64,000 nucleotides of DNA. Source: Mobula hypostoma (taxonomy: Eukaryota). This document shows positions 1-64,000 of the stretch, piece after piece (position 1 is the stretch's first letter; every line of letters begins with the position of its first letter). The DNA lies in assembly GCF_963921235.1 (NCBI RefSeq), contig NC_086108.1, positions 82,710,001 through 82,774,000 on the forward strand, given 5' to 3'. The position numbers and the translations under genes were made by a program. Below the pieces are notes generated by a model, which did no database searches, was not told the origin of the DNA, and saw nothing but the letters and a program-made list of their open reading frames with translations.

Positions 1-954
1 TCTGAAGGCATTTATGAAAATAATTTGACAAATCTCTGTTTAAATAAAGGAAAAGATTTTTTTTTCATTCATTGACAGTAGCTATGCAGCTGTTCAGAAA
101 AAAGGAAAGATATGGTAAAGGAACCTACGCTAATATGTGGAAGAAAGGCTAAAGACTCAATTACCACCAGGGGGAAAATCAATCTCATTTACTTATTAAA
201 ATGAAATTTTCTCCATGTGTTATATATTTTCATTGATGCATACTGTCAGGTTCATAGCTTTGTTCTTTCTAATGTGTCACTTTATTTCTCAGATTACCCC
301 CTTTTTTATCTGCTTCTGCCTCAAACATCCTGCACAGAATACTACAGGTGGAAATGCAAATGGGAAAACCATTTCACAAGAATATGCACTAACAGAATAG
401 ACAATTCTTTATCTACAGCTCCTAGTTCATTTTATTGTTAAGTGTCTTCCCATCGCTAAATAAATGGTGTAGTAGATGCTCTGAGGGCACTGAACATTCC
501 TTAAGCAGTGTTTTGAGTGACTTCCAGTAACCCTATTCAGAATCATTGTTTCAAAGTACATGCACTTCACCACTTGCACCAGAGACATCAATTAATATTC
601 CCTTGATTGCACAGGATTTTCACATTCAGGTAGTTTTAGACTTGCTTTTGGCAGGTACATCTTTCGCCCACCAAAACTTGTATCAGATGAACATGGGACA
701 TATCAATGATAAGGTCACACACATACAGGAATCTGGAGTAAAGAAAACATGCTGGAGGAACTGAGCAGGTCAATGCAGGGTGCTGATGTTGAGTATCAAC
801 CTGAAATGTTGACAATTCCTTTTCTTCCACAGGTACTGCTCGGCCATCTTAGTTCTCCAGCAAATTGTTTGTTGCTCCGCAAAATAGGCATGTTTCCTTC
901 TCCGTCAGCTTTCTCCGATTTTCTTGAAGGTATGGCACCCACAGCCAATGTATG

Positions 955-1100
955 AACACAAGATATGCTGGAAATCTAAAATAACACACACAAAAAAAAA
1001 CGCTGAACCCTTCCTGATGAAGGGTCTCGGCCCGAAGCATCAAGTATTTATTCCTCTTCATAGATGGCTCCTGACCAGCTCAGTTCCTCCACCATTTTCG
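955..1100 (+). mobile_element. Decayed Penelope-like terminal fragment with a degenerate hammerhead (CTGATGA-AGGGTCTCGGCCC-GAAG)
   Basis: Same terminal sequence as the other PLE copies. GAAA is mutated to GAAG and stem I is lost. Confidence 0.65.
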
Positions 1101-1907
1101 GAGTAGCGAATGTAATGTATGATAATCTCTACCGACTTGCCCCTAGTCTCATTGATATTATCGACACTAACTTTTATTTTTTCAGTTAAACATTCCAGTT
1201 TGCTGTGGCTCTTTAGGTCTGTTGTTTGATTATTCAGAAGGGAACTGTGGGCATCAAACCATTCTAATGGAAGGAAGTACCAGACAGCTGTAAGTCCAGG
1301 ATATAGCAAATGACAGATGACGGTGCATTTTTCCTCCTTAAAGTCATCTTGATGGTGGTGACTTCATGTTCCTCATGCTTCAGTTTTGTCCAACTTTTTG
1401 AGGAGATGTATATCATACCTATAACATGGAAGTTCATTAACTCATCATTTCCAGGATTGTGTTTTAGCCTTTGTTAAAACACAATGTTTTGCTGCCTTTT
1501 CTTTAATCTAAGGCAATACTCTAGATTTCAGTGAGTCTCAAATGATCCCCATTTACCACCTACTTAGGTTTTCACATTTTCACTTAAAATGGCTTCAGGG
1601 CCTTTATTGTTTGTTCATTCTAATTCTGCTAAAATTTATCCCAGATTACCTAAAAATTTGCATGGCATTGCAAAAGCAGGGGAGTGAGATAAATTGGATA
1701 CTGTGAAAAATAAATGACACAGATACATTGAGCTGAACAGCTTCTTCCTTTACCATATTATTATATGAATGCTCATCTTCCATCCTATGGTCATGCACTC
1801 AATTAATCTTAATTTCCTCTTGAGAGAAAGGTTGACCCCAGGGCTGAGCTAATAAACCGTAAATCAGCAACTTATTTTACATGTTTGCTCCTATTTCTAT
1901 CTACAAT

Positions 1908-1956
1908 TTTCTATTCTTAACATCTTTCTATCCTTAACATCTTTCTATCTTTAACA
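1908..1956. repeat. Short tandem repeat, about 17-bp unit (TTTCTATCCTTAACATC), nearly 3 copies
   Basis: Read directly from the sequence. Confidence 0.7.
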
Positions 1957-2159
1957 AAGAAGACTGACAGCTCTCTGGGAGTAAGAACAAGCTAGATTGT
2001 ACTTTATTATGATTCACCAGTGTATCTCAGAAGGGAGCAAAAATGAAAATATTAAAAAATCTCTCTCCTCACATTCTTCTCTTGGCCTCTTGCATTGCTG
2101 AAGTTGCTGATCCATGCTGGAGTATGGTTCTCAGATAGAACATAAACAAATGCTTATTT

Positions 2160-3540
2160 GAAGTTGCACGTACTGATGATCTGTGCTGATCAACTGGCTG
2201 GAGTGTTTGCTGATGTCTTTAACATGTCTTGTCGGCAGTCTGCTTCAATAGGCTTCAATTATACCAGACCCAAGAAGAACATGGTAATCTGCCTCAATGA
2301 CTATCATCCAGTAGCACTTATATCCACTGTGATGAAGTGCTTTGAGAAGCTGGTGATGAAGCAAATCAACTTTTGGCTGAGAAATGACTTGGATCAACTC
2401 CAATATGCCCACAATCGGTCAACAGCAGATACCGTTTCTTTGGCTCTTAACTCAATCCTGGAACATCTAGACAGCAAAGATGGATAAATTAGGGTGCTTT
2501 TCATTGATTGCAGCTTGGCATTCAATACCACCATCCCCTCAAAACTAATCAATAAGCTTCAAATCCTAGGCCTTCATAACTCCTTGTGCAACTGGATCCT
2601 TGATTTCCTCTCTTGCAGACCCCAGTCAGTTCAGATTGGCAACAACATCTCCTCCACAATCACCATCAGCACAGGTGCAGATCCAGGCTGTGTGCTTAGT
2701 CTCCTGCTCTACTTGCTTTATACTTATGACTGTGAGGCTAACCACAGATCCAATGCCATATTTAAGTTTTGTGACGACACCACTGTCGTTGGCCAAATCA
2801 AGGGTGGTGATGAATCAGTATATAACAGGGAGATGGAAAATCTGCCTGAGTGGAGCCACAACAACAAACTCTCACTCAACGTCAGCAAGACCAAGACAAT
2901 GATAATTGATTTCAAGAGGAAACTGGTCCATGAGCCAGTCCTTGTTGGGGGATCAGAGATGGAAAGAGTAACAACTTTATATTTCTGGATGTTATCTTTT
3001 CAGGGGACCAGTCCTTTCCTGGGTCCAGCACTTCAGTGTCACTATGAAGAATGTAAGGCAGTACCTCTACTTTCTTAGAAGTTTGTGTAGATTTGGCATG
3101 TCATCTGAAACTTTGACAAACTTTGATAGATGTGTGGTGGATAGTATATTGACTGGTTGTATTACAGCCTGGTGTGGAAACATCAATGCCCTTGAATGGA
3201 AAAGCCTACAAAAAGAAGTGAGTACTGTTCTGTCCATCAAGGGTAAAGCTCTCCCTAACATTGAGCACATCTACATGGAGCACTATCCTAGGAAAGCAGT
3301 ATCCATTATCGAGGGCCCCCACCATCAAAGCCATGCTTTCTTCTCGCTGCTGCCATCAGGAAGAAGGCACAGCAGCCTCAGATCCCACACCACCACGTTC
3401 AGGAACAATTAGTACCCCTCAGCCATCAGGCTCTTGAACTGGAGGGGTTAACTTCACTCAATTTCACTTGCCCAGCACTAAACTATTCCCACTGAACTGG
3501 ACTCACTTTCAAGTTTTTTCATCTCATGTTCTCGATATTT
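2160..3540 (+). mobile_element. Rex1/Babar-clade LINE, 5'-truncated, reverse transcriptase pseudogene
   Basis: Frameshifted ORFs with [56 protein letters not shown] and C-terminal HAFFSLLPSGRR. Confidence 0.9.
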
Positions 3541-3969
3541 GGTGGTAATCACTTTATAAATGCAACAACTAACGTTACTTTGCCTGAGGATAAAGGATAG
3601 GAAAAGTCCCTGGTCATCATTAGCATCTCTATATTCTAACAATAAAATTCTAACACATGCTAATATTTTTAAATTAACTTATTTAAGTACTTGAAGTGCT
3701 TTAGGTCTGCTCAGCTTCAAAACAGCAGTACCCGTACTTTGATAAACTAGTATCAAACATTTAAAATCAAATAAAATGCTCAATAATTGCTGGGCTGGAA
3801 TTTGAAAGATCAATACTGTTAGTAAATCAGCCAATTGAATGATAATGAACATGGTTTCAGTCCCCAGAGGAGTGGTTTCCACTCAAAGCCATTGTTGTTC
3901 AGATGTGAAAAATTTTCTGTGACACCGTTTTGTTGCAAACAGATACTGTGGAGCAACACAATGAGTTTG

Positions 3970-4079
3970 CTTCAGGTATTATGGTCATTACCGACCCTGA
4001 GGTGGTCATTATAGGCTTGAGTGAAGCGGGAGATGGTAATGAGACTCTCAGGGCTGGTAATGACCATAAAGCCAGGAAG
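3970..4079. repeat. Imperfect palindrome (about 110-bp hairpin) in otherwise unique sequence
   Basis: TTATGGTCATTACCGACCCTGAG (3979-4001) pairs with CTCAGGGCTGGTAATGACCATAA (4047-4069). Confidence 0.8.
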
Positions 4080-4471
4080 AAATGATGTTATTATTATTCT
4101 TATCAATCTTGGTGCAGTACAGTATAGATGTAATTTTCTGTGCTGTCTTTCTCAGTACTCAGTTAATTTGAGTTGAGCTTTCTTGTATACCATCTGTGGT
4201 ATGGAATATCTCTCTAAATAAATTGGGAGCCTGTTAAATGCAACATTTTCATGGAGTACTTTATTTTAAGAAAAATATTGATTAATGAGAAAAAGACATA
4301 AAGGTAACCTGAAGCTACTAAAATAATAATAAAAACTGCAGATGCTGGTAATCTGAAATAAAAACAGAAAATATTGGAAACAGAGTGGGTCAGGCAACTG
4401 CTTTGGATAAAGAAATAGGACAAGACTTTCAACCAGAGTCATGCAATTATTAGTTATGCCCATGCAATCTA

Positions 4472-5003
4472 CACTCAGTAACAACTTTATTAGGTACACC
4501 TCTACCTAATGTTAATACAAATATCTATTTAGCCACTCAATGCATAAAAGCATGCAGACATGGTCAAGAGGTTCAGTTATTGTTCAAACCAAACATCGGA
4601 ATGGGGAAGAAATGTGATCTAAGTGACTTTGACCATGAGTTGATTGCTGTGCTAAACGAGGTAGTTTGAGGAGCAAAGGAACTGCTGATCTCCTGGGATT
4701 TTCACGCACGACAGTGTCTAGAGTTTACCAAGAATGGTGCGAAAAACAACAAAACATCCAGTGAGTGGCAGTTCAGTGGGCAAAAACACCTTGTAATGAG
4801 AGAGGTCAGAGGAGAATGGCCAGACTGGTTCAAGCTGACAGGAAGGCGACAGTAACTCAAATAACCACGTGTTACAACAGTGGTGTGCAGAAGAGCGTCT
4901 CTAAGTGCACAACATGTTGATCCTTGAAGTGGACGGGCTAGAGCAGCAGAAACCCACACTGGTTTCCACTCCTGTACCTAATAGCGTGACTACTGGTCTT
5001 ATG
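4472..5003 (+). mobile_element. Tc1/mariner non-autonomous derivative with an N-terminal transposase remnant
   Basis: TA|CACTCAGT..CTTTATTAGGTACA left TIR and a degenerate right TIR (GTACCTAATA..). The ATG at 4601 gives MGKKCDLSDFD, followed by ADLLGFSRTTVSRVY and RGQRRMARLVQADRKATVTQITT (paired-like HTH). Confidence 0.85.
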
Positions 5004-5059
5004 TTATAAGGCGATAGAACATAGAAACAGAGTCAACTATTTGACCCATCAGTTCTGAT

Positions 5060-5490
5060 TCCCTCCCAGATGAACTCAATGCCTTTCATGCACACCTTGA
5101 AGGGAGAATAAAACTACACCAGTGCGGTTCCCTGCAGCGTCTGGTGACCCTTTGACCTCTGTCTTGGAGACTGTCGTCAGAACATCTTTCAAGAGGGTGA
5201 ACCCTTGCAAGGTGCCAGGCCCTGATGGTGTACCAGGTAGGGCTTTGAAAACCTGTACCAGCCAAAGGGCATTTCAATCTCTGACTGCTGCAGTCAGATG
5301 TTCCCGACTGCTTCAAAAGGGTGACAATCTTACCAGTGCCCAGGAAGAGCAGAGTAAACTGCCCCAATAACTACCATGCAGTTGCACTCACATCTACTGT
5401 GAGGAAGTGCTTTGAGAGGTTGGTCACGGCCAGAATTAACTCTGACTTAAGCAAGATTTCTGGATCTGCGCAATTTACTGATCACCCGAA
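5060..5490 (+). mobile_element. Rex1/Babar LINE internal fragment
   Basis: FKRVNPCKVPGPDGVPGRALKTC and NNYHAVALTSTVRKCFERLV. Confidence 0.85.
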
Positions 5491-7143
5491 GAATCAGAAT
5501 CAGAATCAGGTTTATTATCACCTGCATGTGTCGTGAAATTTGTTAACTTAGCAGCAGCAGTTCAATGCAATACCTGATATAGAAGAATAAATAAATAAAT
5601 AAAGTAAACTAATTGCAGTATATGTATATTGAATAGCTTAAAAGTTGTGCAAAACCAGAAATAATATGTATTAAAAAAGTGAGGTGGTGTTCACAGATTT
5701 AATGTCCATTTAGGAATCGGATGGCAGAGGGGAATCATGCTCCTGAATCGCTGAGTGTGTGCCTTCAGGCTTCTGTACCTTCTATCTGATGGTAACAGTG
5801 AGGAAAGAGCATGCCCTGGGTGCTGGGGGTCCTTAATAATGGATGCTGCCTTTCCGAGACACCACTCTTTGAAGATATCCTGGGTACTTTGTAGGCTAGT
5901 ACCCAAGATGGGGCTGACTAAATTAATGACTTCCTGCATCTTCTTTCGGTCCTGTGCAGTTGCACCCTCCACCCCCCACCTCCCTCCGCCCCCCCCCCCC
6001 ACCATTCTAGGCAGTAATGCAACTTGTCAGAATACTCTCCATGGTACATCTATAGAAATTTTTGAGTGTTTTTGTTGAAATGCCAAATCTCTTCAAACTC
6101 CTAATGAAGTGTAGCCGCTGTCTTGCCATCTTTATATCTGCATTGATATGTTAGTGTCCTCAGAGATCTTGACACCCAGGAACTTGAAGCTGCTCATTCT
6201 CTCCAGTTCTGATCCCACTGTGAGGATTGGCATGACCTGCTTCGTCTTGCCCTTCCTGAAGCCCACAATCAGCTCTTTTGTTTTACTGACGTTGAGTACT
6301 AGGCTGTTGCTGTGACACCACTCCACTAGTCGGTATTTCTCACTCCTGTATGCCTCTCATCTCCATCTGAGATTCTACCAACAGTGGTTGCAAATCAGCA
6401 AATTTATAGATGATAAACGCAAACAACAGGAATTCTGCAGATGCTGGAAATTCAAGCAACATACATCAAAGTTGCTGGTGAACGCAGCAGGCCAAGCAGC
6501 ATCTATAGGACTGAAACGTCGACTGCGCCTCTTCCTATAGATGCTGCTTGGCCTGCTGCGTTCACCAGCAACTTTGATGTATGTTAATTTATAGATGATA
6601 TTTGAGCTGTGCTGAGCCACACAATCATGGGTATAGAGAGAGTAGAGTGGTGGGCTAAGCACACACCCCTGAGGTGCACCAGTGTTGATCGTCAGCGAGG
6701 AGGAGATATTATCACCAATCTGCACAGATTGTGGTCTTCTGGTTAGGAAGTCAAGGATCCAATTGCTGAGGGAGGTACTGTAGCTTCTCAATCAGGATTG
6801 TTGGAATGATGGTGTTAAATGTTGAGCTATAGTTGATGCACAGCATCCTGACATAGGTGTTTGTATTGTCCAGGTGGTCTAAGGCTGTGTGAAGAGCCAT
6901 TGAGATGGTGTCTGCCATTGACCTATTGTGGCGATGGGCAAATATTAGTGGGTCCAGGTCCTTGCTAAGGCAGGAGTTCAGTCTAGTCATGACCAACCTC
7001 TCAAACCATTTCATCACTGTAGATGTGAGTGTTACTGGGTGATAATCATTAAGGCAGCTCACATTATTCTTCTTGGGCACCAGTATAATTGTTGCCTTTT
7101 TGAAGCAAGTTGGAACTTCCACCCGTAGCAGTGAGAGGTTGAA
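5491..7143 (-). mobile_element. Rex1/Babar LINE, 3' part (split by the CR1 insertion and carrying a PLE insertion at 6416-6585)
   Basis: (CTGATT)n 3' tail at about 5491-5510 on the minus strand. RT motifs FNLSLLRVEVPTCFKKATII, LNDYHPVTLTS and [10 protein letters not shown]. Confidence 0.92.
6416..6585. mobile_element. Fold-back mini Penelope-like insertion with a 15-bp TSD
   Basis: TSD AATTTATAGATGATA at 6401-6415 and 6586-6600. Perfect 53-bp inverted arms at 6458-6510 and 6533-6585. The loop holds the 3' half of the hammerhead (CTGAAACGTCGACTG). Confidence 0.9.
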
Positions 7144-7676
7144 GAAGGTAGTGATAGGGGACTCGATAGTTAGAGGTGCAGATGGAAGGTTCTGTGGTCG
7201 TGACAGAGAATCCAGGATGGTATGTTGCCTCCCGGGTGCCAGGGTCAAGGATGTCTCTGATCGATTGCATGACATTCTGAAGTGGGAAGGTGACCAGCCA
7301 GATGTCGTGGTGCACATCGGTACCAATGACATAGCAAGGAAGAGTGAAGAGGTCCTGGACAGTGAGTATAGAGAGCTTGGTAGGAAGTTGAAAAGCAGGA
7401 CCTCAAGGGTGGTAATCTCAGGATTGCTACCTGTGCTAGGTGCCAGTGAGGGTAGGAATAGGATGCTCTGGAGGAGGAACAAGTGGCTGAGGAACTGGTG
7501 TAAGGGGCAGGGTGTCAGATTTCAGGATCATTGGGACCTCTTCTGGGGCAGGTGGGACCTGTACAAGACAGACGGGTTACACTTGAACCACAGGGGGACC
7601 AATATCCTTTCAGGGAACATACATCAAAGTTGCTGGTGAACGCAGCAGGCCAAGCAGCATCTGTAGGAAGAGGTGC

Positions 7677-7712
7677 AGTCGACGTTTCAGGCCGAGACCC
7701 TTCGTCAGGACT
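7677..7712 (-). ncRNA. Minimal type I hammerhead ribozyme
   Basis: The minus strand reads AGUC-CUGACGA-AGGGUCUCGGCCU-GAAA-CGUC^GACU. Core CUGANGA/GAAA, GUC cleavage triplet, stem I and stem II are all present. Confidence 0.85.
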
Positions 7713-8045
7713 AACTGAAGGAAGAGTGAGTAAGGGATTTGAAAGCTGGAGGGGGAGGGGGAGATCCAAAATGATAGGAGAAGACAGGAGGGGGAGGGAT
7801 GGAGCCGAGAGCTGGACAGGTGATAGGCAGAAGGGGATACGAGAGGATCATGGGACAGGAGGTCCGGGAAGAAAGACGTGGGGGGGGTGACCCAGAGGAT
7901 GGGCAAGAGGCTGCTGCGTTCACCAGCAACTTTGATGTATGTTGCTTGAATTTTCAGCATCTGCAGAATTCCTGTTGTTTGCGTTTAAATTCACTACTGC
8001 GAAGCCTCTTCCGGTGATGCCTACACCGAAGAAGTTTAGATCCTT

Positions 8046-8081
8046 AGTCCTGACGAAGGGTCTTGGCCTGAAACGTCGACT
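8046..8081 (+). ncRNA. Minimal type I hammerhead ribozyme, predicted cleavage after 8077
   Basis: AGUC-CUGACGA-AGGGUCUUGGCCU-GAAA-CGUC^GACU. Confidence 0.85.
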
Positions 8082-8238
8082 GCACCTCTTCCTACAGATG
8101 CTGCTTGGCCTGCTGCGTTCACCAGCATCTTTGATGTATGTTGCTTGAATTTCCAGCATCTGCAGAATTCCTGTTGTTTGCGTTTAAAATCGTTTCAGGG
8201 AGGTTTGTTAGTGCTATTGGGGAGGCTTTAAACTAGAT

Positions 8239-11170
8239 TTGCAGGGGGATGGGAACCAGTGTGCCAGAGCTGACAGTGTGGCTGGGGTGAAAATAAATGA
8301 TGTTGAAAATTTAAGCAAATCTGCTGATAGAAAGGTTGTGAGTGGTGGTAAAAATCTTCTGAGGTGTATATATTTCAATGCTAGGAGTATTGCGGGGAAG
8401 GCGGATGAGTTGAGGGCATGGATTGACACGTGGAATTATGATGTTGTAGCAATTAGTGAAACTTGGCTACAGGAGGGACAGGACTGGCAGCTTAATATTC
8501 CAGGGTTCCGATGTTTCAGATGTGATCGAGGCAGAGGAATGAAAGGTGGGGGAGTAGCATTGCTTGTTAGGGAAAATATTACAGCAGTGCTCAGGCAGGA
8601 CAGATTAGAGGGCTTGTCTACTGAGTCCTTATGGGTGGAGCTGAGAAACAGGAAAAGTATGGCCACATTAGTGGGATTGTATTACAGACCACCCAATAGT
8701 CAACAAGACTTGGAAGAGCAAATCTGCAGAGAGATAGCAGGCAACTGCAGGAAACATAAAGATGTGGTGGTAGGGGATTTTAATTTTCCATACATTGATT
8801 GGGACTCCCATACTGTTAGGGGTCCAGATGGTTTAGAGTTTGTAAAATGTGTTCAGGAAAGTTTTCTAAATCAATATATAGAGGGACCAACTAGAGGGGA
8901 TGCAATATTGGATCTCCTGTTAGGAAACGAATTAGGACAAGTGACAGAAGTCTGTGTAGGGGAGTACTTTGGTTCCAGTGATCATAACACATTAGTTTCA
9001 ATTTGATCATGGACAAGGATAGATCTGGTCCTAGGCTTGAGGTTCTGAACTGGAAGAAGGCCAAATTTGAAGAAATGAGAAAGGATCTAAAAAGCGTGGA
9101 TTGGGACAGGTTGTTCTCTGGCAAAGATGTGATTGGTAGGTGGGAAGCCTTCAAAGGGGAAATTTTGAGAGTGCAGAGTTTGTATGTTCCTGTCAGGATT
9201 AAAGGCAAATTGAATAGGAATAAGGAACCTTGGTTCTCAAGGGATATTGCAACTCTGATAAAGAAGAAGAGGGAGTTGTATGAAATGTATAGGAAACAGG
9301 GGGTAAATCAGGTGCTTGAGGAGTATAAGAAGTGCAAGAAAATACTTAAGAAAGAAATCAGGAGGGCTAAAAGAAGACATGAGGTTGCCTTGGCAGTCAA
9401 AGTGAAGGATAATCCAAAGAGCTTTTACAAGTATATTAAGAGCAAAAGGATTGTAAGGGATAAAATTGGTCCTCTTGAAGATCAGAGTGGTCGGCTTTGT
9501 GCGGAACCAAAGGAAATGGGGGAGATCTTAAATAGGTTTTTTGCGTCTGTATTTACTAAGGAAGCTGGCATGAAATCTATGGAATTGAGGGAATCAAGTA
9601 GTGAGACCATGGAAACTGTACAGATTGAAAAGGAGGAGGTGCTTGTTGTCTTGAGAAAAATTAAAGTGGATAAATCCTCAGGACCTGACAGAGTGTTTCC
9701 TCGGACCTTGAAGGAGACTAGTGTTGAAATTGCGGGGGCCCTGGCAGAAATATTTAAAATGTCGCTGTCTACGGGTGAAGTGCCAGAGGATTGGAGAGTG
9801 GCTCATGTTGTTCCGTTGTTTAAAAAAGGATCGAAAAGTAATCCAGGAAATTATAGGCTGGTGAGTTTAACGTCAGTAGTAGGTAAGTTATTGGAGGGAG
9901 TACTAAGAGACAGAATCTACAAGCATTTGGATAGACAGGGGCATATTAGGGAGAGTCAACATGGCTTTGTGCGTGGTAGGTCGTGTTTGACCAATCTGTT
10001 GGAGTTTTTCGAGGAGGTTACCAGGAAAGTGGATGAAGGGAAGGCAGTGGATATTGTCTACATGGACTTCAGTAAGGCCTTTGACAAGGTCCTGCATGGG
10101 AGGTTAGTTAGGAAAATTCAGTCGCTAGGTATACATGGAAAGGTGGTAAATTGGATTAGACATTGGCTCGATGGAAGAAGCCAGAGAGTGGTGGTAGAGA
10201 ATTGCTTCTCCGAGTGGAGGCCTGTGACTAGTGGTGTGCCACAGGGATCAGTGCTTGGGTCCATTGTTATTTGTCATCTATATCAATGATCTAGATGATA
10301 ATGTGGTAAATTGGATCAGCAAGTTTGCTGATGATACAAAGATTGGAGGTGTAGTAGACAGTGAGGAAGGTTTTCAGAGCCTGCAGAGGGACTTGGACCA
10401 GCTGGAAAAATGGGCTGAAAAATGGCAGATGGAGTTTAATACTGACAAGTGTGAGGTATTGCACGTTGGAAGGACAAACCAAGGTAGAACATACAGGGTT
10501 AATGGTAAGGCACTGAGGAGTGCAGTGGAACAGAGGGATCTGGGAATACAGATACAAAATTCCCTAAAAGTGTCGTCACAGGTAGATAGGGTCGTAAAGA
10601 GAGCTTTTGGTACATTGGCCTTTATTAATCGAAGTATTGAGTATAAGAGCTGGAATGTTATGATGAGGTTGTATAAGGCATTGGTGAGGCCGAATCTGGA
10701 GTATTGTGTTCAGTTTTGGTCACCAAATTACAGGAAGGATATAAATAAGGTTGAAAGAGTGCAGAGAAGGTTTACAAGGATGTTGCCGGGACTTGAGAAA
10801 CTCAGTTACAGAGAAAGGTTGAATAGGTTAGGACTTTATTCCCTGGAGCGTGGAAGAATGAGGGGAGAATTGATAGAGGTATATAAAATTATGATGGGTA
10901 TAGATAGAGTGAATGCAAGCAGGCTTTTTCCACTGAGGCAAGGGGAGAAAAAAACCAGAGGACATGGGTTAAGGGTGAGGGGGGAAAAGTTTAAAGGGAA
11001 CATTGGGGGGGCTTCTTCACACAGAGAGTGGTGGGAGTATGGAATGAGCTGCCAGACGAGGTGGTAAATGCGGGTTCCTTTTTAACATTTAAGAATAAAT
11101 TGGACAGATACATGGCTGGGAGGTGTATGGAGGGATATGGTCCGTGTGCAGGTCAGTGGGACTAGACAGA
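8239..11170 (+). pseudogene. CR1 ORF2 (APE endonuclease + reverse transcriptase) with about 3 frameshifts
   Basis: YFNARSI, ISETWL, VGDFNFP, SDH, PGNYRLVSLTS, QHGFVRGRSC, YMDFSKAFD, GVPQGSVLG and FADDTK, spread over ORFs 8239-9006, 9003-10289 and 10231-11067. Confidence 0.93.
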
Positions 11171-11248
11171 AAATGGTTCGGCACAGCCAAGAAGGGCCAA
11201 AGGGCCTGTTTCTGTGCTGTAGTTTCTATGGTTTCTATGGTTTCTATG

Positions 11249-11795
11249 TCCTTGAATACTCCTGCTAGTTGATTGGCACAGGTTTTCAGAGCCTTACCAG
11301 GTACTCCATCAGGACCTTCCGCCTTGAGAGGGTTCACTCTCTTCAAAGATAGCCTAACGTCGGCCTCTGAGACAGAGATCACAGGGCCACTGGGATCTTC
11401 ACAGATGCAGTTATGTTCTCCCTTTCAAAGTGGGCATAGAAGGCATTGAGTTAATCTGGTAATGAAGCATTGCTACCATTCATGCTATTGGGTTTCATAT
11501 TGTAGGAAGTAATGTCTTGCAAACCTTGCCAGAGTTGTCGTACATCTAATGTCTCCTCCAACATCATTTGAAATTGTCTCTTCGCCCTTGAAATAGCCCT
11601 CCGCTAGTCATACCTGGTTTTCTGGTACAGACCATAGTCGCCAGCCTTGAATGCCACAGATCTAGCCTTCAGCCTCCTGGTTCATCCACGATTTTGGATT
11701 TGGGAACGTACAGCAAGTCTTTGTAGGCACACACTCATCTACACAGGCTTTAACGAAGTTGGTAACAACTGCAGCATACTCATCCAAATTTGAAG
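11249..11795 (-). mobile_element. Rex1/Babar LINE, upstream continuation of the 5491-7143 copy
   Basis: GPDGVPGKALKTCANQLAGVFKDI joins in frame to FNLSLL at about 7143 once the CR1 is removed. Confidence 0.9.
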
Positions 11796-11809
11796 ACGAA
11801 TCCACAACC

Positions 11810-12685
11810 AACAAGTATACCACAGATGCAATCTTATGCCTCTCCACTCGGCTTTGGATCACCTGGCCAATAGCAATACCCATGTCAGGCTGCTATTTAT
11901 TGAATGCATCTCTGCATTCAATACAATCATACCTAATTAGGAAGCCACAAAACCTAAGTACCTCCTTCTGCAACGGTATCCTTGACTTCCTCACTGGGAG
12001 GCCACAGTCAGTGCGGGTCGGAAATAGCATCTTCTCCTCACTGACAATCAGCACTGGTGCATCTCAAGGATACGTACATAGCCCATTGCTCTACTCTCTC
12101 TACATCCATGACTGTGTGACTAAGCACAGCTCAAATGCCATTTATAAATTGGCTTATGACACAACTATTGTTGACCAAATTTCAGATGGTGACAAGGAAA
12201 CGCACAGGACTTAGATGGATCAGCTAGTTGAGAGATGTCACAAAAAACAACTTTCCATTCAACCTCATTAAGACTAAAGAATTGACTATGGATTTCAGGA
12301 GAAGTCTGGGAACACACACCAGTTCTCATCAAAGGATCAGCATGAAAAGTCTGAGCAATAACGAGTTCCTAGGTATAAAACATCTCTGAAGATCTATTGT
12401 GGGCCTAACATGTTGACAAAATTACAAATAAGGCTTGACAGCAGCTACATTTCATCAGGAGTTTGAGGAGGCTTGGTATGTCACCAAAGACTGTCACAAA
12501 TCTCTACAGATGTTTTACGGAAAACATTCTAACTGGTTGCATCCCCGTCTGCTCTGGAGCGGGGTCACTGCACAAAGTTAGAAAAAGCTTTTTATAGTTC
12601 TTTTTAATTATTATGTACTGCTGCCACAAAGCAACAAATTTCATGATGTATGCCAATGATATTAAACTGATTCTGGTTTGGATTC
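11810..12685 (+). mobile_element. Rex1/Babar LINE 3' fragment, degraded
   Basis: [22 protein letters not shown] and KLAYDTTI, with an AAACTGATTCTG-type tail. Confidence 0.85.
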
Positions 12686-13790
12686 CGCCATTCCATCATA
12701 TCAGATTTATTATACCGCTCAACCTCATTCTCCTGCCTTCTCCCCGTAACCTTTGACACTCTGACTATTCAGGAGCCGATCAACCTGTGTTTTAAATATA
12801 CTCAATAACGTGGCCTCCACAGCTATCCATGGCAATGAATTCCACAGATTCACTAACGTCTGGCTAAATAAATTCTTACACATCTGTGTTCTAAATGGAT
12901 GACTCTCTATTCTGAGGCTCTGCCCACTGGCCCTATACTCCCCCACAACAGAAAACATCCTCTCCACATCCACTCTATCTAGGCCTTTCAAAATTCAATA
13001 TGTTTCAATAAGATGCCCCAACTTCTTCTAAACTCCTGTGAGTACAGGCCCAGACCCATCAAACTCTCCTCACACTTTAACCCTTTCATTCCCAGAATCA
13101 TTCTCATGAACCTCCTCTGGACCCTTTCCAATGCCAGCACATCTTTTCTCAGATGAGGGACCCAAAATGGCTCACAATACTCCAAGAGTGGTCTAACTAA
13201 TGCCTTATAAAGCCACAGCATCACATCGTTGCTTTTATATGCTAGTCCTCTCAAAATTACTGTTGACGTTGCATTTGCCTTTCTTACCACCGACTCAATC
13301 TGCAAGTTAACCCTTAGGGAGTCCTGCATGAGTACTCCAAAGTCCCTTTGCACCTCTGATTCTTGAATTTTCTCCCCCCTACACCTTTATTCCTTCTGCT
13401 AAGGTACTTGATCACACATTTCCCTACACTATATTACATCTGCAGCTTCTTTGCCCATTCTGCCAATCTGTCTAAATCCTACTGCAGACTCCCTGATTCC
13501 TCAGCACTATCTGTCCCTCTACCTATCTGTGTATCATCCACAAAGTTGGCCATAAAGCTACTAGTTCCATTGTCCAAACACAAACTGTAATGTGAAAAGA
13601 AGTGGTCCTAATACTGATCCCTGAAGAACACCACAAGTCACCAGCAGCCAACCAGAAAAGCCTCCATTTACTCTTACCCTTTGCCTCCTGTCAGTCATCC
13701 AATTTTATACCCATGCTAGTCTCCTTCCAGTATTACCATGGGCTCTTATCTTACTAAGTAGACTCATGTGCAGCACCTTGTTGAAGACCT
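12686..13790 (-). mobile_element. CR1 LINE 3' fragment
   Basis: LYKALVRPLLEYC, LERVQRRFMRMI and VNLWNSLP. Confidence 0.9.
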
Positions 13791-14154
13791 CTCTATACTG
13801 TCCAGTTTGTAAACATTTGAGTCTAATGTACTGATTCAGCTTTTTTCCCATTGCTGGAAATGTGGTGGGGAACCTGTTGTAACAAAAATAAACTGCCTGG
13901 CGATTTCAGAGTCAGTTACATCCCATAATATTCCTGGTTGGAACTTTTTCATGAGGCTGCAAGTTTCTGGCCCAGTGATGAAGATGGTAAAGTAATATAA
14001 ATCAAAGTTGTAATAATGTGCGACTTATCAACATGAAGGTATGGCATTTGCAGCTGCAGTTCTTATAATCCTAGGTGGTGGACGATGCAGATTTGAAAGC
14101 ATGTATTGAAACCTTGGTGAGCTTCTACAGAGCATCCAATGAACAATGGACAAG

Positions 14155-14360
14155 GTGACACAATAGCGTAGTGGTTAGCGTGATGTTATTACAGCTCGGG
14201 TGTCAGAGTTAGGAGTTCAATTTCAATGTCGCCTGTGAAGTTTTGTATGTTCCTCCCTGTGAATGTGTGGGTTTCCTCTGGGTGGGCTGGTTTGCCCCAC
14301 ATTCCAATGACGTACTGGCTAGTAAGTGAATTGGACATTGTAAATCGTCCTGTGATTTTT
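14155..14360 (+). mobile_element. tRNA-derived V-domain SINE (HE1-like)
   Basis: A-box-like TAGCGTAGTGG, B-box-like GAGTTCAATT, and V-domain GTATGTTCCTCCCTGTG..GTGGGTTTCCTCTGGGTG..CCCACATTCCAA. Confidence 0.75.
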
Positions 14361-14699
14361 ACTCTGAATCTCAAAATTTAAAAAAATACAAAATAAACTT
14401 GGCTCGTGCAGAAGTGGAGTTCAAGGTGGTAAATTGCTTTCTTCTGGATGGTGTACAAAGGTTCTTACACATTAGTGATATGGTGGAGAGGTGTTAGGAC
14501 ATCACGGGGTGCATCATTTGCCACAGTGCACTCAGCCTCTGACTTGTTCTGAAAGAAATTCTTGACTTGTCCACTTGAGTTTCGGGCCAGGATGTTGTGG
14601 CAGAAATTTGGCAATATTAATGCTATTCAATGTTGAGGAGCAAGTACTAGGTTCTCTCTTGACTAAAATGGTCATTATATTGAAATGGAATAAAGAAAC

Positions 14700-15236
14700 G
14701 TATCAAGCTGCATCTCCATCTGGTACGGGAGCAGCAGAGCATTGAACTGGAAGTTCCTACAAAGGACTTGAGAGAATGGCTGAGAGGATTATAGGGGTCT
14801 CCCTAGCATCCACTGGGGATAATTATCAGGAGTGCTGCATACGCAAGGCCCTTAGCATTATCAAAGTTCACACTCATCCATCCAGCATCCACTTTGACAT
14901 TCTACCTTTAGACAGGAGACTCTGGTGCATAAAGACAAGAATGGTCAGGGTGGGAAATAGCTTCTTCCCTCAGGCCATTAGGCTTCTGAACTCCCTGCCA
15001 CATCGTATTCAAAATGTCACCTGATAATTTGCACTGTACCCTACAATATTTAATATCTGCACTTTACTTTGTTTGTCTATGTGTAATTCATTTGCAGATT
15101 GAATTATTACATTCCTAAGTAATTGTGTGTTATGCTTATTACTGTGCTTTACATCCTGGCCCGGAGAAACATTGTCTTGTTTGGCTGTATACGTGTATAT
15201 AGTTAAATGACAATAATCCTGACTTGACTTGACTTA
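14700..15236 (+). mobile_element. Rex1/Babar LINE 3' fragment with a (GACTT)n tail
   Basis: ALSIIKVHTHPS and NSFFPQAIRLLN. Tail GACTTGACTTGACTT. Confidence 0.8.
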
Positions 15237-15384
15237 GTGATAACTGCACTGCATTTTGAAGGTGGTACACATTCCAGTATCATGCAACCACTATTCCATT
15301 TCGTTGTCAAACTGTAATGTCCTTTCTACATTGGCTTTGCCTTCTGGCCATGGGAATAAACAGTCTGCTGCAGAGTTCAGTCCC

Positions 15385-15650
15385 AAATACAAACTCTCCT
15401 CTCCTCTCAGATTCCTTCATCTCCAGCTGTTACATCTCCAACCCACCTGGCTTCAGCTATCACTTCCTAGTTATCCTTCTTCCCGTCCACCCCCGCCCCT
15501 CACCTTTCTCCAGTGCTGAAAAAGGGTTGCGGCCAAAAACAATGACTGCTTGTTCACTTCCATGGATGCTGCCTGACTGCTGAGTTTCTCCAGCATTTTG
15601 TGTCTGTGTTACTTTGGATTTCCAGCCTCTGCAGATTGCCTTGTGTTAAA
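15385..15650 (+). mobile_element. Decayed PLE 3' terminus with a degenerate hammerhead
   Basis: Pyrimidine-rich UTR, then CAGTGCTGAAAAAGGGTTGCGGCCAAAAACAATGACTG and GATGCTGCCTGACTGCTGAGTT. Confidence 0.7.
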
Positions 15651-15979
15651 CATCTGACTTGCTGCTTTTAAGAATACAAGGAGAAGGAATGAGAGGACAT
15701 AAGACTATTTAGCAAGGACATTTCTTTTGCCTTTACCAGAAGATTATATGGTTACTGAATGGTTATTGGTGGAAAAGGGACGGAATCATCGTGTGGATAA
15801 GTTCCATGGCAACATGATCGGAAGTTTAATAGATCAATTGCCTTTTTATTGTTTCTCATAGATTCAAACATAGAAACAGGTCAAGGTTAAAAGATTGTAG
15901 AAGTATTGCTGTAAAATGCTTTCTTAACACTAGGAGACAAAGAGTACCGTTATCCATTTTGCTTGTCACAGAACACCCC

Positions 15980-16520
15980 GATAAACTTCAACAGATATAC
16001 CATTGAAAGTATCCTGACTAGTTGTATCATGTTCATCCTTTGCAATTCAAATGCACGGGAATGTAAGTAGCTGCAGGGAATACTTAGCTCTGCCCAATAC
16101 ATTATGTGCATGTTCCTCTCTACGGTAGGTAGTACCTGCAGGAGGCACTGTCTCCATCAGCAAAGATCCCTACTACCCAAACCATGCTACCTTTTCATTA
16201 GGCAGGAGGTACAAAATCCTGAAGTCTCGCATTACCAGGTTCAAGAACAGCTACAGCCCTTCAACTATTCAGTTCTTGAACCAACTGGTAAAATGTTAAT
16301 CACTACAGTTTAGCAACACTCTGAACATTTTGACCACTTCGCAATAAAATGGATTTTTTCATTCTAATTGTTTTTCAATGTTAAAATATGTATAATTTAC
16401 ATTTAATTTACATTTTTCTTGTGAATGCTGCTTATATAATACTATGTATCAGTTATACTGCTGAAAGTAGTTTGTCTTTGCACGTGTATATGGGAATAAA
16501 CTCAACCTGGATTTTGACAT
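15980..16520 (+). mobile_element. Old Rex1/Babar 3' fragment
   Basis: Degenerate match to the 3' region seen in other copies (..ACCAGGTTCAAGAACAGCTAC..). Confidence 0.65.
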
Positions 16521-17407
16521 ACAATGCCATTTGACTTCAAGTCAATTTGTTTACAGAATGCATCTGCTCTTCATAAATGGCAATAGTTGTGATTGGTTAT
16601 ATAATCTTTTACAGTAAAATTAGAATAGCAGACTATAAAGAGGGCAAGTTTTGAGCACTTTGTAAAGTCATCCATCTGAAGAGATTGCAATGACAAATGG
16701 AATATTATGTTAATATCAGATCATTGATCCATGTCCAGTTTGAGCCAATTACTCTACTGTCCCTCCCTAATTGGTCTACTATCACTCTTTCTCAAATTTC
16801 CTTCAACTTTAATCATCTTCCACATTCCCTTTGGAACCTGCTTCAGCTACAGTTGGGGATAATGAATCCCATACTTGGCATTTATGTAAACCAACTTTTC
16901 TGACTTTCTTAAATTTTTTATCTGACATTAACTGATATAAAGCACCAATCACTAAATATCCATCACCTCAAGCCTTCAATTAGATCACTGATTGAACTTC
17001 TCCATCCTATTATTCTGCACCTTTTCTAACTTTTATCCCATATTATTGGAACATTTCAGGGAACCTATGCTGCAGTTTCTTCATTGTTTTAATATTATTC
17101 CTGTAATAGTAATGGAGATGTTAGCAAACAATATTGTTCCCCCATGGGCTAAAAGGCCTTCACTGGCTGTAGTGTTCTATTTACAAACACACGTACGATG
17201 ATTGTGTTCCTTATGTTAAAAAAAATCCTTAAATTTTCATCTGGCATGTCCCTTATTCACTTCCTGCCAAATAAGAATTTGAAATAATTCATTGTCTCAC
17301 TGTTGCTGACATATGTGGTAGTGAATTAGGAGACATTAGGCTTGACACTATTCCTCTAGAGGTGCCTGTTGCATTATATTTCCAATTTCTTTTCTCCTCT
17401 ATCTCAC

Positions 17408-17631
17408 TTTTAAGCTGCTCTTGGGGGCAATATTCTGAATAGGATCTGATGCTGGTTTCTTGCCCAGTGCAGCATTCAGGAGAAAATCGTGGACCTGAAG
17501 TTGCAGTTGTCCAATGGGTGATGAACTTTTGTTTTGCCGAGAGACAGAAGTTGCTGGGATGGTTCTCCTTGGAGCAGAGACAATTGATGGGAGATTTAAG
17601 AGTCTTCGGCCCAGCATATTGATGCAGTTAA
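17408..17631 (-). CDS. Candidate internal coding exon of an unidentified gene (phase 1 start, phase 0 end)
   Basis: Acceptor ccttctag and donor AAA|gtgaga. Only one frame is open across the 224 bp (NCINMLGRRLLNLPSIVSAP..LQLQVHDFLLNAALG..). No repeat recognised and no homolog recognised. Confidence 0.45.
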
Positions 17632-17634
17632 CTA

Positions 17635-18295
17635 GAAGGCACGACAGCAGTTATATTTCATTCAGAGTCTGAGGAGGATTGGTCTGTCAGCAAAGACACT
17701 TGCAAGTTTCTACTGATGTACCGTGGAGAGCATCACCGTCTGGTATGGTGGGGCCACTGCACAGGATCAGAGAAAGCGGCAGAAAGTCAAAAACTCAGCC
17801 AGCTCTATCGTGGGCACGAGCTTCCCCAACATCCAGGAAACCCCCAAAGGGTGATGCCTCAAAAAGGCAGCATCCATCATTAAGGATCCCCATCACCCAG
17901 GACATTCCCTCTTCTCATTGCTACCATCAAGGAAGAGTCCATAAGGCCATAAAACATAGGAGAAGAATTAGGCCTTCTGGCCCATCGAGTCTGCTCCACC
18001 ATTTCGTCATGGCTGATCCAAGAGGTACAGGAGCCTAAAGACACACACTCAGCATTTCGGGAGCAGCTTCTTCCCGTCTGCCACAGGATTTCTGAATGGA
18101 CAATGAACCCACGAACGCTACCTCAGGAATTTTGTTTCTCAGTTTTTGCACTACTTATTTAATTAAATTTTCTTTTTTTGTATACATATTGTAATTTTAT
18201 AGTATTTATTATTATGCACTGCAGTGCGCTGCTGCCACAAAACAACAAATTTCACAACATATGCCAGTGATAATAAAACTGATTCTGGTTCTGAA
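17635..18295 (+). mobile_element. Rex1/Babar 3' fragment containing a small antisense CR1 3' end (about 17938-18018)
   Basis: AASIIKDPHHPGHSLFSLLPSRK, CTGATTCTG tail, and an inserted CATAAGGCCATAAAACATAGGAG segment. Confidence 0.8.
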
Positions 18296-19549
18296 ATTAA
18301 GTGGAGCTTTTATCATTTAAGTAAAAAGAAACAATTTCCACTAACAGAATATCAGTCATTAGGGGTTTTAGATTTAAAAGTTAACAATAAAAGCGAAGAC
18401 GGATGCAGTAAGAATTTCACAGGATACTATTTCAACTTAAAGGGTGGTAGAAGCAGATTCAATATTAACTCTTAAAAGATATAAGACATACCATAGGAAA
18501 AGAAAGATTTCAGGGATGTAGAGAAAGATTGGGAAAATTCAATCCAATGAATTGCTTTTTCAAATAAAACAACGTGCTGGAAATATTCAGCAGGTCAGGT
18601 GCAACTGTGAAGAGAGAAACACAATTGGCAATCAATAAAACTGATTAAAGGTCCTTGTCCTGAAAATTCATCTCTCTCTCTCTCTCTGTACTTGCTACCT
18701 AACCTGCACAGCATTTCTTCCATTTCCTTTTTCGTATTTGAGATTTCCAACAATTGCAGGATTTTGCTTTTGACTTCTTTCTGAACAAACAATTTCTTAA
18801 CTTCCACTTTTTTCTGTAAGATTTATCCTAGTGTTGTGGCAGGAATTCTGAAATGGAAGGGGTACAAGTTAATGCAGGAAGGTTAACAAATAACTATATA
18901 TTAAAACTTTCATAGGTTGTTACCAAAGATTTAAATATATCCCAATAGATTCCCGGACCAATGATGCATTAAACATTTCAGTGTCATAACTATAGTTCCA
19001 ATCTTCTGAGGGAAAAGGGAATTGGAAACCAATATATTAAAAAAAAGATTTTTAATATTTACCCATGTGGCAAATGAACTCTTTGGATACTAAATGGAAT
19101 GTAGTTTACCAGGGAAGATTGCCCTAATAATCTAATGCGATTCAATCTGATCAATGGTTTCAATGCACGGTAAACAAATTTCCATAACTAATCTCAGTTG
19201 TGGTAAAATGTTATTTGATTCTATTCATGAAATTCCTCATATACATCACTTTTTTTAGTCTATGTTCACCATGTTGCCTTTATCACACCATATCAGGATT
19301 TGGCACAATTAGTATAAAATACTATTTTATAAACTTTATGTGTGGCTTTAGAATCAAAAAAGACACCTACAAGGGAAAGTGAGCGGTTATTACTATTTAG
19401 TTTTATAAATTTATCAAAGTCAAATAGAACAGTCCTAATCCCGCACAAAGGCCTTAATTCCTTATTTTGTTAGGATAAGATGGTGGTACCTCTTTTAAAA
19501 ATGTTAGCAGGGATAAATCGGCTCCCATGTTTCTTATGCTGCTCCCATA

Positions 19550-19800
19550 CTAGAACGTCAATGTGGTTAAGGGCAGAGATAGAAGATTGATAACGTTATG
19601 AAAGGGTGGTGTGAGTGTGGTCAAGCTGCCAGAGGAAGTGGTGAATGCGGATTTGATTATGATGTTTAAGAGAAGTTTGGATAAGTACATGGAAGGAGAG
19701 ACTTGGAAGGCTACGGTCCAGGTACAGGTCAATGCGACTAGCCATGGACTAGATAGACCAAAAGGCTTGTTTCCTTGCTGTAGCACTCTATGTCTCTAAA
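19550..19800 (+). mobile_element. CR1 3' end fragment
   Basis: LPEEVVNAD..FKRSLDKYM and a CR1-type 3' UTR. Confidence 0.75.
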
Positions 19801-20009
19801 CGAAGAAATGATCCTAATTCCGTTCTAATTGAAATGATGAGAATAGTTGGCTTGGACTTAAAATTTTAGCTGAGTCAATTTTATATTCCAGAAATTTGCT
19901 ACCAGAGCAGCATGGTTGGAATAGCATACAAATGTGAAATAATATTATAACTGGAGTTTAACACACATCCTGTTAGCAGAGCTGATATGTTACTGGAGAT
20001 CCAGTAGCA

Positions 20010-20300
20010 GAGCTGGTAGTGCTGCTGCCTGACAGCTCCAGTGAACTGGGTCTGCACTTGATCTCAGCTGCTGTTTAAATAGAATTTTCACGCTGTCCCT
20101 TTGACAGTGCAAGTTTCTCCCCCCTGCCCAAAGATGCACTGAAGAATTAATGGACCTCTGTAAATTACAACTAGTATGGGTGGATTTTCATGTGGAGATC
20201 AGGGGTAGTTGGTGAGCATGTGAAAGGTTAAAAGGGAATATAAGTATGGGAGAGCTGGCAGAGATTTGATGGGCTGAATTGCATCTTTGCATATGATAAG
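20010..20300 (+). mobile_element. Degraded V-SINE
   Basis: GTAGTGCTGCTGCCTGACAGCTCCAGTGA head and CCCAAAGA..TGTAAATT V-domain remnants. Confidence 0.55.
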
Positions 20301-20399
20301 AAAACATGAGGCACCAATTCATATATTGCAAATCTTTTTTTAAAATAAGTTTTAATTTTCATTTTGATGAAAACCACTTTGTTCCACTTCATTAACAAC

Positions 20400-21080
20400 A
20401 AGGAAAGTTCTTCCAGGTAAGGCAACATTTCACCTGTGAATCTGCTAGGGTCGTCCATTGTGTCTGCTGCTCCTGATGCGGTTTCCTCTACGTTGGTAAG
20501 ACCCGCCGTAAATTGGGGACCGCTTCGTCGAGCACCTCCACTCCAACCACCAACAGAACTTCCTGGTAGCCAAACATTTTAATTCTGATTCCCATTTCTG
20601 TTCCAATATGTTGGTCCATGGCCTCCTCTTGCGCCATGATGAGACTACCCTCAAGGTGGAGGAGCAACACGTTATATTACATCTCTGTAGCCTCCAGCCT
20701 GATGGCATGAATATCAATTTCTCCTTCTGTTAAAAATATTCCCTCCCCTCTTCTTCTGCTCCCACTCTGGCCTCTTACCTCTTCTCATCTGCCCATCACC
20801 TCCTCCTGGATCCCCACCTTCTTCCCTTTCTCCCATGATCCACTCTCCTCTCCTATCAGATTTTTTCTTCTCCAGCCCTTTACTTTTCCCACCCACCTGG
20901 CTTCACTTATCACCTTCTCTCTATCTTCCTTCCCCTCACCTACCTTTTTATTCTGGTGTCTTCCCCCTTCCTTCCAATCCTGAAGAAGAGTCTCAGAGAT
21001 GCTGTCTGACCTGCTGCGTTCCTCCAGCATTGTGCCTGTATTACTTTGGATTCCCTGCGCCTGCAGAATTTCTCGTGTTG
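20400..21080 (+). mobile_element. Neptune-type Penelope-like element 3' part: GIY-YIG endonuclease remnant, UTR and terminus
   Basis: Translates to FQVRQHFTCESARVVHCVCCS*CGFLYVGKTRRKLG..RFVEHL..VAKHFN..LKVEEQHVILHLCSLQPDGMNI, a Cys-rich GIY-YIG domain typical of Neptune. Confidence 0.85.
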
Positions 21081-21626
21081 ATGAAGGTAAAGTGGGGTAT
21101 ACCACACCATGCAAGATTTCTCTGTTTGGAGTAGGGACAGTGGATTTTGAAAAAGTATTGGTGTTGACATTTATCTTATAAATTAATTCTGAAAGCAGGA
21201 CTCCCCTTATAATTGACAGTGATAAGCAGTCGATTTTGAAAAAGGGTCCTACATAGCAAGGCTGTTCCATATATGAACTCCTGATTTCGTGGAGATTCTG
21301 TAGGTAATGCTTCTATACATTTATAAAAAAGAAACATCTGCAATTATATAGCACCATTCATTACGTGACTACGTGACACTCAACAATTAATGAAATACTA
21401 TTGAAGTTGGGTTAGTATTATAATGAAAAGATTGTTGCTGTCAAATTTGGACATAGCAAGCTCTCACAAACAAGAATGCAACAAAGATCATACAATTTGT
21501 TGACTAAGGCATAAAATTGACCAGGGCACGAGACGTAAATTTAAAACTGTGCGACAAAATGTTTCACTGAGAGCAAATGGGGCCCTGGATTACAAAGAAC
21601 CTGAATGGTATTTTTCTATGTTGATG

Positions 21627-21728
21627 CAAACATGAGGAAATCTACAGATGCTGGAATTTCAAGCAGCACACATAAAAGTTGCTGGTGAACGCAGCAGGCA
21701 GGGCAGCATCTCTAGATGCTGCCTGGCC
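21627..21728. mobile_element. 102-bp fold-back PLE terminus insertion with a 14-bp TSD
   Basis: TSD TTTCTATGTTGATG at 21613-21626 and 21729-21742. Internal hairpin GGCAGCATCT-CT-AGATGCTGCC. Confidence 0.85.
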
Positions 21729-22019
21729 TTTCTATGTTGATGGAATATTCAAAGATTCAAAGTACATTTATTATCAGCCTCGAGATTTGTTTGCTCACAG
21801 GAAGCCACAAAGCAAGAAACCTGAAAGAACCCAATTAAAGAAAAAAAAATAAAAGACTGACACCTGATGTGCAAGAGAAAGAAAAAAAAGCACAAATCAT
21901 GCAAACAATTGAAACGAACTACAACATCCCAAGCCAAATTGAGTCCTCAGATCAGAACCCTGGAGCAACCAAGAGTAGGCCCAAAGCCTCGCTTATCAGT
22001 TCATCCTATTAGCAGGCAC

Positions 22020-24118
22020 GATATTCCACTATTTAAGAAAGGGGGCAAGGAAGCATAAAGGAAATTATAGACCTGTTAGCTTGACATCGGTGGTTGGGAA
22101 GTTGCTGGAGTCGATTGTCAAGGATGAGGTTACGGAGTACCTGGAGGCATATGACAAGATAGCAGACATCCCACCCTGCAAACACGCATTTCAGGGAGGT
22201 AGCAGCCCCGCCCCCTGCAACCCCATATTCCACCACCAACCGCCCCCCGCCCGCCACCCCCGTCGACCTCCAAGGGTGTATGTAATACTTTGTTTAGTGA
22301 TTTTGTCTAATCTGTAAACCAAGTTGGGTATATGCAGAAAATGTGACATTAAAATATGTACATATATTATCTTATATTATCATGTTTATTCTATTACAAC
22401 TTTAAGCAAGTCTACAGGGAGTTTGGAGTCATCACATAGGACATCAATAGAGTAGCTCCTTAGCAGCCAGCCAGCTAGTTTAAATAACATTAGCTATGCT
22501 AATGAACAAATGACACCTGTTAAACTCACCTCAACATGTCTTTTACATTTTAACCCACCATGGGCAATAGAAAAGTCACTGTTGCAAACAGTGCAGTGAG
22601 CAACACTGTCATTATTTTTGAGATCGACTGTAAAGCCCACCCACAAAGAAAACTGATGGGTCTACTTAGCACGAAGAGAGACCAATCAGGATGCTAGCTC
22701 TCGCTCTCCCTCTCCCTCTCAAAAAAATCGATTTGCGGGATATTGTGTATAATTTCCAGGCATCAGGGAGCCACTATCAATATGCGGGAGACTCCTGGAA
22801 CTTCCGGGAGAGGTGGGATGTCTGAGATAGGCAGAACTCAGCATGGTTTCCTTAAAGGAAAATCCTGCCTGACAAACCTATTGCAATTTTTTTGAGGAAA
22901 TTACAAGTAGGCTAGACAAGGGAGATGTAGTGGATGTTGTATATTTGGATTTTCAGAAGGCCTTCGACAAGGTGCTGCACATGAGCCTGCTAAACAAGGT
23001 AAGAGCCCATGGAATTACAGGAAAGTTACATACGTGGATAGAGCGTTGGCTGATTGGCAGAAAACAGATTGGGAATAATGGGATCCCATTCTGGTTGGCT
23101 GCCGGTCACCAGTGGTGTTCCACAGGGGTCCGTGTTGGGGCCGCTTCTTTTTACGTTGTACATCAACGATTTGGATTATGGAATAGATGGCTTTGTGGCT
23201 CAGTTTGCTGATGATACAAAGATAGGTGGAGGGGCCAATTGTGCTGAGGAAACAGAGTCTGCAGAGAGACTTGGGTAGATTGGGAGAATGGGCAAAGAAG
23301 TGGCAAATGAAATACAGTGTTGGAAAGTGTATGGTTATGCACTTTGGCAGAAGAAATAAATGGGCAGACTATTATTTAAATAGGGAGAGAATTCAAAGTT
23401 CTGAGATGCAACGGGACTTGGGAGTCCTTGTACAGGATACCCTTAAGGTTAACCTCCAGGTTGAGTTGGTGGTGAAGAAGGCGAATGCAATGTTGGCATT
23501 CATTTCTAGAGGAATAGAGTATAGGAGCAGGGATGTGATGTTGAGGCTCTATAAGGCGCTGGTAAGACCTCACTTGGAGTACTGTGCACAGTTTTGGGCT
23601 CCTTATTTAAGAAAGCATGTGCTGATGTTGGAGAGAGTTCAGAGAAGATTCACTAGAATGATTCTGGGAATGAGAGGGTTAACATATGAGGAACGTTTGT
23701 CCGCTCTTGGACTGTACTCCTTGGAGTTTAGAAGAATGAGGTGGGACCTCATAGAAACATTTCGAATGTTGGAAGGCATGGACAGAGTGGATGTGGCAAA
23801 GTTGTTTCCCATGATGGGGGAGTCTAGTACGAGAGGGCATGACTTAAATATTGAAGACACCCATTCAGAACAGAGATGTTCAGAAATTTTTTTAGCCAGA
23901 GGGTGGTGAATCTGTGGAATATGTTGCCATGGGCGGCAGTGGAGGCCAAGTCATTGGGTGTATTTAAGGCAGAGGTTGATAGGTATCTGAGTAGCCAGGG
24001 CATCAAAAGTTATGGTGAGAAGGCGGGGAAGTGGGACTAAATGGGAAAATGGATCAGATAAAATGGCGGAATAGACTCGATGGGCCGAATGGCCAACTTC
24101 TGCTCCTTTGTCTTATGG
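22020..24118 (+). mobile_element. CR1 LINE 3' half (RT), interrupted by a hAT-like element
   Basis: PLFKKGG, LTSVVGKLLESI, YLDFQKAFDKV, GVPQGSVLGP and FADDTKIGG, with a CR1 3' UTR. Confidence 0.92.
22163..22824. mobile_element. Non-autonomous hAT-like DNA transposon, 662 bp, 6-bp TSD
   Basis: 13-bp TIRs CAGACATCCCACC / GGTGGGATGTCTG. AGATAG is duplicated at 22157-22162 and 22825-22830. Subterminal GGGAG repeats. Confidence 0.85.
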
Positions 24119-25559
24119 AGCACAGCACCTGGGGCAGTCTTCATAGTCTCAGCACCATGGAGAGAGGAGTGACCACTGGGGAGAGCAAGTGAAATCAGTT
24201 CTCGCCTCAGAACCCGACACTCTGTCGTTTCAGTCTACCTGGGCTGGTGTATAAATTGACCAAACAACAGAACAGCGAAAAGTAAGGCTCTCTTAGTACG
24301 AATAACACATTTATCCTGAATGGAATGGAATGTTTTGTCCTTTAAGATGGCTCAGGTTTGCAACTACACTCTTGACTTACCAAAGAGTCCTAGCGGAAAG
24401 ATTTTTCCTGTAAAGAAAGTGCAAGTTGCAAACGATTTCAATGCCCTTCATTTGAGCAAGTGCATTTCTGAACTTTGAGCATTATCCCATTTACTGCAGT
24501 AAAAAAAATATCCACAAATTACATCAGTGGCAAAATGTTAATATAAAAAGTTGGAACATATGAAACCTTTCTGAAAGCATGATTACTTTGTACATCGCAT
24601 TAAAGAGGGTGGCCTCTGTAGACTACATTTAGTAACAGTCAAAGAAATCAAATCTAGGAAAAAAATCCCTTGTGTTTCAGGGAAATAGGACAGTGAGGTG
24701 ACAGACGCTTCATTATTTTTCAAGAAGGCTCTCAGATCAGCTCTTTGCACTAACTAACAAAATAAGGTTATGGACAACAATGTATTTATTAAAGACTGGA
24801 AAAAAAGAAATATTAAGAAAATATAATATCATCAATACTGTTTTTGAAGAGAAGGATCCACCTTCATGAAAACACTCATCTTAGGAATTCTTTCTAAACA
24901 CATTTGTCACACTGAAAAGGCTTTAAAAGGGGAATTTCATCTTTATGATGAAAGTGACACCACTTCAGGATCATTTTTAAATAGATTTTAAAAATATTAT
25001 TTAATAAGTATAATGCTGTATACTGAAATGTCAGCATTATTATTTTCAAAGCGTTTTTTTCTGTGTGGCTTTTCATCATTACCCCAAATATATACTATAC
25101 TGCATATTTAACAAAAGTATTAGAGCTTAATGGAAAAAAAGAGCATGGAACTATGACCGAGAGGTTGAAAAAAATCTTTTACATTCTATTCCTGTTCTGA
25201 AACATCTCTGTTTTCTTTATTTAACAAGGCTGGGAAAACAGTTGTTAGTCTGTAGTATCAGAAGACCCATATACATAGGTTGATGTTAGTTGGCCACATA
25301 GATTTACCTCTTCCAAAAGCAAAATATTAAATTGCTGCAGCTACTGGAAACCTGAGAAGTCGGATATCCTCAGCAGATCATTCAGCATCTGTAAAGAGAA
25401 AAACAGAGTTTGTGTTTTAGGTTTACAACCTTCCATGAAAAGCCATCAACTCAAAACAGTGAGTGGAGTTATACCTTCCTGTAACTGGTAGTTCTGTAGA
25501 AAGCAGCCAGCATTCAATGTCCAGTGTGCCTCAATCATCTACTGTATATCATCTACTAC

Positions 25560-25685
25560 TAGACAGGTATATGGAGGAATTTAAGGTGGGGGGTTATATC
25601 GGAAGCAGGGTTTGAGGGTCGGCACAACATTGCGGGCTGAAGAGCCTGTAATGTGCTGTACTATTCTATGTTCTATGTTCTATAT
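25560..25685 (+). mobile_element. CR1 3' terminal fragment with a (TTCTATG)n tail
   Basis: GACAGGTATATGGAG..GGCTGAAGAGCCTGTAATGTGCTGTACTATTCTATGTTCTATGTTCTA. Confidence 0.75.
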
Positions 25686-26429
25686 GCATTTTGATATGCC
25701 ATCGCCCAAAATGTCCTGGTGGTCTGCTACAAACATCTAACTTTCTCCTTTGCCTAGCAGTGGAGAACTGAAGAGAGCAAATGAACTGGACTTTCTACCC
25801 TATATCAGGGAGTTCTGATATATGAATGAAACCTCATTCATCTCAATGGAGTTGCTGATTGTAGAAATGCCAAATGCAGGTTAGTGGCTGACTTATTTTA
25901 TTTTCTCCTCTTTTAGAGCATTTAGTTAAATTTTTGATATTTTAAAATGTTCTAATTATTTAAAAAATATATTTAAAATCACAAATCTTTCAAAATATAC
26001 CTAATCATCAGCAATATTAAAAAAAAATTAAAGAGCAACAATAGTTGGGCTCTCAGAATACACCGAGGGCAATCTAATCTTCGTGCATGATGCTCCTCAC
26101 GTGATGCCTCTTCACTGGACTAACCCGTCCAGAGACGTACAAATAGGCAGGAAAGGTGGTAGTAACTTATTTTGTTAACTCTGTTTCTCTTTCTACAGTT
26201 GCTGCCTGGCCAGCTGAGTATTTCCAGACTCATTCACATCTGGTTATGAAAAATAAAGAAGCCACTCAGCCTATGCCTTCACTCACTTGAATTATTTTTA
26301 ATCTGAACACCAATTCCAACCAAGTAACTTGCTGGTATCTTTTGATACCTTTAATATATCTCTTTGGGTAATATATGTTCTTTTCAATTTGAAAATGATG
26401 ATCTCAAATAGCTACAGAACCCTCCACAA

Positions 26430-26760
26430 GGGATTCTGCAGATGCTGGAAATCCAAAGCAACACACACAAAATGCTAGAATAACTCAATAGGTCAGGCAG
26501 GATTTATTGAGAGGAATAAAGAGTCGACATTTCAGGCCTAGACCCTTTATCAGGACTAGAAAGGAAGGAGGAAGAGGCTAGAATAAGAACGTTGGGGGAG
26601 GGAAAGGAATTCAAGCTGGCAAGTGATAGGTGAAACCAAGTTGGGGGGGAATCGTTAGAGGGTGGGGGAAGGTGGATTGATGTGAGTAGCTAGGAGGTGA
26701 TAGGTGGAAGAGATAAAGGGTTGGAGAAGAAGGAATCTGTTCAGACAGGAGAGTAGACCC
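26430..26760 (-). mobile_element. PLE terminus with a degenerate hammerhead (CUGAUAA)
   Basis: The minus strand reads AGTCCTGATAAAGGGTCTAGGCCTGAAATGTCGACT at about 26522-26557. Confidence 0.75.
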
Positions 26761-26869
26761 TCAGATTGCTGATGAAACCAAGATCAGCATCCAGGAAAAC
26801 CAGGCTGGCTGTCTTGTAAATAGATATCAGAGTGATGGAAGAGTGCAGTGCGAATGAGAGTGATAGCCT

Positions 26870-27520
26870 GGAATGTTCAAAGTAAAATTTATTATCAAAG
26901 TACACACATGTCACCAAATACAACCCTGAGATTCTTTTTCCTGTGGACATACTCAGCAAATCTATAGAACAGTAACTGCAAACAGGATCAATGAACAACT
27001 ACCTGTGCAAAAGCAAATATAAATAAATAGCAATAAATAACGAGAGCATGAAATAACAAGATAAAGTGAGGCCATCGGTTGTCGGAACATCAGAAATACA
27101 ACGAGTGAAGCTATCCCCTTTTGTTCAAGAGCATGATGGTTGAGGGGTAGTAGCTGTTCTTGAACCTGGTGGTGTGAGTCCTGAGATTCCTGTACCTTCT
27201 ACCTGATGGCAGCAGTGAGAAAAGAGCATGGCCTGGGTGGTGAGGATCTTTGATAATGGATGCTGCTTTTCTATGACAACGTTTCATGTAGATGTGCTCA
27301 GTGATTGGGAGGGCTTTACCCATGATGTAATGAGCTGAATCCATTACCTTTCATAGGATTTTCCACTCAAAGGTGTTGGTGATCCCATCTCAGGCCATAA
27401 TGCAGCCAGTCAGTATTCTTTCCATCACACATCGATTGAACTTTGTCAAGATTTTTAATGACATGTCGAATCTCTGCAGGCTCCTGAGGAAGTAGAGGCA
27501 CTGTTATGCTTTCTTTGATG
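26870..27520 (-). mobile_element. Rex1/Babar 3' fragment
   Basis: KAASIIKDPHHPGHALFSLLPSGRRYRNLRTHTTRFKNSYYP. Confidence 0.85.
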
Positions 27521-27779
27521 TAGAAAGAGATAAACAATCACTGTCATTGGTCTACCAGTCGTCACATAGTATTGTAAGATTGGAATCATGGGACAAATGA
27601 GTTAAAGGAGAAGTCAACGCAAAACTGGTTGAAGATGAAGAACAGGTTAATCCCAAATTCCACAGACTTTAATTTTGTAATCAGATTGAATGCAGATTGG
27701 AAAACAATATTCTCAAAGGAGAATACTCTTTTGAATACTTTTTCAAAATAGTATGCATTCAGTAGCAGGGCACATGGTA

Positions 27780-28080
27780 TAGATAGGATAAATACTTGCA
27801 GATTTTTTCTCCTGAAATTGGGTGGGACTAGAACCCGAAGTAAAAAGTAAAACACTTAAGGGGATCGTCATTCAAAGGGCAGTGCGAGGTTGGAAAGGAC
27901 TGCCAGCAGAGGTGGTGGATGCAGGTTCAACTGCAACATTTAAAGTGAGTTAGATAGGTACTTGGATGAGATGGGTATGGAGGGTTAATGTCCAGGTGTG
28001 GGTAGATGGGACTAAACAGAAAAACAGGTCAGCTGCCTAGATGGGGCAAAGGGCCAGCTGCAGTGCTCTAGGGCTCTATG
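27780..28080 (+). mobile_element. CR1 3' fragment, degraded
   Basis: LPAEVVDAGSTATFK-like remnant and a CR1 3' UTR. Confidence 0.65.
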
Positions 28081-29439
28081 CCTGGTGACATGCATATTAT
28101 GATTCAAAGTAGTACAACACTCACAGGTAAAACATTATTTATTACTTGTACTTAACGTACTAACACACGGATATACTCATGTTCAAAACGGTAACTCAAT
28201 TATTTACTGTACCTGCTCTTTCCAATCAACACTACCTGTGATCAAATAATTAAAGTATCTCCCATTCAGAATCACAGACAGACATACACAGGCCCAATCA
28301 TGCAAATCATTCATGCACACAGAATAAAAAGTGAAATATTTAAACAGTTATTATAAGTACATGCATTTGCACAAGCACACTTGTCCCAGTGTAGAGATAT
28401 CAGGTATTATAGAAACTTGCATTATTGCTGATTTCAGCTAAATTATATTTTTTGGCAGATCCAAAGACACCTTCTAAAATGTATTCTTGGTGTTCTTCGT
28501 TAACTAAATATCATTTAAATCACTTTGTCATTATACTCAATAAGTTCAAATATAATTTAGTTTTACATTGGTAAATCTGATTTCGGAAAGGTCTTCAGAA
28601 CATAGGCTTACATTTTATCACAGGTCTCTGCTAAACAATGGTTCCTATAAAGAAAACACAAACTGTATTTTGCATGTAACATTTATGTTTTGGTTACAAT
28701 AGCTGAATATGGAAATAAAATCCATGGTAAATAATGCACTTAAGAAGGATGAAGTGTATTAATTAATCCTGGCATCACTGATGGCTGTTTGGTGACAGCA
28801 TTGCTGAATTCAAATGAGACTTAACCTTGGGTGAGACCGGCTAGCTAGCCTTTCTTCTCTCGTCTTCTCAAATCTAAAAATTGTTAAGTGATCTTTGTAG
28901 CTCAGCTTTCCTCACAGATTAATGTAAGAATGGTCTAATGCTTGCAAACGTGACTGCCTGTGACAGGCGTACAAACTCCTCAAAAGGAGGAATTCCTCAG
29001 TTAAACACCCCTCCCCCATTCTAAAAAAATCTGCTTGCTAAAACCTCCTTTAAAAGGAGCTAACCACTTAATCCTCGAAAGCTTGATTGCTGCAAAATAA
29101 AATAGGGGAAAAAATAGTTCTTTTGAGCTGCATGGAAGGTACTGTGCAGAAATGAGGGAGTGGATCACGAGCTGAGGGCTGCTTTGATATTAAATCCTAC
29201 AGGTGGCCTCCTTCCGATGCTGACATGATCCCAGTGGGATTGTTCTGTGGCCTTTTGATACTCTATAAAAGCTTTCTGAGGATAGTTTAAATAAAGAAGA
29301 ATATTTGTGGAGAGTGTGGGGGTGAATTAGGTTGTAATAAATAGCTTTAAATGTTTAAATTAAAGGTTATTTACCCCTCAAAATGCTTTCCCCTCTCTTC
29401 TCTTGCTCCCTGGGAAGTGTCTGCTCCGGTGTGAAGTAA

Positions 29440-31460
29440 TCAGTATCAGAATCAGGCTTATTACCATCGACATATGCCGTGAAATTTGTTGTTTCTTGGT
29501 AGCAGCAGTGCCATGAGACCTAAAAATGACTCTTTAAGTTTCAATAAATAAATAACTAGTGAAAAAGAGGAACAAGCGCAGAAATCTGATGGCAGAGGAG
29601 AAAAAGCTGCTCCCAAAAAAGTTAAGCGTGCATGCTCAGGCTCCCATACCTCCACCCCGATGGTAGTAATGAGAAGAGGGCATGTCCCGGATAGTGAAGT
29701 TTCTCAGTGATGGATACACCTTTTTTGAAGATGTTCTCAGTGGCGGGGAGGACTCCGCCCATGATGGAGCTGGCTGGTCTACCACCCTCTGCAGCCTCTT
29801 TTGATCCTACACATTGGAGTCTCCATACCAGGTGGTGATACAACCAGTCAGAACGCTCTCCATCCTGCATTTGTATAAATTTGCTTAGGTCTTTGGTGGC
29901 ATAACAACTCTTCTCAAGCTTCTCATGAAGTATGATTGCCGGTATGCCTTCTTCAATGTGTTGGGCCCAGGATAGATCCTCTGAGTTGCTGATGTCCAGA
30001 ATTTGAAGTTTCTCACCCTTTTCACTGACCCCCTCAGCAACAACTAGAGTATGTTCTCCCAACTTCCCCCTCCAGAATCATAATCAGTTCCCTCACCTTG
30101 CTGAAGCTGAGTGCAAGTTTGCTGTTGTGACACCGCTCAACCAATTGGTCTATGTCACTCCTGTATGCCGTCTCAGATTCTGCGAACAACAGTGATTTTG
30201 ATGGCGAACTTATAGATGGAATTTGATTTATACCTAGCCATGCAGTCTTGCGTATGGAGAGAGCAGAGCAGTGGGCTAAGCATGCATCCAAAACTGTCAG
30301 CGGGGAGGAATTGTTATTACTAATCCACATTGACTGTTGTCTCCCAATGAGGAAGGCAAAGATCCTGTTGCCGAGAGAGGTACAGGTGCCTGAGTTTTGA
30401 AGCTTGATGATTGGAATTGAAGGGATGATGGTGTTGAATACTGTATGACTGCCATTGTCCAGGTGCTTCAATGCCAAGTGGAGAGCCAATGAGATCACAC
30501 CCTCTGTAGACCTGTTGTGGTTGTAAACAAATTGCAGTGACCCAGTACCTTGCTCAGGCACTGGTTAGTTTTGGCCATGACCTGGAGTATTGTGTACAGT
30601 TCTAGTCATCTAGTTATAGGAAGAATGTGAAAGCTTCAGAGAGGCTGCAGAAGAGATTTACCAGGATGCTTCCTGGATTAGAGAGCATGTCTTATGAACA
30701 AAGGTTGAGCGAGCTGAGGTTTTTCTCTTTGGAGCAAAGGGGGATGAGACGTGATTTGTTAGAAATGTATAAGATGATGGGACATAGGGTGGACTGCCAG
30801 CATCTTTTTTCGGTGTAGCAATTTGTTACTATGAGAGGGCATAATTTTAAGGTGAATGGAGGTAAGTGCATGAATGCCTTGCCAGGGATGGTGGTGGGGG
30901 CAGATACAATAGGGACATATAAGAGAATCTTTGAGAGGCACATGGATGAAAGAAAAATTGAGGGCTTTGAAGAAGGGAATGGTTGATTGATCCTGGAGTA
31001 GGTTAAAAGTTCAGAACAACATCATGGGCCAAGGTCCCGTACTCTATTGTATTGTTCTATATTCTATGTTCTATGTACAGTATGGCTAACCTTTCAAAGC
31101 ATTCATGATAGTAGATGTGAGTGTAACCAGGTGATAGATGTTGAAACAGTTAACCCTGCTCTTCTTGGGCACCGGAATGATTGATCCCCTTTTGAAGCAG
31201 ATGAGTACTTCAGACCACAGCAGTCAGAGGTTGAAAATGTCCTTGAATGCTCCAAGTGCCATGCCAGATACACCATCAGGGCCTGACGCCTTGCGAAGGT
31301 TCACCCTCTTGAAGGATATTCTAACATCAGCCATTGAGATGGAGATCACTGGGTTACTAAGTGCAATGGGGATTTGCACAGGTGTAGTGTTCTCCCCTTC
31401 AAACTGTGTTTCAAAGGTGTTGAGCTCATTATGGAGTGAAACATCACTGCCATTTATGCC
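29440..31460 (-). mobile_element. Rex1/Babar LINE fragment interrupted by an antisense CR1 3' piece (about 30582-31077, + strand)
   Basis: HNRSTEGVISLALHLALKHLD and HALFSLLPSG. The inserted piece has LQKRFTRMLPGLE and a TTCTATGTTCTATG tail. Confidence 0.85.
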
Positions 31461-31508
31461 ATACAGATTTTGAGAATTATCCTCAAGAGCCTTAGAACGA
31501 AGTGTCTA

Positions 31509-32295
31509 GGCTACATCCACACTAGACCGGATAATTTTGAAAATGCCGGTTTTGCGTAAAAACAATAGGTGTCCACACCAGGTGTTTTTGAAAATACCTC
31601 CATCCACTAAAACGAGTATTTAGGTGAATCTCTTCCTACTGGGCATGCGCAGGACATATCTACAGAAAACAAGCGAAGAGGAAATGGTATACTTGCTGTG
31701 CGCTTGTCCAATTATAGACTAGAAAAACTTAAAAGGAAGTTGCCAAACGATGGACAGCAGTTGGCTCTCATGCAGGAGGACTTAAAAAAACTAAAAAAAC
31801 AAACTGGAGCATATGAGGCAACCGACAGGGAGTTCACGGATAGTATGACCCAGCTGACGACGAACATTGAAAAACTGACTAACTCTGTTGCAGAGGGGTT
31901 TGCAATGATGAGGAATATGATGGCTCCCCCCCAGCACTTTTCACCGCCACAATACCAGCCTCACAGCCACTACATAGCTACACATACGGACACACAGACC
32001 CCCGGGTGGCCCCACCATCATCTTCCCCACTCCCACAGAGGGGTCACCCTGGAAATATTTCCTACAGTCATTGTCCCTTCACCGATGAAAGGGGCGACAA
32101 GTTTTTTAAAACCTCCGGTTACCCCGTACACACTACAACGCCCAACCGGCGTTTTCAGATTTAAACACCCTGGAGAGCGTTTTAGAAAAGTTCCATTTTC
32201 GGGGGAGGAAAACGCCGTTTTAGTGTGGATGGAGGGTCAAAATGAAGAGAAATAGCTTCAGTTACGGATTTATCTGGTCTAGTGTGGATGTAGCC
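31509..32295 (+). mobile_element. PIF/Harbinger non-autonomous derivative with part of the accessory (Myb/SANT-type) ORF
   Basis: TIRs GGCTACATCCACACTAGACCGGATAA / TTATCTGGTCTAGTGTGGATGTAGCC, flanked by CTA and TTA (degenerate 3-bp TSD). Internal coiled-coil ORF EKLKRKLPND..IEKLTNSVAEGFAMMR. Confidence 0.85.
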
Positions 32296-33577
32296 TTAGA
32301 CTATCAACGTGCATAACAAATGCTGAGAAATATTGAAGGATTTACACAGGTAAAGATTTTGTAAACACCTGTTTTCTTCCTTTCTGCCTGACTTAATGAC
32401 ACCCGATACAAAGTTCACAGTCTATTGGGCAGTAGTGATCCATACCCTCCTATCTGCTCTGGGACATGAATTACCTACAGCAGTCATCTCAAAGCAGTGG
32501 AAGAGCACTACCAATGGCCATCTCCCCAGAATCCTCCTAAATCACCAGGAGGATATATAAAAGATTGTCAGTGCCCCCTTTCTGGCCAGCATTGATATTC
32601 TGATTACAGTTAGCCCGTTCTGATGTGCAGGCCACGTTATCTGGATATTAATCGGGAATATCATGTGCTCCATTCAATGGGAGCACATAAAAGTTGGAGG
32701 AATGCACCACTTTCCGAACTTTCCACCTGTAACTCTGTCAAGAATCACTTGTTCCACTCGAGGCACAATTTGTGGGCCCCGCTTAGTCTTCAACTCAAAA
32801 CCCAGACAGCTGCAGTGAAAGCCAGTCAACATCAATCCTGACAGAATACCTAAAAAGAAAAGGAGGAGTTCGTCTTTGTCATAGCCAACTTCAAGGTTCT
32901 GTAGGTATCCTTATTTATATTTTCCTAACGGACAAATTTCCCCTCTATGTGGGGACTGCCTTGGCAGTTTTGGGTATGGACTTAAGTGTTGGTGCCCAGA
33001 AGTTACTTCTTACACATACATTGCTGTCTTAGGGGAACAAGAATGCACGGTGAGTGGCTGCCATGCATCTGTATCAAGTACTTGCACCACATGCACTCAA
33101 GCGATGCTGACCTTGTTTCAGTTGTGGAGCTTTTGAAGCTGCCTTCTGACTATAAGCTACTGTCAAGCTTGTGCTGAATGATGGATGAAATTCTTTGACA
33201 TTTTCTGTCGCTATTTCCATGGAGGCTACAATTTTGCAATCAGGTCAAACATAAGTCCCTGCATGACTAACAAATTGAATTGCATTTCAGTCACACATAA
33301 ATCTATTGTGCAGTGCATAATTTAAGAACTTACCACAGGTGCAGCGCCTGTGTAAATATTTTAATGCAACAACATTGTCACCTGTCTCTTCTATTCTATC
33401 ATTTCTGATGCTAAGCCTAACCCTCTGTTCTTTGAAATGATGTGGATTGATTGATGGATTTAAATAATTAATAATAAAATTATTAAAATACTTAATAAGT
33501 ACAAAGAAGATCTTTAACTAAGACATCTTAAGTATTAACAAGTAATTACGAACTTTGAAATAAAGTGAAATATTTAC

Positions 33578-33839
33578 CTGTATTTCCACAGGATTTCCAG
33601 TTTGTTGAAATGAACAGCGCCAGTATCTCCTGGGCATACAGTTGTGGTCTGGATGCGTCTATTTCTGTCCCCAGTGGAGTTAGTGTTCTGGAAGTGTGTC
33701 CGATGCTGAGTGCTACAACAGAGCAGGAAGAGAAATGCAATGATATATGACCTTCTGGTTGTCTTGGACTTCTGGAGATGAGCAGAACTGTGAATGGCTG
33801 AGAACCAACATGTCCGAATGGATTTGCATTTGATTCTGT
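33578..33839 (-). CDS. Candidate internal coding exon of an unidentified gene (phase 0 start, phase 1 end)
   Basis: Acceptor ttaatag, donor CAG|gtaaat. The 262 bp are open (TESNANPFGHVGSQPFTVLLISRSPRQPEGHISLHFSS..LYAQEILALFISTNWKSCGNT) and bounded upstream by in-frame stops. Phase-compatible with 17408-17631. Confidence 0.5.
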
Positions 33840-34059
33840 CTATTAAATATAACTTGCAAACTGCAGCACGTGACTGTATTATGTTTGTCATGAAGGCTCG
33901 CAATTCAAGGAATTTGGAATTCACTTGCTTCCATTGTGTCAACAGCAGGCTTCCTAATAATGCAAGAAATCACAGACCTGAGAGTACCACACCAAATTCC
34001 CTAGATCTACAGAAATTATATGGACATCACTGCCTCAATATCTGTTTAGGTATTGAGGC

Positions 34060-34640
34060 CAAGGTCCTGAAGCTTATTGATTAGTTTTGAGGGGATGACA
34101 ATATTGAATTCCAAGCTGTAGACAATAAGGAACGTTCTGATGTATACATCTTTGCTGTTCAGATGTTCCAGGGTTGAGTTAAAAGCCAATGAAGTAATTC
34201 TGCTGTTAACCGTTTGTGGCATTAGGCAAATTGAAGCAGATCCAAGTCATTTCTCAGGCAGCAGTTGATATGTTTCATCACCAATCTCTCAAAACATGTC
34301 GTCGCAGTGGGTGTAACTGCTATTGGGCTATAGTCATTGAGGTAGGTTAGCATGTTCTTCTTAGGCACTGGTATAAGAGAAGCTTGCTCGAATCAAGTGC
34401 TGAACTGAGAACTTAAAGATATTGGTGACAATCCAGTCAGGTGATCAGCACACTTGGCCAGGTACTGCAACTGAGCTGCATTACTTCCATGGGTATACTC
34501 TCCTGAAGCATGCTCTCACGTTGGTCTAAGAAACTGAAATCACAGGCTCATTGGGGGCTGTGGGAGCTAGTGAAGGTTCCTCCATATTTTGATGGTCAAA
34601 ACGAGCACAGAAGGCATTGAGCTCATCTGGAAGTGAAAGA
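34060..34640 (-). mobile_element. Old Rex1/Babar RT fragment
   Basis: Degenerate PKKNMLTYLNDYSPIAVTP..TCFERLVMK on the minus strand. Confidence 0.7.
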
Positions 34641-34775
34641 GCACCAGCTAACTGCCTTGATCCTCAAACTAAGCCCCAGAAAAGCAGAATTAGCGCACAC
34701 AATAGGAACCTCGCTCCCATGCACAACTTTATAAAATAACAGTCAAGTCCTTAAGCAATATTTACATAAGATGGT

Positions 34776-35208
34776 AAACACAAAATACTCTGCAGATGCT
34801 GGGGTCAAAGCAACACTCACAAGACACTGGAGGAACTCAGCAGGTCAGGCAGCATCCGTGGAAAAGATCAGTCGATGTTTTGGGCCGGAACCCTTCGCCA
34901 GGACTGAAGAGGGAAGGGGCAGAGGCCCTATAAAGAAGGTGGGGGGAGGGTGGGAAGGAGAAGGCTGGTAGGTTCCAGGTGAAAAATCAATAAGGGGAAA
35001 GATAAAGGGGTGGGGGAGGGGAAGCAGGGAGGTGATAGGCAGGAAAGGTGAAGAAGGAATAGGGGAAACACAATGGATAGTAGAAGGAGGTGGAACCATG
35101 GGGGAAGGGAGGGGGAGGGAATTACTGGAAGTTGGAAAATTCTATATTCATACCAAGGGGCTGGAGACTACCTAGACGATATATGAGTTGTTGCTCCTCC
35201 AACCCGAG
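34776..35208 (-). mobile_element. PLE 3' terminus with a degenerate hammerhead
   Basis: The minus strand reads CAGTCCTGGCGAAGGGTTCCGGCCCAAAACATCGACTG, with an upstream remnant LEEQQLIYRLGSLQPLGMNI. Confidence 0.8.
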
Positions 35209-35537
35209 TTTATACCAAGATGGTATACATAATATGGACTGCTTCCCAGGCATCTTACCATATTGTACAGGAAACACGTCTCAATGGATTGCTGATTGTT
35301 AATCCACCTAACCTGAAATTATACAGGCTCTGGTCTTTTCACTGGAAAAAAGTGATGAAGGAAATTTAAGTGGAGGCTGAAATGGAATAAAAGCAAATGG
35401 CACAAAACTGAAGCAAGGAGACCTTTTCTGACCAGTGAATGAAAACATTGCCTATTTTAATGAAGCCCATCAGTTTTCACTGCTCAAGTAAAGTGTCGGA
35501 ATCGGGATTATTATCACTGACATTCCATGAAATTTAG

Positions 35538-36660
35538 AGCAACACACAGAAAATGCTGGAGGAAATCAACAGGTCTGGCAGCATCTATGGAAATGTATGG
35601 ACAGTTGACGTTTCGGGCTGAGACACTTCATCAGGAATGGAAAGGAATACGAAAGAATCCCGACAAAGACGGTGGTGGGGGGGGGCCTTGTTGGGAAGTA
35701 GTACAAGCTAGAAGGTAATAGGTGTGGGGGTTGGGGGGGACAAGGTAAGAAGCTGGGAGGTGATAGGTGGAAAAGGTAAAGGACTAGAAAAGAAGAAATC
35801 TCATAGGAGAGGAGAATAGACCACAGGAGAAAGGGAACGAGGAGGGGCACTGGGGGGGGGGGGGTGACATGCAAGTGAGGAGAAAAGAAGAGGTAAGAGG
35901 GAGGCCAGAGATGAGAATTGAAGAAGAAGGAAGGGGAGGAAGAAAAAAATACCAGAAGAGAGAAATTGATTTTGATACCATCAAAATCCCCATTGGAGAT
36001 TTTCCAATGGAATATGAAATGTTACTCCTCCAACCTGAGAGTGGCCTCGTCAAGGAAGTAGAGGAGGCAATGGGAATGGGGATTCGAATTGAAGATGCTC
36101 GCCAAAGCAGTTCCCCCAACCTACATCGGGTCTCACCCACGTAGAGGAGGCTGCATCCGGAGCACCAGATACAGTAGACGACACGAACGCATTCACAGGT
36201 AAAATGCTGTATCACCCAAACAGAGGAGAGGGAGGAGGTGAATCGGCAAGTGTAGCATTTCTTCCGCTTACAGGGATAAGTGCCAGGAGGGAGATTAATG
36301 GGGAAGGTCGAACAGACAAGGGAATCACAAATGGAGTGATCCCTGCAGAAGTAGAGAGTGGGGAGGAGGTAAAGATGTGTTTGGTGGTAAGATTCTGTTA
36401 AAGCAGGCGTAAGTTGTGGAGAATGATGTTCTGGATGCAGAGTCTCATGGGGTGGTAGGTCAGCTCAAGAGGAACTCCGTACCAGTTAAGGCACTAGAAA
36501 GATGGAGTGAGGGTAGATGTCTGGGAAAAGGAGGAAATGCAGCTGAAGGCAACATCAGTACTGGAGGAAAGGAGACCTCATTCTATGAAAAAGGAGGACA
36601 TCTCTGTTGTTCTGGAAAGGAATGCCTCATCCTGGAAGCAGATGCGGCAGAGACTAAGAA
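35538..36660 (-). mobile_element. Neptune-type PLE 3' region (GIY-YIG remnant, UTR, hammerhead with intact core but broken stems at 35602-35639)
   Basis: HFTCECVRVVYCIWCSGCSLLYVGETRCRLG and CTGATGAAGTGTCTCAGCCCGAAACGTC. Confidence 0.85.
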
Positions 36661-38619
36661 CTGATATTGACGATTAAGCAAGGGTGCATGAAGCAGCATC
36701 AATGTAGCACAGAAAGAGCTGGGCAGCATTACTATGGAAGGCCAGGAGCATGGACTGCTCCACATAGCCAACGAAAAGGCAGGCATAGCTGGGGTCCATG
36801 TGAATGTCCATGGCTACAGCTTGGGTTTGAAGAAAGTGGGAGGAGCTGAAAGAGAAATGGTCTTGGCCTGGAGGTGGAGGAGGCCAGGATCAGGAGGCTG
36901 TATAGTTTGTGGTCTGAAGGCGTCCAGGGCCATTAGAACTAGAAATGATGATGGTAGTATCCATGGTTTGGACCCTTCTGGGATCGTTGGAACTGGAGTT
37001 GGCGACTGCAGGATCTGTGGTCTGGAGACCTCCAGGGCCGTTGGATTTGTGAAATCCAATGTGAAATTTGTTTTTTTTTTGTGGCAGAGATACAATGCAA
37101 GACATAAAAATTACTATAAGTTAGAATAAAAAGATCAATAATGCAAAAGGGGAATAGTGAGGTAGTGTTCGTGGGTTTATGGACCGTGAAGCAGGCCATG
37201 CAGAGCACCAATATAACTAGAACAGCATTCAGACATGCGCTGAAATGTGGTAATTAATATCTGTGCTCCACAAATGCCAAGCAACAACCATCTCCAAAAA
37301 GAGAGGATCTAGACTTTAACATTGTACAGCTATGCATTTGTTGAATACGCCACTATCACCAAGTTTGCGTGACCATTCATCAGAAACTTACCTGGAACAG
37401 CCACAAAGCTATTCTGGCAGCAAGACAATATAACTGAATGCCTGACTCTCCAAGGCTTTTCCACCATCTAAAAATATATTCAGGACTGTAGGTGACTACT
37501 CTCAACTAGTACAACAGTTGCATCCATTGCAAAGAATATTACTTTCCTCCCTCTACCAACTCTGTGCATCGTGTGGACTATTGTGACTCAATTATAAAAT
37601 ACATTGCAACACTTATCGATGCTTCTTAATATCTAGATCTTTTCTTAGTGTAATTTCCAGCGTGTAATCGTTTGCTTTTGTTAAGGGAGATGCAACACAT
37701 TTTTGTAAGCAGATAAGCACAGCTTGCATCAGAGAGAATGACAAGATGGAAGAAGGCCAAGTGTCCAGGGTTCATGGAGAACACCAGACCCAATATTCAT
37801 TTTTTTTCTTAAATTTGCTTTGCTCTTCTGATAAAAAATGAGTTCAACAAGGGGGAAGGAGGGTGGAGGGGTGAGCAATAGATTATGAAAGGGTGGAATA
37901 GAAAGGAAGAAAAATAAGTGGAGTACACCAAATAGGGGAGAGATTGAAACTAAGGCAGTGAGAAAATAGAATAATACATCAATAGGAAGGGGGTGAAAAC
38001 AGGATGATCAACCAAAAGGACGCTATTTATTTTTGAGTCTGGCAGAAATCACTCTGCAGGCTCTATTTATTGCCTCTGGTTTACTTAATTATAGTCACTC
38101 CGAATGTAGCCAGAATCATTTAAAACTCATTAATCTTTGTTAATGAAAATACATTCAAGGTTATGAGCAAATGCTATAGACTCATGTAAGTCACCCACCA
38201 CAAAAGAGTAGACAAAGCATGTTAGCAGCAATGTGCCCACTGTGTGTGTGTGTATGGGGGGGCAATATCAGTGTTTCTTTGTGGCAATGATCCAAAGACT
38301 TAATTGCATTGTTCAGAAGGTGACCAAATAAATTACAGCCCTTTGCTGTACATCTTGGCAGGTGAAGGAATCAGGCAATCCCAATGACCATCCAGATCTA
38401 CTCCCTTATTATTCACCTATTGACATAGAGCAACAATGTTAACTGTGAGGATGTGCTCAATAGTTTGATGGTTCAACCATTCAATGGAATGGAAAGGAAG
38501 GAGAGAGACCATGGACTGGATTATCCAAACTGCCATTCCACAGTTATGGGATGAGTAAAATTAATGGGGTTTGTATACAGAGATTGTCAGATCTTCCAAC
38601 CAGCTTCTTTCTAACCACC

Positions 38620-39935
38620 AGAAAGAACTGCATGAAGGCCTCAACAACCAGTTGCACTCACATCTACTGTGATGAAGTGCTTTGGGAGGTTGCTCATGGC
38701 CAGGATCAGCTCCGGCCTAAGCAAGGACCTGAACCCGCTGTAATTTGTCCACTGCCACAAGAGGTCTACAGCAGATGCAATCTCATTGGCTCCCCACTTA
38801 GCGTTGGATCATCTGGATAATAGCAATACATCAGAACCCTTGAAATCTGCATTCAACACTGTCATACCTTCAGTACTAATGGACAAGCTCCAAGACAAGG
38901 GCTTCTGTATCTCCTTCTGCCACAGGATCCTTGACTTTTTCATTTGGAGGCAACAGTCAGTGTGGATCAGGAATAAAATCTCCTCACTGACAACCACACT
39001 GGCTCACCTCATGGATGCATGCTTAGCCTACTGCCATATTGTCTTTACACCCTTGAATTTGTGGCTAGGCACAACTCAAATACCATCTGTAAATTTGGTT
39101 ATGACACAATTGTTGTTGCAGAATTTCAGATGGTGATGAAAATGCATACAGGAGCAAGAGAGATTAGCTGGTTGAGTGGTGTTGTAACAACAACATTGCA
39201 CTCAATGTCAGTAAGACTAAGGGATTGATTGTGGACTTCAGGAAGGGAAAGTCAAGGGAGAACATGCCAGTCCTCATTGAGGGATCAGTAGTGGAAAGAG
39301 TGAGCAGTTTCAAGTTCTTGGCTGTCAACAACTCTGAAGATCGATCCCGGGCCCAACATATGGATGCAATTACTAGGAAAGCTTGAAAGTGGCTATATTT
39401 CATCAGGAGTTTGAAGAGACTTGGGATGACACCAATGACTCTGGCAAATTTCTACAGATGTACCATAGAGAACATTTCTAACTGGCTGCATCACCGTTTG
39501 GTATAGAGAGGTGACTGCACAGGATCAGACAAAGCTGTAGAGAGTTGCAAACTCAGCCAGTTTTATTATGGGCAATGCCTGAAGAAGGCCACATCCATCA
39601 TTAAGAACCCCTGTCACCCAGGACATGCCACCTTCTCATTGCTACCATCAAGGTGGAGGTACAGGAGCCTGAAGGCACACACTCAATGCTTTAGGAACAG
39701 CTTCTTCCCCTCGCCATCAGATTTCTGAATAGACAATGAACCCAAGTACACTACCTCTATATTTTTAAATTTTCTTTTTGCACTACTTATTTAATATAAT
39801 TAAAAAATATATTTCTTTTGCAATTTATTGTATTTTTATTACCTTTTTAAATTATGTTTTGCAATGTATTGCTGCCACAAAACAACAAATTTCACGAAAT
39901 ATGTTAGTGATATTAAACCTGATTCTGATTTTGAG
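38620..39935 (+). mobile_element. Rex1/Babar LINE RT and 3' end, degraded
   Basis: PVALTSTVMKCFG, ALDHLDNSNT and KFGYDTIVV, with an AAACCTGATTCTGATT tail. Confidence 0.88.
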
Positions 39936-40719
39936 ATTTTGCCTTGTACGCCTCTATAGAAGTTGAATTTGCATTTAAGTTTTCACTTTCTCCCAATGAT
40001 CCAGAACAACCCCAACAGTATGAGAGCTGGCTTCATGTCCACCTCACCCCAAACCAAACAAGTGGATTGAGTAAAAGCTTCCAGTGTAGTTAATGATAAT
40101 TAGTGGAGCTGCATGTGCATGAATATGTACGCCATGTACTTACATAAACCATCTGCATGTTACAGCTCATGATTGAATAGGAGTGTTTCTGGAGTGGAGG
40201 CATTCAATGAACATTTTCTCACATTCTGTAGACTTTTTCCACTGCTTGCTGCAGGAGGTAGAACCCATAAAATGGTTAAATCAGATGCTGCCAGCCTCAT
40301 TAACATCACTTTCTCGAAAAGATTTGATTTATTGCCTTATCTCAGCTCCATGATATCCATTAGGCTATGGATTAGAGCTGGTCTCCCTACATGCTGGGGA
40401 CCTTTGCCCCTTTAATAGCCCCACCTATATGCAGTCCTACTCACATCCACATTTATTGTGCACAGTACATTCTTTAATCTACTGTGAATGCCTACAGAAA
40501 AATGAATCTCAGGATAGTATATGGTGAAATATACGTATATAATAATATATTTATTTTGAACTTTTAACATTAAAACTCCCACCCATCATCACACTAGGAA
40601 CAGCATAATTGTCTTTTCACTTTGGTACTAAACAATTCATCCTTTTATATGGGGTAGCACAAGGGTTCAAAACAAGGTGAGATAAAAGGAAACATCAAGC
40701 TGAAATCGAAGTAAAAATA

Positions 40720-41272
40720 TGTTCTCATTCCGACATGCCAGTCCATGGCCTCCTCAAGTACTGTGATGAGGCCACACTCAGGTTGGAGGAGCACCACCTT
40801 AGATCCTGCTGGGTAGCCTCCAACCTGATGGCATGAACATCTATTTCTCTAACTTCTGGTAATTGCCCCAACCTTCACCATTCCCAATTCCTGTTTCCCT
40901 CTCTCTCCTTACCTCCTCACCTGCACATCACCTCCCTCCGGTGCTCCTCCCCCTTCCCTTTCTTCCATGGTCTTCTATCCTCTCCTATCAGATTCCCCCC
41001 CTCCAGCTCTTCATCTCTTCCACCAGTCAACTTCCCAGCTCTTTACTTCAACCCTCCCCCTCTCCCTATTTCACCTATCACCTACCGCTGTGTACTTCTT
41101 CCTCCCCTCTCCCCAACTTCTCCTCTTTCTTTCCAGTCCTGATGAAGGGCCTCGGCCCTAAGCGTCGACTGAATACTCTTCTCTATAGATGCTGCCTGGC
41201 CTGCTGAGTTCCTCCACCATTTTTTGTGTGTTGTTTTGGATTTCCAGCATCTGCAGATTTTCTCATGTTTGT
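40720..41272 (+). mobile_element. Neptune-type PLE 3' terminus, hammerhead with a mutated GAAA
   Basis: CAGTC-CTGATGA-AGGGCCTCGGCCC-TAAG-CGTC-GACTG at about 41134-41171. Confidence 0.82.
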
Positions 41273-41956
41273 AAAAATATGTTGAACAGCAACCAATTAA
41301 AATAAAAAGTAGTGACTAAACAGAATACATTAACCATAATTTTGGGTTGTCAATAGGAAACCAAATCTATATCAGGTAATTATGGCTCAGTACATTAGTG
41401 GTGACAGAGATAATGGGAGGTAAATCACTGATTCAGCCAAATATCTCAATTAGTGCATTCAGTCTCCACTAACATATTATCCAGCCTGCACACCCTTCTC
41501 AATCCCTCAACTGATACACTAACTGATGGCTCTGTTGAATTGGGAATATTAGCAGCTGCCAATTGCCATGATGACTTCTAATTCCAAATTAATTCAGGGT
41601 AAATGAAATGTCAGAAGAAGATTGATTTGTTTTAGTAATTGTCCTGATGAGGGGCGGATCACGTGATTCAAAAGAAAAGAGAATAGAGGGAGGACTGTAA
41701 ACAGTAGCCCGAGGGATGTGTGTGTTTTACTACTATGATGGGGGAGGGATGAAGTGCAGAAATGATTGTTTGTACAGCAGAGTTCCAGTTTCTCCTCACA
41801 GATAACAGATAATCTTTAGGGTGACAAACAAATTTGGCTTACATTGTCTTCGAGCCCCAACAGGTTGACTGTATTCCTCAGGGTGCTGGCACTAGGCTGT
41901 ACTAATTTAAAACCTCTTTTTTTTACAAAGTAAATATCAAACGGCTATAAACTTGC

Positions 41957-42003
41957 TGTCAGGACCTGGAGGTGGTGTGTCACTTCCACGGTATTGCAGA
42001 AAT
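41957..42003 (-). CDS. Possible 47-bp exon with a GC donor
   Basis: Strong acceptor ctaactatcttcttccag and donor ACA|gcaagt. Frame (D)FCNTVEVTHHLQVLT is phase-compatible with the exon starting at 33839. Confidence 0.25.
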
Positions 42004-42289
42004 CTGGAAGAAGATAGTTAGATTTAAAAGCTGTAAAGTTACAAATCGCGAAGTTCCATCCTATTGCAGCACAGAATATAAAAAAGTCAAAGCTTATAGC
42101 CAAAGAAAGTAATTTCTAGACGTTTGTGCCAATTTAATAGGCAAAGTATAAATGCTAACTTTGTATTTAAAAGTTTAGCAACGAATTGTTTTGTTTTTAA
42201 AGCAGAAAAAAAATCAAACTCAGAAGCAAACTTAGCATTACAGCAACTGTTGGAGTCAGGACAGTTCTCTTTCCATTGAAACTGCATTG

Positions 42290-42772
42290 AAAAGTGGAGG
42301 AGCCATACCTTATATTCCGTCTAGATAGCCTCCAAGCTGATGGCTTGACCATCGATTTTGTGAACTTCCGGTAATTGCCCCCCCTCCCCGCCCCCATCAC
42401 CATTCCTCATTTCTGTTTCCATCTCACACCTTCTCTCCTTACCTGCCCATCACCTCCATGCTGGTGCTCCTCTTCCTTCCCTTTCATCCATGGTCTTCTG
42501 TCCTCTCATATCAGATTCCCCCTTATCCAGCCCATTATGTCTTTCACCAATTGACTTCCCAGCTTTTTACCTCACCCGCTTCCCCTCTCCTGGTATCACC
42601 TATCACCTTCTACCTTGTACTTCTTCCTTCCTCCTCCCCACCTTTTTACTCTGACTTCTCCCTTCCTTTCCAGTCCTGATGAAGGGTCTCAGCCTGAAAT
42701 ACCGACTGATTACTCTTTTCTATAGATGCTACCTGGCCTGCTGAGTTGCTCCAGCATTATGTGTGTATTGCT
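42290..42772 (+). mobile_element. Neptune-type PLE 3' terminus with a degenerate hammerhead
   Basis: VEEPYLIFRLDSLQADG and CAGTCCTGATGAAGGGTCTCAGCCTGAAATACCGACTG. Confidence 0.82.
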
Positions 42773-44389
42773 AAAGTTCATCAGTTTTTTGTTTTGGGAG
42801 TAATTTAAGACAGGTTCATTTTCTGGAAAGAGCAAATGAAACAGATTGCCTGTGTGTGTCTATTTATGCACCACACCTGGGGCCCTGTAACAGAATCGAT
42901 GTATTCCATGTGTCATCGTTGCACAGTCATTATCACCAGAGTCATTTATGGACCTTCTAGAAAAACACTACAATAAAACACTACATCCTATCCAATGCAT
43001 GCTTGAATCTGTTCGGTGCAAATATTGGCAGCATCGACTTTCTAATCAATCTGATATGCAAAAACAAGTAATTTATTTTTGGATTACCTGAAATAATTAG
43101 GAGGAGATTTTGACTTTAGCAACACCAGTAAGTAACTGAGTCACATAGCATTTGGGATTACACCCTCAGAATTTAAATCTGCTCAAATGCACACGCACCA
43201 AGCATCCCTTTCAAAAGCCATGAGGACACCACACTTACCCCCAAACCAAACACCAGCCAGACGTGGACATGTGTTCTTTCGTCACTGCTGTGTCCAACTT
43301 GTAGAACTCCCCAAAAATATGAGAGTGGTTATGACACACATCAAAGTTATCCAAGAAAGTATACATTTGCCATGGGGAGGGGTGTGAAACTGGCAACATA
43401 GGCAGACAAGTTGGTGTAAAAATGGTGTCGAGTACAGGAGTTGGCTCAAGGGTTTGCATGTATGCAAGATATTGGAGAGACCACACCTGGAATACTGTGT
43501 GCAGTCCTGGGCGACACACTGTAGAAACGTGATTAAAAACATAGAACACAGAACTGTATAGCACAGTAGAGGCCTCGTCTTTAGACATCGGGCACCCTTC
43601 CAAATTAAGCCTATCATCCAATATATGGTTCATAGCCCTCTTTGTCTAAGTACTTCAAGTGTTCATTTGGACACTTCTTAAATGTTGTCAGTGACCCAGC
43701 TTTGACCACTCTCTCAGGCAGAGCATTCTGGTTGACACCACTTGAATCTCTTCGCTGACCCTGAACCTGTGTTTTCTAGTTTTATCTATCTCTGATATGG
43801 GGAAAATGAACCTGCAGTCTATCCCCACTAAACCCATAAATTTTACATGCCTCAATTAGGACCAGATGCAGGGTCTCAATTGAAATGTTGACCCTTTGCC
43901 TCTGCAGGAACTATTTGACCTATTGAGCTCTTCAAAACGTTTATATTTTGCTCAAGAAAGGAAGTATGTTAAATATGGGAAGGATGAAGAAGTGGGTTGA
44001 CTTGGATAGGGTGAAACTTGGGTAACCATGGAGATAAGCTGTAAACAAGATTATTAGGTCAATGAGTGAGTGAGAGCAATTGGAGTGTGAGAATTTAGAT
44101 AAAGGAACATAAAAAGGTGTATGAGTTTTGAAATATAGAGGATGTGTGGAGGGCATGCTCTGCAAATCTGACTGAGCATATCCTCAATTTGTAATGAGGG
44201 AAAAAAATACAAGCTGGGCTGATATTACAGATGGTTGACTGATAAAGACTCAAAAGTAAGTCATCTGAAGTTGTAAAATTCAATATTGCATTCGAAAGGC
44301 TGCAAAATACCCTGACTGAAGATGAAGAGCTGTTCCTCAAACTTGTGTTGGGTCTAACTGTGAGAGTATAGGAGACTACAGACTAGTAG

Positions 44390-44925
44390 TCTCCTGTACT
44401 GTCCAACTAATTGCTGGTCAACCTTTATTGATGTGCGATAGAGAGCACACTGACATACAGAATGACAGTGTGGTACTCCAGCTGCAGCAAGACAGATCAC
44501 AAAGCACTCCAACGGCTGATTAGGACAGCTCAGCACATCACTGGGACTAAACTACTGGGTCTGGAGACAATCTACAGCTCATGATGGCTATGACATGCTC
44601 GTATTTTCATTAAAGACCCATCCTGTGCTGAACACTGTCTGTTCTATTTCCTCCCATCTGGTAGGGAGTACAGAAAATCTTAGCCAAGACAGTAAGACTG
44701 AAAAACAGCTTCTTTCTCAAGGGCTGTTGTGCAGCTGAATAATACTGCACTCAGGTTTGCCAATGTCCTTTGAGTGTTACGGACTATTGAAGTTGCTTGT
44801 TTCATGTAAATATGGGAATTTTAAAAAAAGCAGTAGAGCATGCAATGTAACTATCTGACTGGGTTAGCACTGCAGTCTCATTGTTTTGAGCAATAACAAT
44901 AAAGTTTTATTCTATTCCATTCTAG
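44390..44925 (+). mobile_element. Old Rex1/Babar-like 3' fragment
   Basis: ALQRLIRTAQHITG, IKDPSCAEHCLFYFLPSGR and RLKNSFF. Confidence 0.7.
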
Positions 44926-45139
44926 TCGGTCGAGTGGGATGAAGATTTATAGTGGCAGGTGAAGGAAAGCTCAAAGTCGCCCCATGGACTGAGTGCAGGT
45001 GTTTTGCAAAGTAATCACCCAACCTTCATTTGGTTTCTCCAGTGAAGGCAGTGGCAGTATTCTAGACCAGAAGAACAAATTAATCACTGCTTCACCTTGA
45101 AATATTGTTTGAATTCCAATCTACTATTCAGTGTTTGTG

Positions 45140-45592
45140 TTTACCATATCAGAAAACACCCCTGCCCCCCACCCTTCATTCTACTCAATGAATTTCTTTT
45201 GTCCTCCTCCTTCTCTTCCCTTCCTCTTCTTTCTTCCCTTTCTTCCATGGTGCTCCTCCACCTTCCCTTTTTTCCATCGTCTTCTATCCTCTGCTATCAG
45301 ATTCCCCCTCCTCCAGCCCTTTATATCTTTCACCAATCAGCTTCCCATCTCTTTACTTCACCCCTCCCTGTCTCTCAGTCTCACCTATCACCTACCACCT
45401 TGTTCTTCTTCCTTCCCTCCCCTCACCTTCTTACTCTGACCACATTTTTTTTCCAGTCCTGAAGAAGGGTCTCAGCCCGAAACGTCGACTGTTTATTCCT
45501 TTCCATAGACGTTGTCTGACTTGCTGAGTTCCTCCAGAATTTTGAGTATGTTGCTTTGGACTTCCAGCATCTGCAGTCTTTCTCGTGTTTGA
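45140..45592 (+). mobile_element. PLE 3' terminus
   Basis: Pyrimidine-rich UTR, hammerhead, and CTTCCAGCATCTGCAG..TCTCGTGTTT end. Confidence 0.82.
45454..45491 (+). ncRNA. Minimal type I hammerhead ribozyme, predicted cleavage after 45486
   Basis: CAGUC-CUGAAGA-AGGGUCUCAGCCC-GAAA-CGUC^GACUG, with a 5-bp stem I. Confidence 0.82.
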
Positions 45593-46639
45593 CCGTTTTT
45601 TTTTTGTCTCCTTTGAGTTCTGATGAAAGATCTTCAATCTGAAGCAATAACTCCGTTTCACTTCCCACAGATGTGGCCTAGCCTACTTATTATTTCTAAC
45701 ATTTTCTGTTTTTATTTTAGATTTCCAGTATTTGCAGTTTTTAAAAAAAATTCATTCTATTAAAGAGTGAATCATATTTTATGTCATAAATTACCTGAAG
45801 GGTTTCTGCAACAAGCTCAACGGCAACTTTTCAGCTGGGGTTGGATCAGTTCCAACCATGCATGGGAAAGAACAGGAAAGTAGGACTATGGAGACACAAG
45901 GGACTGTGGATGATGAAATCTGGAATTGGTTAAGCAGATATATGTGAGGAAAGAACTTGTTAACATTTGAAGTTGAAACCCTGCAGTAGGACTGAATGTG
46001 GAGAGGTGAGATGGTCAGCAACAGAGAGGAGAAGGTGAGACACAAGAAGGGATTCCAGGGTGACTGGCAGATGGTGGAGGGGTGTAAGGTGACAGGAAGG
46101 TAGTTCTAGCTAGGGGGGATAAGCAGAGGTGGAGTTGGAAGAGTGAGGTAGGTGAAAGATGGAGGCAGCTGAAGAAAAAGAGGAGAAAGAAAAGAAACAA
46201 AGATGGAGGAAAGTGGGGGAGGGGAGTACGAAGATGGGAGACATTTGCTGGAGCGAGATAAACAGGAACACAAAGTGCTTCCAGAGTTCAGTTCAGCTAA
46301 GTAAAAGAGGTGAGAATTAGAGGGGAGGGGGATGGAGTGGACTACAGCTGGATCCATTTGAGGTGAGGGAGGTGGCGGAATCTGTGTGTGAAGTGGGTCA
46401 TTGGAGCTAGGAAGGGAATGGGACAAAGATGATTGAAAGGAAGCTGGGGTGGTGGTGGGGGAGGTTGGGAACAGGGAAACAAGTGGGAAGACTAGAGGAT
46501 CCGGAGAGGGGAGAAAAGGGTTGGGAGGATTGGGAAAAACGGTGTTTGACTAAAATTGGAAAATGAATGGTGGTGAAGTGACGATAGATACATGGCTATC
46601 ATAGTGATTCTTGGAGTAGGGCTAAGTGATTAGATCTTC

Positions 46640-47046
46640 CAGTGTATCCAAGACATCTTCAAGGAATGGTCCTCAGAAAGGCGATGTCTATTATTAAGGA
46701 CTTCCATTACCCTGGGCATGCCCTCTTCTCATTGCTACCCTCAGGAAGGAGCTACAGAAGCCTGAAGGCACATGCTCAGCGATTCAGGAACAACTTCTTC
46801 CCCTCTGTCATATGATCCCTAAATGGACATTGAGCCCGTGAACACCACCTCATCTTTAAAAAATATATATTATTTCTGTATTGCACTATCTTAATCGAAT
46901 TATTTAATACATACTTACTATAGTTGACATATTTATTTTTTCTTTCTATATTATCATGTTATATTATATTATCATTGAACTGCTGCTGCTAAGTTAACAA
47001 ATTTCACAACACATGCCGATGATAATAAACCCGATTCTGATTCTGA
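46640..47046 (+). mobile_element. Rex1/Babar 3' end
   Basis: HALFSLLPSGRSYRSLKAHAQRFRNNFFP and a GATTCTGATTCTGA tail. Confidence 0.82.
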
Positions 47047-48594
47047 CCAGTTCCTTGTCTGTGAATCATTCAATGATTTAGATTTTTACAGCAATACCAC
47101 TCAGAGTCTGTGAGTTATGATGTACAACTCAGTTGAATTCTGTCAAAATCTGTCACTGGATTGATTCTGATGTTGTGCCATCCTGGGATAAGGCATCTCC
47201 ACAGTAGAAAAGATAAGTAAATTGATTTGCTGTTATTGCTGAAGGCTTCGCTTTCTGTCTGATTTTTTTTCATCCTGTTTCCCAGAGTTGCAAATCAATG
47301 ATAGTGCTGAATGATTGAATTTCTAATGAACCTATGTAGATTAGTTTATCAATATCATTTAAATACATTTCTCACTTCTCCTGTTTACTAAATTATTAAT
47401 TCACCTCTAATCAATTGTGTGATATTATGTCATTATCTGCAAAATGGTATTGATAAGGCTTTAACAAAGAAATTGAGGTTAAAACTTCAGTTAGGAAGTC
47501 TTAATGCTATCAGAAATTTTACATAGCCAGCAAAGAACTTGTGATTAACACTATCTGTAATTTATCAGTTTAAGTTACAATAAAAGCCAGATGGTCTTTC
47601 TGCAGTGCTATTTATTCTTCAGGAAGTAGGTTTTGTACCACACAGTAGATGTTTTTCAGTAAGGTAGCTCATTCTTATAGTAAGCCACTGAAACCATGTA
47701 AGTGGGACATTTTCCCTCGTAAACGTTATATGGTGAAGATGGGGAATGTCGTAGAATGTTTTAACGCCAAAGGCAGTTATGAGCATCACAGAGGTCGAGT
47801 GTTCTCGTGACTGACGCATGGTGGGATGCATTCCTCCTCTGGAGTAGTAAGTCATAACATAAACTAGAATCCCTGGTTTTCTAATGCTGTGACATCTGTA
47901 GCAAAAAGGCAATATCTCTCTTCAGAAGGCAACGTGTGCCTTAGCCATCCATTCAGCAGAATATGCAGTGGATAAGCAAGCATGTGGCAGAAGAATTTTC
48001 TAATGGCCTGGCTGCAGTGCAGGTAAAAATGATTGGGTTTCATAGACCAATCAAGGCAACACTCCCCTGCACCTCCTTTCTCTGCTTAAGAGTTCTTTGC
48101 TACCCTACTCTAGCATCCTAAGATTCCTGGCCAGAAAACAGTTTTCTTCATTATGTCAAACATGTTTCAGTTCTGATGAAAGGTCACAATTTTGATTTTT
48201 GCTAGAACTAGTGGTCACTCTAAATTGATAGGGTCACACATTCACGGCAGAGATGATGCAAAATGTTTGCTCTCAGAGGGTTATGTGTGTTTGGAACTCT
48301 TTTCCTCAAAGGGTGGAGAAAGCTGTTTTAAATGTTCTTGAGGCAGAGTTAAATTTTTGATAAGAAAGGGGGTGAAGTTTACTGGGAATAGGTGGCAACA
48401 TGGAGCTGAGATTACAGTCAGATCAACAAGGCTTAAAGGGCTGAGTTACTGACACCCACTTCTCATGCATGGTGGTACTGTGACAAAATGTAATTTATAG
48501 TTCTTTAATTATTACGTATTGCACCGTATTGCAACAGTAAAGTAACAAATTTCACAGAATATGCCAGTGGTATTAAACCTGATTCTGATGTACC

Positions 48595-48875
48595 ATCAGC
48601 AATCCTGGTTCAATTTCTGCCACTGTCTGTAAGGAGCTTGTATGTTCTCATTGTGACCACATGGAGTTCCTCCAGGTGCTCCAGTGTCCTCCTACATTCC
48701 AGAGATGTATGGATTAGTAAGCTGTGGGCAAGCTATGTTTGTACCAGAAGTATGACAACTTTTGAGGGCTGCTCCCAGCACATCTTTGCTCTGTATTGGT
48801 CATTGATGCAAATGACGCACTTCACTGTATGCTTTGATCCTTGATTACATATGACAAATGATGTTTATCTTATCT
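48595..48875 (+). mobile_element. V-SINE fragment
   Basis: GGTTCAATTTCTGCCACTGTCTGTAAGGAGCTTGTATGTTCTC..CCTACATTCCAGAGATGTA. Confidence 0.7.
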
Positions 48876-49150
48876 GTATGCTCACTTGCTTCATGCTATT
48901 TCTAGTCAGGGCCATCAATGCTACCTTCTTACCATGGTGCTGATTTTTTTTTTGTCACCTTCATATCTCAGAAAACTCTTAACATGGATCACACTACCTC
49001 AATTGCCAACCAATAGTTCAAGCTGAAAATAGAGAATATGAGGAGGAGGCCATTAGTCTCTGTATATACCCAAGATGACTCTGATAGAGAAAAAGCACTA
49101 AACTTAAAGATACCAAGGCTGGAGGCTTCATGCAGCAAAGTGTCTCTAAT

Positions 49151-49346
49151 TTATTTTATTTTTTTTAGCCCTTAACTCGGCAGTGGAGTTATCAGGGCAC
49201 CGTCATTTTTCGGTGTTTCCGTACCAAGCTATTCCTGTTTTTACGAGGCCGAGTTTCTAGCTCGACACTCAACCCGATTTGGATTCGAACTCGGGAACCT
49301 TCGCTCCGGAGTCTGGCGCTAATATTATTGCACCACCAAGCGGGAC
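49151..49346 (-). mobile_element. tRNA-derived SINE with an A-rich tail and an 11-bp TSD
   Basis: TSD GTGTCTCTAAT at 49140-49150 and 49347-49357. The minus strand has an A box (TGGTGCAAT) and B box (GTTCGAATCC), a 3' stem-loop, and the tail AAAAAAAATAAAATAA. Confidence 0.88.
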
Positions 49347-49479
49347 GTGTCTCTAATGGTTCTCACTTTTCCTCGTGCTCACAAATGAGTAAAAACAACG
49401 TGGTGGTACAACGCATTGTGACCTACCTGCTGCAGACTACTCCTGCTGTTCTACATATTAATACTTGCATAAGAATGTA

Positions 49480-50150
49480 AAGAAGTAGATAAGGAACAGA
49501 CCATATGACCCTGCCATTGAAAAACATCACAGCTGATCTGATCTTGGGATTTGTTCCACTTTCCTGCCAGTAACTCATAACTCTTGATTCTCATACAGAA
49601 CAAAAATTTATGTCAGTCTTGAATACATTCAGTGATCAGTCTCTAGGGCTCTATTGGACAGAGAATTCCAAATATTCACAAAATCCTGCAGGAAGAAATT
49701 AAATCTTATTTCTGTCATGAATGGTCAAGTCCTCATTTTGAAATTTTGGCCCATATATCAGATATTTTATGAGTAATAATATCCCCTTGGCACTTACCCT
49801 CTGCAAAATCTTACATGTTTCTATACGTTCATTTCCTGTTAATTTCAATGCCTGGACAAATGGCTGCAAACTGTTCTACTTTACCTCATGTGACTACTGT
49901 TTTATCCCAAGCATCAACTTAGCAATCTTTCTCGAAAATGTCTCTTTCAAAAATCTATCCATCACTAAACAAGAAGTCCAGAATTGTACACAGTAATGAA
50001 GACATCTCACCAGAGTTCTGTACAGTGATTGCAAAACCTCTCTACTTTAGCACACCATCCCGCTTGCCATAAAGGATATCATTCCATTTGCCTTCCTAAT
50101 CACTTGCTCAACCTGTATGTTAACTTCCTGTATTTTATGCACAAGGACAT
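49480..50150 (-). mobile_element. Ancient CR1 3' fragment
   Basis: Degenerate CR1 3' UTR and RT C-terminal remnants. Confidence 0.6.
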
Positions 50151-51612
50151 TCGTTTTCCCACACACAGCAAAACTTGACTCTCCCATAATTTTTTTTTTC
50201 AGTTTCAGTCAAATATCTGGATGATTGTGGGATCAACATGAAGAGATAACAATAAGGACATTGACTATCTTATTGGAACCTTTATTTTGCTTTCATTCAA
50301 GAGATCCTATCTGCTTGCTGAAGAATTTCAGGCAGCTCAAAGAAAGAGCTGATCCCAAATTACAGGAAATGCAAAGTAGGTTTTAAAACACAAAAGTAAA
50401 ATGATGGAAAAAGTTAAATGATTGAAATTCAAAAACAAGAAATGACTTGACATTTTAGGAAAAGGCATTTGATTCTGATATATGACCTCTAACTAAAGTT
50501 CTATGCTACTCATTTCCAGGGTATAACTTAGCTTCTATTTTTAGATTTTGCTAGTTTTACTTCAAATATAATTAAGAAGTGTCCAGCATTTATGGGTTTC
50601 TTAAAAGCTTGGGAATATAGTTATAACATATCTCATTTTCTTTTCCTTTTAGACTTCATTGATAGTCACATACTATGTTATATTCTATCTAATACAGTAT
50701 TTTCATCAGGGAAATCTACGTGAGTTGTGAGGTTTTATCTGCTTTCCGATTTCTTCTTAGCTAGAGAGAGTGCAAAAAAGGCCATGTAACAGTGGAAATG
50801 ACAGTTTTACTCCCTCAAAGCCATTGAAACTGAGTCAAGTGAAAATGTTATAACTAAAATTGTCAGAATTTTGTGTTATGTGTGAATATCTGTAGATTTT
50901 ACCATCAAGGATGGCAAATAAAATTATGGTACAGATTAGGTACAATATACAGACTGAAAGGGAAAAATATTTAATGAGTTAACAGCATAAAATTTCATAA
51001 TGGGTTTAGTCAAACATGAACAATAGAGCAGAATTGAGAGGTGAGTTCAGGAAGCTTTCTGGGACATCAAGGTAGGAGTCGACTGAGCATGACAGTAAGA
51101 AACTCTTGTAAATGAAAAGTGGAAAGGATTTCGGGAAGGCCTTTAAAGGGCCACAGAGCATGATATTTGAAATGCATAATTGCTAATATGTTTCTCAGGA
51201 GTGTCCCAGACCCAATCTTTGTCAGCTATTTCTTTACACGAAAGAATCTAACCACTTCTCCATGGCATTCAATAGCATTACCATTATCTAATTCTCCAAT
51301 ATAATATTGGAAATTATCATTGACTAAAAACTTAATGGACTCACTACAAAATTGAGTGGTTGCAAGACTATATCAAGATCAGGATATTCTGTAGTGAAAA
51401 TCAATTCTAGATTCTTCAGACCTATTTGTTATCAATTTAAAAAGGTATGAATAAATATAAATATGCCTTCCATACTTTATATTTTTTGACATCTCAATTT
51501 GAAGTCCATTACAACAGACAATTAAAATTAGAATGTATGGAACTTTTCAATAGTTCTGTATAGAAAGTCATCCATGTGTTCTATGTACATTTTTATAGCA
51601 CTGTATTGTACT

Positions 51613-52772
51613 AAACACAAGAGATTGGATACCCTGAGCAAACACACACAATATGCTGGAGGAACTCAGCAGATCAAACAGCATCAATGGAAATGGAAAC
51701 AGTCGATGTTTCAGGCTGAGACATTTCCTCAGGGCTAAAAGACAGGGGGAAGATTCCAGAATAAGAAGGTGAGGACAGTGGAAGGAGTAGAAGCTGGAAG
51801 GTGATAGGGAAGCCAGATTGGTGAGGGAGGGGGATGAAGTAAGAAGCCGGGAGGTGAAAGGCGGAAAAAGTAAAGGGCCGGAGAAGAAGGAATCTGATAG
51901 GACTGGAGAGTGGATCATGGGAGAAAGGGAAGGAAGTGGGCCACCAGATGGAGGTGATAGGCAGATGAAGAGGTAAGAGGCCAGACTGGGGAATTGAAGA
52001 AGAGGAAGGGGGCAGGGGCAAAATGTACCTGAAGTTGGAGAAATCGATGTTCATGCCATCAGGTTGGAGGCTACATAGATGGAATATGAAGCATTGTTCT
52101 CCAACCTGAGAGTGGTCTCATCATGGCAGAAGAGGAGACCATGCATCAACATGTCAGAATGGGATTGGAGACAGGAATTAAAATGGTTATTTGCTGGAAA
52201 ATTGCTCTTTTTGCACATAGAGGTCCATCCCCACTAAGCTTCTTCCTGGCACTTAACCCTGCAAGTGACAGAAGAGCTACACCCGCCCATTCCCTTCCTC
52301 CCCTACCTCCATTCAATACGCCAAACAGGCCTTCCAGGTGAGGCAAAATTGTGCTCCCGATGTAGTCTTCTCTACATTGGTGAGACCTGATGTAGTTTGA
52401 GGGAGCGCTTTGTTGAGCACATCAGCTCCATCTGTAAAATGTAGGATTTCCCTGTAGCCAACCATTTTAATTGTTCTCCCCATTTCCATTCTGACATGGC
52501 CTCCTTTTCTGCCATGATGAGGCCATTCTCAGGTTGGAGAAGCAACACCTCACATTACATCTAGGTAGCCTCCAACCTGATGGCATAAGCATTAAATTCT
52601 CCAGAGTTCCCCCCACCCCTCCCCTTCCCTCTTCTTCCAATTTCCCACTCTGGCCTCTTAACTCTTCTCCTCACCTTCCTACCACCTCCCTCTGCTGCCC
52701 GGCCTCCTTTACTTTCTCCCAAGGTCCACCCTCCTCTCCTATCAGATACCTTCTTCTCCAGCCCTTTTCTTT
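51613..52772. mobile_element. Neptune-type PLE: divergent pair (minus about 51613-52210, plus about 52215-52772)
   Basis: Both halves carry the same GIY-YIG C-terminus (LRLEKQHLTLHLGSLQPDG) and UTR in opposite orientations. The plus half has LYIGET and RFVEH. Confidence 0.8.
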
Positions 52773-52774
52773 TC

Positions 52775-54950
52775 AAGATCATAAGACCATAAGACATAGG
52801 AGCTGAATTAGGCCAGTTAGCCCTTCGAGTCTGCACCACCATTCCATCATGGCCGATACCGCATCCCACTCAACCCCATACACCTGCCTTCTGGTCATAT
52901 ACTTTGATGCCCTGCCTGATCAGGAAACAATCAATAACTGCCCTAAATATAGCCATGGACTTGGCCTCCACCAACATCTGTGGCAGAGCATTCCACAGAT
53001 TCACTACCCCCATGCTAAAAAAATTCCTCCTTACCTCTATTCTAAAAGGTCACTCCCTCAATTTTGAGGCTGTTCTGGATACCCCACCATAGGAAACACC
53101 CTCTCCACATCCACCCTATCTAGTCCTTTCAACAATCAGTAGGTTTCAATGAGATTCCCCCCACCTCCAACCCTTCTAAATTCTAGTGAGTACAGGCCCA
53201 AAGCTACCAAACCCTCCTCATATGTTAACCCCTTCATTTCTGGAAACATCCGCATGAACCTCCTCTGGACTTTCTCCATTGGCAACGCATCCTTTCTGAG
53301 ATATAGAGCCCAGAACTATTGATAATACTCCAAGTGCAGCCTGACTAATGTCTTATAAAGGCTCAGCATTATCTCCTTCCTTTTATATTCCATTCCCCTT
53401 GAAATAGATGCTGGCATTGCATTAGACTTCTTTAACATAGACTCAACCTGTAACTTAACCTTCTGGGAGTCTTGCACGAGGATGTTTGAAGCTTTCTCCC
53501 CATTTAGGTAATAGCCTTCACCATCGTTCCTTTGTCTAAATGCATTTTCATACATTTCCCAACACTGTGTTCCATCTGCCCTTTTTTGCTCATTCTTCCA
53601 ATTTCTCTAAGTCCTGCTGCAATTGCATTGCTTCCTCAGCACTACCTACCCCTCCACCTATCTTTGCATCATCAGCATACTTTGCCACCATGCCATAAAT
53701 TCCATTATCCAAATCATTGACAAGTAATGTGAAAAGTAGTGGTACTAATACTGACCCCTGAGGAATGTGACTAGTCACCGGCAGCCAGCCAGAAAAGACC
53801 CCTTTTATTCCCATTTGCTGCCTCCTGCCTGTCAGCCATTCCGCCATCCATGCCAGTATCTGTCCTGTAATGCCACAGGATTTTATCTTGTTAAGCAGCC
53901 TCCTGTGTGGCATCTTATCAAATACCTTCTGAAAATCCAAGTAAATGACATCTACTACTTCACCTTTGTCTACCCTGCTTGTTACTTCCTCAAAGAACTC
54001 TAACCAATTTGTCAGGCAAGATTTCCCTTTACAGAAACCATGCTGACTTTAACTTACTTTACCATTAGTCTCTAAGTACCTCAAAACCTCACCCTTAATA
54101 ATAAACTCTAACACTTTCCCAATCACTGAGGTTAGGCTAACTGCCCTATAATTTCCTTTCTTTACCTTCCTCCCTTCTTAAAGAGTGTTTTTGACTTGAC
54201 CCTGTTTTTTTTTCATGAGGCCGAGTGGTTAGCTCGACACTCAACCCAGCATGGATGGAAAGCGTGCACAAGGGGTGGCCCGACTTGGATTTGAACTTGG
54301 GAGCCTTCGCTCCGGAGTCCGGTGCTGATGCCATTACGCCACCAGCCAGCCATTTTCTAGTGATCAAATATCAACTCTCGCCTCCCTTTTACTCTTTATA
54401 TAACTAAAGAAACTTTAGGTACCCTGCTTTAGATTATTAGCTTGTCTGCCCTCATATTTCATCTTTTCCTTTATTGGAGTTCCCCATTACAAATGTGTCA
54501 TTACCTTTATTACATGCCGTTTCAGGCTCCCTTTGCAATGTTAAACCCACATCTTGGCTACTATTTGGAGGCTTATATATGATTCCCATAATGTTTTTTT
54601 TATCCTTGCAATTTCTTAATGGACATTGAATCTTTGGACACTACCTCACTTTTTTAATATACAATATTTCTGTTTTTGCACATTAAAAAATTATTATACA
54701 TAATTGATTTTATTTATCTGCTAGCTTATGTACTACTTTGAACTGCTGCTGCTAAGTTAACAAATTTCACATCTCATGCTGGTGATAATGAACCTGATTC
54801 TGATTCTGATTCTGACATTCTCTGACCCCGTATCACCTTTTTCTAAAGATGTAATTCCATCTCTTACCGACAGAGCCACACCACCGCCTGTGCCTTACTG
54901 CCTATCCTTTTGATAGAAAGTATATCCTTTGATATTAAGCTCCCAACTAT
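52775..54950 (-). mobile_element. CR1 LINE ORF2, internally deleted, with a nested SINE and a Rex 3' tail (about 54620-54815)
   Basis: MDFQKVFDKMPH, PQGSVLVP, KYADDAKIGG and LYKTLVRLHLEY. CR1 tail at about 52776-52800. Confidence 0.88.
54188..54350 (-). mobile_element. Second copy of the tRNA-derived SINE at 49151-49346, with a longer linker and truncated 3' end
   Basis: Shares GGACTCCGGAGCGAAGG, the B box and GGGTTGAGTGTCGAGCTA..ACTCGGCCTC. Confidence 0.85.
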
Positions 54951-55257
54951 TATGGTAACACATGTAAAAACAAATACTGTATCTAAATAATAAACATATA
55001 TCTTTAGTGTTTATTATTCTTCCTACTTTCCCTGGGATAAAATTGACTACCTTGCTACTTTAAGACTTGTAAATAAAGAACAATGGAAACCCAGGTATTG
55101 ATTCATGGGTTACGTTGTTTAGTACATGCTTAATTGCCCTAAACAAATAAAAGTTTCCTCATTTGTACTTTCTTTTTTATAAACACAGCTACAGAAAGCA
55201 TTGAAATCTCACAGCTGCACAGTCATGATCTATAGGCTTTGTTAGATTGATATACTG

Positions 55258-55343
55258 AGCTAGGCATAAATGTAGCTTAAACATCTTACCAGTGCACTTG
55301 TATAGATGTCATTGCCTATTTAACCATGTGTACTGAGGGTATT
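55258..55343 (+). repeat. 86-bp segment duplicated at 56127-56212
   Basis: AGCTAGGCATAAA..GTGTACTGAG.GTATT is nearly identical in both places (about 4 mismatches). Confidence 0.9.
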
Positions 55344-55359
55344 GCCCAGTTTCATACAA

Positions 55360-56240
55360 GCCCAAGTAAGACCACTTACTTGGCCTTTGAGCCTGCTCTG
55401 CTATTCAGAGAGATCATGACTGATCTACTTCAAGACATTTACCATCCCCATATAACTTGAGTTCCTTAATATGCAGAAATCCACCACTCCCTCTTTCAAA
55501 TATACTCAGCAACCAAACTTGCAGAGTTCTTCAGTTTAGCTGTTTCCAAAGATTCTCCACATTTTATTTCTAAATGGTCTATCCCTTAATATGAAATCAT
55601 GACCCCTAATTTTGAATTACTAGTAGTGTCCCACATCCAGCTCAATGGCCCTTTAAATATTTTGTAAGTTTATTGAAATATGCTTTCATTTTTGCTAAAC
55701 TCTGGATAATATGGTACTACTTTCTTCAATCTTTCCTCATGTGGCAAACCGTCATGCTGGGAGTTTACCTAGTATCCTTCCATCCTTTCCTGGGTAAGGA
55801 GACCAAAAGTCTACATAATATCCCGTCTCTCACCAAATCTGTATGTAATTGCTGTGAGACATTTTTACTTTTGTGCTCAAATCTTCCCATAATAAAAGCC
55901 AACATACCAATCATTTGCTTCACCTGATTGGGTTACATTGATTTGTGCACAAGGGGTCTCAAGTCCCTTTGAATTTCAAGTTTATTCTATTTCACAGCAT
56001 TTAAAAAGGACTCTTGTTTGTGCACTGACTTGGATAACATCACATTTTTCCTGCATGTTTCACCTATCACTAAGCTTGTCTACATCCATTGGAAACCTCT
56101 TTACATCCTTTCATGCACTACCATCCAGCTAGGCATAAACGTAGCTTAAACATCTTACCAGTGCACTTGTATAGATGTCATTGCCTATTTAATCTTGTGT
56201 ACTGAGTGTATTTACCATCATTAGTAAACTTGGAAATATA
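55360..56240 (-). mobile_element. Ancient CR1 3' fragment
   Basis: Degenerate CR1 3' UTR and RT remnants. Confidence 0.6.
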
Positions 56241-56984
56241 ACTTTTGTGTCATGAAATTTGTTGTTTTGTCACAGAGTAGAGTGCAATACATAAAAAGTA
56301 CTATAAATTATAATAAGAAAAACATATTAAAAATTAAATTTATTTAATGCAAACAGAGAGCAAAGGTAGTGAGGTAGTATTCATGGGCTGGTTCATTTTC
56401 CATTCAGAAATCTGATGGCGGAGGAGAAGAAGTTGTTCCTAAAATAAACCAGGTATACCACCGGAGACTTATCATATCTTCAAAGAGTTCCCATAGGTGA
56501 ACCAAATATAATTTTCAACTTTATAAATCAATGTTGGCTTTTATCAATTTTATTATTCTCATCACATTTTTGTTATTATGTTTTCAATTATAGATTGGCT
56601 AACGCACTGGTGAGCTGGTGCTATTACTGTGCCCAGATCTAGTGACCTGAATCTGATTCTAACCTTGGAGGCAATTAAAAGGTTTTTAAGGCTTTTAATT
56701 AGGCACATGAATACAAGAATACGGATCATGTGCCTAGAGAAGAGATTTAATTTAATTTGGCACCACAGTCGGTAGAGTCATCATGGGCCAAAGGGCCAGT
56801 TTCTGCACCACCTGATCCGTTCCGATTATTTCTAGCACATTCTGTTCTTCAGAATGCAGACAAATTTCTATTCCAAGAATCTTTCAAGCCAAGTGAGCTA
56901 CTATTCACAAGTCTTTTTTGATATGATCTATCTGCAAATCCTCTGGCCTATATCTGTGATAGAAAGGTTTACATTGCCACTAAC

Positions 56985-57290
56985 TAAGACAGCACAGTGA
57001 CCCAGCTAACCGAGGGACTGCAACTCAGGATCAATCCTGATTTCCATCGTTCGCTGCATGGAGTTTGCACAGTCTGCCCATGAGCACATGGGTTTCCCCA
57101 GGTTCTCCAGTTTCCTCAAACTCATGTGAGTCAGTAGGTCAACTGGCCACTGTAAGTTGCTCCTGTTACTTTGGTGAATGATTGAATGTGGAGACAATAA
57201 AATGTAGGATTGGTGTAAATATGTGTTCAGAAGTCAGTACAGGCTTGGTGGAGCCAAAAGTGTTTTTCTGTGCTGTGTAACTTCATGACT
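56985..57290 (+). mobile_element. V-SINE, degraded
   Basis: GGAGTTTGCAC..GGGTTTCCCCAGGTTCTCCAGTTTCCTC..TGGCCACTGTAAGTTGC. Confidence 0.65.
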
Positions 57291-57597
57291 CCAAAGTGCC
57301 TACATGAGGGTCAACTTAAATTCCTGTTGGAAAGGAACTAGAGTGCAGACAGTCAGCTTGGGAGCATCAGAAAAGACTCACTAACAGATGAGGTTTATTT
57401 TTATCCCATCAACTGGATAATTAAAAATTTTCACCACAGTGGCCAGTGAACAGCATTCAAAATATTAGGTTGCCCTAACGGTGAAATTACAATGTTGTGG
57501 CTTTGACTGTCATTCCAAGGGTTAAACACAAATATAAATGACCGGTTTAAAAGAGTACAGAAGTGAATGAGGTTATACAGAGCTGCTGCCCTTTGAT

Positions 57598-57730
57598 AAA
57601 CACAAGAGATTCTGCAGATGCTGGAAATTCAGAATGACACACAAAAAATGCTGGAGGAACTTTCAGGTTAGGCAGTATCTATGGAGAGGAATAAAGAGTT
57701 AACATTTTGGGCTGAGACACCTCATCGAGA
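57598..57730 (-). mobile_element. PLE terminus fragment
   Basis: AAACACAAGAGATTCTGCAGATGCTGGAAAT..GCTGGAGGAAC. Confidence 0.7.
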
Positions 57731-57754
57731 CAGTTCATGTGTGTGTTAGACTAA

Positions 57755-60745
57755 AAGACCCTAAGAATTAAGTTAATTGGCCCATCAAATCTGCTCAGCT
57801 CCACTCCCCAGTCTTCTCCCTGTAACCTTTGATGCCGTGGCCAATCAAGAACCTGTCAATCTTTGCCTTAAATACACCCAATGACCTGGCCTCCACTGTT
57901 GCCTGCGGTAACAAATTCCACAAGTTCACCACCCTCTGGCTAAAGAAATTTCTCCGGAACTCTGTTTAACATGGACATCCCTCTATCCTGAGGCTGTGCC
58001 CTCTTGTCCTAGACCCCCCCCCCCACCCCATCATGGGAAACATCCTTTCCACATCTACTCTGTCTAGGTGTTTCTACATTCAAAAGATTTCAATGAGATC
58101 CCCCCTCCCAAACCTTCTAAATTGCAGTAAGTACAGGTCCAGAGCGATTAAATGTTTCTCATAAGATAACCCTTTCATTCCCAGAATTATCCTTGCGAAC
58201 CTCCTCTGCACCCTCTCCAAAGCCAACACATCTTTCCTTAGATAAGGAGGCCAAAACTATTCACAATACTCAAGGCAAGGCCTCGCCAGTGCTTTAGCAT
58301 CACATCCTTGTTCTTATATTCGAGATCTATTGAAATGAATGCTAACATTGCATTTGCCTTCCTCACCACTGACTCAACCTGCAAGTTAACCTTTAGGGTG
58401 TTCTGTGCAAGGACGCCCGGGTCCCTTTTCATCTTAGAGCTGTGGATTTTCTCCCCATTTAGAAAATAGTCTGCACAATTTTTTTCCTACCGAAGTGCAT
58501 GACCATGCATTTTCCAACATTGTATTTCATTTGCCACTTTCTTGTCCATTCTGCTAATCTGTCTAAGTCCTTCTGCAGCCTTCCTGTTTCCTCAGCACTA
58601 CCTGTCTCTCCATCAATCTACGTATCATCTGCAAACTTGGCAAAAAAGCCATTTGTTCCATCATTTAAATCATTGATAAAGAGCATTAAAAGAAGTGGTC
58701 CCAATACTGACCATTGCGAAGACCTAGTAGTCACTGGCAGCCAACCAGAAAAGGATCCTTTTATTCCTACTTGCTGCCTCCTATCAATCAGCCAATGTTC
58801 CGACCATGCTAGTAACTTTCCCGTAATACCATGGGTTCTTAACTCGGTAAGCATCCTCATGTGAGGCACTTTGTCAAACACCTTCTGAAAATCCAAATAT
58901 ACAACATGCACTGCATTCCCTTTATCTATCATACTTGTAACCTTCTCAAAGAATTCCAATAGATTCGTCAGGCAAAATTTTCCCTTAAGGAAAACCATGC
59001 TGACTTTGTCCTATCTGTTCTGTGTCACCAAGTCCTCCCATAACCTAATCCTTAAAAATTGGCTCCAGCACCTTCCCAACCACTGAGGTCAGGCTAACTG
59101 GTCAATAATTTCCTTTCTGCTCCTCCCTCCTTTCTTAAAAAGTGGAGTGAAATTTGCAATTTTCCAGTCCTTCTGAACCATGCCAGAGTCTAATAATTCT
59201 TGAAGGATCATTACTAATGCCTCCACAATCTCTACCACTACCTCTTTTGGAAGCCTAGGGTGCAGTTCATCTAGTTCGGGTGACTTATGTATCTTTATAT
59301 ATTTCAGCTTTTTGAGCATCTACTCCCTTGTAATATTAACTGCACTTATTTTTCTCCCCTCACACCCTTCAATACCTCATACACTGCTAGTGTCTTCCAC
59401 AATGAAGACTGATGCAAAATACTCATCTGCCATCTCTTTGTCCCCTGTTATTATTTCTCTGGCTTCATTCTCTAGCGGTCCTATATCCACTCTCATCTGT
59501 CTTTTATTTTTTATATACTTGAAAAAGTTTTTACTATCCAGCCGATATTGTTTGCTAGCTTGCTTTCATATTTCATCTTTTCCCTCCTAATGATTCTTTT
59601 AGTTGCTTTCAGTAGGTTTTTAAAAGCTTCCGAATCCTCTATCTTTCCACTAATTTTTGCTTTTTTGTATGCCCTCTGTTTTGCTTTTACATTAGCTTTG
59701 ACTTTCCTTGTCAGCCACAATTGTACTATATTGCCTTTTGAGTATTTCTTTGCTTTTGGACTACATCTATCCTGCACCTTCTTCATTTTTCCCAGAAACT
59801 CATGCCATTACTGCTCTGTTGTCATCCCTGCCAGCATCTCCTTCCAATTTACTTTGGCCAACTCCCCTCTCATACCACTGTAATTTCTTTTACTCCACTA
59901 AAATACTGGTACATCAGACTTCACTTTCCCTCTATCAAATTTCAAGTTGAACTCAATCACATTGAGTTCATACACCTAATCCAATGTAGCTGATCCCTTA
60001 GTAGGCTCAAAAACAAACTGCTCTGAAAAGCCATCTAGAAATTCAAACTCTTGAGGTTCATTACCAACCTGATTTTCCCAATCTACCTGCATGTTAAAAT
60101 CTCCCATGACTATCATAACATTGTCCTTTTGACATGTCTTTTCTATTTCCCACTGTAATCTGTGGTCCATATCCCAATTACTGTTTGGAGTCCTGCATAT
60201 AACTGCCATCAGTGTCTTTTTACCCTTGCAATTTCCTAACTCAACCCACAATGATTCAACATCTATGTCATATTTTTCTGATGATTTAGTGCCATTCTTT
60301 CCAGCAGAGCCTCCCCCTCTGCCTACCTTCCTATCCCTCGAAAACAATGTGTAACTTTGGACATTCAGCTCCCAACTACAACCTTCCTTCAGCCATGATT
60401 CAGTGATGGCCACAGCATCATACCCGCCAATCTGCAATAGTGCAACAATATCATCCATCTTATTTCTTATACTCTGTGTATTAAGATATAACACATTGAG
60501 TACTGTATTTGCTACCCTTTTTGATTCTGCATCCCTAATGCACTGATACGAATCCTGCTGGCTGCAATAGCTGCAAGTTTGTCCTATCATCTGCCTGCCC
60601 TTCCTGATAGTCTGACTGCACGCTATCTTTGCTTTTTTGCCATTCGTCCTGTCCTGAGTCCCTTCACTCCGGTTCCCATTCCCCTGCAAACTAGTTTAAA
60701 CCCTCCCCAACCTCTAACAAACCTGCCTGTGAGAATATTGTTCCC
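57755..60745 (-). mobile_element. CR1 LINE: end of ORF1 plus a decayed ORF2 (APE + RT)
   Basis: LYLNTQSIRNK, ITESWL, MGDFNM, KSPELDELHPR, YLDFQKVFDKV and FADDT, with many stops and frameshifts. Confidence 0.92.
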
Positions 60746-62289
60746 CCTCAGTCCTATTCTGTCCTTCGTTGAAACTTTTAACTTGGGAACTTCATGAATG
60801 TAAAAGATTCACGACTGGCACCATTAAGGTTGAATTACCAGAGGTGACTTAGGTTCTTTGTGGGCCATTACTGTGCCCAAGGACTATCACATTCTTCTGC
60901 ATAAAATTGTAACTGGATTTCCTAATTATTATTTTGAGTCACATAATATGGTGCTATATATTTATTTGCACATTCTTCCCTTTCAGGTCAGGGTCACATT
61001 TCCTCAGTTCCTGAAGATCAAAACAAGTTATCACCTAGCACTTTGCAAACACCAGTGAGATGAGATATTAGCCTTGGCAGCTAAGTCATGGCTTTACCAT
61101 AATGAATGCAGCAATTTTTAATACCCCATTAACGTTTCTTTCAACTACTTTGGTTGATTAGTTCCGATTTTTGGGATGACACAAGATATGTTTCTTCCCC
61201 ATGCCAGGAAAACACTGCTGCAAACACCAAATTTCTCTGGGATGCATTGCAACGTGAGGGTGATTCTCTCTGCATTACTGCATCATTATTTCTTTCCCAG
61301 CATCAAGACTGATCAACCAGTCCAACCAGTCAATCAGTCCCATCTCATACCAGATTTCATGAAACAAGCTCCCTATTCTGAACTCCCTGATGGCAAAAGA
61401 GCATCAAGGTTCAAGACTCAGAATAGTTTATTGTCAATCTTCAGTATACAAGTGTAAAGGAGAACAAAATGATTGTTACTCCAGATCTGATGCAGCATAA
61501 AAAAAGCACGATAAGCATAAACTCAAAGTCACTTCAAAAGTGTCCTCAATGCCGCCTTGAGAATTCAAACACCTTCATTGGTTTGGGAGATTCCTTCACC
61601 CAGAAAAGCAGGGAAAGGTGTGGAAAGGGACTGAGCATACTGCCTCATTCCAATGTTAGCACAAGGAGGGTGAGTTTAGTCAGTGGGAGAAGCACTTAAC
61701 AATCCAGCAACTTCTCCTTTCATCCTGTCAAGCTGTGGCTGCTCCACCTGTTTACATGTTCCATTAGTCACCTGAGAATTCACAGACCTGCAGTGGAAGT
61801 AAGTTATTAATGATTCCAAATATCTACCCAAAGAAGAAAAGATGCTCATTTTAGGTCACGGCAGAAAATAGCTACTAATCTTTAAGAATGACAATGAAGT
61901 TTCATCTGATGACACTAGTGGAAAATGCATGGTTTTTACAATGTTAATGCTGCTCTTTCAATTAAACTGTTGTTGAACTTTTTCCACCTGCTATTTTGTC
62001 TTGACATTTCAAGCACAATCTCCAATGTGCTTTGTAGACTAGATTTGCACGTTTTACAATTTTTCCAAGGTGAGAAGTTCATGGATAGGCAGGAGGAAAA
62101 TGAAGGTGAGAGGTTTGGTGAAAAGGTAGAGCATGTATGTGTTATGTGAAGTTATCTCCTCTAGCATTTTGATGCTGTTAGCATCAAAACAGATCATTTG
62201 AACTCCAAAACTGAGGCTTCACTATTTCATGCAAATTCACATTCAGGTTTAACAAACATTCTAAGACTGGGGGGCGGGTGGGGTGTTCT

Positions 62290-62575
62290 AAACCTGAGTC
62301 TAGGATATGAGGGCATAGCCTCAGAATAGAGGAATATCTTTAGCCAGAGAATGGTGAGTCTGTGGAATTCGTTGCCACATACAGCAGTGGTGACCACGTC
62401 ACTGGGTATACCTAAAGCAGAGGTAGTGAGGTTCTTGATTAATAAAAGTATCAAAAGTTATGAGAAGGCAGGAGAATGGGATTGAGAGGGAAAATAAATC
62501 AGCCATGATGGAATGGAAGAGCAGACTCAATGAGCTGAATGGACTATTTCTGCTCCTATATCTCATGGTCTAAAT
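62290..62575 (+). mobile_element. CR1 3' end fragment
   Basis: SQRMVSLWNSLP remnant and a CR1 3' UTR. Confidence 0.75.
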
Positions 62576-63539
62576 TGTAGCCACTTCAGATGAAGTGACT
62601 TGCCAGATGTGCTCTAAATATAATTCCACAAGCAAAAATTGAGAAGGCTGCAAAATCAGAAGTCTGCATAGCATCATAAATGGATTCAGGTGCATGTTTA
62701 ATATGGGATTGTTAACCCACTACTTTCAGTCAAATGCTAATTTATGGGCTCAGCAGTGTCCTGAACAGATTCCTGTAGAGCGCATGCTTCTCATCCACTC
62801 TGAGTCATTTCATGTTTCAGAAACTAGCACTAACTTAGCCTGGCATTGTTCAACTTATTTAGACTGCTCTAATCTGCTTTTATTGAACTGGTCCCTGGAT
62901 TCAAACTTTTTCCGATAAGTCTGGATTTCCAAATCTCCGCGGATTTTGAGTGTTTGTTTATCAAAGTAGCCTTTAGAAAAAGGGCTTACTCTTTAAGATG
63001 AAAAAAAATGTGGGAAGCTAATGCAGAGACTTTCATGTCTATAGCGTACTCGCTGTCCCTAAGCTCTGCCGGAGCAGCTGGGCTGTCCTCTGTTTCCTCA
63101 GGGGGATTATCAGCCCCTCAGCCCATAGCACTCTGCATACAATGGGAAATATGACAGCTCACTTAATCGCTTGACTCCCTAATCCACACAGATTTATTGG
63201 GATTTATCATTTTATCACGGCTTAGTAAATACTTTTCCTTATGCTTTTTATTGTGAATATATAGTTAGTAAAGCAACCTTCTGAATGCTGCTCTGTGCTT
63301 TTTTGGGGTTGCTAGTGTCAATGCTTTGATGGAGTTACAGAAATGAATCTACCTCTGAGTATCAGGAGATGCTGTCACTAACATTCAGAAGAGTTTGTTT
63401 CAAATTCATACGCAGGGAGGCTTGGATATCTCCATAATTAGTGAGAGCAATATTCATGGAGAGTTAGTTATGTACCTGGCACTAAAGTATTTAAAAATAT
63501 TTTGGGCTGAGGTGGTTACTATTATGAAAACCAGTTTAG

Positions 63540-63785
63540 ACCAGAAGACCATTAGACGTATGAACAGAGTTAGAGCATTTGACCCATCGAGTCTGCTCCA
63601 CCATACAATCAGGGGTTATTTTTATTCCCCTCAACCCTACTCTCCTGCCTTCTCCCCAGAACCTTTGATGCCCTTACTAATCAAGAACACATCAACCGCG
63701 GCTTTAAATACACCCAGTGACATAGCCTCCACAGCCACCTTTGGGAACAAATTCTACAGATTCACCACCCCGTGGCTAAGAAAAT
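63540..63785 (-). mobile_element. CR1 3' end fragment
   Basis: Reverse-complement CR1 3' UTR (GACCCATCGAGTCTGCTCC..CAGATTCACCACCC). Confidence 0.75.
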
Positions 63786-63804
63786 TAATTTAATATTGAA
63801 ATAT

Positions 63805-64000
63805 AACAAACAGCAGGAATTTTGCAGATGCTGGAAATTCAAGCAACACACATCAAAGTTGCTGGTGAACGCAGCAGGCCAGGCAACATCTCTAGGAAGA
63901 GGTACAGTCGACGTTTCAGACCAAGACCCTTCGTCAGGACTCAGCCTGAAACGTCGACTGTATCTCTTCCTAGAGATGCTGCCTGGCCTGCTGCGTTCAC
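63805..64000. mobile_element. Fold-back PLE terminus insertion running off the window end
   Basis: Inverted arms at 63865-63919 and 63946-64000. Confidence 0.85.
63906..63941 (-). ncRNA. Minimal type I hammerhead ribozyme
   Basis: The minus strand reads AGUC-CUGACGA-AGGGUCUUGGUCU-GAAA-CGUC^GACU. Confidence 0.8.

Follow-up and report, generated by a model that had tools for sequence, protein, structure and literature searches.

A short hammerhead-like motif recurs throughout the window (the whole 64-kb stretch of DNA that was analysed), which raises the question of what its copies are and whether they act as ribozymes. We consider it very probable that they are 5'-truncated 3' ends (pseudo-LTRs, pLTRs) of a highly amplified Penelope-like (PLE) family, each bearing the minimal type I hammerhead motif already known from such elements. 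By prediction, this motif cuts only when dimerised or assisted by a protein, and it is probably inactive in the copies dispersed over the genome. A known motif is thereby extended to a lineage, probably that of rays or skates, in which its copies are uncommonly numerous; published work still regards the function of PLE hammerheads as unclear.

Census and architecture of the motif

Copies of the 36-nt motif were collected by an ungapped Hamming scan of the 64-kb window (query, the minus-strand copy at 7677-7712; at most 13 mismatches) and by nhmmer. The scan revealed 15 whole copies and two half-copies, the latter being the halves of inversion junctions at 6489 and 63924, which agrees with the approximately 14 occurrences counted in a previous sequence-only reading. 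With up to 12 mismatches, 50 Markov shuffles produced no chance match; with up to 13, they produced 0.02 per window. The high density of ribozyme-bearing termini proposed in that reading was confirmed (15 whole motifs per 64 kb); for comparison, PMC4209133 gives ~4,000 motifs per genome for the coelacanth and ~9,000 for Xenopus.

The four copies previously described as intact were all correctly located, according to both the scan and a check of core and stems. Two of them, 7677-7712 (-) and 8046-8081 (+), represent a young subfamily (N7 = C, G10.1-U11.1), and 45455-45490 (+) an older one (G10.1-C11.1). The fourth, 63906-63941 (-), has an intact core, a weak helix II with three G-U pairs and no outer helix I pair, and joins, in head-to-head orientation, a half-copy on the plus strand that starts at ~63937. 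All eight positions reported as decayed also carry a copy, i.e. 1010-1045 (+; A15.1 changed, 5' strand of helix I lost), 15512-15547 (+; three core changes), 26522-26557 (-; G8 changed, palindrome lost), 34870-34905 (-; A6 and G12 changed), 35603-35638 (-; core intact, helices I and II broken), 41135-41170 (+; G12 and A15.1 changed), 42672-42707 (+; U16.1 changed, CpG lost) and 51701-51736 (-; core intact, stems and palindrome broken). Beyond these positions we detected two strongly decayed copies, 779-814 (+) and 45958-45993 (-; a scan match), a short decayed copy beginning at the 5' edge of the motif (57697-57732, minus strand), and an internally deleted one near 20974 (+).

The motif is composed of a 5-bp helix I, CUGANGA, an extra A, a 4-bp helix II and GAAA-CG-UC, with no helix III. 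The extra nucleotide after A9 is present in all copies, and the pair 10.1-11.1 is G-C in six, G-U in seven and of another kind in two (n = 15). Of the alignment cells for the stem pairs, 83% are paired in register versus 18–46% on sliding. All 12 core nucleotides are kept in six of the 15 whole copies and the ACGU palindrome in five, with core, palindrome and both stems jointly retained in four, most of the window copies being decayed. The proposed assignment to minimal type I hammerheads, with a self-complementary ACGU for helix III, was borne out by this census.

As far as can be judged from sequence, the architecture matches that of the minimal hammerheads (min-HHR) reported by Cervera and De la Pena (2014; PMC4209133) in pLTRs of metazoan PLEs, and is thus of an already known kind. 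The features in common with that report are (i) type I topology without helix III, (ii) the palindromic 15.2-16.2, (iii) the extra nucleotide after A9, and (iv) the occurrence mostly as dispersed single copies from truncated PLEs, with opposite-strand pairs 100–700 bp apart. In contrast, helix II comprises 4 bp here, whereas 7–8 bp are described for the motifs of schistosomes, and position 11.1 is often U. Supplement file 2 of the same paper, in its available part, contains no shark, Callorhinchus or Leucoraja entry.

An Rfam search, which had been suggested as a check of the hammerhead assignment, gave no hammerhead family at E ≤ 1 in the window, i.e. the canonical class with helix III and loop-loop contacts was not matched, probably because helix III is missing. 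Sub-threshold Rfam miRNA matches to the fold-back 6479-6562 were rejected as a hairpin artefact. A motif pattern search of viral contigs and prokaryote genomes gave no match, and literature searches aimed at the lineage and the motif retrieved no paper describing the motif of the present PLE family.

Penelope-like origin and structure of the insertions

The longest PLE coding remnant (35965-36862, minus strand) is frameshifted and comprises the C-terminal half of the reverse transcriptase (RT), a C-x4-CxxC linker and a GIY-YIG domain with an internal CxxC; tblastn with full-length relatives spans 36862-35965, from the RT through the endonuclease. A search with its part 36111-36350 retrieved 321 proteins at E ≤ 0.001, headed by batoid predictions (63–65% identity). 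Pfam gave no match on the window's own remnant, and among six long relatives it identified RVT_1 in five and GIY-YIG in five; word-based protein searches with window fragments found no match. An origin from PLEs with RT followed by a C-terminal GIY-YIG (EN+ type) is supported by these similarities, and the CX2-5CxxC linker supports a putative Neptune/Nematis-type endonuclease, this linker being common to Nematis and Naiad too. The earlier attribution to Neptune-type PLE termini therefore stands as regards the PLE origin and the linker, and has to be widened to Neptune/Nematis as regards the type.

Endonuclease remnants were detected upstream of six motifs (35638, 20974, 51736, 41135, 42672 and 34905), with C-termini at 35140-35208 (motif at 34905), 40723-40800 (41135), 42291-42470 (42672) and 51958-52191 on the minus strand (51736); the last of these faces, in head-to-head arrangement, an endonuclease arm on the plus strand (52224-52771). 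The 3' end at 20384-21085 (+) consists of a GIY-YIG remnant (20384-20718), a spacer, the motif with a 31-nt deletion and the tail; the region of the His pair of CCHH is readable near 20570. The order described previously, GIY-YIG remnant, pyrimidine-rich UTR and motif, is thus upheld by the endonuclease upstream of six copies, but five copies (779, 1010, 8046, 57732 and 63941) start at the 5' edge of the motif and have no UTR. Within the 64-kb window neither a full-length element nor a full pLTR-ORF-pLTR tandem was found.

Four insertions carry target duplications of 9–15 nt. The young insertion 7617-8192, located inside a CR1-like element and bordered by a 9-nt duplication (7608-7616 and 8193-8201), contains an inverted arm (7617-7910) with the intact motif 7677-7712, followed by an incomplete tandem repeat with a unit length of 199 nt. 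A young two-armed fold-back insertion with a half-motif (6416-6585) resides inside an L2-like element between 15-nt duplications (6401-6415 and 6586-6600), the insertion holding the 1010 motif (~956-1113) has an inverted arm and a 9-nt duplication, and a PLE tail without the motif (21624-21716, minus strand) has a 14-nt one. A short inverted arm (731-772) also accompanies the motif at 779. Inverted 5'-truncated arms, a tail and a hammerhead in the pLTR, as well as the C-terminal GIY-YIG, CX2-5CxxC linker and CCHH, are common to the Neptune/Nematis EN+ PLEs of Craig et al. (2021; PMC8557442). Unlike the elements described there, the insertions with clear boundaries lie here in LINE sequence with 9–15 nt duplications, not in microsatellites.

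Most of the 27 profile fragments ended at motif position 137-142 (15 fragments) or 95-107 (5 fragments); the profile itself stops near position 143, and three of the 15 fragments counted as "long" already diverge before their aligned end. Contig loose ends were also observed at 8179-8185. The two 3' ends, ~40 nt apart, are the PLE tail as described in PMC11167929 and PMC8557442. In the Anolis Poseidon element PAc (Frangieh et al. 2024; PMC11167929) there are likewise two 3' ends with a ~40-nt tail, ~65–105 nt past the cut, no reported sign of cut RNA as the template, and an AUG inside the motif (here in older copies). Unlike PAc as presented in that paper, the family studied here has the CX2-5CxxC linker, and its core AUG opens a frame of only ~21 codons, the main ORF likely starting ~170 nt from the motif start.

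None of the 25 insertion arms, whose starts were compiled by hand from profile fragments with extensions, starts or ends at the ribozyme cut site; its predicted position in the 8046 copy, 8077/8078, had been correctly placed before. Of the 15 arms whose starts fall within -60 to 70, five begin at motif position -1 to 6 (p = 0.0015 for a fixed window, p = 0.075 for a free window), which is a weak hint of clustering at the motif edge. Overall, the copies have varied 5' ends reaching up into the RT. Many short copies stop near this edge of the motif, probably because an RNA terminus or a splice acceptor is situated there. Taken alone, the window points away from cut RNA as the template. By analogy with the anole Poseidon, the element protein would nick the target DNA and initiate reverse transcription at an internal position of the RNA, ~65 or 105 nt beyond the cut, with uncleaved RNA as the template and the ribozyme copied along as a passenger. 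Selection would maintain the motif only in master copies, in which the ribozyme would probably trim or inactivate the transcript at some later stage. A genome with so many dated insertion ends would permit a strong statistical test of cut-RNA templating and of the helix I boundary.

Conservation, decay and predicted folding

Comparison of the non-CpG positions of ten old copies revealed changes at 9 of 100 in the core versus 42 of 358 in the flanks (p = 0.59): old copies decay neutrally after insertion. The young and old consensuses differ at three of 37 motif positions, all of them tolerated ones, versus 19 of 50 downstream positions (p = 0.002), and all 12 core positions are the same in both. 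Copies of several ages and at least two subfamilies are present, in line with the several waves of activity proposed earlier. In contigs from two DNA runs, each of a different organism, subfamilies whose flanks differ have the motif block in common. Alternatively, the subfamilies could have conserved the motif as a promoter, a splice signal or a protein-binding site.

Covariation in stems I and II, which according to the sequence-only reading should accompany a genuine ribozyme, was absent from the window copies: compensatory changes were two-sided in one of nine pairs, and 409 of 500 shuffles scored as high (16 related copies, which give little power). As the copies decay neutrally, this absence is expected and does not refute the hammerhead assignment.

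Self-cutting by the window motifs is predicted, and the folding models differ between copies. The hammerhead was the lowest-energy fold solely for the older copy (45454-45491). In the two young copies the core is predicted to be locked in an inactive helix, in which G5-G8 pair with C15.2-C17 (-11.0 versus -7.0 kcal/mol for the hammerhead fold), and the remaining copy described as intact gave no hammerhead fold; because of the predicted misfolding, 8030-8100 would be a poor first cleavage construct. Fold energies of the 38-mers were no better than those of shuffled sequences (z from -0.93 to -1.38 for three, +0.48 for the fourth). Dimer cleavage of minimal hammerheads (Lunse et al.) is treated in the review PMC6765202; in our models the active swapped dimer was never the lowest-energy one (-19.9 versus -24.2 kcal/mol for 45455, and -11.5 versus -32.1 kcal/mol for 8046).

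It is conceivable, though rather unlikely, that the block no longer works as a ribozyme in this lineage and has been retained as another kind of signal (for transcription start, as a splice acceptor or for RT binding) that still has a hammerhead shape. The lack of stem covariation and the inactive pairing predicted for young copies fit this explanation, as do the prevalence of U at 11.1 among contigs matching the young copy (C in only 21–31%), the pyrimidine stretch with AG at the 5' strand of helix I (8 of 9 copies), and the report that hammerhead mutations of the anole element left insertion in vitro unaffected (PMC11167929). It is opposed by the 12 identical core positions between subfamily consensuses whose flanks have diverged, by the occurrence of the same CUGACGA...CGUC variant in the table published in PMC4209133, and by the cleavage reported for the anole motif once its protein is added (PMC11167929).

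Domestication of some copies as host ribozymes processing host transcripts appears extremely improbable. A run whose RNA nature is a guess contains much sequence of this family (9,221 contigs, which give neither strand nor level) and the older copy at 45455 is fully intact; however, core decay equals flank decay, intact copies on the same strand are separated by 37 kb and 56 kb, and read-through of the close pair 7712/8046, which is inverted, would form a long hairpin.

Intron-like spacer and the 199-nt tandem

The pyrimidine spacer ends in an intron-like manner, finishing inside helix I: the 5' strand of this helix is preceded by a stretch of 76–92% pyrimidines and provides AG in 8 of 9 copies. 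In the best copy, a donor-like site agrees with the consensus at 7 of 9 letters, and five of the six copies that extend to this site have its GT; for the 42672 copy it lies at the ORF stop, at ~42371. The predicted intron would measure 220–300 nt and begin at the ORF stop codon. In Drosophila virilis Penelope, a retained pLTR intron is reported to stop where helix I begins (Schostak 2008, PMC2377424; PMC4209133), and the acceptor-like site lies at the same place here, although in our case the intron is only predicted.

The partial tandem of the 199-nt unit (7911-8187) contains a single motif, and 76 of 78 letters are alike in its repeated part. As read from its sequence, it likely joins the ORF start to the 5' edge of the ribozyme. 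The element body probably begins with the post-tail sequence 7988-8043 (+), in which an ATG at 8017 reads MPTPKK, like the N-termini of full-length relatives. The junction at 8044 is placed directly after a CAG of the unspliced arm. A match of a 21-nt post-tail pattern to one metagenome locus (L001) was discarded as a chance match in bacterial DNA otherwise unlike the window.

These features would be united if the spacer were a retained spliceosomal intron, running from the ORF stop into helix I, whose splicing shortens helix I and toggles the ribozyme; the same site would then serve as the start of short copies and as the ORF-start joint of the 199-nt unit, a retrozyme being born from a PLE. 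We regard this as quite improbable. No spliced product was found, including any spliced C-terminus among 198 proteins. A contig loose end at 7711 (23 contigs, agreement 0.42, probably from a DNA run) fits either splicing or truncation, and the contig joints listed (15 of 662) do not tell the two apart.

The tandem and the five short copies that begin at the motif 5' edge also recall non-LTR retrozymes (PMC7229834; bioRxiv 10.64898/2026.07.22.740005), i.e. hammerhead-bearing short units related to pLTRs; the preprint reports retrozymes derived from pLTRs, with PLEs and retrozymes together in one cartilaginous fish. Nevertheless, there is very little likelihood that the short copies form a separate non-autonomous retrozyme family spreading via ribozyme-cut circular RNA. 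The described retrozymes have canonical motifs in tandem arrays, whereas the motif here is minimal and the window contains no array with two whole motifs, only the 1.4-unit tandem with one. Moreover, no arm is bounded by the cut site and the 5' ends are varied, up into the RT. Finally, the extra 56 nt of the tandem are ~30- to 100-fold less covered than the pLTR, as measured by summed contig depth, which is not a copy number.

Hammerhead motif copies in the window

An ungapped scan of the window with the minimal type I hammerhead motif at 7677-7712(-) as the query yielded 17 matches with up to 13 mismatches, i.e. 15 whole motifs and 2 halves located at inversion junctions, while 50 shuffles gave no match with up to 12 mismatches. 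The recurring motif described in the sequence-only reading is therefore real. The four copies considered intact in that reading, 7677-7712(-), 8046-8081(+), 45454-45491(+) and 63906-63941(-), have all 12 nucleotides of the core and keep both stems as well as the ACGU palindrome, although helix II is weak in the last of them. Two further copies have kept the core but have broken stems, and 9 copies carry core changes. With position 1 set at the A of AGTC, the predicted cut falls between positions 32 and 33 (8077/8078).

Apart from covariation in stems I and II, which was looked for and not seen among the window copies, all features tested agree with the published minimal hammerhead (PMC4209133), as had been claimed for its architecture; the G10.1-C11.1 pair of the published motif is mixed among the copies. 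The Rfam search suggested earlier, run on the window, returned no hammerhead family match. A table in PMC4209133 lists many animals that share this core and palindrome; supplement file 2 of that paper, the one searched, contained no cartilaginous fish, and the supplements of a retrozyme preprint (bioRxiv 10.64898/2026.07.22.740005) may list the family. The motif family is an additional member of the known minimal hammerheads of Penelope-like elements (PLEs).

In the older copies an AUG lies within the catalytic core (A6-U7-G8) and starts a frame of about 21 codons (45462-45527 and equivalents); this position reads ACG in the young copies and AAG in copy 45455. At 63806-64000 two motifs are joined head to head via a 2-nt microhomology at positions 1-3, forming a long perfect hairpin that continues beyond the window end. 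Very old relics of this PLE family's terminus that fall under the motif scan threshold occur at 4328-4408, 25332-25433, 26186-26231 and 45608-45740.

Coding remnants, abundance and age

Upstream of 35603-35638(-), a stretch of approximately 900 nt matches, with frameshifts, a PLE reverse transcriptase (RT) in its C-terminal half, followed by a C-x4-CxxC linker and GIY-YIG. Endonuclease remnants also precede copies 20974, 34905, 41135, 42672 and 51736, in agreement with the GIY-YIG remnant noted previously. An 80-residue piece of the first remnant had 321 protein matches (E<=0.001), headed by two predicted Hypanus sabinus (stingray) proteins (63-65% identity) and including one from the skate Leucoraja erinacea, a pattern that makes a batoid host likely. 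Among six long relatives scanned, RVT_1 and GIY-YIG were each detected in five. A CX2-5CxxC linker before GIY-YIG is described as characteristic of Neptune and Nematis (PMC8557442), and the C-x4-CxxC linker of the PLE found here is of this type.

At 51624-52790 two PLE arms lie head to head, each of them long enough to include part of the endonuclease region; a CR1-like insertion truncates the plus arm upstream of its motif. P0002 (XP_059828265.1), a retrieved protein named "mucin-2 isoform X2", combines an out-of-frame and an in-frame read of this PLE family, and its name is an annotation artefact. P0084, an endonuclease relative from another organism, continues at residues ~197-215 into an EEGLSPKR-containing peptide resembling that encoded by this motif, which, from the protein alone, hints at a similar hammerhead in the source organism.

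The family is very large: when four public runs were placed on 7590-8220, the DNA runs from two organisms contributed 113,346 and 101,829 contigs, totals that do not equal copy number. The rows listed (40 of 80) contained motif variants at N7, 11.1 and the CpG at 15.2/16.2, and none at catalytic positions, an outcome favoured by the mapping. The loose ends of contigs show that the young subfamily and the older ones have just the 36-nt block in common, the flanks differing on both sides. Since the young arms in the window are alike (96/98 and 92/94) and clearly unlike the old copies, their sequences support at least two of the several waves of activity proposed earlier.

Conservation and predicted folding

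In ten old copies the non-CpG core differs from the consensus at 9/100 positions, compared with 42/358 for the flank (p=0.59), so decay after insertion is neutral; CpG positions differ at 21/60. When the young copy was compared with the old consensus, the motif showed 3/37 differences (N7, loop II, 11.1) versus 19/50 downstream (p=0.002) and 11/36 in the better-conserved block 52-87 (p=0.019), so the motif was conserved in the active lineages.

For 45454-45491, taken as a 38-mer, the hammerhead was the predicted lowest-energy state. Position 7 is C in the young copies 7712 and 8046, where a predicted GACG-CGUC pairing at -11.0 kcal/mol, against -7.0 for the hammerhead fold, buries the core; no hammerhead fold was predicted for copy 63941. 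No tested copy outperformed its shuffles in predicted folding, and in the model a dimer other than the active one had the lowest energy. Pairs of intact copies on the same strand are separated by 37 and 56 kb, which makes cleavage of these genomic copies in cis unlikely.

Insertion ends, spacer and nested elements

PLE pieces, with intervals set by hand from profile fragments, total ~7.8 kb (12% of the window); much of the remainder is LINE sequence, CR1- and L2-like by our reading of the domains. Fifteen of 27 profile fragments end at motif positions 137-142 (the profile stops near 143, and in the alignment three of these fragments diverge before their ends) and five at 95-107. The loose ends of public contigs coincide with the long end (8179-8185). 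Such a pair of ends, ~40 nt apart, is the PLE tail; work on the anole element traces it to a pair of internal sites at which the RT starts (PMC11167929). In the young insertions 6416-6585 and 7617-8192 the inverted arm stops at the short end and the main arm at the long end.

Target duplications accompany 6416-6585 (15 nt), 7617-8192 (9 nt) and the insertions at 1010 (9 nt) and 21716 (14 nt); 6 of 11 boundaries tested had no duplication or a 6-nt word at most. None of 25 arms begins at the cut site, and five begin at positions -1 to 6 (p=0.0015 for a fixed window, p=0.075, not significant, if the window is freely chosen).

The PLE protein likely nicks DNA and begins copying within uncut RNA, where copying would start 65 or 105 nt beyond the cut site; short and two-armed copies would then arise from premature stops and strand switching. 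The ribozyme would be carried along as a passenger and probably serves only in master transcripts, where it would act as a dimer or be assisted by protein. Schistosome minimal hammerhead constructs showed low activity as dimers (PMC4209133), and the anole ribozyme is reported to cleave only with protein present and to be dispensable for insertion (PMC11167929).

A spacer of 220-300 nt has intron-like ends, with a donor-like site on the ORF stop codon (GT in 5/6 copies) and an acceptor-like AG at motif positions 1-2, downstream of a 76-92% pyrimidine stretch in 8/9 copies. The same letters also match an initiator consensus, and a transcription start is as good a reading of this site as a splice acceptor. 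The Drosophila Penelope element has an intron with its end at this position (PMC4209133); protein searches with window sequences and fetched relatives found no spliced protein. The partial tandem at 7911-8187 (199-nt unit) carries, after the tail, 56 nt with an ATG reading MPTPKK, an N-terminus that resembles those of four retrieved relatives (MPTLK, MPTLR twice, MPSLKK). This piece is fused to the 5' edge of the motif, immediately after the position of CAG in the unspliced arm. A template jump accounts for the junction as well as splicing does, and the public contigs placed on 7590-8220 do not separate the two.

A 214-codon open frame at 31611-32255(+) has weak coiled-coil matches only, with no family match from the Pfam or Atlas search. 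At 6157-11300 insertions are nested: a minus-strand L2-like element is interrupted at two places, by the PLE fold-back 6416-6585 and by an almost complete CR1-like LINE (GDSL-esterase ORF1 ~7142-7616, frameshifted ORF2 8212-11067), itself interrupted by the PLE insertion 7617-8192.

Follow-up and report, generated by a model that had tools for sequence, protein, structure and literature searches.

The locus considered here raises the question of whether a 199-nt direct repeat carrying a hammerhead was copied from a small RNA circle, as a retrozyme would be, or belongs to a rearranged Penelope-like element (PLE). The repeat was found in a window of 64,000 nucleotides from Mobula hypostoma (the whole stretch of DNA analysed; NCBI RefSeq assembly GCF_963921235.1, contig NC_086108.1, positions 82,710,001 to 82,774,000 of the forward strand); all coordinates are those of the window. 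On the tested features the locus is a real, ordinary rearranged PLE copy. We consider it likely to be one young Neptune-like PLE insertion in a CR1-type LINE, in which a single private junction has removed nearly all of the body.

As the first-pass annotation had claimed, the block at 7911-7989 is repeated at 8110-8188 with a period of 199, and the whole repeat (7911-8188) extends over 1.4 units. Tandem Repeats Finder, run on the whole window, returned three rows and no array at 7911-8188. The repeat is the forward (right) half of one PLE insertion, 7617-8188, bounded by a 13-nt target duplication. This insertion is composed, in order, of an inverted truncated arm, a partial pseudo-LTR with tail, the body, and a pseudo-LTR with tail; its parts and its host are the following.

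7046..7616, plus strand: host CR1-type LINE, ORF1 esterase region (Pfam Lipase_GDSL_2, E=2.8e-14)
7604..7616, plus strand: left copy of the target-site duplication, 13 nt, identical to 8189-8201 at 12 of 13 positions
7617..7714, minus strand: inverted arm, hammerhead and pseudo-LTR without tail, 96 of 98 positions identical to 8044-8141
7715..7910, minus strand: inverted arm, PLE 3' UTR, pyrimidine-rich and 196 nt long, with an acceptor-like CAG directly preceding the hammerhead flank
7911..7989, plus strand: upstream 5'-truncated pseudo-LTR and tail without hammerhead, 77 of 79 positions identical to 8110-8188
7990..8043, plus strand: spacer of 54 nt and probable 5' end of the body, in which 27 nt precede the ATG at 8017 and MPTPKKFRS
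8043..8044, plus strand: collapse junction, body start to hammerhead flank, placed exactly by comparison with the inverted arm
8045..8082, plus strand: minimal type I hammerhead, matching the min-HHR description in PMC4209133
8083..8188, plus strand: pseudo-LTR and tail on the downstream side, forming the 3' end of the element, with family matches in the window
8189..8201, plus strand: right copy of the target-site duplication, 12 of 13 positions identical to the left copy
8202..10289, plus strand: host CR1-type LINE, ORF2 region, frameshifted (Pfam Exo_endo_phos, E=9.8e-17; RVT_1, E=6.2e-21)

Between the spacer and the second block copy, 8044-8109 is filled by the hammerhead and its flank. 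The segment described at first pass as roughly 55 nt long and joined directly to the hammerhead measures 54 nt and abuts the flank at 8043/8044, and comparison of the arms at this point agrees that it stands where the inverted arm has its pyrimidine-rich 3' UTR. Differences among the three pseudo-LTR copies of the insertion are few (2 in 98 sites and 2 in 79), which would fit a single event. With five tblastn queries no match to an RT/GIY-YIG ORF was obtained in 7617-8188.

The insertion interrupts the LINE between its ORF1 and ORF2 regions, the latter comprising endonuclease and reverse transcriptase, and its flanks resemble an uninterrupted copy near 60.7 kb; from the domain layout we take the host to be of CR1 type. 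The PLE family has 18 matches in the window, the copy at 7617-8188 included, with 71-98% identity, and in hammerhead and pseudo-LTR the young subfamily is 71-89% identical to an older one. Older copies retain a Cys-rich linker and a GIY-YIG region; the linker, a Neptune criterion (PMC3846280), was found in an older-subfamily remnant near 36.2 kb. Homologues of the older copies combine RVT_1 with a sub-threshold GIY-YIG match, and the best protein matches of these copies (65% and 63%) are annotated from Hypanus sabinus, the third being from Leucoraja erinacea. All of this suggests a Neptune-type element.

Several other copies in the window deserve a record. The longest PLE remnant lies at 35965-36862 on the minus strand, with a broken RT end, Cys-rich linker and GIY-YIG region. 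A second young inverted insertion of the same subfamily and layout, with an exact 14-nt target duplication, is located at 6414-6585; the four Rfam matches in the window, all miRNA-like hairpins at 6479-6562, are spurious, because they fall on the hairpin of this inverted PLE insertion. At 45455-45745 one pseudo-LTR is followed head to tail by another at a distance of about 160 nt, and this second one has a decayed older-type hammerhead-like motif; at 20990-21000 an older copy has a deletion of about 30 nt running through the hammerhead cut site.

An inverted truncated arm, a partial tandem and an optional tail are the standard PLE layout (PMC8557442, PMC2377424, PMC8969392). In the Pen2a_Av-type layout the duplication measures 9-10 bp; a PLE derivative that has lost internal sequence, with inverted pseudo-LTRs and a 10-bp duplication, has been described as well (both PMC3846280). 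The insertion 7617-8188 has the partial tandem, the inverted 5'-truncated arm, a tail at one end and the target duplication. It thus resembles EN+ Neptune-type PLEs such as Pen2a_Av (PMC3846280) in its inverted truncated arm, partial tandem pseudo-LTR, optional tail, target duplication, minimal hammerhead within the pseudo-LTR and likely ORF start beside the tail; the Cys-rich linker and C-terminal GIY-YIG are shared by its older relatives in the window. Unlike these elements, it is missing almost the whole body, of which nine codons are left.

Within 7600-8200 each strand has one CUGANGA core: that of the plus strand is at 8050, and that of the minus strand lies in the inverted arm, where the hammerhead core occupies 7684-7708. 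The earlier description of one hammerhead per tandem unit therefore has to be given up: the first block copy has none, because its start lies 33 nt downstream of the predicted cleavage site of the unit. The plus-strand hammerhead at 8045..8082 is made up as follows.

8045-8049 and 8078-8082, plus strand: helix I, 5 bp
8050-8056, plus strand: core CUGACGA, with an extra A at 8057
8058-8061 and 8066-8069, plus strand: helix II, 4 bp, with G-U at the usual G-C position
8070-8073, plus strand: GAAA
Plus strand: helix III, loopless and palindromic, cut predicted after 8077

Chance alone would give 1.36 occurrences of the hammerhead pattern in the window, where 7 are found; Rfam at E<=1 gave no hammerhead family match there. 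A minimal type I hammerhead within the pseudo-LTR agrees with the PLE definition in PMC4209133, and the claim that the repeat is PLE-derived with a type I hammerhead is upheld by the PLE layout together with this ribozyme. The G-U at the base of helix II (8058/8069) in place of the usual G-C belongs to the young subfamily, being found also at 7684-7708 and 63913-63937; some older copies (35610, 45459) have C at this position.

The retrozyme reading assumes a 199-nt circle, cut by the hammerhead and ligated, which was reverse-transcribed 1.4 times round, and we regard it as highly improbable. Its geometry is allowed, with 1.4 units including a single passage over the cut site; PLE tandems have been suggested to derive from circular templates (PMC4209133), and 199 nt falls within the retrozyme unit range of 150 nt to about 1 kb (PMC7229834). 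Like metazoan non-LTR retrozymes (PMC7229834; 10.64898/2026.07.22.740005), the locus is a non-coding direct repeat of a few hundred nucleotides, PLE-derived and with a type I hammerhead. However, retrozymes are defined by two or more consecutive units that each contain a complete hammerhead (10.64898/2026.07.22.740005), and with 1.4 units and a single sense-strand hammerhead this definition fails. Neither is the hammerhead canonical type I (PMC7229834), given its loopless helix III, extra A and G-U pair, although minimal hammerheads are also accepted for retrozymes (10.64898/2026.07.22.740005).

Activity and origin of the RNA speak against the circle too. The minimal PLE-type hammerhead is dimer-dependent, with low or no activity alone and cleavage undetectable as a single motif (PMC4209133), and here the base of helix II is G-U. 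In a read-through transcript the hammerhead at 8045-8082 is predicted to pair with the inverted arm, and folding of the stretch is barely better than that of shuffles (z=-1.6). Moreover, the same insertion holds 196 nt of 3' UTR outside the proposed circle, so the circle cannot supply that part. Unlike a retrozyme, the repeat is part of a larger inverted PLE insertion, for which a linear template accounts for everything. The 199-nt period itself follows from the pseudo-LTR, body, pseudo-LTR layout with a collapsed body. With one minimal hammerhead and the 3' UTR lying outside, the proposal of a retrozyme or 199-nt circle is not supported. Retrozymes are derived from pseudo-LTRs and have been reported in one chondrichthyan, with a mean of 363 bp (10.64898/2026.07.22.740005); the supplements of that work may list related units.

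What the body once was may be indicated by the spacer, 7990-8043, which has no match longer than 11-13 nt in the rest of the window. Its 3' part reads, from the ATG at 8017, as nine codons translated as MPTPKKFRS. Among 56 long homologues, 27 carry a conserved N-terminal motif, and in 23 of these 27 a Met stands 30-48 residues before it. The N-terminus begins with MP in 11 of the 23 (three of them MPTL), compared with Pro after 2% of 654 internal Met, the 23 being related proteins and not independent samples. The spacer is probably the start of the element body, and from this comparison MPTPKKFRS is likely to be the N-terminus of the ORF.

Direct protein searches gave no closer relative. BLASTP of a 36-aa spacer frame against one full-length homologue was not significant; a 40-aa spacer frame yielded three candidates, none at E<=10, and a degenerate frame of the window 254 candidates, none at E<=0.001. 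A search with P0003 returned 54 long homologues with 24-49% identity, none of which is a member of the young subfamily. Exact patterns gave no matches, for the spacer in metagenome and in viral contigs, and for the pseudo-LTR in metagenome and in prokaryote genome contigs. In one published supplement searched with the spacer peptide and DNA, two unrelated 10-nt matches were the only result. Protein and exact-pattern searches thus found no full-length member of the young subfamily.

The stretch 7860-8109 was also compared with contigs from 4 of 23 sequencing runs, all 23 consisting of assembled contigs and not raw reads: X1 and X6 are from organism A, X5 and X13 from organism B (one sample), and X19-X23 were left out for small or no word share. 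The spacer is covered in all four runs. Its summed depth reaches 1.4% (X1) and 1.6% (X5) of the hammerhead peak, which is not a copy number. One variant letter at 8012 is present in 13 contigs of X1 and 9 of X5. Among the contigs listed, passage from tail to spacer is seen in four variant contigs from three runs, with just 26-30 letters on the tail side, below the 31-letter bridging rule. The spacer is multi-copy in two organisms. A multi-copy, much rarer sequence following the tail would be expected of full-length 5' ends in a family where most copies are truncated.

We infer the following course of events for the collapsed PLE insertion. Reverse transcriptase would most likely have begun at 8188, the tail end, and passed through pseudo-LTR and hammerhead before falling off at the 5' edge of helix I. 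Copying would then have restarted at codon 9 on the pseudo-LTR/ORF-start stretch of element RNA and proceeded through the spacer, the tail and part of the upstream pseudo-LTR, as far as 7911; the inverted arm would have been made from a template still having the 3' UTR. Alternatively, a later DNA deletion of the body would have left an identical sequence. On this best reading the insertion is a dead, non-coding copy, and no circle is needed. In vitro, reverse transcription by one PLE was shown to begin at the two tail ends on uncleaved RNA and to require the ORF-start region (PMC11167929).

The place of the proposed break is shared by other copies. Apart from the copy at 8044 the window has 15 short arms, and four of these (780, 1012, 57731 and 63941) start at a distance of 2-4 nt from this edge of helix I. 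An inverted arm clearly adjoins three of them, and the fourth has a possible remnant of one. The excess has P=0.014 under a uniform null chosen after the data had been seen, and about 4 of 15 short-arm starts are merely the points where the alignment of an old copy gives out. For these arms and for 8044, helix I may have a breakpoint hot spot at its 5' edge, a position that doubles as an acceptor-like site.

Whether the junction at 8043/8044 is private bears on the choice between the two options that the first-pass annotation had offered beside the circle, a non-autonomous mini-PLE and a one-off template switch, and this was the right pair to weigh. A mini-PLE would have arisen by a single deletion, then been copied in trans by its parent into many loci. 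We judge this unlikely. The collapsed form keeps the tail, hammerhead and pseudo-LTR/ORF-start region needed in vitro (PMC11167929), and non-autonomous PLE derivatives have been described (10.64898/2026.07.22.740005, PMC8557442). On the other hand, none of the 32 contig pieces listed crosses 8043/8044; a minor family could sit among the 71,999 further pieces. The sequence before 8044 is usually 3' UTR (126, 54, 22 and 15 contigs in the four runs), and the 3' UTR flank known from the inverted arm is the commonest loose end before 8044 among those listed in all four. An unshortened template existed, because the inverted arm of this very insertion has a normal 3' UTR, which again argues against a mini-PLE.

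Depth along the spacer bears on both options. In X5 it falls toward 8043 as 1, 0.77, 0.42 and 0.18, compared with 1, 0.73, 0.45 and 0.21 at a cut end, a taper like that of a pure edge, which speaks against amplification; since the fall matches that at a cut end, most spacer copies would continue into other sequence. The taper in X1 is shallower (fourth bin 0.43 against 0.34 for a pure edge), which would suit a mini-PLE, and in X13 and X6 the depth is flat over 8022-8039. Word matching reached a plateau of 28 of 33 words (share 0.85) in three runs of organism A, where 5.4 missing words are expected if both junctions of the locus are absent and 2.7 if one is. This lies nearer to the absence of both and weakly favours junction absence, with a likelihood ratio of about 2.5, against an amplified mini-PLE.

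Two further kinds of contig data were set aside. The depths in X13 (records 11-14 summing to 158.2, with +98 from 8013) had been considered to prove a departure of the main path from the reference at 8043, and this argument was dropped because junction-crossing pieces under 59 nt would not appear among those listed. Skip-type joints into 8044-8058 were not used as breakpoint evidence, most being recorded as "between: not known". As a separate observation, one X5 contig of depth 310 (flank-bearing contigs there have 17-31) joins 7957 to 8046, tail to hammerhead flank, via one letter. The joint implies that units of about 112 nt, each with a hammerhead, follow one another head to tail in organism B, and as judged from the contig this repeat is a better retrozyme candidate than the locus at 7911-8188.

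The same junction could also have been made by splicing. A cryptic donor after codon 9 would have been joined to the acceptor before the hammerhead, and the resulting ORF-less RNA of about 200 nt reverse-transcribed and reinserted by the PLE machinery; we hold this to be quite unlikely. The right breakpoint has a pyrimidine tract with CAG immediately before it, so that an acceptor AG stands at the breakpoint; among 3,683 positions of PLE remnants in the window, 13 (0.35%) have such a context. The loose-end consensus has the word TACTAAC 11 nt before the junction in X1, X5 and X6 (three of four runs), a word that corresponds to the branch-point consensus. In older hammerheads with native flank, YAG at helix I is kept in 6 of 7. 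There is also a precedent: an intron of D. virilis Penelope ends at helix I (PMC4209133). Tract, YAG and a TACTAAC-like word in the young subfamily together suggest that the pseudo-LTR has an intron comparable to the one in D. virilis Penelope (PMC2377424, PMC4209133), where an acceptor-like site lies at the same 5' edge of helix I; unlike here, the site there closes a 75-nt intron within the pseudo-LTR. The pyrimidine tract and YAG precede the hammerhead at 7715-7740 (minus strand) and at the older copies 26558, 34905, 41135, 42672, 45455 and 51738.

Against splicing stands the donor side, where the exon would end in TCC, a poor context given that donor exons typically end in MAG. A continuation after 8043 with a GT donor was found neither among the loose ends listed nor in the searches, and records 13 and 14 of X13, two contigs only and of a variant subfamily, have a letter other than C at 8043. 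The inverted arm retains the acceptor unspliced, and other arms break at the same edge beside inverted arms, not exons, so a breakpoint hot spot would explain the position of the junction without splicing. PLEs are also reported to keep their introns on transposition (PMC3846280, PMC2377424).

In the open-access literature we found no report of the young subfamily or of a spliced PLE copy. If splicing did produce the junction, an element class known to retain its introns would here have yielded a processed copy, and an autonomous PLE could turn in one step into a mini-element of retrozyme size that possibly amplifies. On the preferred reading of a collapsed PLE insertion the locus matters little, as another rearranged PLE copy among many in this genome, and it cautions that two pseudo-LTRs brought together by a collapse look like a retrozyme unit. 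Should the junction prove to be spliced or amplified, it would bear on which RNA PLEs copy (spliced, unspliced or antisense) and on the origin of retrozyme-sized units from PLEs.
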